Source: Glaucostegus cemiculus (taxonomy: Eukaryota). From it: a stretch of DNA of 64,000 nt. The notes below the pieces were generated by a model that saw nothing but the letters and a program-made list of their open reading frames with translations, was not told where the DNA came from and did not search any database. Made by a program: the position numbers and the translations under genes. Positions 1 to 64,000 of this stretch are shown one piece after another. Position 1 is the stretch's first letter, and every line of letters begins with the position of its first letter. The DNA lies in the NCBI GenBank assembly GCA_976551045.1, contig CDPCPM010000024.1, positions 2,728,001 through 2,792,000 of the forward strand, given 5' to 3'.

Positions 1-974
1 CTCCCGGGGAGCCACGGGTATCCACGGTGGCCGCAAATCCAGTGGGTCCCATTGAAATTTCAAAGAGCTCCCAGCTTAGCGGCACCATCGTTAGTGGTCA
101 CTCGGGCACCTGAATACCAGTTTCAGAAATGTCCCACCGTTTTCAATAAAATAAGTATATGTGTTCCTAGAAAGGAAATGAGTTGGATAAAAAGGTGACA
201 TTTACACGTAGGTAATGGGAACTGCACAAATACATTGCTAGAGAGATGTAGACATCCTGTACACAGTCACAGAGGAAGCTAATTCATATAATGAACTATG
301 TCGAGCAATGACAATTAACATGTGGAAACTTCTGCTAATATCACAGAAAAATTCAACACGATCTTGACCTGTTGGGCACACAAGTGTCAAGCCACAGGAG
401 AATCATTACTCCACGATTGTACGATGCACTACAATATCGGCATTTAACCCAACCCCGATATCATTATTGTAATGCAGCATAATTTATTAGTTTTCACTGG
501 CACCTCTCACTAGATCTAACATCAAAATCCGATATTCCACAGCATTCCATTCCGTGCAGAATGTTCATTTCTGAAACAGCTCGGGAAGTAGAGCTTTCTT
601 TTTCTACCAGAGTCCACTGAAGGTGCATACCTTGCAATTTCCAAGGAGTATAAAGACAATAATCGCCAATATGTGGTGAGAGCACTTTGTTATAATTTCT
701 TCAGCCTCATTGAGAACGTCTCAAGCTTTCCAATTTGCTGAATGTACAAGTCGCCACGAATTCATTTGGGTAAAACACATCTTCGATATTTGGTTGCAAT
801 TATACTACAATTAGACATAGAAAGCAAAAGGCAACCACAATTTGCTTTAAAATAAAATATTGTTGAGCCTCTAACGAAGTTGAGGGTTCTGTCGCCAAAA
901 CTGTGTTTGCCATTGTGCGAAAGGAAGGTATTCTCAGAACAGTCAAAGAACCGCTCTCCTCGCAACGGATTCAA

Positions 975-1383
975 TGTCACAAAGTTGATTGAAGAGCAAG
1001 TTCACAGAGAACCCAAATACGGCACATTGGTACAAGACTGGAGTCAGGATACTTCCTCAGGACGGGACACAGGCAATACTGAAAGGAAATCTTGCCTCGG
1101 AGATCTGAGTAGTAATCCCAACACAAACTGAATCTTCAAGCAGGACTAGAGAACACAGGACTGCTCTGGAGTCGCCCATTCTAAGCAGCTAGGAACCAAA
1201 CTGAATCTTCAAGGTTGACCAATCCTCCAGCAATTAGTGCGAGAGAAAACCGGGTACATATGCTAGTCCCCTGATGGGGCTGAGGTGTGTGTTATTATGC
1301 TATCAGTCCAGCATGGAATTCATCTGTTATACATCGACGTAACTAAGGAACCAAATCAAGGGCCAGTATTCAGAATCATGACA
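975..1383. mobile_element. Solo LTR-like insertion (409 bp)
   Basis: TGTCA...TGACA inverted termini; absent at the equivalent site in unit B (~12955); imperfect flanking duplication (ttcaa/attaa); internal direct repeat aaactgaatcttcaag. Confidence 0.65.
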
Positions 1384-2011
1384 ATTAATTTTCAACACTT
1401 GAGCATACCTTTGCATTTCTTACTACCGATGCAAAGATATTAAGAAGAGGCATACGTTCAATAGTGTATATCGCCTTACGATTTCAAGAAAAATGAGAAC
1501 CGGTTCTTCGTTTTCCTCTTTGCTTTCTCATATGTTTGGGTACTTGTAAGCAACAGGGAATATTTGCAGCAGAAGTTTCGCACCAGAAACAGGAATATTC
1601 TGCATGGATTTGAAGTGGTAAAATCCAATGTCGATACTGTTGGGCAGTACGCAGCCATGTGGAAGAAGATACACCGTACTTCGAGATTGTGTTTGGGCTC
1701 ACCGTGGCGTGGGATAAGGCCGAGAACAGAGACATCAGTTTTGGAATGCAAACAGAGATTCAAATGACATGCAAAACAGTCAAACAGAAGGAAGCAGGAG
1801 AGAACCTGGAAAAGAAATTAGGACGATACGTAAAGAATTGTATTCGTACATTAGGTGCAAGGGTACAGCCCGGGAAAGCAATTACTAATCAAGGATAAAG
1901 GACAACATTTATTCGAGGCGCTCAAGAAGTAACAGCAGTGTTCATGAATACGTTGTATCAGCATTCACTACTGAAAAAGTCATGGATGATGGTGGGATAA
2001 TAATTGATATG

Positions 2012-2275
2012 TTACTACCATTGGGGAGGAGAGGATGTTCACGATCCAGAAGACCCACTTTCAACTTTTCAGGGACAGGATCTTTCCTTTCTGTCTAGAT
2101 TTCTGAACTGTCCATGAAGCCATGAACACCATCCCGTTATTGCTTTTTTTGCACAAATTAGTTTTATTTGTAATTTACTGAACAATGTTTTCCTTTATGT
2201 GCTTCACTGTACTGCTCGCCCAAAATAATAAATTTTATGACATATTTCAGTGATAATAAACATGATTATGTTTCC
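2012..2275 (+). mobile_element. Rex1/Babar-like LINE 3' fragment
   Basis: Degenerate LPSGRR...FRDSFFP-type C-terminal coding end followed by gtgataataaac..gatt tail; paralog at ~13588-13843. Confidence 0.55.
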
Positions 2276-2289
2276 AATGTTCTGTGGCA

Positions 2290-3655
2290 TGTCTATATCA
2301 TGACGGTGAGGGTGTCAGATGTATTGAAAACAAATAAATATGTATAAACTTCCAGGACCTGAGGCATTTATACCAGCAGACTGAGGATGGCAACTGAGAA
2401 ACTGCTGGGCTTTTAAATGATTTTTTATATCTTCCTTTGCTGCAAACAGGGGCCCAGAGCACTGGAGAATTGCCAATTGTGATATTTTGTTCAAGACGTG
2501 CAGGAACAATATTCTTGGGACTGATCACCAGGTTTGGTAGTTAAACGACTGGAGATGATTCTCAAGGACAGGATTTACACGGATGTGGGAAATCTTGGCC
2601 TTATTAAGAACAAACGGGATGTCTTTGTCTGGAAACAGCTTGCCATTCAATTTTATGAAGAAGTGAGAAAAACAATTGGCAAAGGTTTGGGCACTAGAGC
2701 TTGCTGCATGGACTTGAGTAAAGCTCTTGACGATGTTCACTGTGTTATGCTAGTTCAGAAGATTAAGTAAATGGAATTCAGCTGGCGAATGCGATCTGCT
2801 GCAAGTTTTGGTGGTGTGAAATTCGAAAAGGAGGATTACAACGACACATGTGAAGTGACGGATTTTCGGAGGGAAAACTACAAGAGGAAGGAATACAGTA
2901 AATGGCGGGATCCTTTGGTACATTATGCATGGTACGATCCTCGGATGCAGGATCTCAGCTCCTTGAAAGCAGCAACGCAAGTGAATAGTGCGGTAAAGAT
3001 GGCGCATGAAATTGATGTCTTGGTCACGGTACTCCAGGTGTGTTCTGACCCACTATTTTTATCCAGCTATATTATGCCTTGCAAACGTTATACTGAATGT
3101 CCCGACATATGCCATACTGTGTGCACTTCTGCTTGTCACATTACAGTAAGAATGGGGAGGATCTGTCGGATAGGTACACCGGGATATCGACCATACTAGA
3201 CTGCATAAGGGAAAATAAGAGGTTGGACAGATTTCTGTTTAATTTTTTCTGGAGCGTCTACGGATGAAAGACATCCTGAGAGAGATATAATACTTACGAG
3301 ATGCATCTGCAGAGAAGAAAACCAGTGTCTTTATTTTTCGTCCCAGTGTCGAAAGGTCATTCACAAGAAGGCATAGGTTTAATGCGGGAGGAGGGAAATT
3401 TTTTATGGGATTTGCGAGGCAAGTTTTGTTTTACAGAGGAAATGTAAGTGACTGGATCACTCTGCCAGTGGACGTGGTGGAAACAAATTGGAAAAGATGT
3501 TCAGAGGCACTTATACAGACACACGAAGAGAAAGTGGATACTGTGATACGAACCATGTGCAGCAAGACGGGTTATATTTTAGATTAGCACTCTGGTTAGC
3601 AAGGACACGATAGGCAGAAGCACCTATTCCTGTGCAGTAATGATCTTTGTTATTT
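2290..3655 (+). mobile_element. Degraded CR1 LINE fragments
   Basis: ORF2-like remnants (LEMILKDRIY...MDLSKALDDV; LKAATQVNSAVKMA) and a CR1-type 3' end; paralog at ~13860-15200. Confidence 0.6.
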
Positions 3656-4142
3656 GGAGTAACTCACTTAAAGAGAATGTCAGTGTTTCGGTATCTTGTT
3701 CAATTAATCTGATGTTCTTTACTTCAACATACAAACAACTCTCAATTGAGTACCATGTGCAGAATCACAGGTCAAAACTCTTCGATTTTGTTTGGTTAAA
3801 ATTTCGCTGACAAAGTATCTGTACAGTTATATGAAATTGCATTGGATTTTACCTGTATCTGAATAGATTTTCAACGGACTTGTAACAAATGTTCCGCCAA
3901 GTAATTTAAATTTTGTCCGATGAAAGAGAATAGAAAGCTACACTTTGCGTATTTAATAAAAAAAAACTAAGTGCACTCTTTTCATAAATAATGCTTTAAA
4001 GGAAATCTTAAGGAATAATTCGGCCTCTAACTCGTATTGTTCTCAACTGAGAAATGCATGCTATGTCATTTCTGATCCTGCGTCAAAAATAGCCATGATC
4101 GGCAGCAGTAAACAAAACGCGGCTTTCTCAGAGGGATCAGGA

Positions 4143-4210
4143 GACTGGATAATTCCAATCATTTTCTTGTGCTCATTCTTCCATGGAGGCTTTGCTCACA
4201 TACACATAAG
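4143..4210 (+). promoter_or_regulatory. Conserved proximal promoter of copy A
   Basis: GACTGGATAATTCC at 4143, TCCATGGAGG at 4180, degenerate TATA position TACACATA at 4201, 78 bp before ATG 4279; same spacing as in paralogs. Confidence 0.55.
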
Positions 4211-4278
4211 ACATACATTTAAATGCAAGAGATCTGCACATCTGTCCCACGCACCAGAAACGTGGCCTGTCTCCGATT

Positions 4279-4348
4279 ATGCAGTTTGCTTTAAAGTTAC
4301 TGACTGAATTCATTTACTACCATATTCTTGTCCTAATTGGCGTTCCTG
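4279..4348 (+). CDS. GPR139-like GPCR copy A, coding exon 1
   Basis: ATG...MQFALKLLTEFIYYHILVLIGVP+G, then GTAAG donor at 4349; 70 nt, phase 1, same structure as copies B, C and F. Confidence 0.85.
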
Positions 4349-5235
4349 GTAAGCTCGTTATAGAATTTTGTAATAGAAATATTACTCTATGTTTTACTTG
4401 TTACCTATTTTCGAAAATGCTAGAAAATGTTTCAGGTTTCTTCCAAATTGGTAATACAAATATCCAACTGGAAAAAATATTGCTCCGGACTTTGAACATT
4501 ACGGCTTTAGATGAATCAGCTTCCGTATGTGAGTCGCCCTTGAAATTTATTGCATAATCATTCAAACAAATGCATGACTAGATTGTTGAAATTTGCTCCC
4601 CGAAGCAGAAAATTGTGGTTTCCACGTTTCCAAAACTAACAAAAGGAAATTTGTTCTTCGCAAACGATGAATGTTCTTTGCTAATGACAGTTCGTCCCTT
4701 TCTCTATCCTTCAAACAAATCTAATCAATTCGCCGCGCTGAGTCCCTCCAGTGCATTGTTTGCTGTTCCACTTCCCAGCATCTGCAGTCTCGCGTCTCCA
4801 AACCTAATAATCTGTCCGCGTACGTGAAAGAGCAGACGAATACAAAGGTCATAAAGAACGCTCATCCCGCCAACACCGGGCCACGAAGACGTTCGCCGTT
4901 TGCACTCATCCACGCAGCTGGATGGATGATTGCAAACGACATTATCGCTCATAATCCGATCAGTTTGCATTTTATTCTACTGAAAATCAGGACTACCTTT
5001 CCAAGCATCGTCTTGTCGTGCATACTCCAAGGTGGCTTTGCTGCAATCTATTTTAAAATTTCTACCTGCAGCAGGAGATAGGTGGACATCCTGTACACCA
5101 TATGCCATTGCCAGCCTAACCCATTGACTCTCGGTAACTGCAAAGGGTTCGGTTACTCTCCAGACCGACACCCTTCATGCTGAAAGTTAGAAAGTAATTT
5201 TGTCATTTCTCGATATACAAACGAACGGCGGCATA

Positions 5236-5385
5236 NNNNNNNNNNNNNNNNNNNNNNNNNNNNNNNNNNNNNNNNNNNNNNNNNNNNNNNNNNNNNNNNN
5301 NNNNNNNNNNNNNNNNNNNNNNNNNNNNNNNNNNNNNNNNNNNNNNNNNNNNNNNNNNNNNNNNNNNNNNNNNNNNNNNNNNNNN
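5236..5385. other. Assembly gap (150 N) in the intron of copy A
   Basis: Run of n. Confidence 1.
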
Positions 5386-6334
5386 ATAAATACAATAATG
5401 GCTCTGGGGAAACCTTCATATACGACCGTTCTTTCATAACGCTAATGCACATGGTAGTTTCCTCGCTCGCACTGCAATCAATGGTAGTATTTATTCGGCG
5501 TAACATTCCAAAACATTCCAAGCATTTTATTCATGGCATTTTCCGAGAATGACACAATTCCAGGAGAAGTTTAATTTTAATTTGTATTATGCTCGCTCCC
5601 AATGTTTGTTTGAAAGTGGCAATTATACCATATGACACTGACTCATACATGCAGTCGACGGAGTCACGATATTAAGTTGAGTTTAAAATCTGGGCTTAAA
5701 CTATTTCTTGACAGCCTTCTGTAAACGTAAGTATATTTGAAAAAGGAAAGAAAAATACATTTGCATAAAATAAAAACAAAATATGAGAAACTGACAAGCC
5801 CAGGTCTGTGCTAATTTGATCTGGCTTCCAAATGGCAACAATTCAACTGATTCAGAAGCGTCCGTCTAGAGATTTCGGAGAGAATTGGAGCTGAGTTTCT
5901 GCCAGCTGTCTGAACGTATTCTGCTGAGTCGCCAAAGCTGGGAACTTTAAATATCCTTGGATTGAAATTCGACCTCATATTATAGAGAAACTTTCTATAC
6001 TTTCAGTAGTTGAGATGAAGATGACACTTTTATAGTATATCTGCGTGAGCATCACATTACGCGGTTTAGGATGCGCTTCGTGCAACTGCAAGAGGTTTTG
6101 GGCACTGCAGCTGATCTCGCCGTAGGGGACAACTGTTAGGTTGCAAATGTATATTTGCACGAATTCAGAATCTGTACGCAATCTAGCGGATCTGAGAGGG
6201 CGACGTTCTCTGTACCTGATCCATCAGATGTATTCCAGTTATCAGTTTCATCTCCTAAAACTCGCCCAGGTTGAAAGATGGTAAGGCGAGCTGGGATTTC
6301 TAAATCAAGTAACCTTGAAGTGCTGAATTGGTGT

Positions 6335-6885
6335 AGGACATAGAACGCTGCAGCGCGGTACAGGCTCTTCGACCGAGAATGTTGTGCCGACATTTTATCC
6401 TGCACTGAGATCTATCTAATCCTTGCCTCTCACACAGCTCCCCATTTCTGTTTCATGCATGTATCTATCTCAGATTCTTTTAAATATCCAAAATGTATCT
6501 GCCACGCAACCTCTGCAGGTAGTGCATTCCACGTACCTATCACTCGCTCTGTAAACAAAAATGTACCCGTGGCATCCCCATTATACTTTCCTCTCATTAC
6601 CTTAAAATTAATCCCCTCGTGTTGCCATTGCCGCCCTGAGGAAAATGTCTCTGACTCTCCACTCGATCTATGCCTGTTATCGTCTTGTACTCCTCTCTCA
6701 AGTCACCTGTCATCCTCCTTCTCTCCAAAGAGAAAAGCCCGAGCTCACTCAACCTATCCTCTTCAGTCATTCTCTCCAATACAGGAAACATACCTGTACA
6801 TCTCCTCTGTAATCACTGTAAAGCTTGCACATCCTTCTTATAATAGGGCAAGCAGAACTAAACACAATTATCCTGAAATATCCTG
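6335..6885 (-). mobile_element. CR1 LINE 3' fragment
   Basis: Minus-strand ORF EDRLSELGLFSLERRRMTGDLREEYK is the CR1 ORF2 C-terminus; catagaac tail; absent from unit B. Confidence 0.8.
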
Positions 6886-7289
6886 AAATATTTCATTCTT
6901 ATATTTTTCAGCTAGATTTCGACAACTTTGCAGTTACCAGAGATATTGTCAACAATTCATCAGGATTCCTGCTGTTTATTCTGTGCTATGAGGATATTAC
7001 GTTGAGCTGATGCTAACTATCCTTTGTCTATGTTGTGCCTGTCTAAAACAAGAATACATAGGTCATAAGAAAGCCGTAACAGGGTTATGAGGGATATGAG
7101 GTTGTATTTCTGAACAATCGGAGAGTTTACAGTCTACAACAGTTACCAGAGATTGCGTTGGAAGCAGCTACTCTCACAGCCTTTCAGAAGCATCTCGCAC
7201 AGCCATTATAATCGCAAAGAAACAGAAAGCTGAAAAAAAACGACGACAAAGATGAGTAGTAACAGTAAGTGCAAAGGTCCCCATAGTAT

Positions 7290-7706
7290 GGAAGATCTAA
7301 TGCACAGATCGCATGAAGCTGCACAGTATTGCGGAATCAGACGGTCCCTCACGGGCACAACTCTCCCCTCCATCGAGGACATCTTCATAGTGCGGTGCCT
7401 CAAGAAGGCATCAACATCATTGAGGACGCTCACCAACCGAGACATACCCTGTTTCAATATTACCATCTGGAAGGAGGTACAGGAGCCTAAAGACCAAACC
7501 CAATGTTCCAGGAACAGTTTTTTCTCCATCGTGATCAGATTTCTGAACGGTCCATGTCCCATAAACTCGATCTCGTTATTCATCTTTTGTACTATTTCCT
7601 TTATTCTTTTGTTCAGTTCTTGTCAATGTTATATCTTCAATGAACTGCTGCCGCAAAACAACAAACATCACGACGTATGTCAGTGAAATTCAATCTGACT
7701 CTGATC
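7290..7706 (+). mobile_element. Rex1/Babar-like LINE 3' fragment
   Basis: TGTTLPSIEDIF..RCLKKA and SRNSFFS motifs, tctgactctga tail; paralog at ~18420-18795. Confidence 0.7.
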
Positions 7707-7830
7707 GTTTTGAAGAAATGTGATTGATGAATAATCAATCAAATTAAATACACATTGTTATAAAAATGTGATTTAGTTGCTATTCATTTCGAATTAACAT
7801 ATGCTTCCTGCATTTTCTCTCCGATTACAG

Positions 7831-8736
7831 CTAATATGGTGACAATCTCAATCCTATCATCTGGAAAATGCGGCCACTCCAAATGCATCACCCAGTATCT
7901 ATTGTGGATGGCTGCAGCTAATCTAATGCATTTGATCGTTAGCGGAATACTTTATCGGATATTCGACCAGTACTTTCCATATTCATTTCTCCATTACACT
8001 CCTGTTTGCAGTCTTAATCTTGCCTTTATTTATGTTTCTATTGAGTGCTCTGTTTGGCTAACTGTGGCACTTACCTTTGATACATATGTTGCAATTTTTC
8101 ACCAGTCATTACGAACAAAATATTGTACTGAAAAAAAGTGCAAGCATCGTTATAACAGTGGTTTGTTGCACAGGTGTTTTGCAAAATATTCTAGTGTACT
8201 TCGTGTTTGAACGTCGAGAAGAAGTTAACAAAATGCCATGGTTCTGCAGAGTAAAATCAAGCTTCGACATCTTACCGACTTGGGCTGCATTCCTCTGGTT
8301 GGAAACTATATTAACGCTATTTTTGCCATTTCTGTTGATCCTCCTGTTCAATGCGTTGACTATAAGGCATATTATACTGGCGAACAGTGTCAGAAGAAAA
8401 CTCCGAGAAAGCAACACTGAAAAGAGGCAGACAGATCAAGAGATCGAAAACAGAAGGAAATCCATAATCTTACTACTCGCAATATCTGGAAGTTTCATTT
8501 TGTTATGGGTGGTAAATTTTGCCAGCTTCATCGCTTTCTATTTTACAGATAATCAATTGATGAACTCCGAGGATGATGATACTTTCACGATTGTAGAAGA
8601 AGTTGGTTATCAGTTAAGATTTTTAAGTACCTGCACAAACGCATTCATTTATGGTGCCTCCCAAAGCTGCTTCAGAGAGGAAATGAAAAAAATGATCAAA
8701 CGTCCTCTTGTCTTAATTGCAAAAATATTCAAATAG
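7831..8736 (+). pseudogene. GPR139-like GPCR copy A, exon 2 (frameshifted; ~324 aa if repaired)
   Basis: Acceptor ttacag|CT AAT ATG. ORFs 7836-8210 and 8077-8736 join if the A7 run at 8131-8137 is A6 as in copy B. 7TM motifs SVWLTVA and STCTNAFIY are present; DRF has become DTY. Confidence 0.85.
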
Positions 8737-9420
8737 TTCGGAACAGCAAACAATCTAGCCCGGAGTAGATGTTGTTTAATTGCTGATCAGAAATTCAAAC
8801 GCATTAATCCCCAAAACACAAATACATGACGGCATACCTTTTGCCAAATCTATGTGTGATCGATTAACTGTTTTTCAATATTGTACTTGAGCTTTCCCAA
8901 ATCATGCATAACGTATGAAAACATCTCTATCTGAAATATAATAGCGGAGACAATCAGCTTTGCTGATTTTAAAAGTGGAGTTCTATAGACCAGTTTAGTT
9001 TGTTGCAGAGATTATCCAATCTGTCTGGGCGAACCTTGTTACTTTAACCATGATGGAAAAATGCGAACACATAACTGGTTGTGGAATATTCCTTGGAACG
9101 AAAAAAATAGCAACAATGTTTTCACTCGATGACCTCTCATCATAACTTAGAATTGTTGGAAATTAAACGTTCTTTGAGAAGAGAGGAAATCCTTTGCCGA
9201 TAAAAAAAAAATGCATGAGAATGCAGTGACGAATATAAACTGAATGGCATCTGTGTTTTCTGTGTTTTCCGACAGAGGGTTACAAAAAGTGCTGGTTATC
9301 ATATCTGATTGCTCCGGAGAGTGTGGTGACTTGGAAACAGAACGAATGTGGTGCTGCGCAATTTGAATATGAAATACGGATAAAAGTTAAACATAAAGGA
9401 GGACAATTGTATAGTCAGAA

Positions 9421-12262
9421 TTTCGAAGCCTCCTTGAGATTCTGAGTGGAATTGTGACGATACAATCTACTTATCTCCCAGCTCATAAACTAACTGTTGA
9501 AATATCCCTTACATTATATTTCTTCCTTGATCAGATTGCATTTAGTTCGGCAAACCAAATAAGGTGAAAAATTTTAAAAGAGCCTTTCACACAGTCTTGG
9601 CTTCAATATCCCTGGTATTACCTCGGGAAATATATTTGTTGTACAAATGATGGTCAACAAATACTGATTCCCTGCCTTGGTCTTTGGCAATGGGCCAACA
9701 CAATCCACAATTACCTTTGAAAAGCATTCACCAAATGCAAGAATAGTCAGTAATGGAGGCATAAGGGGTTTCGGTTTACCTGCCATTTGACATGTGTGAC
9801 AATTCCCACAAAATATTACCAATCCTTTCTCGCACCAGGCCAAGAGAATCGTTTAAAAACCTTCTTTACCGTTGTTTTCACATTAAGGTGATTACCTGAA
9901 GGCATACGATGGGCCAGGCAGAAAATCTCATTGCTGAATTTCGGGGATCACAACCTGATAAACAACTGCACATTCCTCACTAACAGGAACATCAGGAGTT
10001 TTCCACTTCAACATTAACACTCCATTTTTGAAATAATATCCAACTGGCACGTTCGCAATCTCATCAATTGAGAGTGTTTTTTTTTTATCTCAATACAGCG
10101 AGCTCAGCGTCTTTGGCCTACTTCATCCTAAGCTCTTTTCTGGATAGAGACAAATCTTTACACTCTGACTCGACACAAGTACTTTGGTCCACAAGTGAAG
10201 AAAGAAAAATCTCTGACAAATCATCATCATTATTTGAATCTAGTTTTAGGCTGCAACAGCGAATAAATAGCAGGCTGCACAGAACCATCTGCATTGGCTG
10301 GATTCAGAGCTTATCTCGAGTCACTGCACCGGATGGATAAACATCGGAATCGATCTTTAACTCATCAATAATCGGTTTGTTCGTTAGCGGCACCGCAGGG
10401 AAAAATTTACCACCTGCAAGTGCATTCCCTAATAACAAACAAACTCTTTCTACTGGTATACGAGGTCGTTGTCCTATTTTAATAAGTCCTTCTACTAACT
10501 CTGACTTGAAAATACCTTGTGCAGTTGTATAGGCACAATGTCTGCTGTAATGCATCGAACTAGCTTTCCCTCACCAGTGGCAGTATTGTCAACAAACTTC
10601 AAAATATTGTCCAACAAGAGGGACTGCAAGGTCTCAGTAACCCGAAGGATTTTCACAGGCAACAAGTGTGTCCCATTTTTACGAAAACGAAACCCTCTGA
10701 CACAAAAGAATGAAATTTATCCCTAACTCCTTCCAACGTCTCAGAATTTGCCTCCATAGAGGACTGAGATTTATCAGCATGTCCAGATCCCCTTCGGTTT
10801 TTAATTGTTTCAACTGTTTGCAAACAAGCATCTGGCACTGCCTCCTTTTCCTTCCTTTTCTTCAGGAGGGAAAAATTAGCTAAAACATGACCACGTTTCT
10901 TACAAAAATAACACGGACAATCAGCAGGTGTCTCTAATACTTGCTTCCGATTATTTTTGCCCTACATACTACGTCCCAATTTGATTTCTGGTTCACCTGA
11001 ATTATCCACACTACTCTTCTGGAAGGTCTCAGTTTGTCCCATTTTATATTTGCGAGTTAAAGCAAACTCAGTAGCTGACTCAGCATCTTCGAGCAATGTT
11101 TCCAATTCCTTCTCATATAAATGTGTTTGTAAGTCATTCTGGACACACCTTTTAACTTTTTCCACAAAAATCAACTCTTTCAATCTTTGATAATCCTCAT
11201 TTGTACTTTGATAGTGCACCATTTCAAAACGCAAACTCTATTCGCTAGCAAACACCATTTCAGTCTGGTTCACATATTTCTTCAGATTCCTGAAATTTGG
11301 CTGTACGCTTCAGCAACCAATTCAGAAAAGCTAGGCACAGCCTGTTTTATTGTATCATAGTCAGCCGCCTCACTAACGGATAGGGCAAAATAACCATGTT
11401 GCGCTTTACCTCTTATTACACTTAGTAACATAAGAGACCAACTGCAAAGTGGCCACATTTAACTCTGAGCATTTTGTTTTCAGAATATTGAAAATACTGA
11501 TCAAGCTGATCTTGCTCAAATGGAGGGACTAATCGAACCTCCCTGCTGGCCATAAGGTTACCACCATAAACATAAACAAAACCCCCACGCTTCGTCATTT
11601 CTAACTCATGCTGCCGTTCTTACTCCTGTTCCTCCGCCTCTAAAATTATCTTCTGCACTTGCACCTCCAGCTTCCTGACTTCTATATCTAGTCTACTTTC
11701 TTCTGTCTCAGTCTCTATCTTCTTTTCTTCTAACTGAATCTGGGCCATCTTCACCTGTACCTCAGAGATCTGATTACACCGGAGGAAAATGTTCTAACAT
11801 GCTCTTATCAAACACCCTCTCATCCTCATAATATGCAACTATCAGTCTTGGAATATCTGGCTCTTTCATAGATCGCTTTGCTGCTTCAAGTTTTAACGTT
11901 CTGGCAACGCTCAACAACTCTTCCTTCCACGCCCTGTGCGATCCAACAAGTGTTCGTGATTCCATTATGCATCAACATCCATGGCTGCTGGTTTTCGCAC
12001 ACACTAGCCAATCAAAAGGAAATGTATCAGATGAATAATCTCCAAGTTGTTTCAAACACAGACCGCTTGTACCGCTCTTGAGTTCCATCCCGGACGAGTC
12101 CTCAATTATTACAGTTTGAATTAATTATTCAATTATTACACTTGTATTATTACAGTTATAGAAGCTTGCTTCTCCCACTCCCAGCAATCATACAAAACCA
12201 CACACACTACCGTACAGGTGCCTTAAAGGGACACTCACCAAGTAGCAACCTGGCTCGTAACA
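9421..12262 (-). mobile_element. Truncated Gmr1-like Ty3/Gypsy LTR retrotransposon (5' LTR remnant, PBS, gag with zinc knuckle, protease, integrase)
   Basis: Minus strand: TGTTACG LTR start at 12262; gag; CYFCKKRGH knuckle (~10890-10918); protease-like ILRVTETLQSLL and LLLGNALAGGK; integrase CHTCQMAGKP, VDCVGPLPKTKAGNQYLLT, QSDQGRN, SSQFHSESQGGFE ending ~9421. Many stops and frameshifts. Confidence 0.85.
12087..12104 (-). promoter_or_regulatory. Primer-binding site complementary to the tRNA-Pro 3' end
   Basis: Minus strand reads TGAGGACTCGTCCGGGAT, 16/18 match to the canonical PBS-Pro TGGGGGCTCGTCCGGGAT, immediately inside the LTR remnant. Confidence 0.8.
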
Positions 12263-13587
12263 ACAGTCATATAATGAACTAAATCGAGCAGTGAGAATGA
12301 ATATGTGGAAACCCCTTCAAATATCATAAAATAATTCCACACGAATTGACCTTTTAGGGACCCAAACATCAAACTACAGCAGAAACGCTTCTATGCGATT
12401 CTACAATGCACTACGATATCAGAATGTTATCCACACTCCTATATCATTGTTGTAATCCGGTATCATTCATTTGTTTTCACTGACATCAGTCACTAAGCTC
12501 TAAAATCGAAGTCCAATATTCCACAGTGTCCGATTCTGAGTAGAGTGTCCATTTCAGAAACAGTTCGGGATATATTGCTGAATTTCTTTCTTCGTTATTC
12601 TACTACTCGTGCATGCCTTGCTATTTCCAAGGAGTATAAATAGAATTATCGCCAATATGTGGAGAAATCACGTTGTTAGATATCCTACAGTCTCGCTGAG
12701 AACGTCACAAGCCAACCACCTGGCTGAACTTACAAGTGGCCATGAACTTATTTGGGTTATACACACCTCCAGTGCTTACTGAAACTTCATTTGCAATTAG
12801 GCAGTGAAAACAAAGGTAATCGCAATTTGCCTTAAAAGAAAATATAGTGAGGCGAAAAGCAACTTGAGGGTTCTGCCATCAAAATTGCTCTTGAGAATAT
12901 GCGAAAGGAACATATTGTCAGGTGAGTCAAAAAGTCGCTCTGCTCGCAATGGTATTAATACTGAACACGTCAGCATACTTCTGTATATCTTGCCAACGAG
13001 CGAGCGATATTGACAGGAGCCACGCGTTCCATAATGATCGTCGTCTCATGACGTTAAGAAAACTGAGAACCGGGTTCTTTGTTTTTCTTCTTGCTTCCTC
13101 ATAAGTTATATGTATGGATATTCGTAAGCATCAGGGGACATTTGGAGCAGAATGTTTCCACCAGCGACAAGAGTGTTCCTAATGAACCTGAAATGATAAC
13201 ATTCAAATCGATATTGTTGGTCTGTACCCAGTCCAAGTAGAATAAGATACACAGTCCTTCTTGATTCTGTTTGTTCTCATTGTGGCGGCGGGAAATGCCG
13301 ACAGAGACATCATTTTGGGAATACAAAGGGAGGTTCAAATGCCATGCAAAATAATAAAATATAAAGAAAGCGGGAAGGACATGGAGAGATATTAGGAAGA
13401 TTCTCAAAGGAACGTATTCGTTTACCCGGAGGAAGAGTAAAGCTCAGGAAAGGGATTATCCACAGGGTCAAAGGAAAACACTTCGGCTTGAAGTACAGTG
13501 AGATGACGAGGTACTCATGAAAACGTTGCATCAGCATTCACCGAGGAGAATGTCACGGATGGTAGTCGGATTAAGAATGGGTATGTA

Positions 13588-15200
13588 ACTATCATAGGGG
13601 AGTAGAGGGGGTACACAATCCTGACGACCCAAATTCAGCGTTTCAGGAACTGCTTTCCCTTTCGTTATCAGATGTCTGAAAAGTCCATGAAGCCATGAAC
13701 ACCATCCCGTTATTCTTGATTTGCAAAATCTATTTATTTTTGTAACACATTGGGAATTATTTGTCTTGATGTGTTGCACTATACTGATGCTTTAAAACAC
13801 AAATTTTGCGACACATTTCCGTGATGATAAACCTGATTCTGATGCTGGTAGTCCATTCAATGTCGATATCAGGGTGTTTGATTATTGAAAATAAATAAAT
13901 ATGTAATAATGTCCATGCCCTGAGACATTTATATCAGCAAACAGAAGATGACAACGGAGAGACTGCTGGGGCTATGACCTATTTTTTGTATCCTCTTTTG
14001 CTATAAGCAGGGGTCCAAAACACTGGGGAATTGCCAATTTTTTACTTTGTTGAAGAAGTGCAACAAAAACATTCTTGGAAATTATCGCCAGATTCGGTAG
14101 CTAAACGACTGGAGAAGTTTCTCAGAGACATCATTTCCTCGGATTTATAAAACCTTGGCCTTATTAGGAATAATCAGCATGTCTGGCCTTTGATTTATAG
14201 GAGGAAGTGCGGATAATGATTACTGGAGGTTGGTCAAAAGATGCTGAACCATGGCCTTTAGTAAAACACTTGTCAATATCTATTATGGTAGACTGATTTT
14301 CGGATGATGAAGCAAATGGGACTCACATTCAGTTGCCGAATGCGACCTGGTGGATATTCCGGTGGAGTGAAATGCGAGAGGAAGGATTGTAATGCGGACA
14401 ACTGTGAGGTGTTGCACTTTGGGAGGGAAAATGAGGCAGGAAGAAATGCAGTAAATAGCAGGATCCTGAGGCACCTTCATGTTCTGTGCGATTTTGGGTT
14501 GAAATTCCATTGCTCCCTGAAAGCAGCGATGCATGTGAGTCGTGTGGTAAAGAAAGCGTAAGGCATGGATGTCTTGGACACGGTCTTCTGACCCGTTATT
14601 TTTATCTAGCCATTTCAAGCCATGCAAATTTTATACTGAAAATCACAATGTACGTCGTAGAATGTGCACTTCTATTCTCCACATTGAAGAATGTATGGGG
14701 ATGTTCTGCACATCAGATTCACCAGGACATCGAACAGACAAGACTGCACAATGGAAAAGGAGGGGATGGACTAATCTGGATATTTTTTTTTTTTATTCTG
14801 GAGAATCTGAGGATGAAAGGCGTCCTGGTAGAGATATAATACTTGTGAGACGCATTCACAGAGAAGTAAGTGAGAGCCTTTTTTTGCCACAGTGTAGAAA
14901 TGTCAAAAACATGGAAACATGCGTTGAATGCAATAGGAGGTAATATTTAAATGAGATTTTCGAGGCAAGTTTATTTTTACACAGTAAGTGCTCGGTGACT
15001 TGATCGCACTGCCTGTGGGGTGGTAGAAACAAATAGGATAGGACTTTCAGAGGCATGCAGACAGACATATGGACAGACAGTGAATATTGCGATGAGGACC
15101 ATGTGGAGCAAGACGTGTTAGTTCTTTAGATTAGCACTCTGGTTGGCACGGACACGATCTGCTGATGCGCCCGTTCATGTGCGGCAATATTCTATTTTAT
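13588..15200 (+). mobile_element. Rex1-like tail plus degraded CR1 fragments (duplicated with unit A)
   Basis: CNADNCEVLHFGREN...LKAAMHVSRVVKKA CR1 ORF2 motif; aaacctgattctgat tail at ~13830. Confidence 0.65.
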
Positions 15201-15696
15201 TTGGTGGAAATGATTTTACGAGAATGTAAGTGTTTACTGTATCTTCCTCAACTCTTCTGATTGTCTTTGCTTTTATATACGATGGACAACACTCATGTGC
15301 GTACCATGCGCAGAATCACAGATCAACAGTTTTCTATTTTGTTTGTTTAAAATTTCGCTGACAAATCTTCTGAACAGTTAAATGAAATTGCATGAATTTT
15401 TCTCTATCTCACTACATATTCAAAGAACTTGCAACAACAGTTTCCGTCATGTAATTTCCGTCATGTTGCCTGATCAAAGAGAATAGAAATCTCGACTTTG
15501 TGTACTTAATCAAAAGAATTTAATGCATTCCTTCTTTAAATAATGTTTCAAAGGAATGTTTAAAAAATAATTCTGCCTCTATCTGATATTGTTCTCAGCT
15601 GAGGAAGGGGTTTTATTTCATTTGTGAAATACTGCATCAAATTAGCCGAAAATCAGTGACAGTAAACAAATCCCGGTTTTCCCAGACGGATCACGG

Positions 15697-15762
15697 GACT
15701 GGATAATTCAAATCTTATCTTTGTGCTCAATGCTCCCTGAGGGTTTCTCTGACATATAAATA
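15697..15762 (+). promoter_or_regulatory. Conserved proximal promoter of copy B with TATA box
   Basis: GACTGGATAATTC at 15697, TCCCTGAGGG at 15734, TATAAATA at 15755, 78 bp before ATG 15833. Confidence 0.65.
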
Positions 15763-15832
15763 ATACATAACTTTGAAAGCAACTAGATTTGCATATCTGC
15801 CCACACACCAGAAACGTGGCTTCTTTACAATT

Positions 15833-15902
15833 ATGGAATTGGATGTAAAGCTACTGACTCAACTCATTTACTACCATATTCTTGTCATAATTGGCGTTCC
15901 TG
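15833..15902 (+). CDS. GPR139-like GPCR copy B, coding exon 1
   Basis: MELDVKLLTQLIYYHILVIIGVP+G, then GTAAG donor at 15903. Confidence 0.85.
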
Positions 15903-16923
15903 GTAAGCAAATTATAGTATTGTCTAATGGATATATTGATTCATGTTTTGCAGAGCGGGACAACTATCGTCGAAAATGACTGAACGTGTTTCCAGATTCT
16001 GCCAAATTGGGAAAAAAAATTCCTACTGAAGCAAATATTGCTCCGGCCATTAATCATTGCGAATGCCATCGTCACATTCTGTGTGTGGGTCGCCTTTGAA
16101 TTTGATTGTGTGATGATTGCAAAAATGCATGAATAATATTTTCAAGTTTGTCCCAAAAATCCAAATTCCTATTTTACGCCGTATTTATGCCCAAATTCCA
16201 GAAGGAAATTTACTCTTCGCAAACCATAGATACAACTTCTTCGCTCATAATGCGATCGATTTTATTATTTATTCCACGTAACATTGTCATCATATTTTTC
16301 GGAACATGTCTGCGAAGGATATAATTTCCGAGGAATCTTATTTTAATTGGTCGTGTGCTCAGTCCAAATGTTCGTTTGTATGTGTGAATTATACTGTACG
16401 TCAGAGACTCATAAATGCATACCGACGGAATCATTATATTAAGTTTAGTTTAAAATCTGGATTTAAACTATTTGTCGACAGATTTCACTGAACGTAAGCA
16501 TATTTCAGGAAAGCAAGAAACAAGCAAATTTGTTTAAATAAGCAAAAGATGGGAAATGGAGAAGCCCAGGTCAGTGCTAATTTGATAGGACTTCCAAGTA
16601 GCAACAATTCCATTCACAGAAGCTTCCATCTCTCGATTTCGGAGAGAATTGCAGCTGAGTTGATGCGTGCTGTCTGAACGTATTCTGAAGTTCGCCAAAG
16701 GTGTTACATTTAAATATACATGGATTGAAATAGCTTCAAACACATCCGAAGAATATTGAGAAAATTATATTTGTCGTGGTTGGGATGAATATGGCACTCT
16801 GATGGATTTATCGGTCTGAGCTTCTGCTTGCACGATTTAGGATGCAAGAAGTGCAATTTTAAGACGTCTTCAACACTGCTGCTGACCTTGCTATAGGGAG
16901 AAAATGTCAAGTTGCATATAAAT

Positions 16924-17793
16924 TGTTACGATGTAGCTTACTATAGGCAAATATCCCTTTAAGATGGGACATTGTGTGTGTGTGCAATGTATTACGTCAA
17001 CTGAAGATAAGACTAATGTGATGAGGTCATTACAAGAAAGAAAAAGATAAGAGAGAGAGAGACAGACAGATGGAAAGAGAGAAGAAGGAGAGATGGCAGT
17101 TTGTTTTGTTTCTGTCGTTGGATGAAGGACAGTAACTGTGTTTGTCACTAAAATCCGTGGATGGATTTCTGGAGTAGTCCAGTGGAGTTCACTTTGTCGG
17201 TAACCTGTAGAAGGACACAGGTGTTTGCGTGAACAACCACATTTTGGATGCTCTTCAGAGTGGCAGATACTGTGGAACAAAGTGACGGAATTCACTTTGC
17301 TGCTAACCTGTAGAACACAGGTATTTGCATGGACAGTCAACATACAAGGAGTTTTCAGTGTGAGAAAGTCACAACCGAGTAAACCCTGAAGTGTCGTATG
17401 AGTTTCGAGTGGAACATTTGGATTTCGTGATTCCTCTCTAATCTCTCTCTATATCTATGTTTTGTCTTCGGTGGACGGTGCTTGTGAAGAAGCCTTTTTT
17501 CGTGTTTCACCGTACGGCGTACTGAACTGAACTTGAAGAACTAATTCCTGGACTTGGGAGTTTAGGAATTTGATGCACACACACGACGAGTAGTTTTGGG
17601 GTTATAGTTTTGGGGTTAAGATTCTAACATTATATTGTGTACTAATATACTAACTTTTTATTCTTATTTTACGTATTATCAGATATAGTTATTAATAAGG
17701 TAGTTTTAACACTGAAGTATGAATTGGTGTGCTTCTTTTGTTTAAATAAGATTTAAACAAAAATGTTTAAAACAAAAATTTTGTTTCGTAACA
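16924..17793 (+). mobile_element. Solo LTR (870 bp) in the intron of copy B
   Basis: Perfect TGTTACG...CGTAACA termini, 4-bp TSD AAAT on both sides, absent at the equivalent position in unit A (~6148). Orientation is tentative. Confidence 0.9.
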
Positions 17794-18419
17794 AAATATA
17801 CAACACGAATTCACAATCCATACGTAATAAGAGTGATATGAAGGGGTTGGGCTGGGGCTGCACTCTGAAACTGACCTAACCGATGTAATGCAGTTGTCAC
17901 GTCCATGCCGGAGAACTTGCCCAAGTTGAAACAAAAGATTGCAAGCAAAGCTGGGTTTTCTAACTGAATTAACCTTGACGTTCGGAAGTAATTGATGTAA
18001 CACTTTTAAATGCTTGCATTTCTATGTTTTAATCATTCAATTCTATTTTGACAATTTCCCAGTCATCAGAGATACCATGTCAGCAATTAATTAGTGGTTC
18101 TGCTGGTTGGTCTGTGCTGTGAGGATAAAACGTAGAGCTGATTGCAAACATCCTTTCTCTGTGTTGTGTCTGTATAATACAGGAATGCATCGATATTTTG
18201 TGAGGGGTAACGGGGTTAGATTGGATCTGAGGGGGCATTTCCGAACAATGAGATAGTTTTGAATCTTGAACAGTGACCTGAGGTTGGAGAAAGATACTCT
18301 CACAGTCTTTCAGAAGGATCTGGACAGACACTCAAATCGCGAAGACACAGAAATCCTCGGAACAAATAACGATACATGTGTATGCCACGGTAATTGTAAA
18401 GGTCGCCATGGGAGGAAAG

Positions 18420-18795
18420 TTCCAACGTAGAGGATAGAAAGAGGCAGCAGAGTGTTGTAGACTCAGCCAGGTCCTCACGGGCGTAAGTCTCCGCGCCTTC
18501 GAGAACATGTCAATGAAACGATGCCTCAACATCCTGGACATATTTTCTTTTCAATACTCCCATAAGGGAAGAGGTAAAGGAGCCTGAACACCCACATTGA
18601 TCTTTTCTGGAACAATTACTTCCCTTCCACCATCAGATTTCGGAATGGTCCATGAATCATAAACTCTGCCTCATTCGTCTTTTGCACCTTTTCTTCTGGT
18701 AACTTATTGTAATAATGCCTTGTATTGCTCCACAAAACAATAAATACCACGACGTAAGTGAGATTAAACCTGATTATGAAGCTGAGACTGAGACA
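18420..18795 (+). mobile_element. Rex1/Babar-like LINE 3' fragment (paralog of 7290-7706)
   Basis: Same sequence and position relative to exon 2 as in unit A. Confidence 0.65.
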
Positions 18796-18924
18796 TTTGA
18801 AAAAAAAAATGTGGATGATGTAATAACGAACAACGAAGTAAATGCACGTTATGATAGAAGGGTGGTTTAATTACTATTCATTGCGAAGTAACATATGCTT
18901 TCTGCATTTCCTCTACGATTGCAG

Positions 18925-19848
18925 GTAATATGTTAACAATCTCGATCCTATCCTCTGGAAAATGCAGACTCTCCAAATGCATCACTCGGTATCTTGTCTG
19001 GATGGCTGCAGCTAATCTAATGCACTTGATCGTTAGCGGAATATTTTATCGGATTTTGGACGGGTATTTTCCACATTCATTTCTCCATTACACTCCTATT
19101 TGCAGTCTTAATTTTGCCCTTATTTATGTTTCCATTGACTTCTCTGTCTGGCTAACGGTGGCCTTTACTTTTGATAGATTTGTCGCAATTTGTTGCCGGT
19201 CATTACGAACAAAATATTGTACTGAAAAAAGTGCAATAAGGGTTATAACAGTGGTTTGTTTCATATGCATTTTGGAAAATATTCCCATATATTTTATGTT
19301 TGAACCTCAAGAAGAAGTTAACAAAGTGCCATGGTTCTGTAAAGTAAAATCAGACCTACATCTTACCTGCTTGGGCTGCGTTTTTATGGTTGGAATCCCT
19401 CTTAATACCATTTCTACCATTTCTGCTGATCCTCCTGTTCAATGCGTTGACCATAAGGAATATTATACTGTCTAACAGAGTCAGAAGAAAACTCCGAGAA
19501 AGCAACACTGAAAAGAGGCAGACAGATCAAGAGATCGAAAACAGAAGGAAATCCATAATCTTACTACTCGCAATATCTGGAAGTTTCATTTTGTTATGGG
19601 TGGTAAATTTTACCAGCTTCATTGCTCTCTATTTTACAGATAATCAATTGATGAACTTCGAGGATAATGACATCTTCACTATTGTTGAAGAAGTTGGTTA
19701 TCAGTTAAGATTTTTAAGTACTTGTACAAACGCATTCATTTATGGTGCCTCCCAAAGCTGCTTCAGAGAGGAACTGATGAATATGTTTAAACGTCCTCTT
19801 ACATTAATTGAAAAATATTTAAATAGTTTGTATGGCTTTGGAACATGA
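18925..19848 (+). pseudogene. GPR139-like GPCR copy B, exon 2 (frameshifted)
   Basis: Acceptor ttgcag|GT AAT ATG; intact FDRFVAICC. A 2-nt deletion at ~19353-19356 relative to copy A gives a stop at 19475. A further 1-nt deletion near 19810 shifts the ancestral TAG (19824-19826) out of frame. Confidence 0.85.
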
Positions 19849-22739
19849 AACAATCATATCCAGTGTAAAAGAATTTTTTTTCAATTGCTGATCAGAAACG
19901 CATTAATCCCCAAAATATGATCAGCTGACAGGATGCCGTTTCACCAAACCTGTGTTTGATCGATTCTCTGTTTTTTCAATACTGGATTCGAGCCTGGGCA
20001 AATCATGCATGACGTACAACAACTGTTTTGATCTGAATAAAATATTTGAGACACACAGCTTCTACGACTTTAAATAAGGAGATCCAAGGAACAGTTCATT
20101 TTGTGGCGGGGATTCTCCAACCTGTCGGGGTTCCCCGTATTTTTGTTTAACCTTGAAGGAAAATACAAATACAGAACTGGTTGCGGAATATTTATTTGGA
20201 AGGAGATCAATAACAATAATATTTTCGTTCGATGATGTTTCAGCGGAACTTTGAATAGTTGAAAAACAAATGTATTTTGAGGAGAGAAAAGCGTTTCTCG
20301 ATTTAAAAACAAGTTAAACGTTATATTGTGGAGACCTTGAGAAACTGAATGACGTGTGTTTTCGGTGTTTGCTGACAGCGGGTAAAAAATGTTGTTTATC
20401 ATATCTCTTATCTCCGGAGAATTTGCTGACTGGTATGAATAGACAGCCAAATGGAATGGATGTTGTGCAGCGATATACAAATATGCATTCAGAATATGGA
20501 TACTATGAATATGCAAATATCTTCCGAAATGTCATAATTAAGGAGGATACTTGTATATTCAGAATGACAGACGACATCTACAACGAGAAATAAATTTGAG
20601 TATAGGCGTAATTATCAGTTCTGAAAACAAAACGAAAATGGATATTGGCTTCAGTAAACTTAAATTAATAAAGAAAGTACAGAAAATATCAGCAGCTGAA
20701 GAAGCCTGCGAAGAAAGAAAAACAGTTAATATTTCAAGTACTGGACCCTCAGTGACGAAATTAGGTCCCTTTCAGCGCTAATAATAACTAGTCGCGTAGG
20801 ACGACAGGGATTTAATGAAATTTCATTTGGTTCTATCTCCCGATTGTAAAAGTCCGACAATTGAGGAATAACAATTAGGAACCACTTAGCAACTAGTGTT
20901 AGCAAGGCATATTGAAGGTCTGGTAAAACATAACTTTGTATCAGGAGGCTGAAAGATCTAGTTATCCTTAAAGCGCATATTTTTTGCCATGTCTCGTTCA
21001 TTGAAAGTCAACATTGAAGCAGGGGCGTGCATAGTTGAACAAACCGCGTCGAGATGCAGATACCCTCAGTTATGTGGTTAGTGGGATAATCTTGTCACTG
21101 TCTTTTTGTAACGATGATGTTGGAGATTTGAGATATATATTGAAAATGATGAATGGCCTGGACAGAAAACGGAAACCAAAATGATGCAGACTTTGGAAAT
21201 TTGACAGAGACTGTAAAATACGGGGCATACGCAGATCGTCGGACAGTGTGGGTGAAGATCAAAACGGAAATTAAGCTGATGTGGAAAGCTACATCTTAGT
21301 CTGAGGCTCTGAAATGAATTTGGAGAAAAAAGTGGAATGGGTATGATAGGACCAAGACCAAGGAGGCCCATTTCACGTAGTTCTGTACAATTAATCATTA
21401 CATCCCTTATAGTCACCTGTGGATCCGAAGAGTGAAAGATGAAATCTCAGTTCGAATCAAAATAGAATATATTGGAAATTGTGACATCTGCAAGGGAAGT
21501 ATTTCTCTCAGTGTATTTTCCAAAACCGTCTTGTTTTCAGCACCATTGATGATCAGAGTATCACGAAGTTCTCTTTACTTTCCCACTCCATCCTCTGCAA
21601 GATTAATCACGCTTGCTTCTCGCGTTTATGATTCAGTTAATGGCGCATTGATATGAAACATCGTCTGGTCCCAGTTCACAGATGCCACCGGACGTACTGC
21701 GGACGTCCAATGTGCTTTCATATCCTTTATTTTCATTGAGGGGCCCGGCAGAATAGATGGCAGGACGAAATTCCCATTGATGAAGGTACGAAGAAATAGG
21801 AGGCATAGAAAGAAACATTAAAAGCCCTCTGCACTACCTCTCTATATCTCACCGACCGATGCACATCCAGCTGCACCCCATTACCGCCCACCTCACAGCT
21901 GTCAATGTTGAGAAGTTTTGTACTGTCTCGAAATTTAGAAATTGCGCCTTGAACCATGACGTCGAGCTCCTTAATATCGATTACATGGCGAAAATGTCAT
22001 TTTCTGGGTGATGCCACAATTCAGTTTCATCCTAACCAAAATGAAATATTCACCACACTCCTTGTTGGCTTATTCCTGTACGACATTGTTTCCATGCACC
22101 TTTATGCCATGCACTCATGTTTCCTGATCTGCCTGTAAGCGACACCTAATCGACATTTTCCTAAAGTGCTGCTCAGACTATGGTTTGTGTCAGCTTAATA
22201 TAAATAATAAATACATACGACTCTTTATCTCGCGATTTCCGTTAAAATACATTAAATGGATGATACACAGTTTTCTTGCAGAGAAATCGTGTTCTCTTGT
22301 TGATCCATTTCCATATTTATCCCTTCGCGCATGATAAACTGACTGTTTTATAATTGTTGTGCTTATTCTCACTAACCTCAGAAGAAAGGGCTAACCAGTG
22401 GGAATAAGATGCACAAATGAGAAGGTAGGGATGGAGGTATTTTGGATGGAGTTCTTTGGGAGAGCAACAGACCCGTGGATACCGTTGTGGAAAGCATTAT
22501 GGCGGGGGGGGTGCGGGCGGTTGTGCTTGAGGGCAATTATCGCTTGCAAATATGGAAGTGATCACATCAGAATGAATTAGGCTAGTGATTGCCCCGGCAA
22601 TCATAACAAAATGCTGCAGAATACAGTACTGGTGTAAACAGAGGAATGATGAAATAACAGACAATCAGTTCTATAATGCTCGCTGCAATTTTTTGACATT
22701 AATCAACATTACATTACACAAAGCCGACTGTTGCAAAGT

Positions 22740-22892
22740 NNNNNNNNNNNNNNNNNNNNNNNNNNNNNNNNNNNNNNNNNNNNNNNNNNNNNNNNNNNNN
22801 NNNNNNNNNNNNNNNNNNNNNNNNNNNNNNNNNNNNNNNNNNNNNNNNNNNNNNNNNNNNNNNNNNNNNNNNNNNNNNNNNNNNNNNNNNNN
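22740..22892. other. Assembly gap (153 N)
   Basis: Run of n. Confidence 1.
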
Positions 22893-24124
22893 TCTGTCTG
22901 TATGTCTGTTTGAACAATTCACGGGTGGATGTGCGGGCAGGAATAGGGAAAGGAAGGAGGCAAGATGAAAATTCTTCTGTCAAAATCACACTGAATCCTG
23001 ACGAAGATGAAAGAGGTCCAAACAAATTATTTCGGCTGGATCTCAACTTATATCGAGTCATATTCTCTGGCGACAAAAACGTCGCCTCATGTTGGATATC
23101 ATCGATTGTGTCTCTCTGTAACAGCAAGATACACACAGAATTGTCTATGACTGTGAATGTTTGAACCAAACAGGGATTGCACGTCCTTAAACTATCCTCT
23201 GAATGAGGAAGACGGATCTGACGTATTTAGAAAAGATTTGTCAGTTCGGGATTCTGAAATCATCACAAGAAAAGGTATAAAATGAAGAAACGAAGCTGCT
23301 GTGATCCGAAAAAGGCTACGTCGCTGTGCTTGGAAAGGAAACTGAGTTGGACATTCAGCTCAACAGAAGTTCTCAGAAAAGGGCAATGTGATTTATATCG
23401 TCACATTGGGTAGGTACGGAGAGGAGAGGTTGGTAAACAAAACAAAGTTGCCAAGATTCAGCTCACAAGCTTGTTATAGTACGTGGAGAACATGTAATCA
23501 CTATTGATCAGCGATAAATGGATTTTCAGCTGGAACTCAAAAACGGCATACAGAGGACATGGAGCAAGAAACCAAGGGAAGAGTTGAACCATCCGTACTG
23601 GCTACTTTTCAATATCTCATTTATTCTTTCTTCGAAAGACGGTGAAATTCACCCGATTATATTGTTCCCTTTACCCGCCCCCCACCTTCCCGAGAGCTTA
23701 AAACAAATCTGATTTCCAATTTTTCAGTTGATGACGAAGAATAATTGCAGCATAACATTCATAAGATCATCCAGATCGGAAACAGGTCTCTCAACCCTGT
23801 TTTCCTGTGCTGGCCATCGTCTCTGACCTTGTCAATCCAACCGAGTGAAGATACAATGTGATATCGTAAAACAATCCCAAAACTCAGAACAGGAACTTAC
23901 GCCGTTTTTTTTTTCTCTGCCATAAAGGAGCAGGTCATGGGTCTGGATAAAAAAAAAGTGCCTTAGTAAATGAAATTGAAATGTGCCCTGATGTGTATGT
24001 GAACTAAACTTATGTATGTTTAAAAGCTGAAATAGTTGAAAAAAATCCTCTTATTCGGTAACATTAATTACAGGAAGGACTGAAATATGGAAAACAATTC
24101 GTATGGGGTAATACCATAAAAAAT

Positions 24125-24310
24125 CTGTGTATCAGGTCTTGTCTTTCCTCCAATCACAACTATTTATACCGGCTATCTTTCCTCAGTCTCAGGATGCAGG
24201 GCCTTGGCCGGAAGCCTTCGCCACCACATACGTTGCCTGACAGCTTAGTTCCACGGGAAGTTTGTTTTTCTTTTGGCAGCCAATTCCGGTATCTTCATGC
24301 TCTTGTGACT
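24125..24310 (+). mobile_element. Penelope-like non-autonomous fragment
   Basis: ggatgcagggccttggccggaagcc...gttgcctgacagcttagttcc end motif; paralog at 41765-41945. Confidence 0.5.
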
Positions 24311-25609
24311 ATGTTTTATAAAAACTTATTTTTTAAATATTCATCAAAGAAACAAGCATTGCGTTGTGATTTCGTGCAGCACTCCCGATTAATGTGGGTC
24401 TATTATTATTGTCAGTCGTTCTCCCTGAAAACAATGAATTTCAAGGGTAGGGGATATACAATCGTACATTACCGATGTCGGAATGAATGGTAAGGCTGTG
24501 TCTCAGGAAACAATCAAACCTTATGAAGAAGTGGAGGAACGAGAATTACTTGCAGGAGAACTCCAGCATTTTATACAGTATATTGTTGTTTTCATGGAAA
24601 TGGATATGGGGTTGGGGTGGGCGGGGTTGAGGGTGGGGTGTGGGTGAACATTTGAAAATATAACTGATGTTTAACATGAGTGATTGATGCTATTAAGGAT
24701 GACCGTTGCCAGTGGTACAGGACGCCCGGTGACTTCATAAATGTATCCAGTGAAGTGTGTCTGAAACAAAATGTTCTGTATAATTTTTGTCACCTAATAA
24801 ATTGACAAAAATCGTGAGTTTCCCGAATTTGCGTTTGATACAATATGACTTCTAGCTTTATCAGACACTTCTTGATCATTATCTTAATTCGGCAGTTTTG
24901 TTTTGAATTTGTACTGACAAGCGTGTTCTCCTGGAAATTTAAGAACCAATCCAGGAACAAGAACTGGATTAAGGTTCCTTTTCTCTGATTGTACTGAAGG
25001 TGGAAGTACCTTGCTGCGCAGCATGACAGATGATTATAACAGCAGCATGTAATATGAAAACAACTTAACTTACTTGTTTCTCAGTCGCATACTTGAAGTG
25101 CGAGAATTTTCAGCCGGCTGATTTCCACAAGTCACTGTAAAACTGTCTTATCAATATGATTCTTCAGTATCTTCTGATATAAAAAATGAAAACAAAAGCG
25201 ATTTCTTACAGTCCATGGAGCTCCTTGCATTGGAACATCTCAATGCTCGACTGCAAACGGAACAGATTTGGTATCTGTAATTGAAGACATTAAACAACTT
25301 GGGTATTTTATTAATGACGTCAGTGAATCTCTTTTTCCTGACTCATTAGTAATAGTCCTGTTGTTCCTATTATAGAGTCCTCTTGCTTCTTGCAGAGTAC
25401 TATTTGTAAAAGTCATATTGTTCCTTGCAATAATATGGATGTTATTCTGACCGTAAATTGCTCTGGCGTGAGCAGTTGCTTAGGAAAAAAGTCATTGTCT
25501 TGGGGCTGATAGAAGTATTTCTTTTGCGTCTAGTTAAGAATGATTGAACCGAACATTGCTGTGACTGTTGTGAATGAATGTGATCCGCCACGTGGACTTT
25601 CCATGTTTT

Positions 25610-26080
25610 CTAACTCGGCAGAAAGACAGCAAGCTGGAAGAACTCAATCGATCGAGCAGCAACATTGAATACAGTATGTTTAAGTCGATATTTCGGCTGG
25701 AGCCCCTGCATCAGGACTAAGAGGGAACGGGAAAGATTGTGAGTTCCTAGCAGCACCCATGGAATGGTTATGTGACAGAGGCTGGTAGGTGAATTGTGGA
25801 ACCATACGATGGATAATGGATCGATCGAAACAGGCCGTTCAGGGAAAGTACTGAGACTTGTCCTAGTCGTGATAGGTAAAACCCAATTGCGAGGGTATGA
25901 TGAGGAGAAGGAACTGGTTAAGTGAGCTAATGGACGGATGAATAAAGGGAGAACATTTGGTCGGCAAACAAGTTGTGGGAGCAGAGCACAGGGAAATCGG
26001 AATAGCCAATGTTTGCATCATTTGGTTGCAAACTACCGGAGAATAAACTGCAATTTTGCACTTCCCATCTATGGTTGGCC
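25610..26080 (-). mobile_element. Penelope-like fragment with degenerate hammerhead-like motif
   Basis: Minus strand gtcctgatgcaggggctccagccgaaatatcgac; remnants of the GIY-YIG C-terminal (..VQNCSLFSGSLQPNDANIGYSDF); equivalent position upstream of E and F. Confidence 0.6.
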
Positions 26081-26799
26081 TCTAGGTAGCAACAGACAGC
26101 ACAGAGGACAGGAAGCTGGCGGAAGGGGACGTCAGTAATTTTCAGCAGCATCCAACGGTCAACTCGAGATAGCCATTCCGCTGATGGTGCAGGTAGTCCG
26201 CAAAACAAAAAATAAAAACTGGTCTACTTTCCCCTTCATTTCACGAAAGAACCGTCGTTTATATCTCGGGCACTGAATGCACTATATCCCCATTAAATGG
26301 TTGTCATATTACATTGCCACCGCGGTTTATCATAAACACATTTGACTGCCAACTGATCGATTAACAAAAATGAAATTGTTTTTATTTTTGCATGCAATTC
26401 AGAACTCCCGAGTGTGACTCTAAACGATCACAACCCCTATAAACAATTATTTTGTTTTTGCTGTTTGACTTTATGCGAAATTCCTGGAAAATTGTCATAA
26501 CGCATCAAATTCTCCGAATATTTTATCTTATTTCATTTATCCCACATGTTACTTCTGATCCGCCAATGTAAATGATAAGCGGCTGAAAGTAAAGGAGATG
26601 CAGATAAGCTTTCATGAAAATAACCAAGAAAATCCTCGTTCAAGAGAAACAGCATTTATTGAATAGAAATCTTTCTTCAACGCAAATGCAAGAAATTTTA
26701 TTGCTCCTTTCTGTTCTTTAATTTGTTGATTACTTTAAATGATGAAACATCTATATACAGCTTACACTTTAACTGTGGTCAGATGCATAAACAGCAGGC

Positions 26800-26886
26800 A
26801 GCTTAATTAATGTGATCAAGTGACTGAATAATTCCAGTCATCTTGAATGCTGCTGCCACCCTGGAGATTTCTCTAAGATATAAGTA
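26800..26886 (+). promoter_or_regulatory. Conserved proximal promoter of copy C with TATA box
   Basis: TTAATTAAT at ~26803, GACTGAATAATTCC at 26822, ACCCTGGAGA at 26858, TATAAGTA at 26879, 79 bp before ATG 26958. Confidence 0.65.
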
Positions 26887-26957
26887 GCAAGTAAAATTGA
26901 AATCATGAGATCGACGTGTCTGTTAAAATACAAAAAAAGCGTAGCATCCCTTCGAAT

Positions 26958-27027
26958 ATGAAACGACCTGTGATTTTGCAGACTGAAAGTATTTACTATC
27001 CTATTCTTGCAATAATTGGAATTCCGG
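26958..27027 (+). CDS. GPR139-like GPCR copy C, coding exon 1
   Basis: MKRPVILQTESIYYPILAIIGIP+G, then GTAGG donor at 27028. Confidence 0.88.
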
Positions 27028-27041
27028 GTAGGTCAGTCGCA

Positions 27042-27173
27042 NNNNNNNNNNNNNNNNNNNNNNNNNNNNNNNNNNNNNNNNNNNNNNNNNNNNNNNNNNN
27101 NNNNNNNNNNNNNNNNNNNNNNNNNNNNNNNNNNNNNNNNNNNNNNNNNNNNNNNNNNNNNNNNNNNNNNNNN
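27042..27173. other. Assembly gap (132 N) just after the copy C donor site
   Basis: Run of n. Confidence 1.
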
Positions 27174-28111
27174 GTACTTGATTGCTGATATTAATCAAGA
27201 TCAGTCAATACAGCTGAATATTAATCCGAACGCGTGTTGATCTGATAGTAATATCTGACTGTCTTTAATCTGTAACGTAACTGGCAGGCAATATAGTGCC
27301 TTAAAATGTGTGCATTGGATTGAGACATCAAGCCAACGATATTTGAATTTGCCTTGGGGGTGAAATATATATCCACTTTGTAGAAAGAAGAAAGAAAATG
27401 CCTACTTCACCTCCTTGGAATACAAATTCCCTTAAAAATGGCAGAAAGTATTTATGTCCCGAAGGTTCAATGTGAAAATGAATTATTTTATTCGCTTTCA
27501 GTCAACAGACAAGTTTCTGTAACAATTCATGGCGTAAATGAAAAATCAATGTGTGGTGCCCTGCAGATTTTGCTCATCGTCCAAGATCACAAAGAATTTC
27601 AACTCGTATTAGAAAAAAAAACATGCAAAATCATTTCGATGGATGTTCTCCGTTTCACCGTGGATCTCTGATGCAAGGAAATTGGTAATGCAGGCGAATA
27701 TCCCACAACAAATGGAAGTTGAAATCTCCTTCTGACTGATAATTTACCGAAAAGTAGCACATGTATCAACAACAGGATGGAATGTGTCGCTTTTCTTTAT
27801 GCTTACTACTGTTGGCCATATCAAACTCACTGAAAATTGAACGGTATTAAGTGGTCACTAACACTTACTGACTGCTTGATGAATGACGATTTATTATTGC
27901 CAATAATTCCTAATATTAATCGTTTTGTTCAAAGCAGTATTTAAATAGGTGACGATGAATGGATACATGCAACGCAGATCACGGCAAATAGTTCAAGCGA
28001 ATATGGTAATAAACAGAACTATTGAATCTCTCCAGCAGTTGCCTTTCTGGAGCTTTAATTTCTAACTTTGACAGTTACATGGAAGAAAGGTAACACCTAT
28101 TTCTTTTCGAT

Positions 28112-29255
28112 TATAGAACATAGAATATAGATAGAACATAGATGCCTACAGCACAATTCAGGCCCTTTGTCCCACAAAGCTGTACCTAACATCTCCCCAC
28201 ACTATTAGGCATACCCATAGCTTTCTATCTTATTTACCTCCATGTACCCATCCAACATTCTCTTGAAAGACCCGAACGGATTCGCCTCCACCACCATCTC
28301 TGGCAGCCCATTCCACGCACTCACCACTCTATGAGTAAAAACTTACCCCTAACATCTCCCCTATATCTTCCCCCCAGCACCTTAAACTTATGTCCTCCTG
28401 TGGCCACTATTTCAGACCTGGGGGAAAGCCTCTGACTATCTACCCTATCAATACCACTCATCATCTTCTACACCTCAATCAGGACCCCCTCATCCTCTTC
28501 CTCTCCAAGGAGAAAAGGCCGAGTTCCCGCAAACTGCTCTCATAAGGCATGCTCCTCATTCCAGGCAGCATCCTCGTAAACCTCCTCTGCACCCGTTATA
28601 CAGCATCCACATCCTTCCTGTAGTGAGGCGACCGGAACGGAACACAATACTCCAGGTGAGGTCTGACCAGGACCTATACAACTGAAGCAACACCTCTCTA
28701 CTCCTAAATTCAATCCCTCGACCGATGAAGGACAATACCCCATACGCCTTCCTAACCATAGAGTCAACCTGCGCAGCCGCCTTGAATGTCCTATGGACTC
28801 GGACCCCAAGATCCCTTTGATCCTTCACACTACCAAGAGTCTTACCATTAATTCTATATTCCTCCGACCTATTCGACCTACCAAACGGAACCACTTCACA
28901 TTTATCTGGGTTGAACTGCATCGGCCATTTCTTAGCCCAACTCTGCATCCTATCTAATTCCCTCTGTAGCCTCTGACAGCCCTACAAACTATCCACATCT
29001 CCCCCAACCTTCGAGTCGTTAGCAAACTTACTAACCCACCACTCCACTTCCTCATCCAGGTCATTTATAAAGATGACAAACAGCAAGCGTCCCAGCACAG
29101 ATCCCTGTGGTACACCGGAGGTCACCGACCTCCACTCAGAATATGATCCTTCCACAACCACTCTTTGCCTTCTGTGGGCCAGCCAATTCTGAATCCGCAC
29201 GGCAATGTCCCCCTGGATCCCGTGTCTCCTCACATTCTCCATAAGCCTGGTATGT
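28112..29255 (-). mobile_element. 5'-truncated CR1 LINE (relatively young) in the intron of copy C
   Basis: RT motifs [35 protein letters not shown]; (catagaa)n 3' microsatellite tail; absent from unit E. Confidence 0.92.
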
Positions 29256-30937
29256 TTCGCACATTTTATTCCGCACATTTTAATCACCGAGACAGATATT
29301 AATATTGAAGCTCCATTTACTGACGACGGTAGGTGAGTGGCTTAGGCGGAGGACATTAATTGCCTGAGATTCAGCTGTAATTTGAGCTATTTCGTGGCAT
29401 GTCCTGTGAGAACTTTCTACGAACACCAGGAAATTACGAATCACGAGTATTACGACACCGAAAGAAACCGCTATTTACTTTTCTATGATGTTGCATATCA
29501 CTCAGGTTTAGCGATGGCTCGGCAACAAATCTTCCTGAGCAGATGGAGCAGCTGATTTTCTGTCCAACCCATGAACATCACCACAGCCAGACCTCGAGGC
29601 ATTTTAAAAAAGATACTCCGTATTCTTAAAGATACACATGCGTTCACACTCTATGAAGATTATCAGACAGAACGGAAAACTCGTTTGACAGTACATGTTG
29701 TCAAATGCCACTGAAATTTTCTAGGGGCAGAAAAGCAGACTTCTAACGCCTGTCTATTTTTTCCCTTCAATTCGCTTCTCTTTACCACATGTTTGATGAA
29801 TTCACGTTTCCAGGACATTGTGAACGGCAGGGCCTCAGGATTGAAATGCGATCACGGCAGATAGTACAGAGAATGGGATGTACGCACGAGTTTCGGGTCT
29901 CTTCCTTTAGGTCCACCCACCGACTCATTGAAATTTGGGGACTTTTGGCCCACTTCGTGCTTCCCCGTTGATTCGTTACTCTGAACTCAACGGTGAACAT
30001 CCTGTTGTTGACTTATTGTAAAATTTCAAAACTTCAGCGCTTGTGCGTTGCAAGTAGTATTGAAGGACGAGCTGGAGGTCTGAGGCCTGAAGTTACTTCT
30101 CTGATAACAAGAACAATGATGTTCAGAAGAAAAAATCAGACCAATGTTTACACCTGCCTTTCAATTTTATCCCGCGACGACAAACGTCGAAATGAGAGCA
30201 GATTGATTTCTATGGGATTGTAGACTCTGAATGGGAAAGTAAATTCAATCAGGGATTTCATATTTTACTTTTCATTTAATTTAACTATTTGTCAGTCTCT
30301 TGATTTATTTGAAGGAAATTGATTTGACTCATGATGAAAATAATTCACCCACTTATCAAGGTGTATTCGAGTAATTTGTTTGCTTTCCTTTGGACATTAG
30401 AGATATTGATAATGTGTTCCAATTAGAAAGCTATTAAAGTATCAACGGTGTTCGGACTTTCCCCAAGTCTGAGCCTAAGAATATCCCGCCTGAGAGTGAA
30501 TCGCCACTTGGACTTAAACTGGCACACATTATCTGTACCGGACGTGGATAGTCAGTTCACTTGGCTCACTGTTTTGGAATTAGCACTGTGGGAGTGGAGT
30601 CGCTGAGTTGTAATTCTGGAAAGCAAATTAACTTCAGAAAGCAAATATTATCACCACTGAGGTAGTACCGTTTGAGATGGAAAAAAAAGTAGTGATAATT
30701 CCACGGGATTTTGCTCAATCGTCGACGGCACTGCCTTTTGGAAAGGGTTCATCATGCAAAAATACATGGAATAAGTGAGGGATGTTTTCGAAATCATTTT
30801 TTTCAAATCCTTAATTTCATTGCAAAGACTTGAAGGTGAAAAAATAATGGTGCATGTGCCACAAATTGCAACCATATGCTTTGTATTTCTCGCATTATTT
30901 TCACATTTTTCATGCATAATATGTTGTTTGTTTGCAG

Positions 30938-31858
30938 CTAATTTGGTGGCAATCAACATCCTGTCCTCTGGAAAGTGTGGTCTCTCCAGATGCATTATCC
31001 AATATCTTATATCGATGGCAGCAGCAGACCTAATGGTGTTGGTTTTCAATATAATGCTGTACGAGATTAAAGAGGCATACTTTCCGCATTCATTCCTCAA
31101 TTACACACCTATTTGCAGTCTTCTTAATACACTAATTCATATTTCCCTCGACTGCTCTGTCTGGCTAACTGTCACTTTTACATTTGATAGATTTGTTGCT
31201 ATCTGTTGCCAGTCATTACGGACAAAATATTGTACTACTAAAGTTGCGTTGAATGTTATAGCACTGGTGTTTTTGTTAAGCATATTAGAAAATATTCCAA
31301 TATATTTCATATTTGAACCTCGGGAAATCATTAACAATATGCCATGGTCCTGTTATGTAAAGTCAAGCTTTTACACTTTACCAACTTGGGTTGTGTTTTT
31401 GTGGTTTGAAACGATTTTAGCGCCATTTACACCATTTGCTCTGATCTTGATGCTCAATTCCTTGACCATTAAGCATATTATACTGGCCAACCGAGTCAGA
31501 AGCAAGTTCCGAGGAAATAAAAGTGAGAATTGTCAGACTGATCAAGAGATTGACAATAGAAGGAAATCCATCATTTCATTGGTTGCGATATCTGGTAATT
31601 TTATTCTCTTGTGGATGATTAACCTTGCGTGCTTCATCTGTGTACAACTTACAGATACTCAGTTTCTGAAAACCGATTACAATGACCCTTTTACCATTGC
31701 AGAAAAAAAGTGGTTATATGCTGAGGTGTTTGAGCACTTGTACAAACACCTTCATTTATGCGGTATCTCAGAGACACTTCAGAGCAGAATTGCAGGGTAT
31801 GTTTCAACGTCCTCTGTTTCTAATTTCTCATTTCTGCAAACGTTGTTTAAATATTTAG
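30938..31858 (+). CDS. GPR139-like GPCR copy C, exon 2 (329 aa if a +1 A frameshift at 31703-31709 is removed; pseudogene or sequence error)
   Basis: Acceptor ttgcag|CT AAT TTG; intact TM1-TM6 with MAAADL and FDRFVAICC. Removing one A restores EKSGYMLRCLSTCTNTFIYAVSQRHFR...TAG 31856-31858, exactly the length of copy F. Confidence 0.85.
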
Positions 31859-31907
31859 CTGAAAAAAAAACCTGCATTCAGTCAAAGGAAAAGTACACGA
31901 TTCTTTT

Positions 31908-32040
31908 ACATAGAACATAGAGCATAGATACCTACAGCACAATTCAAGCCCTTCGGCCCACAAAGCTGTGCTGAACATCTTCCCACACTATTACCCATAG
32001 CCTTCTATCTTATTTACCTCAATGTACCAATCCAAGAGCT
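31908..32040 (-). mobile_element. Short CR1 3' end in the 3' UTR of copy C
   Basis: catagaacatagagcatag...acagcacaattcaagcccttcggcccacaaagctgtgc, same subfamily as 28112. Confidence 0.8.
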
Positions 32041-32726
32041 TTGAGAGACATGCATAAATATATGTGAAATATAAAATCCTTTGATCTTCGTTTCCAAAAT
32101 TTGTTACTTCTTTTATTTTGGATAATTTGAAAAAAAAAAACAACAATATAATGCGATATAATTTTAGGAGCTGTGAAAAAGTCAGTGAAACAAAATCATT
32201 AGCTTCATTTCACAACAACGTTGTCAGAAAATGTTGCATGAACCTAAGAGTTTTGGACGCATGTGTACAAACAACTCGGTTTCAGTTCGATCTTCGTTCG
32301 CTGGAGATCAGAATAAAATTCTCAACATGTTATGGTTTGCAGAGTAGATGGGGGTAAGGCACTAATTTTGATAAAAGTTAGTTCTTTGATCTGACAGGCA
32401 CTAGGAGTGAGCACAAATATAAATTATTTTGTTGTCAACTCTCAGTGAGGGTGTAGACTTGTAAATCGCTCTTGATCTCTCTGGAGACAATAGAAACAGA
32501 AGGGGCGGAACAATGCAAATCAGATCGAAATGCAGTGGCAGAAAAAAAACGGATTGAACATTGCTGAAACACTTAGCAGCTCACGCTGCCTGAATGTTGA
32601 GCGAAAGCAGTTATTGGTGTCGTCTGAAGACTTATCACCGAGCTTGTCTGTTTTGATGCAAGAAGGAAAACCAATTCGTCGGAAATCGCGAATTCAATGT
32701 CACTAGGAATCTAAACGACCAAACAA

Positions 32727-34478
32727 GACCATAAAAGCAGAAGACGTAGGAACAGAACTGGGCCATGACGCCCATCGATTCAGCACCGCCATTCGATCAT
32801 GGCTTTTTATTTTCCCCCCTCAACACCAGTCTCCTTCCCGCAAACTTTGACACACTTACTAATCAATAACATATCAACCTCCCTCTAAATATACCCAATG
32901 ACTTAGCATCCACAGGTGTCTGTGAATTAAATGAATTCCACCGATTGACCACACGGTGGCTCAATAGATTCCTACTTATTTCGGCTCTATAGGGACGTAC
33001 TTCTCTTTTGAGCCTCTGCCTGAGGTCCTGGAATCCCAATCTGAATGAATCATCGTCTCCACATCGGGTTTCACCAGGCCGTCCATTATTTGTTGGTTTT
33101 CAATAAGATTCCCCGTCGCCCTTTTAACTCTAGCACGTCTAGATCCAACAAAAGCCCCTCGTATGTTAACGATTTCTTCCCCGGGATCATTTTCCTAAAC
33201 CTTCGCTGGAATCTCTCCTAGGCCAGCACATCCTTCGTTAGTTATGGAGTTCAAAACTGCTCATGACAATCTAAATGTCGTCCTGCCAATGCATTATAAA
33301 GCCAAAGTAATTCAATCGGAGAGGAGTAGAACGTAAAGCATATCCTTGTTTATATATTCTCCTCTTTCCCAGTTGAATTCTAACACTGAATTTGCCTTCC
33401 TTACCATTCACTCAACCTGCAAGTTAACATTTGAGGAATCATGCACTATGACTCGCAAGTCCCTTTGCACCTCCAATTTCTGAATTCGCACCCCGTTTAG
33501 AAAACAGCCTTTGCCTTTACCCATTCTGTCAAATTTCGTTATCATATACTTCGTTGCATTGCCTTTCGTCCGCCACCTCTTTGCCCATTCTCTCAAAATG
33601 TCCAAATCCATCTACAGATTCCCTGCTTTCCCCGCACTACCCGCACATCCTCCTATCTTTGCATCATACGGAAACTTCATCACAAAACCATCAATTCCAT
33701 GATCCAGATCATCATAATACAACGTGAACAGTAGCCGACTCAACATGAACCTCTGAGGAAGATTATTAGTCACCTGCAGCCAAACAGAAAAGGCTCCTTT
33801 TATTCCCACTGTTTGCTTTCTTCCAGTCAGCCAATCTTCCATCCATGCCAATATTTTCCTGTAATTCCATGGACCCTTATCTTGTTTAGCAGCCTCATGT
33901 GTGGCACATTGTCGAAAACCTTCTCAAACTCCAAGTGTTCAACCTTCTCTGACGCTCCTTTATCTCTTATGCTTATTCCTTCCTCTAAGAATTCCACCAG
34001 ATTTATTAGGTAATATCTCTCCTGAAGGAACTCATGCTGACTTCGACCTATGTTATTATGTGATTCCAAGTGCCCCGAAACTTCATCCTTAACGACAGAC
34101 TCTAATATCTTCCGAACCACTGAAATAAAACTAATCGACCTACGACTTCCTGCCTTTTGCCTCCCTCTCTTCTTAAAGATTGGAGTGACATTTGCGACTT
34201 TCCAGTCCTCTGTAACTAACTGAGTCTAGTGATTCTTGAAAGAGCACTGCTGATGCCTCCATAATCTCTTAAGTTTCGAATTTCAGAGACCTGCTGTGCA
34301 GTCCATCCGTTCCAGGTGACTTATCTAACTTCAGACCTTACAGCTTTTCAAGCATGTTCTCCTTCGTAATAGAGACTACACTCACTTCTGTCCACGGACT
34401 CCACAGAATTTATGACCTGTTCTGGTGTCTTCCGCAGTGAAGACTGACGCAAAATACCAATTTAGTTCATCCTACATT
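32727..34478 (-). mobile_element. CR1 LINE fragment (RT to 3' end)
   Basis: KILESVVKDEV...FEKVFDNVPHMRLLNKI, WMEDWLTGRKQTVGIKG, DLDILREWAKRW motifs. Confidence 0.88.
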
Positions 34479-34504
34479 CAGAGAACTAAATTGTAGGATG
34501 TCAT

Positions 34505-34803
34505 GGGCTGGCCTGGTAATGTAGCGGTTAATGTAACGCTTTACAGCGCCAACGACCCTGGTTGAATTCCAGCTGCTGTCTGTAAGGAGTTTTTACGTTC
34601 TCCCTGTGTCTGCGTGGGTTTCTTCCGGGTGCTCCTGTTTCCTTCCACATTCCAAAGACGTACGAGTTGGAAAGCTGTGGGCATGCTATGCTAGCGCTTG
34701 TAACGTGGCGACTCTTGCGAGCTGCCACCAGAACACTCCACGCAAAATATTCATTTCACTGTCTGTTTAGATGTACATATAACTAATAAAGATATCTTAT
34801 TTT
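34505..34803 (+). mobile_element. tRNA-derived V-SINE (HE1-like elasmobranch SINE)
   Basis: A/B-box-like head (gtagcggtt...ggttgaattcc), V-domain gttctccctgtgtctgcgtgggttt..ccgggtgctcc.gtttcc.tccaca, ctaataaa tail. Confidence 0.85.
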
Positions 34804-34804
34804 A

Positions 34805-35965
34805 CCTAATCCCTTCCCCACAACATCATGCATCATTATCTTTTGGATAAGTCTTCTGTGTGGCACCATATCGAACGCTTTCTGGAAAACCATATATAGA
34901 ACATCAACAGTGGTCCTCTCTCCACTGCGCTCATTACATCCACAAAGAGCTCCAGTAATTTTGTCAAACATGATCTGCCCTCCTTGGACCCTTGCTGTGT
35001 CTGGTTGATGGAACCATTTCTATCCAGACGTTTCGCAATTTCTTCCTTAATGACAGCTTCAACATTTTCCCGAAGGCAAGGTTGTTAACTGGACTATCGT
35101 TACGTGTCTTTTGCCTACATCCCTTTTAAAAAATGGAGTGACATTCGCTGTCTTCCAATCCTCCGAGACCTGTGCAAAATCCAGTAAATTTGGCAAATTG
35201 TCACAAAAGATTCCAGTGTAACTTCTGCCGTTTCGTTCTGTACCCTGGGATGCATCCTATCAGGACTAAGGAACCTGCTTACCTTTATGCCCATTAGTTT
35301 GCTCATTCATGCCTATTCAGTGACAGCGATTATATCGAGGTCCTCCTCTCGTACCGCACCATCACATCTCTCCTTAGCATGTTAGCTGTGTCCTTCACTG
35401 TGAAGACCGAAAACAAAATCAATATTCAAGGTCTCGGCTATTTCCATATTACCCAACATTTTTCCCTATTCTCATTCCTCAAGGGATCTACGTTCACTTT
35501 AGCCACCCCTCCGCTTTATATAATTATAAAAATAAATACTGTCTATATTTTCATATATTTTGTGCTGGTTTGCTTTAGTCACCTATCTTCCCTTTCATTA
35601 TTGCTTGCTCTGTGGTTCTTTGCTGCTTTTTAAACTTGTACCAATTTTCCCGTTTCCCAGCACTCCTGACGACTTTGTTTGCATTAGCTTTTAGATTAAT
35701 ACCGTCTTTTATTTCTATTGTTATCTGAGGCTGGGTCTCCCCTCCCTTACAGTCCTCGCTTTTAACTGGAATATACTTTTGTTGAACACCATGAAAAATA
35801 CCTCTCAAAGTCTTCCACTGGTCTTCAACTGTCCTACCATTTCACTTGTGTTTCCAGTCGACGCTCTCCCAATCCTCCCTCATCCTGCTCTCGTCTCGCT
35901 TGTTTAGGCATAATGCACTGGTTGGAGATCGAACTATTACACCCTCCATTTGCATCTAGAAATTC
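34805..35965 (-). mobile_element. CR1 LINE internal fragment
   Basis: VDVLYMVFQKAFDMVPHRRL, SPDRMHPRV, QQKYIPVK motifs. Confidence 0.8.
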
Positions 35966-36864
35966 TAAAATCTTCGTTGTCAAGTATTCAATGAGCAATC
36001 AAACAATGCCTCGTGATTTCTACAACTCTGCTCTGAGAAGAGCATCTTCTCTGTATGGAACGTCGTTCAAAATAGATCAAGAAGCTTGAATGTTCTACCA
36101 CCAGCCGTCTGTTACGATACAACTTTCTTCCGTTCAATAACATAGTACAGCGCAGAGAACATGGTAGACAGACAAGCTTGTGGGAGAAGAGTACAGTGAA
36201 ATTGTAAAATTCGCTGTTTTTTAACATTGAATTGTAAGGTACACGAATAGATTGTGCAACATTGTTCTTCCTCTGAGAGTTTGGCCTCTCGGTCGCAACA
36301 GAGAAGGCCAAGAACAGACCGATCGGTGTGCAGGAGGGAAGGACATTTGAAACAACTTGGAATCGGCGGGTCGAGATGGCCGTTGCGTGAGAGTGCAGGT
36401 ACAGTGAGAACGATCGCCAAGCCTACCCTTCATTTCAACAAAGCGACTTAGATTATATCTCAAGCAAGGATTGTACTACACCAGATTGGAATGGCTGCAG
36501 GAGATGTTGGTCATATTGAACTAATTTCGCTATGTATCTTGAACAGAATTCAAACGGCTACATATCTATTTAAATAATACAGATAGGCTTCATTTTGACA
36601 TGGAATTGACGATCCCCATCGGAGTGCCACTCCAAAGGATGATGTCCCTTATAAACAACTCTAATTTTCTTTTTGGTTTGCTTTCTGCGGCGTTTCTATA
36701 CAATTGAGAATTGGGTAGAAATGGAAAAGAAAAGAACGCATTTGTTTTCTCATGGAGTTGAATGGCAAAGACATATTAGTGCATGAACCACAAATTGCAC
36801 CAACGACCCGTTTAGTTTTTGGGTTATTTTCGCGTTTTATTGCCATTTCTATACTGTGTTGCAG

Positions 36865-37552
36865 CTAATTTGATGGAACTCATCGTCTTCACTTCTCTAA
36901 AGTGTGGTGTCTCTCGATGCATCACAGAATATCTAATATCAATAGCAGCAGAAGCCCTAATGGAGCTAGGTTTCAAGACAATTAAAGAGGCGTATTTTCC
37001 GCATTCATCCCTCAATTACATATCTACTTGCAGTCTTCGGTTTGTACTGATCTATATTTGGTTTCATTGTTCTATCTGGCTAACTGTCACTTTTACATTT
37101 GATCTATTTGTTGCTGGATGCTGCCAGTCATTACGGACAACATATTGTACAAAAAAATTGCATCGAAGGTGATCGCATTGGTGTTTTTGTTACGGTTTTA
37201 AGAAAATAGTCCAATCGACTTCATATTTGAACCTCAGTAAATAATTGACAAAGTGCCATGGTCCTGTTCTGCAAAGTCAAGCTTTTACACCTCATTCAGT
37301 CGGGTGGTATTTTTGGTTTGAAACCATTTTAACATTATTTGCGCCATTTGCGCTGATTCTGTTGCTTAATTCTTTGACCATAAAACATATTTTACGCCTA
37401 ACACAGTCAGAAGGAAGCTCCGAGGAAAGAACAGTAAGAGGAACCAGATTGACCAAGAGACTGACAACACAAGGAAATAGATTATTTTACTGGATGCAAT
37501 ATCTGACAGTTTTATTCTCTTATGGATGGTAAATCTTCCGTGCCTCATCTGG
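36865..37552 (+). pseudogene. GPR139-like GPCR copy D (no exon 1 found, frameshifted, 3'-deleted)
   Basis: ttgcag|CT AAT TTG; KCGVSRC, SIWLTVTFTFDLF, WFETIL remnants; -1 frameshift at ~37151-37158 and in-frame stops; homology jumps after TM6 to the 3' flank (cf. 58600). Confidence 0.88.
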
Positions 37553-38049
37553 CATTTCTAAACACAGTTGCGATTTTTTTTGTTTTAGTTACTTTGAAGT
37601 AATAAGCAACGTATTGCAATCTTTATCGTATTTTGTCATAAATTCAGTTAAATATTTGCTGCATTTCAATGAAGTAAAGATTACAACCATCTCAGAAAAT
37701 GCTGGATAAGCATGAAGGTTTCGGATGCATTCATGAAGATAACTACGCTTCAGGTCGATTACAAGATTCTTCTTTGCAGCGAGAAAAAAAATGCAGTTCA
37801 ACTCAACATGCTGTGGTTTGAAGGGCAGGTAGAGTGTAGAAACAATAAATTAAATGCAATTATGTGGTCCGACAGACACCAAGAGCGAGGAAAAATATAA
37901 TTTACTTTGCTGTCAACTGACAGAGTGACACTAGGCTTGTTAATTGCACTTGATAGCTTTGCAGGAGATGGAAATCAAAACGGCAGAACAATGTTATTCT
38001 CGCAAATCAAATGAAATACCGCTGCAGAAAAATCACAAAGAAAAATGAA

Positions 38050-39030
38050 TTGTTGAAACACTCAGCAGGTCATTCAGCAACCATGTTGAGAGAAAACAGT
38101 GTTAAGGATGTAATTGAGGCCTACCATGGGGATTCAATCAGTTTCGCTGCAATTTGGAAAACCTCAGTGTTGGAAATTGACGGAAGGAATGGTCCGTGGC
38201 ATTTAAACTGCCGGGAAACCAAATACAGAGAGTTCAGAGCTGCATTCGGAGTCGGATATACAAGTGAAAGTTCAAAGTCACTCGTACGGATTGAACAATT
38301 GTGTTCTCTAAAAGATTAAAACAGTTCAGCTCCTCCACGTTTGCGTTTGTTCCCTCTGCGTCGGAGACTAACTTCTGAGCACTGAATGTAGTGCAGTAAA
38401 TTGGAAGTATAATTTAATGCATACAGAGGCCAGGCAATGTGTTAGGTCCGTTCAGGTGCTGCAAACGCAACTAAAAAAACTGCAGGTGTAACGTCTCACG
38501 TGGTTGCCTGGAAACGGGCTGAAAATAAGGCGAGTATTTGCTTAGGATAGAAAATAGAAGTATAGAGCCTGAAAGGGGAGAGAATCAAAAGATGTAACCA
38601 ATCGTGGGGTCACTTCCACTCGACGTGAGGCCGACATCTGCAGAAACGTAAGCAATAGAACCCATGTCAAGCCCTGGACTTGAGGATACCTGGTTCATGT
38701 AAAACATAATGGAAAGTTAAAAGGCATATTTAAAAACCATTCAGCTTTTAAGGAATCGATGCACGGCGATGAAAATGGAACTGATCAAGAAAGTCTTACT
38801 GTGGAATGCTTCATTGTTAGATCAGGAATGCCGAAGTTGATCAAAGTGGAAAAATGGAATGACGAACTTATTGGAAACTGGAATAATTTTAATAAAAGTA
38901 GCAAATGGAATCTGGCGGCTTACAACCTATTATTTGAGATTCGGATAGCGAGGTCGAAGAAGGGCAAAGAAGAGTCCGAGGTTGGACGCATGAAAGCATT
39001 TCAGGTCCAAAGTAATACCAGAGCTGTAGA
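38050..39030 (-). mobile_element. Old Penelope-like element fragment (paralog 48915-49890)
   Basis: Minus strand SDSSLPFFDL at ~38950-38980 (LDSSLPFFDF at ~49800) matches the Penelope RT SLPFLD motif. Confidence 0.55.
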
Positions 39031-39109
39031 AACGTAAGATTCTGTCTGAGAAGAGGAAGTTACATGAACACAAGTCTTCAGTTTACCAGACACAGTTATG
39101 ATAGAGGAG

Positions 39110-40550
39110 AGCCGAATCAGCATCATAGGGATGTGCAGCACAGAAAATGTTCGAATGCACCACCGTGGCCTTAGCGATGTTTTTGCCAAAATACTTATCC
39201 GACAATGTTAGAACAGTATATGTCTGTGCCTTGCCTATATAATTGCTTCTCTGATTTTTTATTAAAGGCTTTGATTCTATCGGATTCTATCATCTCCTCT
39301 TATTGCGAATTGCAGATATCGACCACTCTCTGTATAAACTGAACCTTTCTCTTCAAATATGATTTTTAAACTCATTCCTCTCACCATAAACCTTTGTTCT
39401 TTTGTTTTAATACTCCTGCGATGTTAAGAAAAATGATTCTGACTATCTGTCCTATCTATGCTTCACATGATTTTATATATCTCAATCAGGTCATTTCCGA
39501 GGATCATTTACCCCAGGGAGAGCAAACCAGATTGAACCAATCTATCGCTATAACAAAATGTTCCAATGCTGAAAACGTCAAAGGAATACTGTTCGGCACC
39601 CTCTGCCCAACGCAACTAAACTCTTCCTGCAGCAATTTAATCAGAACTGCACAACATACTACATATTCTGCGTAACCTGTGTTGAGTAATGTTGCGACAT
39701 AACGTCCCAACTCTTACACTTGATGCCACGACCTACAAAAGCAAACATACTGTATGTCTTCTTTGCCATACGACTTACCGGTGTTGCTGCTTTCAGACCC
39801 TTCAGGTGTCCATGGAGTTGAAATCCAGGAAACACTGTTTATCACCTTTTCTGAGCAGCCAAACATTCGTTCTATATCAACCACATCTATTTGACTTGCA
39901 CAAAGTGCATGACTTCATGTTTATCATGATTAAACTCGACTTCTTCTGCTCTAATAAACTTTCTATGTGTTCGATATTCTGCCAAACGTCCTCCGTATGA
40001 CCAACAGCACCAATTTTACGCGTATTTGCAGATTTATTGATCATACATCCTGAATTCCTTCCAGGTACGTTATTAACCGCAAGCATTCCAACACCGATAA
40101 ATAAATCAATGTATTCCCCCTGTCAACAAGAATAACCAGCTCTCCTTGTGGCTTATGTCAACAGCCTACCATGCGGAAAGTTGTCAAAAGGCTTACAAAA
40201 GACAATAAAGGCAATTTATTGTCTTTTGTCTGCCTTTATCAATCTTCTGAGACACTTCAAAAACTCGAGCGAAGTAGTGAGACAGGAGTTCCCTTGCACT
40301 AATCGATCCTGATTATCATTATCAGCCGCTATCCTTCCAAATGTAAATGAATTACATTCCGTAAAATTCCCTCCGCCTATTGGCAACCGCTGACATAATC
40401 TCAGCGCTCTGTAATTAGTGCTTATCTCTGTTCCCAATCATAAATAAAGGAACAACATAAGTTATACTCCATTCTTGTTACACCACAGTTGTTACTAATG
40501 AATATTACCATCAGCACCCGAGCTATCTCCATCCTCCTTTCCCATTGCAA
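39110..40550 (-). mobile_element. Old degraded CR1 LINE in the 3' flank (paralogs ~49970-52050 and ~60070-61085)
   Basis: GNSCLTTSLEF and FDNFPHGRL-like remnants; same position in units D, E and F. Confidence 0.6.
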
Positions 40551-41989
40551 GCGGTGACGTTTCTCATGCAGTCAGATAAGCACATTTTTCGATCCCCTTT
40601 ATGCATCATACGATATGAAACTGCTCCCCGTAGAAGGAAGTACTAGAATTGTTGACGAAGATGAACGACGATCGTGTAGTGGGTTTGTTCTCAACTTATA
40701 TCGTGTTCTGCTAGCTGTGGACTGGAAAATCGCCTCATATTAGATGTCATTGTTGATGTCACCGTCTGAAATGGAGATTCGCACATAATGGTGGTGAGTG
40801 TGTACGGTTGAAACAAATTAGGATGAAATTCAGAATGTTTCTCTTTTGCGGGCAATGCAGGCACGCCGGATCTAATCTGCACAGAAAGCAATGATTAATC
40901 CGGGTTTCTGATGGATGAGGAAACGGCAAAGTGTGTAGGTACATCGAAAAGAAAGCAAAAAAAAAAAAAGAAGTATGAAATCAAGAACAACAGCAGCCGG
41001 TATATTCAGCTTGTCAGGTCGCATCGGTGGGAAAAAAAATCTGGTTTGACCGTTCAGCTCAGGGAAAAAAAAAAATCGAAGGTAAAATATGCTTTGAGTC
41101 ACAGAATGGGGGAGGATGGAAAAATATAATAATTGTCGATGATCGGGTGGACCAATTCGACAAAGATCCAGATGACATGGTTGTTCTATTGCATGGGAAA
41201 TGTGCAATCGTGGTCCATTAACGGAGGAAAGAGTGAACCAGCGTTACCGACTTCTCGTCAAAATCTCATTTCATCTTGCTTTTAAGAACTGTGAAATTCA
41301 CGCAATCATTTTGCCACCTCTACCTCTCCCAGGGTTCGCATCTTCCAACACGTTTCATTTCCCAGTTTTCAGTTGCTGATTAAGGATCGTTGGAGAGTGA
41401 CGGTCATAAGGTCATTCAGGTCAGATACAGGTTTCTCAGTTCTCCCTAATTGCAAAGCTACTCTGGCAATGCTAATTCCGTTATTCAAACCAAGTGAAAA
41501 TGCATCTGGATGTGGTAAAGGAATTCCAAATGTCGGAGTTCGAATTTACGCTTTTGGGATGCCAGAAGTTGTCAGATCATTGGTCCAGTCAAAACAAAGG
41601 CACGAGTAAACGTAAATGAAATAATTCCTGACATTGTTGCGAACTAAAATTGCAGACTAAAATTATAAAAACAATGAAGCTGAAATAATGTTTTAATCGA
41701 AAACAGTCTGGAAAGAAACGACTACATTTCGGAAAATAATACGGGTGAGTTCGGAGCATAGATGTATTGGACCTTGTTTCACGTTTCCTCTTATCATTTT
41801 ATACTTGCTCTATTCCCTGTACTCTCAGGGTTCTGATGCAGGGCTTTGACCCTAAATCTTTGACTCCCCACGCTGCTTGACCAGCAGAGTTATCTGTCAG
41901 CTTAATATTTGCTCCAATTTCTGGCACCTGCAATATTTTTGGTCGCTGTATGGTAAGTAGTTCTCTGAATGTTTCTTTTTCATGTTTCC

Positions 41990-42292
41990 TGAAGAACTAT
42001 TCGGTGCTTGAACCATCCGACATTCCCGAATCACCACAACAGTTTAGGATCGCTATGACTACTCTGACAACTTGGCATTAAAATAGATTTGTTGTTTTGT
42101 TCTAATTCAGTGTTTTTTCTTGTATCACATCAGTATAATTTCTGTTTAATTTATGTTTTCTTCTTGTCAATGTTGTTTATACGATCCTATGTGCCTGTGA
42201 TGCGGCTGTAAATAAGATTATCATGACACCGATGCATTTATGTATTTGTGCGTATGACAATAAATTCGTATTTGAATTTTGACTTTGATTTT
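41990..42292 (+). mobile_element. Rex1-like LINE 3' UTR fragment
   Basis: tatgtgcctgtgatgc.gctg...tatgacaataaa..ttgactttga tail; absent at the equivalent site in unit C. Confidence 0.55.
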
Positions 42293-43714
42293 GTAAATTC
42301 TTCGTCGGAAAATATTCAACAGGGAAACAAGCAGCACGTCGTGATTTCCCCGAACTCTCCCTATTACTGAGAAGGGATGTGTATTGATAGTAATATTGTC
42401 TGTAAGCAAAGAAAAATGAAGGGCAGGGATGTAGATTCGTACATTGCGACTGTCTGATCCTATAGAGGGTCTGTCCTTCAAAAATCAAGTTGAAGATTGC
42501 CAATGTATGGATGAACTGGAATCACTGACGGGGGAACGCGAGCATTTTCTGCAGTACACAGCTGTCATCATGGAAATGGATATGGGATTTAGGGTTCATC
42601 AGTTCTCAGCATAGCCGATTTGTGACATTGATGATTGTTTTCAAATAAGTTAACTTTGCTTCGTTAATTCCTATCGTTCTCAGCGGCGCCTGCAGCACGA
42701 CTACCTCATGGTTATCCATGGAATAGTGTCGGAAACAGCATTTACTCCGTAAGTAATGTTACCCACAAGTGCTCAAGAAGCTTGACTGTTCTGCTACGAG
42801 CCGTTAGCTACAATACCACTTACATCGTGTTTTAAAAGATCCCGAGTATTACAATAATCCAGCATTGTTCATTAACCTTTACTGACAATTGAAGACACCC
42901 GGAAAACTGAGAACCTTCTTCAATAAACTTTTCTCTTATCAATACAAAACCTGAGCTTCAATTCCTGACATCAACGCATTGGCAATATTGGGCAACAAAG
43001 AAGAAAAGTGTGGTTGAATATTGTGATACATTTTCCACCCTTCCTCCCACATCCTAACATTTAGAAATAAAAAAAAGACTGCACAGCAATTCTGCGTAGA
43101 GCTCAGACAGCTGAAGTAAAAGGCGTTTACTGAACATTAAATAACACACTATAGGTAGGAAAATATTTGAAATGTATGTCTTCTTGAAGTTATACTTAGA
43201 CGAATGCGGAGTGTTTTTCTGGACAATGGGTCAATCCCCTCCCTGCAATCGACTTAAAACCTACCAGTGCTGCAGTGAATATGTTGAATATGTCGAATTT
43301 ATTTTGGCGTGGAAAGAAAACACTTCCTGATAGTACATCATTCTGATAGTACATCATAGGCCATGACTCAGAACATCTAAATGGACGACCGCCTAGGGAA
43401 CAGTTTTGGCATCTGAGATGGCCAATATTTGACACTGAGTGTGTCTTGTAAATTATATCACTGAACTTTTATCTTGCGACTGCTGAGAAAGTGTGGATCC
43501 TTGCAATAATCTGGACGGCATTCTGACGATGTATTCGTCGCGTTATAACGTGATCAGGATGAATTCGCTGTCGTGGGGTTGATGAGAATATTTCTATTAC
43601 ATGCAGTTAAGAGTCATTGACCTGAATATGCGTGTTGTTTCTGTGAAAAAAATACGCTCCTCTACCTCGGCAGTGAGTTTGCTTCCTCCTCGACATACAG
43701 AAAGAACACTGAAA

Positions 43715-44290
43715 CAACTCAAACCGTTGAGCAGCAACCGTCGGAACAATGACTTTCAGTCGAGGTTTCGAAACGATACCACATCAGGGCGCACAGGGAA
43801 GAGGAAACATTGCAGGGCATTGTAGAACTTAGGGGCTGAGTGAAAAAACAGTGGTGGGGGTGACTGGTGGTGTCAGATGATGTGACGGTTGATGGTTAGA
43901 TGGAACCCCGTTGGTAAATGCTGGGACAAGGACCGGATTACTGTGGTATGATGGGGAGAAGGAACAAAGAGGAGAGTTGAACAACGAAAGAATAAAACTT
44001 GGTGGTTAAACAAGTGTGGTGGAGAAAAGCACGGGGAAATTGAGATATTCAATGTTTTTGTTAACATTCGGATGAAAGCCACCAAATTGGAATGTGCAAT
44101 GATGCTCTTTCGATCTGGTCTTTGGCCTCTCCGTAGCAATGTAGAAGGCCGTGGACAGGCATCTAGGTGTGAGAGCAGTGTTGAAAATACATGTAAACGG
44201 AAGCTCAAGATGGCCCTTGCCTACAGAGTGTTGGAACTCCACAAAACGGTCGCGATATCTACCCTTCATTTCACCAAAGTAGCCAAGGTT
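43715..44290 (-). mobile_element. Penelope-like fragment
   Basis: SKEHHCTFQFGGFHPNVNKNIEYLNF resembles the EEQHLIFRLG.LQP.G.N.EFSNF GIY-YIG C-terminus. Confidence 0.6.
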
Positions 44291-44839
44291 ATATCAATGT
44301 ACTATACCAGATTGAACAGGTTAAACGGCATGTTGGTGATATTATCGTTCCGCTGTTCATCTGATATGAAATACAATTGAATTCACTGCCTATCTAATCA
44401 AACAATGCAGATTGTCTTTATTATGTCATGCAATTATTGATTTAGGTCTGAGTGCAATTCAAGGGATCAAATGCTCATCGACAGATCTCTCTACATATTT
44501 TTGTTCTGCTGTGCATGACTTTCCTGGAAAGTTATCATACTGCATCAAAGTCTCAGAATATTTGTTTGATTTACTTATCCCATGTGTAGCTGCAGATTAT
44601 AATATTTAAATTTTACATAACGGAAAAGAAAGAAGATGCAGAATGGATTCCGGCGAAAATCACCAACAAAGCGTTCATTCAACAGAAACGGCATGTATTC
44701 CATCGAACATTTCTCAAAGACTACTGCAATAAATATTATGGCTTTTGTCTGTTGATTCGTTTGTTGAAAACGTTAAATGCTGAAACATCGGTATGCAGTT
44801 TATCATTTGAAGCGTGATCAGATTCACAACGAAAACACA

Positions 44840-44993
44840 ACCTAATTATTGAAATCATGAGACTGAATCATTCCAGCCATCTTGCCTGCTGATTCTACCA
44901 TGGGGATTTCTGTGAGATAGAAATAGCAGCTTAATGTGATATCAAAAGATCCGTGTTGCTGTTCAACTATCTGGAAACGTTGTTTCCCTTTCT
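44840..44993 (+). promoter_or_regulatory. Promoter and 5' UTR remnant of copy E
   Basis: CTAATTA at ~44842, GACTGAATCATTCC at 44861, ACCATGGGGA at 44897, TAGAAATA at 44918; 5' UTR matches copy G up to the expected ATG position. Confidence 0.7.
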
Positions 44994-45903
44994 TGTGGTT
45001 TTCCGAGATTCAGTTGACCAGGAGACACAGAACATTCTTCAAGAAGTTAAACTTTTATTTGCAAACAAAAGTTGTGACCGTCAAAGAAAACAGATACTGA
45101 GCACGCTCAGGCTGCCCTCAGACTGCTTCCGAGCATGGCTCACGGGGCTTTTTTATACCTTTTTCATTGCTCAATTACATTATCCCAATCAATCATTTTC
45201 CCTCTTATCTTCACAGTTCTCATCCTTCAAACATTTGTATCCCGTGCAGCTGGTTTTCTGTCTCAGTCATTGGGAGCCCCAGTTATCTATGGGCCTTGAG
45301 CGCATGGTACTAGGTTTATTAGTTTGCAACAACAAACAATAAAAAATGCTATTGCTACATGTTATTAGTTATCAAGTTATGCCACTATCACCCATGAGCT
45401 CTAAAACTTCACTAGCACCTGGCAAAACCATTAGCTACAAGAAGCTATTGTCAAAGCATCCGTCGCGCTTCGCAATAAAGACCATTTGCTGCAGAATGTG
45501 CCCACAGTGTCTTCCTAGGAATGTGTTGATCATCTATTTAATGAAGTTTACAAAAGGCCAAATGTTATACTTTCCTCCTTAAGATCTGTTGGCCATTTGT
45601 TTAATAAGCTGCATATTTCTGCACCGGGTTTCCAGCGCTAGGGCTGAAGAAGAACAGCAGCCATCTTAGGAGGACCAGCGGCCATCTTAGACACGTAACA
45701 AATAATGAATAAACACGAGTACAGCCTCCATTTTCTAATCTAAATATTCTATACCTTACATTTTGGAACAGCCTGTAATCCTGCAGAGGGAAAGTATTTA
45801 TCATCCTCTTCTTGTAACAGTTGGAGTTCCAGATAAGACACTCAAAGAATGGCATTGCAATTAAATGTTGATGTGCTTTCCTCGCCGGCATGAATACACC
45901 ACA
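44994..45903. mobile_element. LTR-like insertion replacing exon 1 of copy E
   Basis: TGTGGT...ACCACA inverted termini, no TSD. Left flank is the 5' UTR; right flank is intron sequence homologous to 56220 onward in copy F. Confidence 0.55.
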
Positions 45904-48471
45904 GCCAAACTATGTGAAAATGATTTGTTTTATTTCACGTTATTAACGCAAACACCTCACTGATATAAAATTTTAAAAAAAGTCTGAATGGTTTTCTTCA
46001 ATGATGTACCTGAATGGCAATATTTTGAAGGCATAATTTGCACACGACTTTAAGCAATAATGCTAATAATATTAGAACTTGTCTCAGGAGGGAAAATATA
46101 CATTTGTTTCATTCCACACAGCCCACTGAAAGACGCCCTTCCACTTGATCGAAAACAGGCTGCTTCAGCCATGGCAGAATGCACGGTTCAAAGACAGTTC
46201 TCTTGTAAAATGCAAAGGTTCCTGATTTTCCGTTTTGATTCTACGCACCAGATTTTCCAAGAGATTCGGGACACAAAGGAACAATAAATTACGATGCCAT
46301 ACAGTCTAGGTTACTTGGCGCCAAAGATCATTTAAAAAAATCAAATTTAGAATTCATTGTTGAAACAAAAAAGATGTAAAGTCGTTTTCACGGATGCTAT
46401 CCGGATCACCGACCAAAATGTGCGGACGATACAGCCGAATCCATCACAATATATGCAAGCGGCAGTCTCTTTCTGACCGAAAAATTGTCTGTCAGTAGTA
46501 CCGAATGGAATGCGTGGTTTACTTTAATGCTTGGTACATTTGGCATTAAGTGCGCAGTGAAAGTCAAAATATTCTCTTGGCAATGACTTGTACCTATTCG
46601 TTGATGAACCACGATTTATTTTCAGAATAATTCTTAATTTTAGTCTTTTTTAAAGATGTGAAATGTTTTATGCAACAAAAGACATGAAAATATGACGTTG
46701 GAATTAGCCAATGAGCAAGACTTCCTGAGATTTATAGCACTTACGTATCCAAAAAATTGAATTTGTAATTTTGCCAGATATTTAGGAGAAAGTTAGCGCT
46801 ATTGTTCCCCATCGTTTTTTGGAGGGCTGATGATTTACATGTCGCGGATGTGTTGAGCCACACACGTTTTGGAAGGTGGGCAGGGCGGAGAGACAGGGTT
46901 GCCAGAGATACCGCTGTTTGAGTCGACATATTTAAAGATATGGCTTGGAAGAAATCCGAAGTGTATCAGGAAATGGAAAGACATTGAGCCTAAACACAGC
47001 GAAAGGAACCGATGTTTCTATACGCATGATGTTGCATATCATTCAGTTTTCGCGTTGACGCGGTAGCTGGTCTTGCTCAGCTGATGGCTCCACCTATTTT
47101 CTAACCAGCATATTACATTTACAGCAGCCAGTGCTCGATACATTTTATTATGTTACATTATTATTTTGAAGATGCATGTGTACTTACACTCTATGTTGAT
47201 TGTAAGACGGAATGGGCAGCTCTTCTTATAGCAAAAGGCCACCGCTATTTTCCGAAGCAGGATGTTAGACCTCCCTTCCTGAGGTTTAGTTTTCCACGTG
47301 CTTTCACTTCGCTTTGTACAATGGCCGATGAAATCATGCATTCAAAGCATTGTTACCGGCATTTCTTCAGCAGGGAACGAGGACGCAGCAGTTAGCGTCG
47401 CGCATAAGGGGTATACACTTGGTACGTCCTGATTCAGTTTGATTTGAGCCATTAACTCATTGAAATTTTGTGACCATGGACATCGATCGTGCTGGGCAGA
47501 GTGATTGATCTGGATCCAACAGTCTATTTTCCACTGTTGACAATATTCCAACATTTCAAAACACCCGCCCTTCTACGTTGAAAGCGGAATTATCAGGGGA
47601 GCTTAAGGTATGATGGCAGAATGCCTACAGTTTATCTCCCTGTTCATTGGTGCAATGACCTGTTGAAGAGTACGCATGAACATAATTAGCATCGGGTTAT
47701 CAAATTTATTCCGGAGTAACAGTCATCGAAATGTCAAAAGCGTCATTTCAAAAGTGATAGTCGACCCGGCAGGGGAAGGAAAAGTTTATATTTTCATTTT
47801 CAGGAAATTTTCATTATTTGTCAGGAAGTTCATATTTTTTAAGTAAACTGATTTATTTGGAGATGGCCATACTCTATCTGTGGACTTAGAAAACACATTG
47901 GATTCGTTTTTGCTTGCCTACGGCCACCAGAGATATTAAAAAGCAATGGTAAAAGTCGAACAACATCGAGTTGCCAAAGGTTGTTGGACTTACAAGAAGG
48001 ATGGGCTGAGAATATACCCCGTGATACCGAATCGTCATGTGCATTAATCCAGTCTGCAGTTTCTCCATTGGACGTGGAAAATCTACTGCTGGCCCACCAA
48101 CTCGGATTTGTCGGCGTGGACGTGCTGTCCATGGGTAGTGATACTGGAGAGCGTACGATCTTCAAATGCAAACGTTCTCATTACTAAAGCAAAGCAAATT
48201 ATAGCAACTGTAGAGATAACCAAAAATTAGACAATATTTCATAGACAGGATATTTTAACGCAAATTGCACCGCCATTTCAAAAGAATCCTCTGGGTCCAA
48301 TTAGAATAAGTGAAGCACGTTTTCATAATCATTGTTTTCTAATTCTAAAGTTAATTCCGAAGTATTATCAGAAAAAAAAGTGTATATAAACAACAAATCG
48401 CAAGAAAGGGGAGGTCTATTTCACTGGTTATTTTTCGTTTTTGATATTATTTCCTCTTTCCACGTTTGTAG

Positions 48472-48612
48472 CAAATTTGGCCGCAAATTTTATCCGTTCC
48501 TCAGGAGAGTGAGGTCTCTCTACATACGTAATTCAATATCTTATATCAATGGCAGCAGCAGATCTCATGGTGCGGTTTTTAAATATAATTTTGCATGTTT
48601 TTAAGGAGGCTA
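48472..48612 (+). pseudogene. GPR139-like GPCR copy E, 5' remnant of exon 2
   Basis: ttgtag|CA AAT TTG; ANLAANFIRSSGE*GLSTYVIQYLISMAAADLMVRFLNIILHVFKEA, then a jump to 3'-flank homology (cf. 58775), implying a ~1-kb deletion. Confidence 0.85.
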
Positions 48613-50559
48613 CCTGAAATACTTCTGTTCGATTATCTTTCATTGGGGCTGAAAAAATGTTCAAGTCAATATGTTGTGGTTATCGTAAAATCTGGAGGGT
48701 AGAGAGACAAAAATGCATGTATTCTGACAGACACCAAGATTGAGGGAATATACAAATTATGCTGCTGTCAACTGATGGCGGCCTTTCAGGCTTGTTAACC
48801 CCACTTAAAATCACCGGAGAAGATGGATAGAGAAGGTGCAGAAAATTCAGAGCGAGCAAATCACATGGAACTATAGTTCCAGAAACACACACACACACAT
48901 AAAACGGAATGAATTGCTAAAACACCTAGCAGGTTTGGTAGCATCAGTGTTGAGAGAAAACAAAGCTAATGGTGGAGGTTGATGACTTATTATCGGAATT
49001 TGTCAGTTCTGATGAAAAGAATAAAATCTCGTTGTCGAATATTGTCCAATTCTATACCCTTATGGACCTAAACTGCCATGAGTCAAAATGCCGTTCGGTC
49101 AGAGCAGGTGAGGCAGTTGGACAGGCTACTTTACATTCGGCATTTCTCCTGCGAAGTGAACATTCGTTTTCCCAAATATCATCATACTGGTTAGCCGTTG
49201 TGTATTTGGACATGCTTCCATCACGGAGAAGACGACATGTTTAGCAATGAGTGCAGTGTACGAAGTTGTAATTATGACTTCATTCCTGTTGAGTCCAGAT
49301 ATGTTTCCATTTGGAAGACGATATGCCATCTAAGTTGTAATAAGGTGCAATGTCTTGCAGGGTTGAGTCTAGAGGGGCCCAGAAAAGGCGGGTGGTTGTT
49401 GTAGATCGAAGAGTGAAGCTGAGAAAATAAACTGTTCAGGGAGAGAATGAGATGTGACATAATGACATCACTTCCGTTCAGTGTGCGGTTGATGATGTAA
49501 AGGCTGAAACAAGGGAACCGCTTTTGCATTCTGGATTTGGCAAATACTGGTTGACGTAGAAATGAGGGATATTGTACAGGCACGTTTCTGAAGCCAGTCA
49601 TCTCTTGACCAAACGAAGCCATGATGATGAAAAAGGGAAGTAATCTGGAAAACATTCGTACGGAATATTTCATCGTCAGAACAGATGTGCAGAAATTCAA
49701 GACGGGGGAATGGAATGAATTACTTATTGGAAACAGGAAAAGATTACATTCGCGATATCTATGAGGACTTACATCCTGTTATTTGAGGTGGAACTAGAGA
49801 AGTCGAAGAAGGGCAATGAAGAGTCAAGCGATGGCCTCGTGAATGCAGTTCACGAACGGGCAAAAATAGTACCGGAATTGTAGAAAGGTAAGATTCAACG
49901 TGAGATCATGAAGCAACAGGAATGCAGTTATTGGGCTCAAAATAAAATCCTAATAGCGGAAACTCGAATTGGAATCATGGAGATGCGCAGCAACGATAAT
50001 TTGCCTTCCGTCAACCTCGCCCACAATCACTTTTTGCCTATTTATATTAATCCTATCTGATAGCATCTGAACAATACCCTCCATGCTTTGACTATAGAAA
50101 TCTTCTATTGCACGTTCTGATTGTAGCAGATTTTATATCCTCCACTGTAAGCGAGTATCAGATCTTTACGACTCTTGGTATTAACTAAAACTTCTTTTTC
50201 AAATCGATAGTAAATCTCTTTCATATCGCTATATAGCTATGTCCTTTTGTTTTAGGACCCAATGCATTGGGGAAGATAAAAAAGCAGATTATTTGTGCTA
50301 TCTGAGCCTCTCATGATTTTATATTTTTTCCTCAGTCATCCTTGCACCTCCTTTGGTCCAGGGTATGCATACCAAATCCATCTAATCTCGCGGCATAAAA
50401 ACCTGCTGCAATGCCCGCAAATTCCTGGTAAATCTAGCCTGCAAGCAGAATTATTTTTCAACCAGAAATCCACACATTACTCAAAGTGTGGTGTAAACAG
50501 CAGCAGCAGCGTTGCCACTTTGTGCGGTGGCTGATAAGAGCAAACCTGTCCTCCCCACC

Positions 50560-51215
50560 TTCGGCACATTCTAAAGGGTACCATTGAGAGTGTCCTGACG
50601 AGCTTTATCTCTGCCTAGTACGACAACTGTAACATCTCTGATCGTAAGACATTGCAGAGAATTACGAGTAAAGCTGGAAAGATCATTGGGGTACTTCTTT
50701 CCTCCATCCTGGAGATTTGCAAGACACGATGCATACGCAAGGCCTGCAGAATCATAGATGACGTCTCTCATCCCTCCCACGACCCTTCTTCCCACTGCCC
50801 TCTGGCAAACGGTCCCGAAGTATCAGGACCAGAACTACGACATTGCACAAGCTTTTTTTTTCCGTCAGGCTTTCAGGCTCCTCAATAACCTATGGCATCA
50901 AAAGCCTCGGTTTGCACAATGGCGAATAAGAACTTTGACTGCTGCTGAACATGTTTATACAATTAGTACAGCAAACTGAACTTTGTATTTTTCTTCTTCC
51001 AACTCGGTTTGCCACTAACTCTGCAGTAAATTTGTGGTTTGTATGTAGCTTTTCTTTGCACTATTTGTATTTGCACATTTTTTTTGTTTGCGTTTATTGT
51101 ATGCCTTCTGTTCTATGTATGTCCTCTGCTGTATGAGTCTAGGAAAAAGGATATTTCATTCCGACACGTGTTTTTATAGCATGAATGAATGACAATGAAG
51201 TAACTTGAACTTGAA
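50560..51215 (+). mobile_element. Rex1/Babar-like LINE 3' fragment nested in an old CR1
   Basis: LQRITSKAGKIIGVLLSSILEICKTRCIRKACRIIDDVSHPSH motif; (cttgaa)n tail at ~51204. Confidence 0.8.
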
Positions 51216-53134
51216 CAGTGTTTTGTAAAAATGCAGCTATTACATTTTATGCCACGGCATATGAAGGCACACAGACCATACGCCTTCGTCATTAGTCTGT
51301 ATAGCCATATTCCGTTTGCCTAGCCTTTCGGAATCTGTCGAATTCACGCCGAAGAAACCCCGTTATCAACATTGCTGAGCGGCCGGCCATTCATTCCATC
51401 TGTCCCACAACAGGTTGCATTCAAAAGTTCATCATTTCACGCCAGTCGGGGCAGATGCCACTTGCCACCTTTGAGTTTAACTTGCCATCTGCTTTATAGT
51501 CTGCCAAGCATCCTCGTTATTCACCATATCACCAACGTTCCGGCCACCGACAAACTTACTGATCACACCCAATGAATTTACTTAAAATTTACATCACAAA
51601 CAACAAGGATTCCATCGCTGCAGTACAACACTCGTCCTAGAATTCCCATAAATATATTCAGCCCTGCATTCGGACGCCTTTCTACCTCTCATCAAAATGA
51701 AGAATTTCGCCTTGTGAATTAGCTTTCTGAAGCAGCCTATTGTGCAGAAACTGAATAAATACCTTTTGTAAGTCCACGTGGAAAGCGTTGTCCACTCTGC
51801 TTTCATCAATCGTCTTAGAAACCTAAAAAAGGAAGCTAAACAGTAATTAAGATTCTTTATTTACCCGAGTCCGTGCTTTCTATCTCTGATCAGCCTCTTA
51901 CATCGCAAATGAAAATAAACCTACCCCGCAGAATTTCCTACAATCCATTCCCACCACTGACCTAAGTCTTGACGGTCTTTTGTCACTGCTTTTCCCTGCA
52001 GCCCTTCCTAAAAGAGGAACGACATATCTTTAGTTTCCATTCTCCTTTCTCCTCAAGCTTGACGAAGGATTTTTTTTTTTTTTGTAATAGGGATTGTGAT
52101 TTAGTAAACGTCTCTTTCTTATGCAATCGAGGGAAGTCGGATCTGATCTGCTTCGGAAAGAATGGGTTGTTCAGGATTCTGATGGATAAGTTCAAAATGA
52201 GGAAGAATATAGATATATTTAAAGAAACAAAACAATGAAATGTGAAATTCGAAACAAGCTGCTGGGATTCTCAACTGCTTAGGTAACATTCGTGCTGGGA
52301 CAAACAGATATGTGAGTGTTCAGCTCAGCCAACAATTCTCGGAACCGGAAAATACTACTTTCACCGGACAGGGGAGGTTGGAAAAAAAACAAAGGAAACG
52401 TCTGTGATCGGACGGGTACCAGGTTATAGGATTTTAGGTGGAATTTCAGCTGCAAATCAAATGACAGCTACACTCGAATGCAACTGCAACGACTAAAAGA
52501 AGCAGTGATTAAACACATTGAACACGTTCAATTGCTTTTGACATTGCGAAAACAAAACGGCTGGGTTTTTTTTGTGCATGCTTATAGCTCCATCGTCCAT
52601 GCCTTTGAATATTGGAATGGCCGGCTGCCCAGGGAACAGTTTTGGTATCTAAGATGGCCGACATTTAACACTGAGCATGTTTTATGAACTATATCACTGC
52701 ATGTGCATGTTGCATCTGCTGCGTAAGAATGGATCCTTGCGGTAATATGGGCAATATTTTGACCATGCGTTTCTCGCACATTATCACATAATTAAGATGC
52801 AGACTATTCTGTTGCGATGGTAAAGATATTCGGATTGAAGCTAATTATACTTATTAATCAAGAGATTGTTGGAACTATTTCTTTTATATATATCATACTT
52901 GATTGCTTTTTTTAATGATTACACCTGATTGTTACCTGATATCTCTGTAATACATGTGTAAATATTGTTGTTATATATATTAACCTGTATTGATTTGTTA
53001 TCAATAAAATGATTGAAAAAGAAAGAAAGAAGCTCGTTTGGAGTGATTGAAATGAACATGAATAATGTTTCTGTGAATACGTAGGCTCCTCCATTTGGTC
53101 GGGCGTGCCAGCTCTCACTTCACAGAAAGAGAAA

Positions 53135-53570
53135 AAGCTGGATGTACTCAACGGGTCAAGAGCAACTGTGTGTCGACGTTTCGGGCCTATTTCCTGCATC
53201 AAGACTGAGAGGTATAAGGAAAGATTGTTTGTACAATGTAGTATTTAGGGGTTTGGTTAGGGACAAGGACTGACATGTGACTGATGGAGGCAGATGGTGA
53301 ATGTCGTGATGGTCAGATGGAACGGGGTTTGCAAGGGATGGGACAGATACTGGCATGTGAAAGGTGGAACCAGGTTGTGAGGAGATAATGGGCAAAATTA
53401 ACCGGTTAGGAGAAAATATGAGGAATGAACAAATGGAGAATAAAATCTGGTATAGAGAAAAGTACGTGGACGCAGAACACCTTGGCATTACAAAAAAACA
53501 CAATGCTTTTAACTTCAAGGTACCCGATAAGAATGTGCACTTCTGTTCTTCCAATCTCGGTGTGAATCTG
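53135..53570 (-). mobile_element. Penelope-like fragment with hammerhead-like motif
   Basis: LEEQKCTFLSGTLKL remnant; minus strand ttgatgcaggaaataggcccgaaacgtcgac. Confidence 0.65.
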
Positions 53571-54774
53571 TGACAGAATAATTGGCAGAATCATTGGCAG
53601 AATAAACCCAGCATTCTCTGCAGCACAGATCTAGTTTCACAGAAGCGGACATGAGGTTGGTGGTCAGCATTTGTTTGTGTGGACGATGGGTGACTTCGGA
53701 GATCGCTGTCAAACAAATTAATATTCTGTCATTAAGGCCTTCCGTTGGCAGTGGCACAGGGATCCCAGTGACACATAATTGATCCAGAAAAGAGGATCCG
53801 TCCGCAGCCTTTTCTCTGTTTGTAATATCACCCACAAATACCCAAGAAGTTTGAGTGGTCTGCCACGAGTCGTCTGCTACCAGATTACTGGCCGCCCGCT
53901 ACTTCCTGACTGAAAAGGTCCACTTCCCTGCCATAATCCAGCACAGTTCATGAACATTTACTGACAGCCGTAGACACTTGGTAAACTAACAACATGTTCT
54001 GCAACGGGTCTGATCAATACGCGTTTTTAATATCCTCTTCTCTTTTTAAAAGCATTCTTAAATTGTTGACTTCAAATCATGGGAATATTGGAAACTGAGA
54101 TCGAAAATAATGCTGAATATTGTGGCACGTTTTTACACCACTCCTTCCATTTCTTTTTACGTGTAAAATAAATGTTACACAACACTTCTACATGAAGCCA
54201 GACAGTGGGAGTAAAAGGTGCTAACTGATCATTGCATAACCCACTTCAGGATTGAAACTGTTTGTAATGTGTGTCCTTCTGAAGTTAGATTTGCACGAAT
54301 TCCAACTGTTTCATTGGACTGTGGATCAATCCCTCTCCCAGCAATCGACTTAAGGAGCTAAACACCGTGCGATGACTATCTACATTTCTGAATATGTTGG
54401 GTTTTTTTGGACGTAAGAAAATATCCACTTTGACCAATTATAGTTCATTACTGTTCTTGCCTCTGAGAATCTGAATGCACAACAGCCACGGAAGAGTTTC
54501 AGCATCTGAGATGGCGGACGTTAAAGAGTTAGTGTGATTTATGAATTATATAACCGAAACGGTATGTTGCGACTTCTTAGGAAGAGTGTGTACTTGCAAC
54601 CATATGGACTGCATTCTGACTATGTATTTCTCTTGCGTGATAAAATGATCAGGATGTGATGGCGGACAAAGGCCTCACAAGAATGTTTGGATTGTATTCA
54701 CTTCAGTGATTGAACTGAACACGGTTGTTCCTGCTGTGAATCCATACTCTACTCTACTGTGGCTTTGATCTCGA

Positions 54775-55360
54775 GAAAAGGAGAGAAAGCTGGAATAAAC
54801 TAAACAGATGAAATAGAAACAGAGGGACCAATACATTTCAGTCAATAGTTCATGTCAAGTGCCTCCATCAGGACTGAGAGCGATGAGGGAAATACCAAGC
54901 AGCACTTTGGGGTTGGGTGAGAGATAGAGGCGAGGAGGTGACTGGTGGAAGCAGGTGACGGGTAGATGGAATTGCATTGGTAAGCTGTGGGACAGAGAGT
55001 GGTATTTGAAAATTTATACCATATTGTGGTGTATGATGGGTAGAGAAATCCAGTTACGAAGCAAATGGGAAAGATTAACAAAGCAGGAATAAAATGGAGT
55101 GGACAGAAAGTTCTGTGGGAGGATAGCGCATGGAAATGGAAACAATTAACGTTTTTAACATTGGCTTGCAGGCGACCCGAGCAGAATGTGCAAAGTTGCT
55201 CTTCCAATCTGCGTCTGGTCACTCCTTAACAGCGGGGAATCCCGAGGACAGACTGGTTGGAGTAGGAGAGGAAGGCGCGTTGAAACATGAACCTAAGATG
55301 GCCGTTACGGACAGAGTTCAGGTACTCCAAAAATTGTCATCAAGTCTACACTTTACTTCA
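54775..55360 (-). mobile_element. Penelope-like fragment
   Basis: TRRRLEEQLCTFCSGRLQANVKNVNCFHF, GIY-YIG C-terminal-like. Confidence 0.65.
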
Positions 55361-55944
55361 CCAAAGTAACTGAGGTTTTATCGAGAGCACTGAATGCAGT
55401 ATTACATATTCGAAAGTCCATGGAATATATTGTCATGTTTTCACTAATTCTGTTTTCGTCTGAAAGACCATTCATTCCCTTGCATATATATTTGAACAAG
55501 GGATTCCAGTATTTTGGCCTGTCATTTATGATTGTCATCCTACTGTGACACCAAGGGATCACAATCCTTATTAAAAATTCAATTGCGCTGTTGTTGTTTT
55601 GCTTTTTGTGATATCACTAGAAAATTGTCAAACTGCATGAAATCCTGCTAGTATTTAAATGATGTTTTATTTTAATTTCATCCTACATGCACCTACTTAG
55701 TATAATATTTAAATTATACGTGGCGGAAATGAATGAAGATGCAGATTAGATCTTGGTTAAAATTAAAACAAGAAATCACTCCTTCAAGGGAAGGGATATT
55801 TATTTCATAGAAATTCTCCTCCAAGTCAGATGTTGCATAACTTATAATTGCAGCCTGGTGCCACATTTGTTGAAAATTTTAAATGTAGAATCATCAATAC
55901 ACAGAGTAGCAATTTAACCACGATCAGAGGCACATACCGAACAC

Positions 55945-56030
55945 AGCCTGATTAATATTATCAATGATTGAATAACTCCAGACATCTTGCAAGCTGATTA
56001 CACCCTAGAGTTTTCTCTGCGACATAAATA
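55945..56030 (+). promoter_or_regulatory. Conserved proximal promoter of copy F
   Basis: TGATTAAT at ~55949, GATTGAATAACTCC at 55966, ACCCTAGAGT at 56002, CATAAATA at 56023, 78 bp before the start-codon position 56101. Confidence 0.65.
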
Positions 56031-56100
56031 ATTGCTAAATGTGAAATCAGGAGTCTCGTATGGCTGTAGAACTATCGAGAGACGTTGCTTCCCTTCGTTC

Positions 56101-56170
56101 ATAAAACAGCCTGTGATACTGCAGACCGAGAGTATTTACTATCCCATTCTTGCTATAATTGGAGTCCCAG
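56101..56170 (+). CDS. GPR139-like GPCR copy F, coding exon 1 (start codon ATA instead of ATG)
   Basis: (I)KQPVILQTESIYYPILAIIGVP+G, then GTAAG donor at 56171; aligns codon for codon with copy C exon 1. Confidence 0.8.
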
Positions 56171-57562
56171 GTAAGGCAGCCATAGAATGGCATTTCACGC
56201 ATATATTGATGTGTTTGACTTGCCAACCTTAATTAATCACAGCCGAAAGGTTTGTTCTGTAGCAGGTTATTAACGCAAACACCTTAGTGAATTGGAAATA
56301 TGAAATGAATTGTATTTTTTCAGTAATGTACCTGAACAGTAATATCATAGTAGTATTAATTGTGCACTGCATTGAGCAATTATGCCAACGAATTTTGATT
56401 TTGTCTCGGGGGCATGTTATATCTGTGCTTTCTTGCATCCAGCAGAGAGATCTATCTCCTTCGAAAAGACGCTGTCAAAACAATAGCAGCAAGCCGGCTT
56501 CTATGAGGAACTCTGTGAAAATGCAGTGTTTCTTCCATTTTCCGTTTTCACTCTATGAAGCAGCCTCTGCCGAGAGTCAGTATACAAATGAAAAATAAAT
56601 GTAGGTTGACCTGAAAGCCTTATTTCACAGTATCAAACATCAGGAACCAATTCCAAATTAGAATTCTTTGTTCCTAATTTCCACCTCTTTGTTGACGAGA
56701 TTTCTCGAAGTGTAAGTTGTGTTTAAGCAAATGAAGATCAACGGTTATATGATAACGAAAGATCATATCGTTATCATAAAAGAAGGCAACAGAAGATAGT
56801 AATGAAGCAATCTGCTAAATCTCTGTATTCTGCCGATCTACAGGCATCGAAATGTGAACATCTTCATTTCAAAGTTGATTGAAAACTTTGTGGGGAGAAG
56901 CTCATGCAAGCGATGGTTGAAACATCCCGTTTAAATATATTTTAATTATGTGTCGGTAACTTAATTTCATTGAAATAAATCAATTTGGTTAATGATGAAA
57001 ATGTTTCATCTGTTTACTTTATTAAAGTATATAGAACTAATTTGTTTCTTTCCTCCGTCCATCAGAGACAAAACAAAACAAAGTTGAAAGTCCAAGTGCC
57101 AAACGTATACAGTGTTTCCAGCATGTAGCGTCTCAGAATATACAGGAGACTGAATCACAGTTCTGATCTCATGCGCGCGCAGTATCTCAACTGCACTTGG
57201 AATTTCACCTCGTTCATCCCGCCATATGGGATATTTCACAGTGGTCTTGTTGCCTAAGTGTCATGATTCCAGGCAACATGTTCTCTGCAAAGGCAAACGT
57301 TCTCACTTTGAGAGCAGAGTAAAATATATCAACAGCCGAGATTTAATTTAAAAAAATGAGACGACATCCAATCCACATGATTGTTTTTGTGTAGCATAAT
57401 GCACTACCTATCCAAAAAAGATCCACCAATGGTAAAGGAATAAATTAAATTCAGGAAGTTTTCGAAATCATTGCTTTGCTGAGTTTGAGTTGCAGCAAAG
57501 GCAGCGTCTATTTCTCGGGTTATTTCTATTTATAATCCATTTTTTTTTCTCTTCGTTTGCAG

Positions 57563-58482
57563 CTAATTTGGTGGCAATCATCATTTTGTATTCTGGAAAG
57601 TGTGGTCTCTCTCGTTGCATCGTCCAATATTTTATATTAATGGCGGCAGCAGACCTAATGGTGTTGATCTTCAATATAATGATGTATGAGTTCAAGGAGG
57701 CATTTTTTCAGCATTCTTTCCTCAATTATACACCTGTTTGTAGTTTTCTTATTGTAATGAAATATCTTTCACTTGATTGCTCTGTCTGGCTAACCGTCGC
57801 TTTTACATTTGATCGATTTTTTGCTATTTGTTTGGAGTCATTGCGGACAAAGTATTGCACAACTAAAGTTGCATCGAAGGTTATAGTACTGGTATTTTTG
57901 TTAAGCATGATAGAAAACATTCCAATCTATTTTATATTTGAACTTCGGAAAATAATTAACAATGTGCCATGGTCCTGTTTTGTAAAGTCCAGCTTTTACA
58001 CCTCACCAAGTTGTGTTGTGTTTTTATGGTTTGAGACTATATTAAAGCCATTTGCACCATTTGCATTTATCCTACTGCTCAATTCCTTAACTATAAAGCA
58101 TATTATAATGGCGAACAAAATCAGGACCAAACTCCATGGAAACCAAAGTGAGAAATGCCAGACTGATCAGGAGACGGACAACAGAAGGAAATCGATCATT
58201 ATACTGGTTGCACTATCCTGCAATTTTATTATCTTGTGGATGGTAAATTTTGCATTCTTCATTTGTGTACAGTTTACAGATACTGAATTTATGGAAACAG
58301 ATATCAATGACTCTTTCACCCTTGCAGAAAGAAGTGGCTATATGCTAAGGTGTTTGAGCACTTGCACAAACACCTTCATTTATTCCGTATCTCAGAGAAA
58401 CTTCAGAGAGGAACTAAAAATGATATTTAAGCGTCCTCTTTTTCTCATTTCTCGCTTGTTCAAACGCTTGATGTATGTTTAG
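57563..58482 (+). CDS. GPR139-like class A GPCR copy F, exon 2 (uninterrupted; 329 aa with exon 1)
   Basis: Acceptor tttgcag|CT AAT TTG; open frame to TAG 58482 with the rest of TM1 and TM2-TM7, MAAADL, C3.25 (PVC), SVWLTV, DRF, ENIP, W-x-C in ECL2, STCTNTFIY and FREEL. Confidence 0.9.
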
Positions 58483-61400
58483 GACGAAAATACCTTGGTG
58501 AAAACAAAGTCAATGTAAGTTATTCATTTAAGATGCTGTAATATAAATAGGTTTAATAATAAATTTGGTGACGTAGTTTTCATTTCCATAATGTGTTTGT
58601 ATTTCTTTTCTTAGTTATCTTTGAAGTAATAAGCAACACAATTCCATCTTTTTCGTATTTGTCACAAAGTCAATGAAACAAGTACATTTGCTTCATGTAA
58701 CTGATGAAAAGACAACAGCTGTCTCAAAAATGTCGAGACATATATGACATATTTAGAGGCATTTTGTGAAGACAGCTGTGCTTCAGGTTGGTCATCTTTC
58801 ATTGGAGCTGGAACAAAAAAAGTAAGTCAAAATGATATGATTTGTAAAACAGAAGATGCTGAGCAGTTTGAAAAGAAAAACAAGTTATTCTGTCTCCTGG
58901 CAGACTCAAAGAATGAGGGAAAATATAAATGTTGTTGTTGGCCACTGATATAGGGTCCGTGCGCTTGCTAATTGCATTTGTTTCTCTCTGGAGAAGATGG
59001 AAAACGAAAGGGCAAAATAATCAATAACCACAAATCAGAAGCAACTACAATTGCAGTAAAAAACACAGATAGAAACTGTTGAAGCAATCAACAGGACAGG
59101 CCGCATCCCAGCTGAGAGAAAACAGTGCTAATGGTGCAGGTCGTGGCCAATCATCAGGCCTTCGTGGTTCTGATGCAACAGGAAATTATGCTTGACGGAA
59201 ATTGTCGAATGCAATATCCTGAGGGAGATAAACTGTCAATCTACAAATACCGAGTGTTCACGCAGGAGTAGGACTGGGAGATGCAACAGAAAGCTCGGGA
59301 CCTCTCTGCCGGACTGAAAGATTCTGTGTTCGGCTATTCTGCATTGATGTATCTTTCCACTGCTGATAATACCACATTTTCAGCAATGAATGCAGTTTAT
59401 TAAATTGGAAGTAGAAGGTAATTTCTTGCGTTTTCTATCAGGGACGTTGTTTCCGCTTGCTTGGTGGGAAGACACGTAATATAAATACAGATGTGATATC
59501 TCGGGCACATGGTGAGGGGCTGAGAAAAGGTTAGTGGATGCTGTATTTCTAAGCTTCAAGCAGAGAACTGGAAGGATGGGGGGAAATACCTGACAGTTTG
59601 CAGCATCAATTCCTTTCAGTCTGAGACTGATGGTGAAAAGAATCAAATAACGGAACCTATTTTTTTAATCTAGAGCAAAGCTGGTTAACGGAGAGATGAG
59701 GCAAATTGAAGAGATAAGTTTGTGAAACTTTCAGTTCTGGACCAATCAAAGGCAGAGTGGAGTAAAAAAAGTACCTGAGTAGGAATGTTTTTTTTTTCTC
59801 ATCAGAGCAAATATAACAACGTTGACTAAACCAGGAGAAAGGGATGAAGTTCTTATCGGAAGCTCGGAAGAAATACAGTCAAGGTCTCTATTGCTGTCTA
59901 CGCACTTACGCCTATTAATTGAAATAGAAAGTCCAATGAAAGATCAGAGATCTTCGCGTGAAAAGTAGATCGGAGCCAAATTAACACCAGAGATGGACGA
60001 AGGTAAGATTCAAAATGAGATTTAGAAGCAACCCGAATACAGTCAGCAGTATAGCAGAATAAAGTGTGACATCAGATTAATGGAGATGTACCGCACAGTT
60101 ACAGACCCTGAACTACGTCCATTCCCACTGATTTTCCTATTTATACTAATCCAATTTTACAGCATTAGCACAACATCTTTCCTCTGCTTTCATTTGCGCA
60201 TGCCTGTCCAGATGTCGATTAATTGTTGTGATTTTATCAATTTCTCCCACCGACTCTGGAAGTGAGTTACAAATATTAATGATTCTCAGTTCTAACTGAA
60301 ACTATCTTTTCAAATCCCTTTTAATACTGATTCCTGTCAACGTAAGCCTATGGCGACATGTTTCTGATACGCATACCATGGGAGAAAATAAGATTTGCGA
60401 TAAAACCAATTGACAACTTTCATTATTTTACATCTCTCTCTCCGGTCATTACTGAACCTCCTTTACTCCAGAGTAAACTAACCAAGATTTATCCAATCTC
60501 TCTCCATATTCAGAAATCCTCCAATCCTGTCAATTTCCTGACAAATCTATTTTACACACTCACACCAGTGCAAACAAAAAAAAAACGGCAGTATTTCAAC
60601 CAGAAAGTCCACAGTACTGCATGTGCGGTGTAACTAATATTTTGTGTGTTTTCAATATAAGTTCCAACTATTATATTGTATGCCATGACCTGTGAAGGCA
60701 ATCTAGGCAAATATATCATATGTCTTCTTCACCACCTTATTTATCTCTGCTTTTGCTTTCAGGGCCATCAGTTCATACTTGTTGGCAGTAAATTCCACCA
60801 GCTACCTTCTCGCTTAATTTTCCATCTGTTCGATAATCTTTCAATATCCTCGATGTCCATAATATCACCAATTTCCCTCTTATCTGCAAACGTACTGATA
60901 ATTACTCTTATGTTCACTTCCAAGTGTTTATTTTTATCACAAACAACAAGGATCCCAACGCCGAAAAGTGCATTTCAATATTAGTCGCAGCTTTTCAATG
61001 CCAAAAAAGCATCTGCCACTTGCACCCTGTGCCTCCTGTCACGAAAAGTAACCAGATCGCCTTGGAGCCCATGCAAATTAACGATCAAGTATGTATGTGA
61101 GAGCAGATATTGGGAAACGGAAGTACGTTATTTTTCAATTACGTGATATAAGCTGCCCTAGCCGAATCTGCAAGGCTGCTCTGACGGCCGTTCTGGACAG
61201 ATTACACCACATAACGATCGCCAAATCACCCCGACCTTTCCGCAAATTAGCTGAGGTTATATCTCCAGCATCGAATGTACTATTCCATGTTGGAAGGGAT
61301 GTTCGACATGATTGTGCAACTCCCATTGGTTCTGCTGTTCAGCTTGAACACAATTCCATCTGTGACATGCCTACTTAAACAAAACAGTTTGTCATTGTTT

Positions 61401-61835
61401 TGGCATACAATTGATGAATCCCATTTGATTTCAAGTCGAAATGGCTTCAACCAATTTTAACAAGTTTCTGCAGTTTTGGGGAGAGTTTGCTCTGAGTGAT
61501 ATTTCTGGAAATTTTCATACTGCGTCAAATTCTCCGATTTTTATTTTATTTCCACAGGTAGCTGCATATTACAATATTTAAATGAGACGTACCAATATGA
61601 AGGAGGATGCATATCATATCTTGTTGTAAATAATTTTAAAAAAAACGTTAGTTCAACATAAACGACATTTATTCCAGAGAAAATGCTCTCAAATTCATCT
61701 ACAATATATCACATCGCTCTGTTTTCGTGTTTCACCTGCTGAAATTTTTAAAGGCTAAAACCTCAGTATCCAGCTCAATACTTTAACTATCATCAGAAAC
61801 ACACGCTAAACACAACCGAACTGATGTTATCAAGT

Positions 61836-62036
61836 CACTGAATAATTCCAGCCATCTTACGTGCCGATTCCACCCTGAAGAATACTCTAAGATAAAAGTA
61901 ACTGCTAAATTTGAAATCAGAAGATCGGCGTTGCTGTTCAGCTGCCTGGAAACGTTGCTTCCTCTCAATTAAGGAACGAACTTTAATCCTGCAGCTGGAA
62001 AATATATGCTATTCTATTTTTGCAGTAACTGGAGTT
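61836..62036 (+). pseudogene. GPR139-like GPCR copy G: promoter and degenerate exon 1 (61971-62036)
   Basis: CACTGAATAATTCC at 61836, ACCCTGAAGA at 61872, TAAAAGTA at 61893; (K)ERTLILQLENICYSIFAVTGV with AAG at the start position; donor site lost. Confidence 0.8.
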
Positions 62037-62986
62037 AGATAGAAACATAGAAAACGGACAGGACAATTCAGGCCCTTCGGTCCACAAAGCTGTGCTGAAT
62101 ATGTCCGTAACTCTGAAATTATTAAGCTGACCAAAAGCCATCTAGTTTTCGTAGCTCCATGCACCTATCCAAAAGTCGCTTAAAATTCACTATCGCATGT
62201 GCCTCCAACACCGTTGCTGACAACCAATTCCAAGCGTTCATCACTCTGAGCAAAATAAACTTGCCCTGACATCACCTCTGTATCTACTCTGAAGCACCTT
62301 AAACGTGTGCCCTCTTGTGGCAACCACTTCAGCCTGGGGAAGAAGCCTCAGACAATCCACACGATCAATGTCTCTCATCATCTTACACACCTCTATCAGG
62401 TCATTCCTCATCCTCCGTCGCTCCAAAGAGAAAAGAACGAATTTACTCAAACTATTTTCATAAGGTTTGCTCCCCAATCCAGGCAACATTCTTGTAAATA
62501 TCCTCTGTACAATTTCTCTGGCTACCACATCCTTCTTGAAGTAAGCCGACGTGAACTGATCACAATACTCCAAGTGGAGTCTGGCCAGTGTTCTTTACAG
62601 CTGCAAAATTACCTCGCGGCTCCTCAATTCAATTCCACGATGAATGAACGAGAATACACTGTCTGCCTTCTTCACCGAACAGTCAACCTGGCCAGCTGCT
62701 TTGAGCGTCATAAGGACTCGGATATCAAGATCCCTCTGATCCTCCACACTGCCAAGAGTCTGCCATCATATTTGACCTACCAAAATGAACCATTTCACAC
62801 TTTTATGGGTTGAACTTCATCCGCCACTTATCGGCCCAGTTTTGCATCCTATCTATGTCCTGCTGCAAACTCTGACAGCCCTCCACACACTGCACAATAC
62901 TAGCAACATCTCTGGCATCAGAAAATTTACTAACCCATCCCTTCACTTCCTCATCCAAGTCATTTAAAAAGATCACGAAGAGTAAG
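62037..62986 (-). mobile_element. 5'-truncated CR1 LINE replacing the intron and 5' half of exon 2 of copy G
   Basis: EYCDQFTSAYFKKDV..QRIFTRMLPGL..LFSLERRRMRNDLIEVCKMMR; atagaaacatagaa tail. Confidence 0.9.
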
Positions 62987-63452
62987 GTGTTCTTGTTGAG
63001 CGTGTCAGAAAACGTTCCAATTTATTTTATTCTAGAACCCCGGGATATAGGTAACTTTGTGCCACGCTCTTGTAAAACATCTATGCTTCATTGAATTGAG
63101 TCGTATTTTTTGTGGTTTGAAAATAGTTAAAATAAACTCCATTTGAACCACGAGCTGTATTCCTATTGCATTAATTCCCTGACATGAGAACGTATTATAT
63201 TGGCAAATATTAAAGTGAAAGCTCCGAGGAAATAACAGTGATTGATGTTATTGTATTATGCATGGCAAATCCAGTCTACTTCATCTATGTTCAATTTGCA
63301 GATACAAAATTTCGGCAACAGAGTTCAACTCTCTTTCGCAATTGGGTAAGATAGTGGCTACATACTTTGGTCTTTGAGCACTTGCACAAACACCTTTATT
63401 TATGCAGTATCTCAGAGAAACCTCCGAAAGGTGCTAAAGGATATGATTTAAA
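62987..63452 (+). pseudogene. GPR139-like GPCR copy G, 3' remnant of exon 2 (TM4-TM7, degraded)
   Basis: VFLLSVSENVPIYFILEPRD..VPRSC, FLWFE, and ttgagcacttgcacaaacacctttatttatgcagtatctcagagaaac (LSTCTNTFIYAVSQRN); indels and stops. Confidence 0.85.
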
Positions 63453-64000
63453 GTCTTTTTTTCTCCTTTGTTGAAATGTTGTATATATGCTTTGGACTAA
63501 AGGAATTTTATCCAAACAAACGAAATGTGCGGGATTCAGTAGATTCCCAGAGATATTAATGTGTAAAATATCATATCATTTTGCTACAGTCGTCATTTCT
63601 AATATTTGCTTGGATTTTACTTTTTTTATGGTTAATTTGAAACTACAAGCAATAGAAAGCGATCCTTTTTTTCTGATCTGCCGTAAATGCAATGAAACAC
63701 GTGCATCTGCTTCATTTTACTAATGTAAACATAACAACGGTGGCAGAAAATGCTGAGCATAAGTGACGTGCTCTGACGCATTTGTGAAGACAGCACTACT
63801 TCCGGTCGATGATCGTTCATTGGGGCCAGAAATTCTTTTTAAAAAAAATTATTTACTGCGTGGTAACAGGCCCCTTTAGAACAACGAGTCCACGTCGCCC
63901 ATTTTAAACCCCAAATTAACCTACCCGTATGTCTTTTCGAATGAAAGTGACGTACTATGCTGAAAAGGGGGCGTGTGGACAGAAATAAAGAAGAAGTAGT

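Follow-up and report, generated by a model that had tools for sequence, protein, structure and literature searches.

What kind of receptor family leaves seven related genes decaying in a row, and what might its working members detect? The window analysed here, meaning the whole stretch of 64,000 nt on contig C24 of Glaucostegus cemiculus (C24:2728001-2792000), raises both questions, and a sequence-only reading of it had proposed a tandem birth-and-death array of GPR139-like orphan receptors resembling a chemoreceptor cluster. Overall, the comparisons reported below point to a family that is real and large, probably with a sensory role.

The array in the window and the block that carries it

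With copy F as the tblastn query, exactly seven copies (A to G) are recovered in the window, every one on the + strand and with neighbouring copies 5-12 kb apart. Two subfamilies, A/B and C-G, had been read from the letters; the flanks of copies A and B are duplicates at 72-76% nucleotide identity, and C to G have other flanks in common. Exon 1 is ~70 nt long and ends in mid-TM1 with the motif YY.IL..IG(V/I)P and a donor that parts G from GT. In A, B, C and F a phase-1 splice joins it to an acceptor AG followed by (C/G)TAAT, and exon 2 encodes the remainder, in agreement with the short N-termini and two coding exons first described. Full-length homologues are ~324 aa long and start at the ATG that is present in A, B and C. 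A TM1 motif split by a phase-1 intron had been given as a property of GPR139, and this holds: the human stretch YYSLLLCLGLP/ANI aligns, and the acceptor of this genome's GPR139 is phase-1. Six of the seven open stretches scanned match Pfam 7tm_1 (PF00001), five of them above the curated cut-off. The features of the window are given below, where O/E-like denotes a site resembling the O/E (EBF) consensus.

1..64000, + strand: entire window, lying within a segmental duplication derived from the C196 cluster (identity to C196 98-99%)
4179..4348, + strand: copy A proximal promoter and exon 1; degenerate O/E-like site at ~4180, ATG at 4279, donor after 4348
7831..8736, + strand: copy A exon 2; tblastn match 7830-8733, A-run 8131-8137 with +1 frameshift
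15734..15902, + strand: copy B promoter and exon 1; O/E-like site at 15734, TATA at 15755, ATG at 15833
18925..19848, + strand: copy B exon 2; tblastn match 18921-19830, 2-nt deletion near 19355
26858..27027, + strand: copy C promoter and exon 1; O/E-like site at 26858 with 1 mismatch, TATA at 26879, ATG at 26958
30938..31858, + strand: copy C exon 2; tblastn match 30934-31855, run 31703-31709 with +1 A
36861..37551, + strand: copy D exon 2, decayed and 3'-truncated; tblastn match 36861-37534
44860..45833, + strand: copy E promoter remnant (O/E-like site at 44896) and exon-1 remnant, with an insertion between them
48471..48611, + strand: copy E exon-2 fragment (tblastn); 47 codons, one stop
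56002..56170, + strand: copy F promoter and exon 1; O/E-like site at 56002, TATA-like at 56023, family ATG replaced by ATA at 56101
57563..58482, + strand: copy F exon 2; tblastn match 57559-58479, open frame, TM1b-TM7 and helix 8
61872..62036, + strand: remains of the copy G promoter and exon 1; no start codon left, interrupted by a LINE-like fragment
62987..63439, + strand: copy G exon-2 3' remnant (tblastn); stops and frameshifts

As assembled, none of the seven copies is intact. The +1 frameshift in the A-run of copy A is common to 5/5 block copies compared, and the 2-nt deletion of copy B occurs in 4/5 of them (also on C129, C65 and C647), the C196 version being open. The extra A in copy C is private to the window's contig and five other block copies are open, so that this frameshift may be an assembly error. 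Neither a promoter nor an exon 1 was found for copy D in the window. Copy E has lost its start codon, its usable donor and most of exon 2, and copy G its usable donor and most of exon 2. An intact copy F was rejected, since its start codon is gone; the ATA is present in 3/3 block copies checked, and an older paralogue keeps the ATG. Its exon 2 carries lineage-specific substitutions at conserved sites, and a check for possible relaxation gave 17 nonsynonymous and 8 synonymous changes. The next family gene lies ~6 kb beyond the window and has an ATG, a TATA box, an O/E-like site and an open exon 2. Arrays with 20-30 bp units were not found within the window, and a check on the promoter side of family loci found any such array at 4/120, so that a satellite beside the promoter is no general feature of the family in this genome.

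The source cluster covers at least 1.4-5.6 Mb of C196. Similarity to it starts ~1.7 kb before the window, at the 5' boundary of the block, which indicates that the window forms the 5' part of a block duplicated from the C196 cluster. The same sequence is matched at 99.7-99.9% by C129 over the whole length and by C647 and C65 where compared, placing the block on four contigs at this identity in addition to two or three occurrences on C196. Pseudogenes travel with these blocks, as identical broken copies were found. Of five test positions, C129 gives no matches outside the block, C65 two and C647 three, a comparison that identifies at least some of the block copies as true segmental duplications. 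Collinearity between C24 and C647 extends for at least 400 kb, and C647 could be allelic to C24. Part of the copy number may thus consist of unpurged haplotypes.

Size and ancestry of the family

The TM3 motif VW(L/F)TVxFTxDR has 6,236 exact sites genome-wide (reversed control, 0), and the TM7 motif CTNT(F/C)IY has 3,420 (control, 8). Since only 17/26 TM7 sites in the first 5.25 Mb of C1 are paired with a TM3 site, 6,236 is a lower bound. A rare synonymous variant of the motif has 109 sites, from which we took 90 as a sample (the first 30 and 60 of the next 70 listed), and all 90 belong to the family. The window's seven copies are thus far exceeded, and the birth-and-death family that the sequence-only reading saw in them is a large one rather than a set of a few copies. 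Exon 2 is open at 41/90 sampled sites (46%, with a binomial interval of 35-56% that is too narrow because the sampled sites are clumped). Scaling gives ~2,800 open copies in the genome, a rough estimate that we place within ~2,000-3,500, and roughly 1,300 distinct ones, again as a rough estimate, after near-duplicates are collapsed. An open exon 2 does not guarantee an intact gene, and copy F is an example.

Clustering reduces the 90 sites to 55 groups at 99.5% and to 35 at 97%, 19 of the latter with an open member, and this reduction indicates that much of the copy number stems from recent block duplication. GPR139, GPR142 and a sister orphan described below have one match each in the genome, so the assembly is not simply doubled. 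Plain haplotype doubling was rejected as the source of the count on these three single controls, on clusters of up to five at 99.5% and on duplicates within contigs; partial assembly redundancy is possible.

Such figures could also reflect mostly passive amplification, in which a functional set of modest size lies in chromatin prone to duplication and the majority of copies are unexpressed hitchhikers, with some assembly redundancy added. The repeated, nearly identical block around the window would fit this account, as would the pseudogenes that are duplicated with the blocks and the 49/90 sampled sites that are broken. The open frames are nevertheless diverse, with 59/97 sampled frames differing by >10% in protein and a median identity of 47%. 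Purifying selection acts across pairs, as described below, and large, diverse sets are present in the genomes of many sharks and rays. We regard passive amplification as improbable.

Protein searches returned 894 and 1,559 clustered homologues. Among the 120 matches listed per search, all named rows are elasmobranchs, most of them labelled probable GPR139; the best matches are batoids, and no holocephalan members appear among the matches listed.

The family forms one clade (support 100/100) in trees of 60 and 32 proteins under the LG+G4 model. Its sister is a single-copy vertebrate orphan (96/89) found in coelacanth, sturgeon, teleosts, amphibians, reptiles and sharks. Beyond this orphan come a type from bichir and lamprey (99/96) and then amphioxus (94/93), while GPR139 and GPR142 make up a separate clade (100/100). 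The best tree lies 30.8 lnL above one that unites the family with the GPR139/142 clade, a grouping that the AU test does not reject (p=0.0745, LG+G4). Of the kinship with GPR139 first proposed, membership of a related wider clade therefore stands, and the tree gives no placement in a known clade unrelated to GPR139/142; the nearest gene in the best tree is however a different single-copy orphan. We also rejected the idea that the family consists of GPR139 duplicates, because single orthologues of GPR139 (on C73, E 4e-161 to the human GPR139 structure) and of GPR142 (on C301) sit elsewhere. Both orthologues have a phase-1 acceptor, the acceptor side being the one compared, and a search over 10 kb did not find exon 1 of GPR142.

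GPR139 is the best solved-structure match to the family by sequence (E 1e-12), shares its TM1 motif and phase-1 intron, and lends its name to the family in databases. Identity to GPR139 and GPR142 is nonetheless ~27-31%, and these two receptors are without C3.25. The sister orphan (annotated 'probable GPR139'; Latimeria XP_005988539) has a 23-codon exon 1 and a phase-1 intron, as in the family, along with C3.25 and similar ICL1 and ICL3 motifs. It differs in being conserved across vertebrates, in occurring once in this genome, and in having no TATA and O/E unit within 500 nt upstream (n=1). Rinne et al. 2019 gave the name GPR210 to orphans beside GPR139/142 in coelacanth, gar and other fishes (PMC6504862), and the sister orphan is probably one of these GPR210 subtypes. 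The two were compared by taxa and overlap in coelacanth and ray-finned fishes.

Pocket, selection and promoter

A PF00001 match, a predicted seven-helix fold and Foldseek matches to class A receptors all place the family among class A GPCRs. In the predicted model of one homologue (P0002, pLDDT 89.6), seven helices follow a barely present N-terminus and ECL2 forms a hairpin, and Foldseek ranks GPR139 first for it by a small margin in a tight field of peptide receptors. Residue positions are given in Ballesteros-Weinstein numbering, and beyond the six pocket positions of GPR139 they are our own assignment. We aligned 97 unique open frames, a set enriched for top search matches, as are our open-frame sets in general. 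W6.48, C3.25 and R3.50 are invariant in 97/97 frames (R3.50 being part of the selection filter), and the pocket positions vary.

The agonist pocket of GPR139 is described as E3.32, F3.33, H5.43, W6.48, R6.51 and N7.38 (PMC7318219). In the family, E3.32 is outside the eight commonest residues at that position, which cover 85/97 frames; R6.51 is found in 13/97, N7.38 in 7/97 and H5.43 in 30/97 frames. Position 3.33 is mostly aromatic, and W6.48 alone among the GPR139 pocket residues is invariant. The alignment thus indicates that the amino-acid pocket of GPR139 is not conserved in the family. With the pocket residues mostly absent and a different orphan nearest in the best tree, the L-Trp/L-Phe pharmacology of GPR139 should not be carried over, as had been suggested.

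Across 29 disjoint paralogue pairs, dN/dS is 0.25 in the inner (cytoplasmic) half and 0.50 in the outer half, where it comes near 1 in several pairs from expanded clades. These ratios indicate purifying selection on the open copies that is less strict in the outer half, a pattern of the kind known from chemoreceptor genes. No region has a dN/dS significantly >1 in the 29 pairs, and positive selection was not seen at a 20-column pocket set (dN/dS 0.44).

Promoters were compared for 53 genes, comprising 49 fetched loci at which exon 1 was located and four window copies. In the majority, a TATA box stands ~75 nt ahead of the ATG. The O/E (EBF) consensus was taken from Table 1 of work on mammalian odorant-receptor promoters, in which O/E sites are enriched (PMC3247239). 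Matches with ≤1 mismatch fall in a single 50-nt bin in 17/53 promoters, as against 0-5 in each of the other 59 bins. Anchoring on the TATA box left a set of 41, with 12/53 promoters omitted for want of a clear TATA by the rule used. In 25/41 of this set, an O/E-like site (≤2 mismatches) lies 19-25 nt upstream of the TATA box, compared, by the same measure, with 2.8% when 354 other TATAA words serve as anchors and 3.8% when anchors are placed at random. None of 2,000 permuted motifs equals the O/E score (clade-balanced mean), and shifting the anchor by +60 nt leaves 7/41 sites, other shifts 0-2. The arrangement is found in 9/12 clades, and two of the 12 omitted promoters carry an O/E-like site on inspection. 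The long-N-terminus clade has no clear TATA/O-E unit, and in the window's own clade the O/E-like site is often degenerate (mean 2.8 mismatches). A homeodomain (Lhx2-type) site accompanies O/E in odorant-receptor promoters, and near the O/E-like site of the family it is weakly enriched (0.20-0.23 vs 0.01-0.13). The inference of a chemoreceptor-type cluster, first drawn from gene arrangement, thus gains a promoter element typical of chemoreceptor genes.

A candidate chemoreceptor repertoire

We find it reasonably likely that the family is an elasmobranch class A GPCR chemoreceptor repertoire, working probably in olfactory or other chemosensory cells, with the seven window genes as decaying copies. 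EBF-family factors would drive each compact promoter in sensory neurons, with very few copies, perhaps a single one, expressed per cell. Water-borne ligands would differ from receptor to receptor, and peptides or aromatic small molecules are likelier candidates than L-Trp or L-Phe in the manner of GPR139. The receptors would have a G protein in common, and the signal would plausibly run by way of PLC and TRPC2 in microvillous neurons. Tandem and block duplication supply new copies, of which many die, as in the window.

For the catshark, PMC11979771 gives 2 canonical ORs, 32 V2Rs and expression of trpc2 in the olfactory epithelium; so few ORs and V2Rs would leave room for a further family, and trpc2 would offer a possible signalling route. 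The same source has many catshark OR-like and V2R genes expressed outside the nose, and no GPCR among the 50 most specific genes of a brain-plus-olfactory library. That list is uninformative on the family because even V2Rs are absent from it. More tentative is the fuller claim, against which we would lean slightly, that smell or taste in sharks and rays relies on an additional vertebrate chemoreceptor class, descended from a peptide-receptor-like orphan that gained the TATA and O/E promoter and having 1,000-3,000 working genes in this species.

The O/E-like site does not single out the nose, because EBF also acts in B cells and in many neurons. The neuronal activity of EBF would also suit receptors that respond to peptides or metabolites made by the animal itself, whether neuromodulatory, enteroendocrine or in gametes, of the kind of GPR139 and GPR142 but multiplied. 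The wider clade holds peptide and aromatic-amino-acid receptors and includes protostome RFamide and Wamide receptors (PMC8557429), and GPR142 acts in gut and pancreas (PMC7318219). A fixed ligand of the animal's own should however keep the pocket constant, and no part of the receptor varies more than the pocket; the single-copy genes for GPR139, GPR142 and the sister are moreover all retained. We judge such an internal role very improbable.

A diversified set of leukocyte receptors sensing microbial or parasite peptides is unlikely, if a stronger contender, whether driven by EBF in B cells or, like FPRs and MRGPRs, acting in granulocytes or skin. EBF is required for B-cell differentiation according to the title of a reference in PMC3247239, and some catshark OR genes are spleen-specific (PMC11979771). 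The outer half evolves near-neutrally or faster in young clades, and the C3.25-ECL2 disulfide and the ECL2 hairpin of the predicted model would suit peptide ligands. The fixed TATA and O/E unit, however, is like that of odorant-receptor promoters, and the family has thousands of germline copies, a number for which we know of no parallel among immune GPCR families. If an immune role were nonetheless correct, this would be an unusually large germline receptor system.

The chemosensory reading matters because olfactory receptor genes recognised in the catshark number no more than a few dozen (PMC11979771), despite the chemical sensing for which cartilaginous fishes are noted. It would resolve this puzzle for elasmobranchs, add an independent origin of vertebrate chemoreceptors and suggest convergent use of O/E promoter logic. 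A set of 1,000-3,000 working genes, if real, would match or exceed any known odorant-receptor repertoire and overturn the view of a shark nose running on a few dozen V2Rs.

We found no description of the family in titles and abstract openings of the open literature. A search by term found no mention of GPR139 in the available part of PMC11979771, nor GPCR terms in those of PMC10620051 and of a Greenland shark preprint (10.1101/2025.02.19.638963). The proteins themselves, numbering hundreds to thousands, are already in public annotations under GPR139-like names, and the name is misleading. The present analysis adds a count of copies, a sister lineage, the finding that the GPR139 pocket has been lost and an O/E-like site at a set position.

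Like vertebrate OR, TAAR, V1R-ORA and V2R genes, the family is a large clustered repertoire with birth and death and a variable pocket, its O/E and TATA promoter recalls that of odorant receptors (PMC3247239), and its estimated size rivals the 1,948 ORs of the elephant (cited in PMC11979771). It differs from OR, TAAR, V1R and V2R genes in having no specific homology to them, two coding exons and a peptide-receptor-like descent. Membership of these classes by descent was rejected, as Pfam gives 7tm_1 and a weak Srx match only and the nearest structures and clusters are GPR139 and peptide-receptor-like. A parallel from the same wider clade is provided by invertebrate FMRFamide-receptor-like/Srw expansions, which also reach hundreds of copies, such as the ~450 GPCRs of this kind in Lymnaea (PMC11589774). 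These expansions are independent of the one described here, with the sampled protostome receptors falling as outgroups in the tree.

Upstream sequence and candidate regulatory features

Two upstream features were located among the seven copies (A-G) in the window of the elasmobranch GPCR family related to GPR139/142:

26822-26841 region: conserved element about 35-55 nt upstream of the TATA box of copy C
1384-4600 and 12954-16154: 3.2-kb upstream flanks of copies A and B, respectively

The pre-TATA element, which includes a TAAT core, is conserved at the equivalent place in copies A, B, E, F, and G; in copy C its two halves form an inverted repeat separated by 8 nt. It is a candidate factor site specific to the subclade of the window copies. 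The A and B flanks share 72% identity, a level equal to that of their coding exons, and are possibly regulatory or an old insertion common to both.

Elsewhere in the genome, exon 1 of an abundant family clade (L159, L174, L175, L205-L213, and others) encodes a longer, aromatic-rich N-terminal extension. A clear TATA box with an O/E (EBF)-like site upstream was not found in promoters of this clade, and its regulation may differ from that of other family members.

Duplication, possible exchange and decay

A family copy was present in 8 of 20 10-kb tiles (L112-L131) placed by offset on contigs C24, C647, C65, and C129, three of the eight being one duplicated copy, and these contigs therefore appear family-dense far outside the window. 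The C196 cluster contains a ∼0.97 Mb tandem duplication (2.09-2.91 Mb versus 3.06-3.88 Mb), and a third, older copy lies at around 4.1-4.6 Mb. Broken copies that are identical to one another are repeated four times on C68, and others recur across C3/C162/C270 and across C85/C152/C267. In the C108/C590 clade (L034-L057, L152-L153), dS is greater in the outer segments of the receptor (0.29) than in the inner, cytoplasmic ones (0.13), a pattern suggestive of paralogues exchanging segments or undergoing gene conversion.

Decayed LINE-like fragments with weak RVT_1 matches, under the Pfam cut-off, lie in the window:

28128-29455, minus strand: LINE-like fragment
33830-34225, minus strand: LINE-like fragment
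62036-62986, minus strand: LINE-like fragment

In copy G, one of these fragments stands in place of the intron and the 5′ part of exon 2.

Receptors outside the family

In the best tree, the sister of the family is one orphan receptor:

C233, 9998639-9999610 (L192, L254): single-copy orphan GPCR

Among the matches listed in a protein search, it is kept from sharks to reptiles, and mammals and birds are absent from the best 120. It is wrongly annotated as GPR139, and certain of its gene models carry the name TMEM183A isoforms. The weak GPR139 matches included L163 (C384, 338659), a CXCR1/2-like chemokine receptor that does not belong to the family.

Follow-up and report, generated by a model that had tools for sequence, protein, structure and literature searches.

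The window, a 64-kb stretch of DNA from the batoid Glaucostegus cemiculus, carries two-exon class A receptor genes of GPR139-like type, arrayed in a tandem cluster with six promoter copies, A, B, C, E, F, and G, and an additional gene, D, for which no promoter was found. All six copies descend from a single ancestral cassette, the promoter having been copied whole at each tandem duplication. The cassette very probably represents the core and proximal promoter present in the ancestor of an orphan GPCR family expanded in elasmobranchs, inherited by duplication. Sequence comparison supports its reading as a real proximal promoter, partly constrained, in which the upstream element is the only clearly constrained part, its substitution constraint being significant.

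The receptor family and its copies in the window

Hundreds of GPR139-like genes of cartilaginous fishes are present in databases (582 matches to the family) but unstudied, and literature searches found no description of them. Among the best 120 matches inspected, 111 are named chondrichthyan non-OR GPCRs and nine are unnamed. Pfam assigns 7tm_1, with a weak Srx match, to both window proteins and to five of five relatives, and no olfactory-receptor family to any of the seven; on these two grounds odorant receptor identity was ruled out. The genes are uncharacterised receptor genes of an elasmobranch-expanded orphan family evolving by tandem birth and death, with up to 25 members per species among the matches listed. 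Two subfamilies are present in the window, and their split predates the divergence of skates, electric rays, and stingrays. GPR139, described as activated by L-Trp and L-Phe, is the sole solved structure matched by the family. The match to the human protein covers residues 3-183 only (E 1.3e-7, versus 2e-134 inside the family), and GPR139 orthology was not supported at this low similarity, the tree containing no true GPR139. Atlas neighbours of the family are GPR139-like, FMRFamide-receptor-like, and Srw-bearing clusters; its nearest named relatives are found in the GPR139/GPR142 and FMRFamide-receptor/nematode Srw branch of class A GPCRs, but it constitutes a lineage of its own, one that expanded in sharks and rays. 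More distant relatives occur in salamanders, coelacanth, bichirs, and teleosts. The GPR139/FMRFamide-receptor branch also gave rise to the nematode Srw chemoreceptors.

None of the gene copies in the window is cleanly intact:

Gene A coding exon 1: 4279..4348, + strand, ATG, 70 nt, GT donor
Gene A exon 2: 7831..8736, + strand, frameshift from an extra A in the A-run near 8130-8136, DRF motif altered
Gene B coding exon 1: 15833..15902, + strand, ATG
Gene B exon 2: 18925..19848, + strand, frameshift from a 2-nt deletion near 19357
Gene C coding exon 1: 26958..27027, + strand, ATG
Gene C exon 2: 30938..31880 (end approximate), + strand, late frameshift from an extra A in the A-run near 31702-31708
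Gene D exon 2: 36865..37550, + strand, truncated and decayed
Insertion in gene E: 44991..45766, unstranded, 776 bp, start codon replaced
Gene E exon 1, displaced: 45767..45832 (end approximate), + strand, without start codon, donor mutated
Gene E exon 2 fragment: 48472..48611, + strand
Gene F coding exon 1: 56101..56170, + strand, ATA where ATG is expected
Gene F exon 2: 57563..58482, + strand, frame open, Pfam 7tm_1
Gene G exon 1: 61971..62035, + strand, AAG replaces ATG, exon truncated ahead of the donor by a repeat insertion
Gene G exon 2 fragment: 62987..63439, + strand

The initial annotation had credited only five copies with a retained exon 1; gene E has one too, situated behind the 776-bp insertion that removed its start codon. 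Neither a further copy of this insertion nor a promoter or exon 1 of gene D was found within the window.

Layout and constraint of the cassette

The cassette comprises a palindrome beginning about 57 bp before the TATA box and an O/E-type site 21 bp before it, followed by a short 5' UTR and the 70-nt coding exon 1:

Copy A palindrome: 4143..4160, + strand, 18 bp around TAAT, imperfect, 6/7 arm pairs
Copy A O/E-type site: 4180..4189, + strand, one mismatch to the core CCCYNGRG
Copy A TATA position: 4201..4208, + strand, decayed, two mismatches to TATAWAWR
Copy B palindromic element: 15697..15714, + strand, 5/7 arm pairs
Copy B O/E-type site: 15734..15743, + strand, one core mismatch
Copy B TATA box: 15755..15762, + strand, perfect TATAWAWR
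Copy C palindromic element: 26822..26839, + strand, 6/7 arm pairs, part of a longer inverted repeat of 11 pairs with a single bulge
Copy C O/E-type site: 26858..26867, + strand, core exact
Copy C TATA: 26879..26886, + strand, one mismatch
Copy E palindromic element: 44861..44878, + strand, 5/7 arm pairs, TAAT core mutated
Copy E O/E-type site: 44897..44906, + strand, one core mismatch
Copy E TATA position: 44918..44925, + strand, one mismatch
Copy F palindromic element: 55966..55983, + strand, 4/7 arm pairs, TAAT core mutated
Copy F O/E-type site: 56002..56011, + strand, core exact
Copy F TATA position: 56023..56030, + strand, one mismatch, first base mutated
Copy G palindromic element: 61836..61853, + strand, 4/7 arm pairs
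Copy G O/E-type site: 61872..61881, + strand, one core mismatch
Copy G TATA position: 61893..61900, + strand, two mismatches

A profile search of the window returned exactly these six copies (14-bp elements starting at 4143, 15697, 26822, 44861, 55966, and 61836), and nucleotide similarity between the subfamilies begins about at the upstream element. The distances reported in the initial annotation proved correct: the element precedes the O/E-type anchor by 37 bp in A and B and by 36 bp in C, E, F, and G, and the TATA position lies exactly 21 bp past the anchor in all six. The distance of 78-79 bp from TATA to a start codon, given there for five copies, holds for A, B, and C (ATG at 78, 78, and 79 bp) and fails for F (ATA) and G (AAG). 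Fixed spacing as the sign of a regulatory code was not borne out, since the deficit of indels is not significant given shared descent (element to TATA, one observed versus 4.0-4.1 expected, P 0.085-0.094; O/E to TATA, none versus 1.8, P 0.16-0.17; element to start codon, four versus 8.7-9.0, P 0.055-0.064), and rigid spacing has been described for OR enhancers, not promoters. It is weak evidence because the six copies descend from one ancestor by duplication; the spacing was kept mainly owing to this descent and to the slow evolution of the region, with no rigid grammar demonstrated.

The upstream element is an 18-bp imperfect palindrome with 7-bp arms flanking TAAT. It is substituted at 0.26 of the neutral rate (CI 0.12-0.52), comparable to the dN/dS of the family proteins (0.21-0.42), with a scan-corrected P of 0/300 to 0.007 across four internal branch lengths; for C, E, F, and G taken alone, the best constraint window reaches only P 0.095. 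The constraint spans 14-18 bp with dyad symmetry, and the arms are constrained as much as the core (both arms, rate 0.34, P 0.0002, post hoc; core alone, 0.34, P 0.04), the rate remaining 0.26 after removal of the TAATTN hexamer (P 0.0005, post hoc). The TAAT core is intact in four of the six copies, its changes in E and F having left the inner arms nearly whole, and the base after the TAATT position is C in every copy. Copies A and C, both with 6/7 arm pairs, differ in their arm mismatches; such pairing is reached by 3% of random sites with the centre within 1 bp and by 14% when the centre may fall anywhere in 14 bp. No other copies of the 18-bp element with fewer than four mismatches were found, and no known single consensus matches the palindrome perfectly in any copy. 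In the left part, TGAATAATT, which we take to be a variant of the Brn3a/POU4 site, is exact in C and G. The optimal Brn3a/POU4 site ATAATTAAT (consensus from PMC2829025), or a variant differing from it by a single base, was rejected, since the element has two to four mismatches in all six copies. A conserved RNA hairpin was rejected as well: only C folds better than its shuffles (z -4.5), the other five do not, and there are no compensatory pairs.

The O/E match, called degenerate and best in B, C, and E by the initial annotation, is better than that by the published matrix consensus: the core CCCYNGRG is exact in C and F and in both reconstructed subfamily ancestors, with one mismatch in the remaining four copies. 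It counts as one ancestral event, chosen after looking. The window contains six exact cores, two of them in the cassette, and 0.6% of random 100-bp stretches hold one; for the 10-bp O/E consensus, the background is 5-7% at one mismatch and about 50% at two, where most extant copies fall. An EBF/O/E consensus site thus appears to lie within 200 bp of the predicted transcription start. EBF has roles in non-sensory cells as well, e.g., in adipocytes. The site evolves at 0.62 of the neutral rate (CI 0.32-1.12), versus 0.90 in the other columns, so that its constraint above local background was not confirmed (P 0.06), and neither was that of TATA (P 0.15). A TATA position is present in all six copies, as had been claimed, but a perfect TATAWAWR only in B; the reconstructed ancestral box is perfect, and TATAWA now evolves at the neutral rate (0.98).

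The homologous 140 bp is read through, in register, by a sawshark gene model (31.2 bits, a score reached by none of 300 shuffles), and the spacer sequence of the cassette is also alignable to the shark copy. The promoter layout is common to rays and apparently at least one shark. In this gene model the two O/E half-sites look broken, a breakage that the open frame does not force.

Candidate factors and sites of expression

Quite possibly, EBF and a dimeric factor other than Lhx2 act on the cassette in sensory cells. A dimeric or bipartite factor would bind the palindrome and an EBF dimer the neighbouring O/E-type site; both would jointly recruit TBP/TFIID, the start falling roughly 25-30 nt past TATA, and expression would take place in EBF-positive sensory cells, probably chemosensory. 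The resemblance of the more weakly constrained O/E-type site to sites in odorant receptor genes is a hint that the family, a large one in sharks and rays, may sense chemicals; an olfactory reading of the cassette is rather doubtful.

The initial annotation had placed Lhx2/Emx2 at the TAAT, beside the O/E site, as in OR promoters; such a code, with the family expressed sparsely in olfactory neurons, is unlikely. The order of the TAAT element, O/E site, and TATA box and their distances (within ~90 bp of the predicted start) fit mouse OR promoters as presented in the available text of PMC3247239, as do the O/E core match, the TAAT core rate, and the base composition (GC of 0.33-0.37 over 300-bp promoter stretches versus 0.40 for the window, rising locally to 0.36-0.46 around the cassette), although AT richness combined with an increase in GC close to the start is weak evidence, not being specific. 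These features of the proposed resemblance stand, while the spacing code, O/E and TATA constraint, and the Lhx2/Emx2 label do not: none of the six elements matches TAATTR, the invariant sixth base C replacing the A of the Lhx, Dlx, and Hbox consensuses (PMC3247239, Table 1), the arms are constrained too, and the core is lost in two copies. The extra upstream TAATTA/TTAAT sites claimed for C, E, and F are an unconserved TAATTA in C and E and only a TAAT-containing ATTAAT in F; A, B, and G have none, and 22% of random 180-bp stretches hold TAATTR. According to the accessible part of PMC10116579, ciliated neurons, the OR-expressing type, seem to be missing from the nose of the catshark, and none of eight examined OR genes was seen in its olfactory neurons. 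The 50 genes most specific to a catshark brain-and-olfactory library include no GPCR, as reported in the part of PMC11979771 at hand, which is weak evidence because V2Rs are also missing there.

Non-neural control, in epithelia (gill, skin, gut, ionocytes) or immune cells, with the palindrome as a CP2/LSF site or a Rel/NFAT-type dyad and the O/E match due to chance or to non-neuronal EBF, is distinctly unlikely. GGA-N4-TCC, presumably a Rel/NFAT-type motif, is exact at the element in A, with one mismatch in the other five, and TTC-N3-GAA, which we regard as STAT-like, occurs ~375 bp upstream in C and E, but this upstream block falls short of significance (LR 8.0 versus a null median maximum of 7.8). 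The CP2/LSF (TFCP2) site CNRG-N5/6-CNRG (consensus from PMC5829564) shares dyad-like half-sites and, as CNRG-N6-CNRG, the 6-bp spacer with the ray element; five copies match it with one mismatch, at opposite ends in the two subfamilies, and F with two, but none perfectly, and the ray spacer is conserved though CP2 does not need it. All these consensuses are short, and the fits were made after looking. In the catshark, OR and V2R-like genes are themselves described as often expressed outside the nose (PMC11979771, in part). Plain homology, with the cassette as slowly diverging duplicated DNA under no special selection and its motifs as pattern-matching on relatives, is highly improbable. It agrees with the 60-74% identity of flanks within subfamilies, the 0.90 of neutral rate in the remaining columns of the promoter region, the nonsignificant spacing, O/E, and TATA tests, the spacer alignable to shark, and the pseudogene state of most copies; against it, the element is significant after scan correction under every internal branch length tried, and the distances of the perfect ancestral TATA and the exact O/E core from the start codon are like those in promoters.

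Among known systems, mouse OR promoters likewise belong to clustered GPCR genes and combine, in an AT-rich context, a TAAT element, O/E site, and TATA within ~100 bp (PMC3247239 and PMC12547500, in the text available); a conserved O/E site within 200 bp is given for 78% of them and a TATA call for 39% (PMC3247239). The ray genes, however, are not ORs, their TAAT element forms a long dyad and has a sixth base unlike that of Lhx sites, and whereas mouse OR promoters share motifs without fixed positions, the ray promoters are simply homologous. The best precedent is the mouse V1R subfamilies, whose paralogs share a broad homologous promoter, as in the ray; the accessible text of PMC3247230 describes no evident homology between these subfamilies, whereas the ray core promoter survives across subfamilies and apparently also in shark. 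O/E-like sites near the start in 39 of 39 V1R promoters examined and expression of O/E genes in the vomeronasal organ are also described (PMC3247230), and expression of the ray family in microvillous neurons is therefore conceivable. The Greek Island Lhx2/Ebf composite likewise has a stereotyped spacing of homeodomain-type and EBF-type sites, but these lie side by side in an enhancer, not a promoter (PMC5608512, in part); it was rejected for the ray cassette, in which 26 bp lie between TAAT and the O/E site's first C.

Significance for cartilaginous fishes

In the prevailing view, cartilaginous fishes rely for smell on a few dozen V2Rs and have almost no ORs, TAARs, or V1Rs (PMC10116579, PMC11979771, in the parts available). 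It is a doubtful idea that the family is an unrecognised fifth nasal chemoreceptor family of sharks and rays from the GPR139/FMRFamide-receptor branch, its promoter having independently recruited an EBF-plus-TAAT code, similar to the one in odorant and vomeronasal receptor genes, in a nose of microvillous neurons. If true, it would help explain a keen sense of smell despite few canonical receptors, and the 140-bp cassette would provide a reporter, ready for use, of receptor choice in a cartilaginous fish. At present the cassette is a lead, not a discovery; it is a small test object, with three mapped sites in 140 bp, and the sole handle in the sequence on where the family is expressed. Should it drive sensory neurons, the shark chemoreceptor repertoire would be several-fold larger and an OR-like code would have arisen twice; if not sensory, the cassette would still define the principal regulatory element in a large family of orphan receptors.

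Receptor genes of the window and their relatives

The window (G+C content 0.40, three N gaps, and numerous repeat fragments) carries seven two-exon class A GPCR genes, A to G, all on the + strand and, for the six with a promoter copy, divided into the subfamilies A/B and C/E/F/G. Exon 2 of gene F matches Pfam 7tm_1 and weakly Srx, with no other family, and has 582 relatives at E <= 1e-10; of the 120 matches listed, nine lack a name and the other 111 are named and come from sharks or rays, the usual name being "probable G-protein coupled receptor 139". Human GPR139 is the sole solved structure matched by the window receptor, and since this match reaches only E 1.3e-7, the GPR139 label of the family denotes a distant likeness. 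A profile search for the family gave 138 representatives at 1e-30. Ten distant full-length ones were looked up, and those with names come from salamanders, the coelacanth, two teleosts, and bichirs; the bony-vertebrate relatives P0224, P0232, P0242, P0261, and P0289 (salamanders, coelacanth, silverside, anchovy, bichirs) are likewise auto-named GPR139. The relatives P0161, P0225, P0246, P0247, P0252, and P0260 form a subfamily with a longer N-terminus that carries a sequon of the WN(V/I)T type ahead of TM1, in contrast to the window genes, whose N-terminus is very short.

A FastTree tree was built from the 120 matches, 13 further sequences, and five window pieces, with true GPR139 left out. 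In it, a stingray protein joins C and F (support 0.998), and proteins from skates and electric rays join A and B (support 0.917); both groups fall inside one clade (support 1.0) whose named members are batoids. These groupings make a ray the most probable host and indicate that the split between A/B and C/F predates the divergence of the stingray, skate, and electric-ray lineages. An exon-1 pattern scan and a protein scan of metagenome contigs returned no match.

As assembled, none of the seven copies is cleanly intact. A and C have one surplus A each within an A-run of exon 2 (window 8130-8136 and 31702-31708, respectively), frameshifts that may be assembly errors; B has a 2-nt deletion, and D, E, and G are decayed. 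Gene C, apart from its A-run frameshift, would be an intact gene, and it has the best promoter match. The first exon is conserved; the initial annotation counted it as retained in five copies, and that of E also persists, behind a 776-bp insertion (44991-45766) which has no second copy within the window. The start codon, placed by the same annotation at the expected position in five copies, is indeed ATG in A, B, and C, but F has ATA and G has AAG there. F, with the only open exon 2, carries this ATA at window 56101-56103, one change in the element core, one in the TATA, and an upstream UTR ATG out of frame; it is either a young pseudogene or a gene with a non-ATG start. Pairwise dN/dS is 0.21-0.42 in all ten pairs, so the receptor proteins were under selection through most of their history, and constraint on the promoter should therefore show even if the copies are now dying.

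Exon 2 of A and B shares a 132-bp identical tract (window 8389-8520 and 19480-19611) spanning intracellular loop 3 to TM6, while fourfold sites of this pair are just 81% identical; the tract is likely a recent gene conversion or else an assembly collapse. One LINE-like repeat (72% identical) occurs in the intron of C (28128-29087) and at 62036-62986, where it cuts exon 1 of G. Between A and B, broken ORFs on the minus strand (9574-11237) look, by eye, like LTR-retrotransposon fragments encoding a gag zinc knuckle and an integrase.

Constraint in the shared upstream region

The promoter profile finds exactly six copies in the window, with all coordinates and spacings as initially annotated: a TAAT-containing element 36-37 bp before the anchor (the start of an O/E-type, i.e., Olf1/EBF, site) and a TATA position 21 bp after it. 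The six promoters are homologous. Upstream identity is 74% over 1.4 kb between A and B and 60-69% over 330 bp among C, E, F, and G, while identity at fourfold-degenerate sites is 0.81 for A/B, 0.69 for C/F, and 0.51-0.65 between subfamilies. Aligned between subfamilies, upstream DNA barely beats shuffles (0.44-0.66 per bin vs 0.54), but between -50 and +24 of the anchor identity climbs to 0.62-0.67, and BLAST matches across subfamilies start approximately at the element.

Neutral branch lengths were derived from the flanks and fourfold sites, with a star tree for C/E/F/G and an internal branch of 0.15, 0.30, 0.39, or 0.50. For the 14-bp element the rate is 0.2-0.3 of neutral, and of 300 simulated runs 298-300 had a maximum below the best 14-bp window. 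The rate is 0.62 for the O/E 10-mer (CI 0.32-1.12), 0.68 for the TATA 8-mer (0.28-1.38), 0.98 for TATAWA, and 0.90 for the remaining columns; nearly all the constraint signal is carried by one element. In C/E/F/G alone, the top window overlaps its right half (P 0.095).

Conservation of spacing is a trend and not a significant result. One indel is observed from the element to the TATA against about four expected from flank rates (P ~0.09), and four against about nine over the whole 143 bp (P ~0.06); fixed spacing as a regulatory grammar was rejected. A second conserved block in C/E/F/G, ca. 375 bp upstream of the anchors (window about 26484, 44523, 55628, and 61498), was likewise rejected, the scan being not significant; the TTC-N3-GAA within it in C and E is presumably STAT-like.

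The palindromic element, the O/E-type match, and the sawshark copy

The element had been read as a homeodomain site of the Lhx2/Emx2 type, which does not agree with its pattern of constraint. A monomeric homeodomain contacts about six bases; here 9 of 15 columns are invariant, and with the TAATTN hexamer removed the rate is still 0.26 (P 0.0005). At the base following TAATT all six copies have C, where A is given for the consensuses (Lhx, Dlx, and Hbox) that are enriched in OR promoters (PMC3247239 Table 1). The element forms an imperfect palindrome, GACTGRA-TAAT-TCCARYC, whose arms pair at 6/7 positions in A and C (with different mismatches), 5/7 in B and E, and 4/7 in F and G; 6/7 is reached by 3% of random sites with a centred dyad and 14% with any centre, and these palindrome and arm sub-tests were chosen post hoc, the data having been seen. 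We read the element as a putative binding site for a factor that is dimeric or bipartite, with or without a homeodomain. It resembles, we assume, Rel/NFAT dyads, and it is one mismatch away from the CP2/LSF consensus in five of six copies. A Brn3a optimal site (2-4 mismatches away) and a conserved RNA hairpin (by a folding test) were rejected.

The 10-bp O/E consensus used initially is matched with 1-3 mismatches, and at two mismatches half of random 180-bp stretches match equally well. The published-matrix core CCCYNGRG is exact in C and F and has one mismatch in the other four copies; only six exact cores occur in the window, and 0.6% of random 100-bp stretches contain one. The TATA is ancestral: the reconstructed ancestors of both subfamilies have an exact O/E core and a perfect TATAAATA. 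Because these matches go back to a single ancestral event and the motif was selected by visual inspection, we give the match a chance only a little better than even of being a true EBF site. A CA dinucleotide at anchor +46/+47, invariant in all six copies, lies 26 bp past the first T of the TATA and is a possible initiator, presumably slightly close for the canonical TATA-Inr distance.

In the sawshark gene model P0008, the N-terminal extension is a read-through of the homologous promoter region. Over the stretch between -140 and the start codon, its codon-by-codon alignment to the six-copy profile scores 31.2 bits, which none of 300 shuffles reaches. Among the 16 and 14 extensions scored there is no other case of this kind, the best others having 17.5 and 16.3 bits, against 32.4 for P0008; the 17-bit skate matches are confined to the 5' UTR end, and a search for further proteins reading through the promoter gave nothing beyond the query. 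This shows a promoter layout common to a shark and a ray. By our reading, which leaves wobble freedom, both palindrome arms are compatible with the P0008 residues at 6/7 bases; neither O/E half-site is, and this promoter may be decayed. TAAT and TATA both contain in-frame stops, so their change in P0008 was forced by the route of discovery; only a copy with both changed reads through, and P0008 cannot be used against the conservation of either.

Regulatory readings and the receptor family

The cassette is a receptor promoter common to paralogs, with a structure of an already known type. Mouse OR promoters are described as AT-rich, with a conserved O/E site within 200 bp in 78% and a TATA call in 39% (PMC3247239). 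OR TATA positions are reported to relate only loosely to the transcription start (PMC5318403), and the rigid Lhx2/Ebf composite with adjacent sites is described for enhancers (PMC5608512, PMC12547500), so the fixed 36- and 21-bp spacings are no hallmark of OR promoters. V1R subfamilies are a closer precedent, their members having, as reported, homologous promoters with O/E-like sites (PMC3247230). In the catshark, the entire population of olfactory neurons is described as apparently microvillous, with no OR detected in them (PMC10116579), and OR and V2R-like genes are said to be often expressed outside the nose (PMC11979771). These data weaken a literal OR analogy but leave room for a promoter that depends on EBF in sensory cells, microvillous or other.

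Part of what was initially observed, and part of its interpretation, is borne out. An olfactory code of Lhx2/Emx2 with EBF, which the TAAT core and O/E-type match recall and the constraint beyond the hexamer opposes, is unlikely. Non-neural control, with which expression of receptor genes outside the nose would agree, is rather improbable, and the complete lack of selection on the cassette, compatible with the O/E and TATA rates and not with that of the element, is very improbable. The reading we tentatively prefer, at somewhat under an even chance, is that a dimeric factor would occupy the palindromic element, EBF the O/E-type site, and TBP the TATA; we infer that the sites would cooperate, that transcription would begin 25-30 nt downstream of the TATA, and that the promoter would act in EBF-positive sensory cells.

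A whale shark paper describes GPCRs as scarce in cartilaginous fishes, and the terms searched in it yielded no mention of a GPR139-like family (PMC8455134). In the mostly non-subscription literature searched, an elasmobranch expansion of the family or its promoter was not found described, and a GPR139 review held none of the evolutionary terms sought. That this orphan shark and ray family consists of chemoreceptors is conceivable, if doubtful. What makes the promoter of interest is the family under its control, since through it one can ask most directly whether these orphan receptors, numbering in the hundreds in sharks and rays, are chemosensory.
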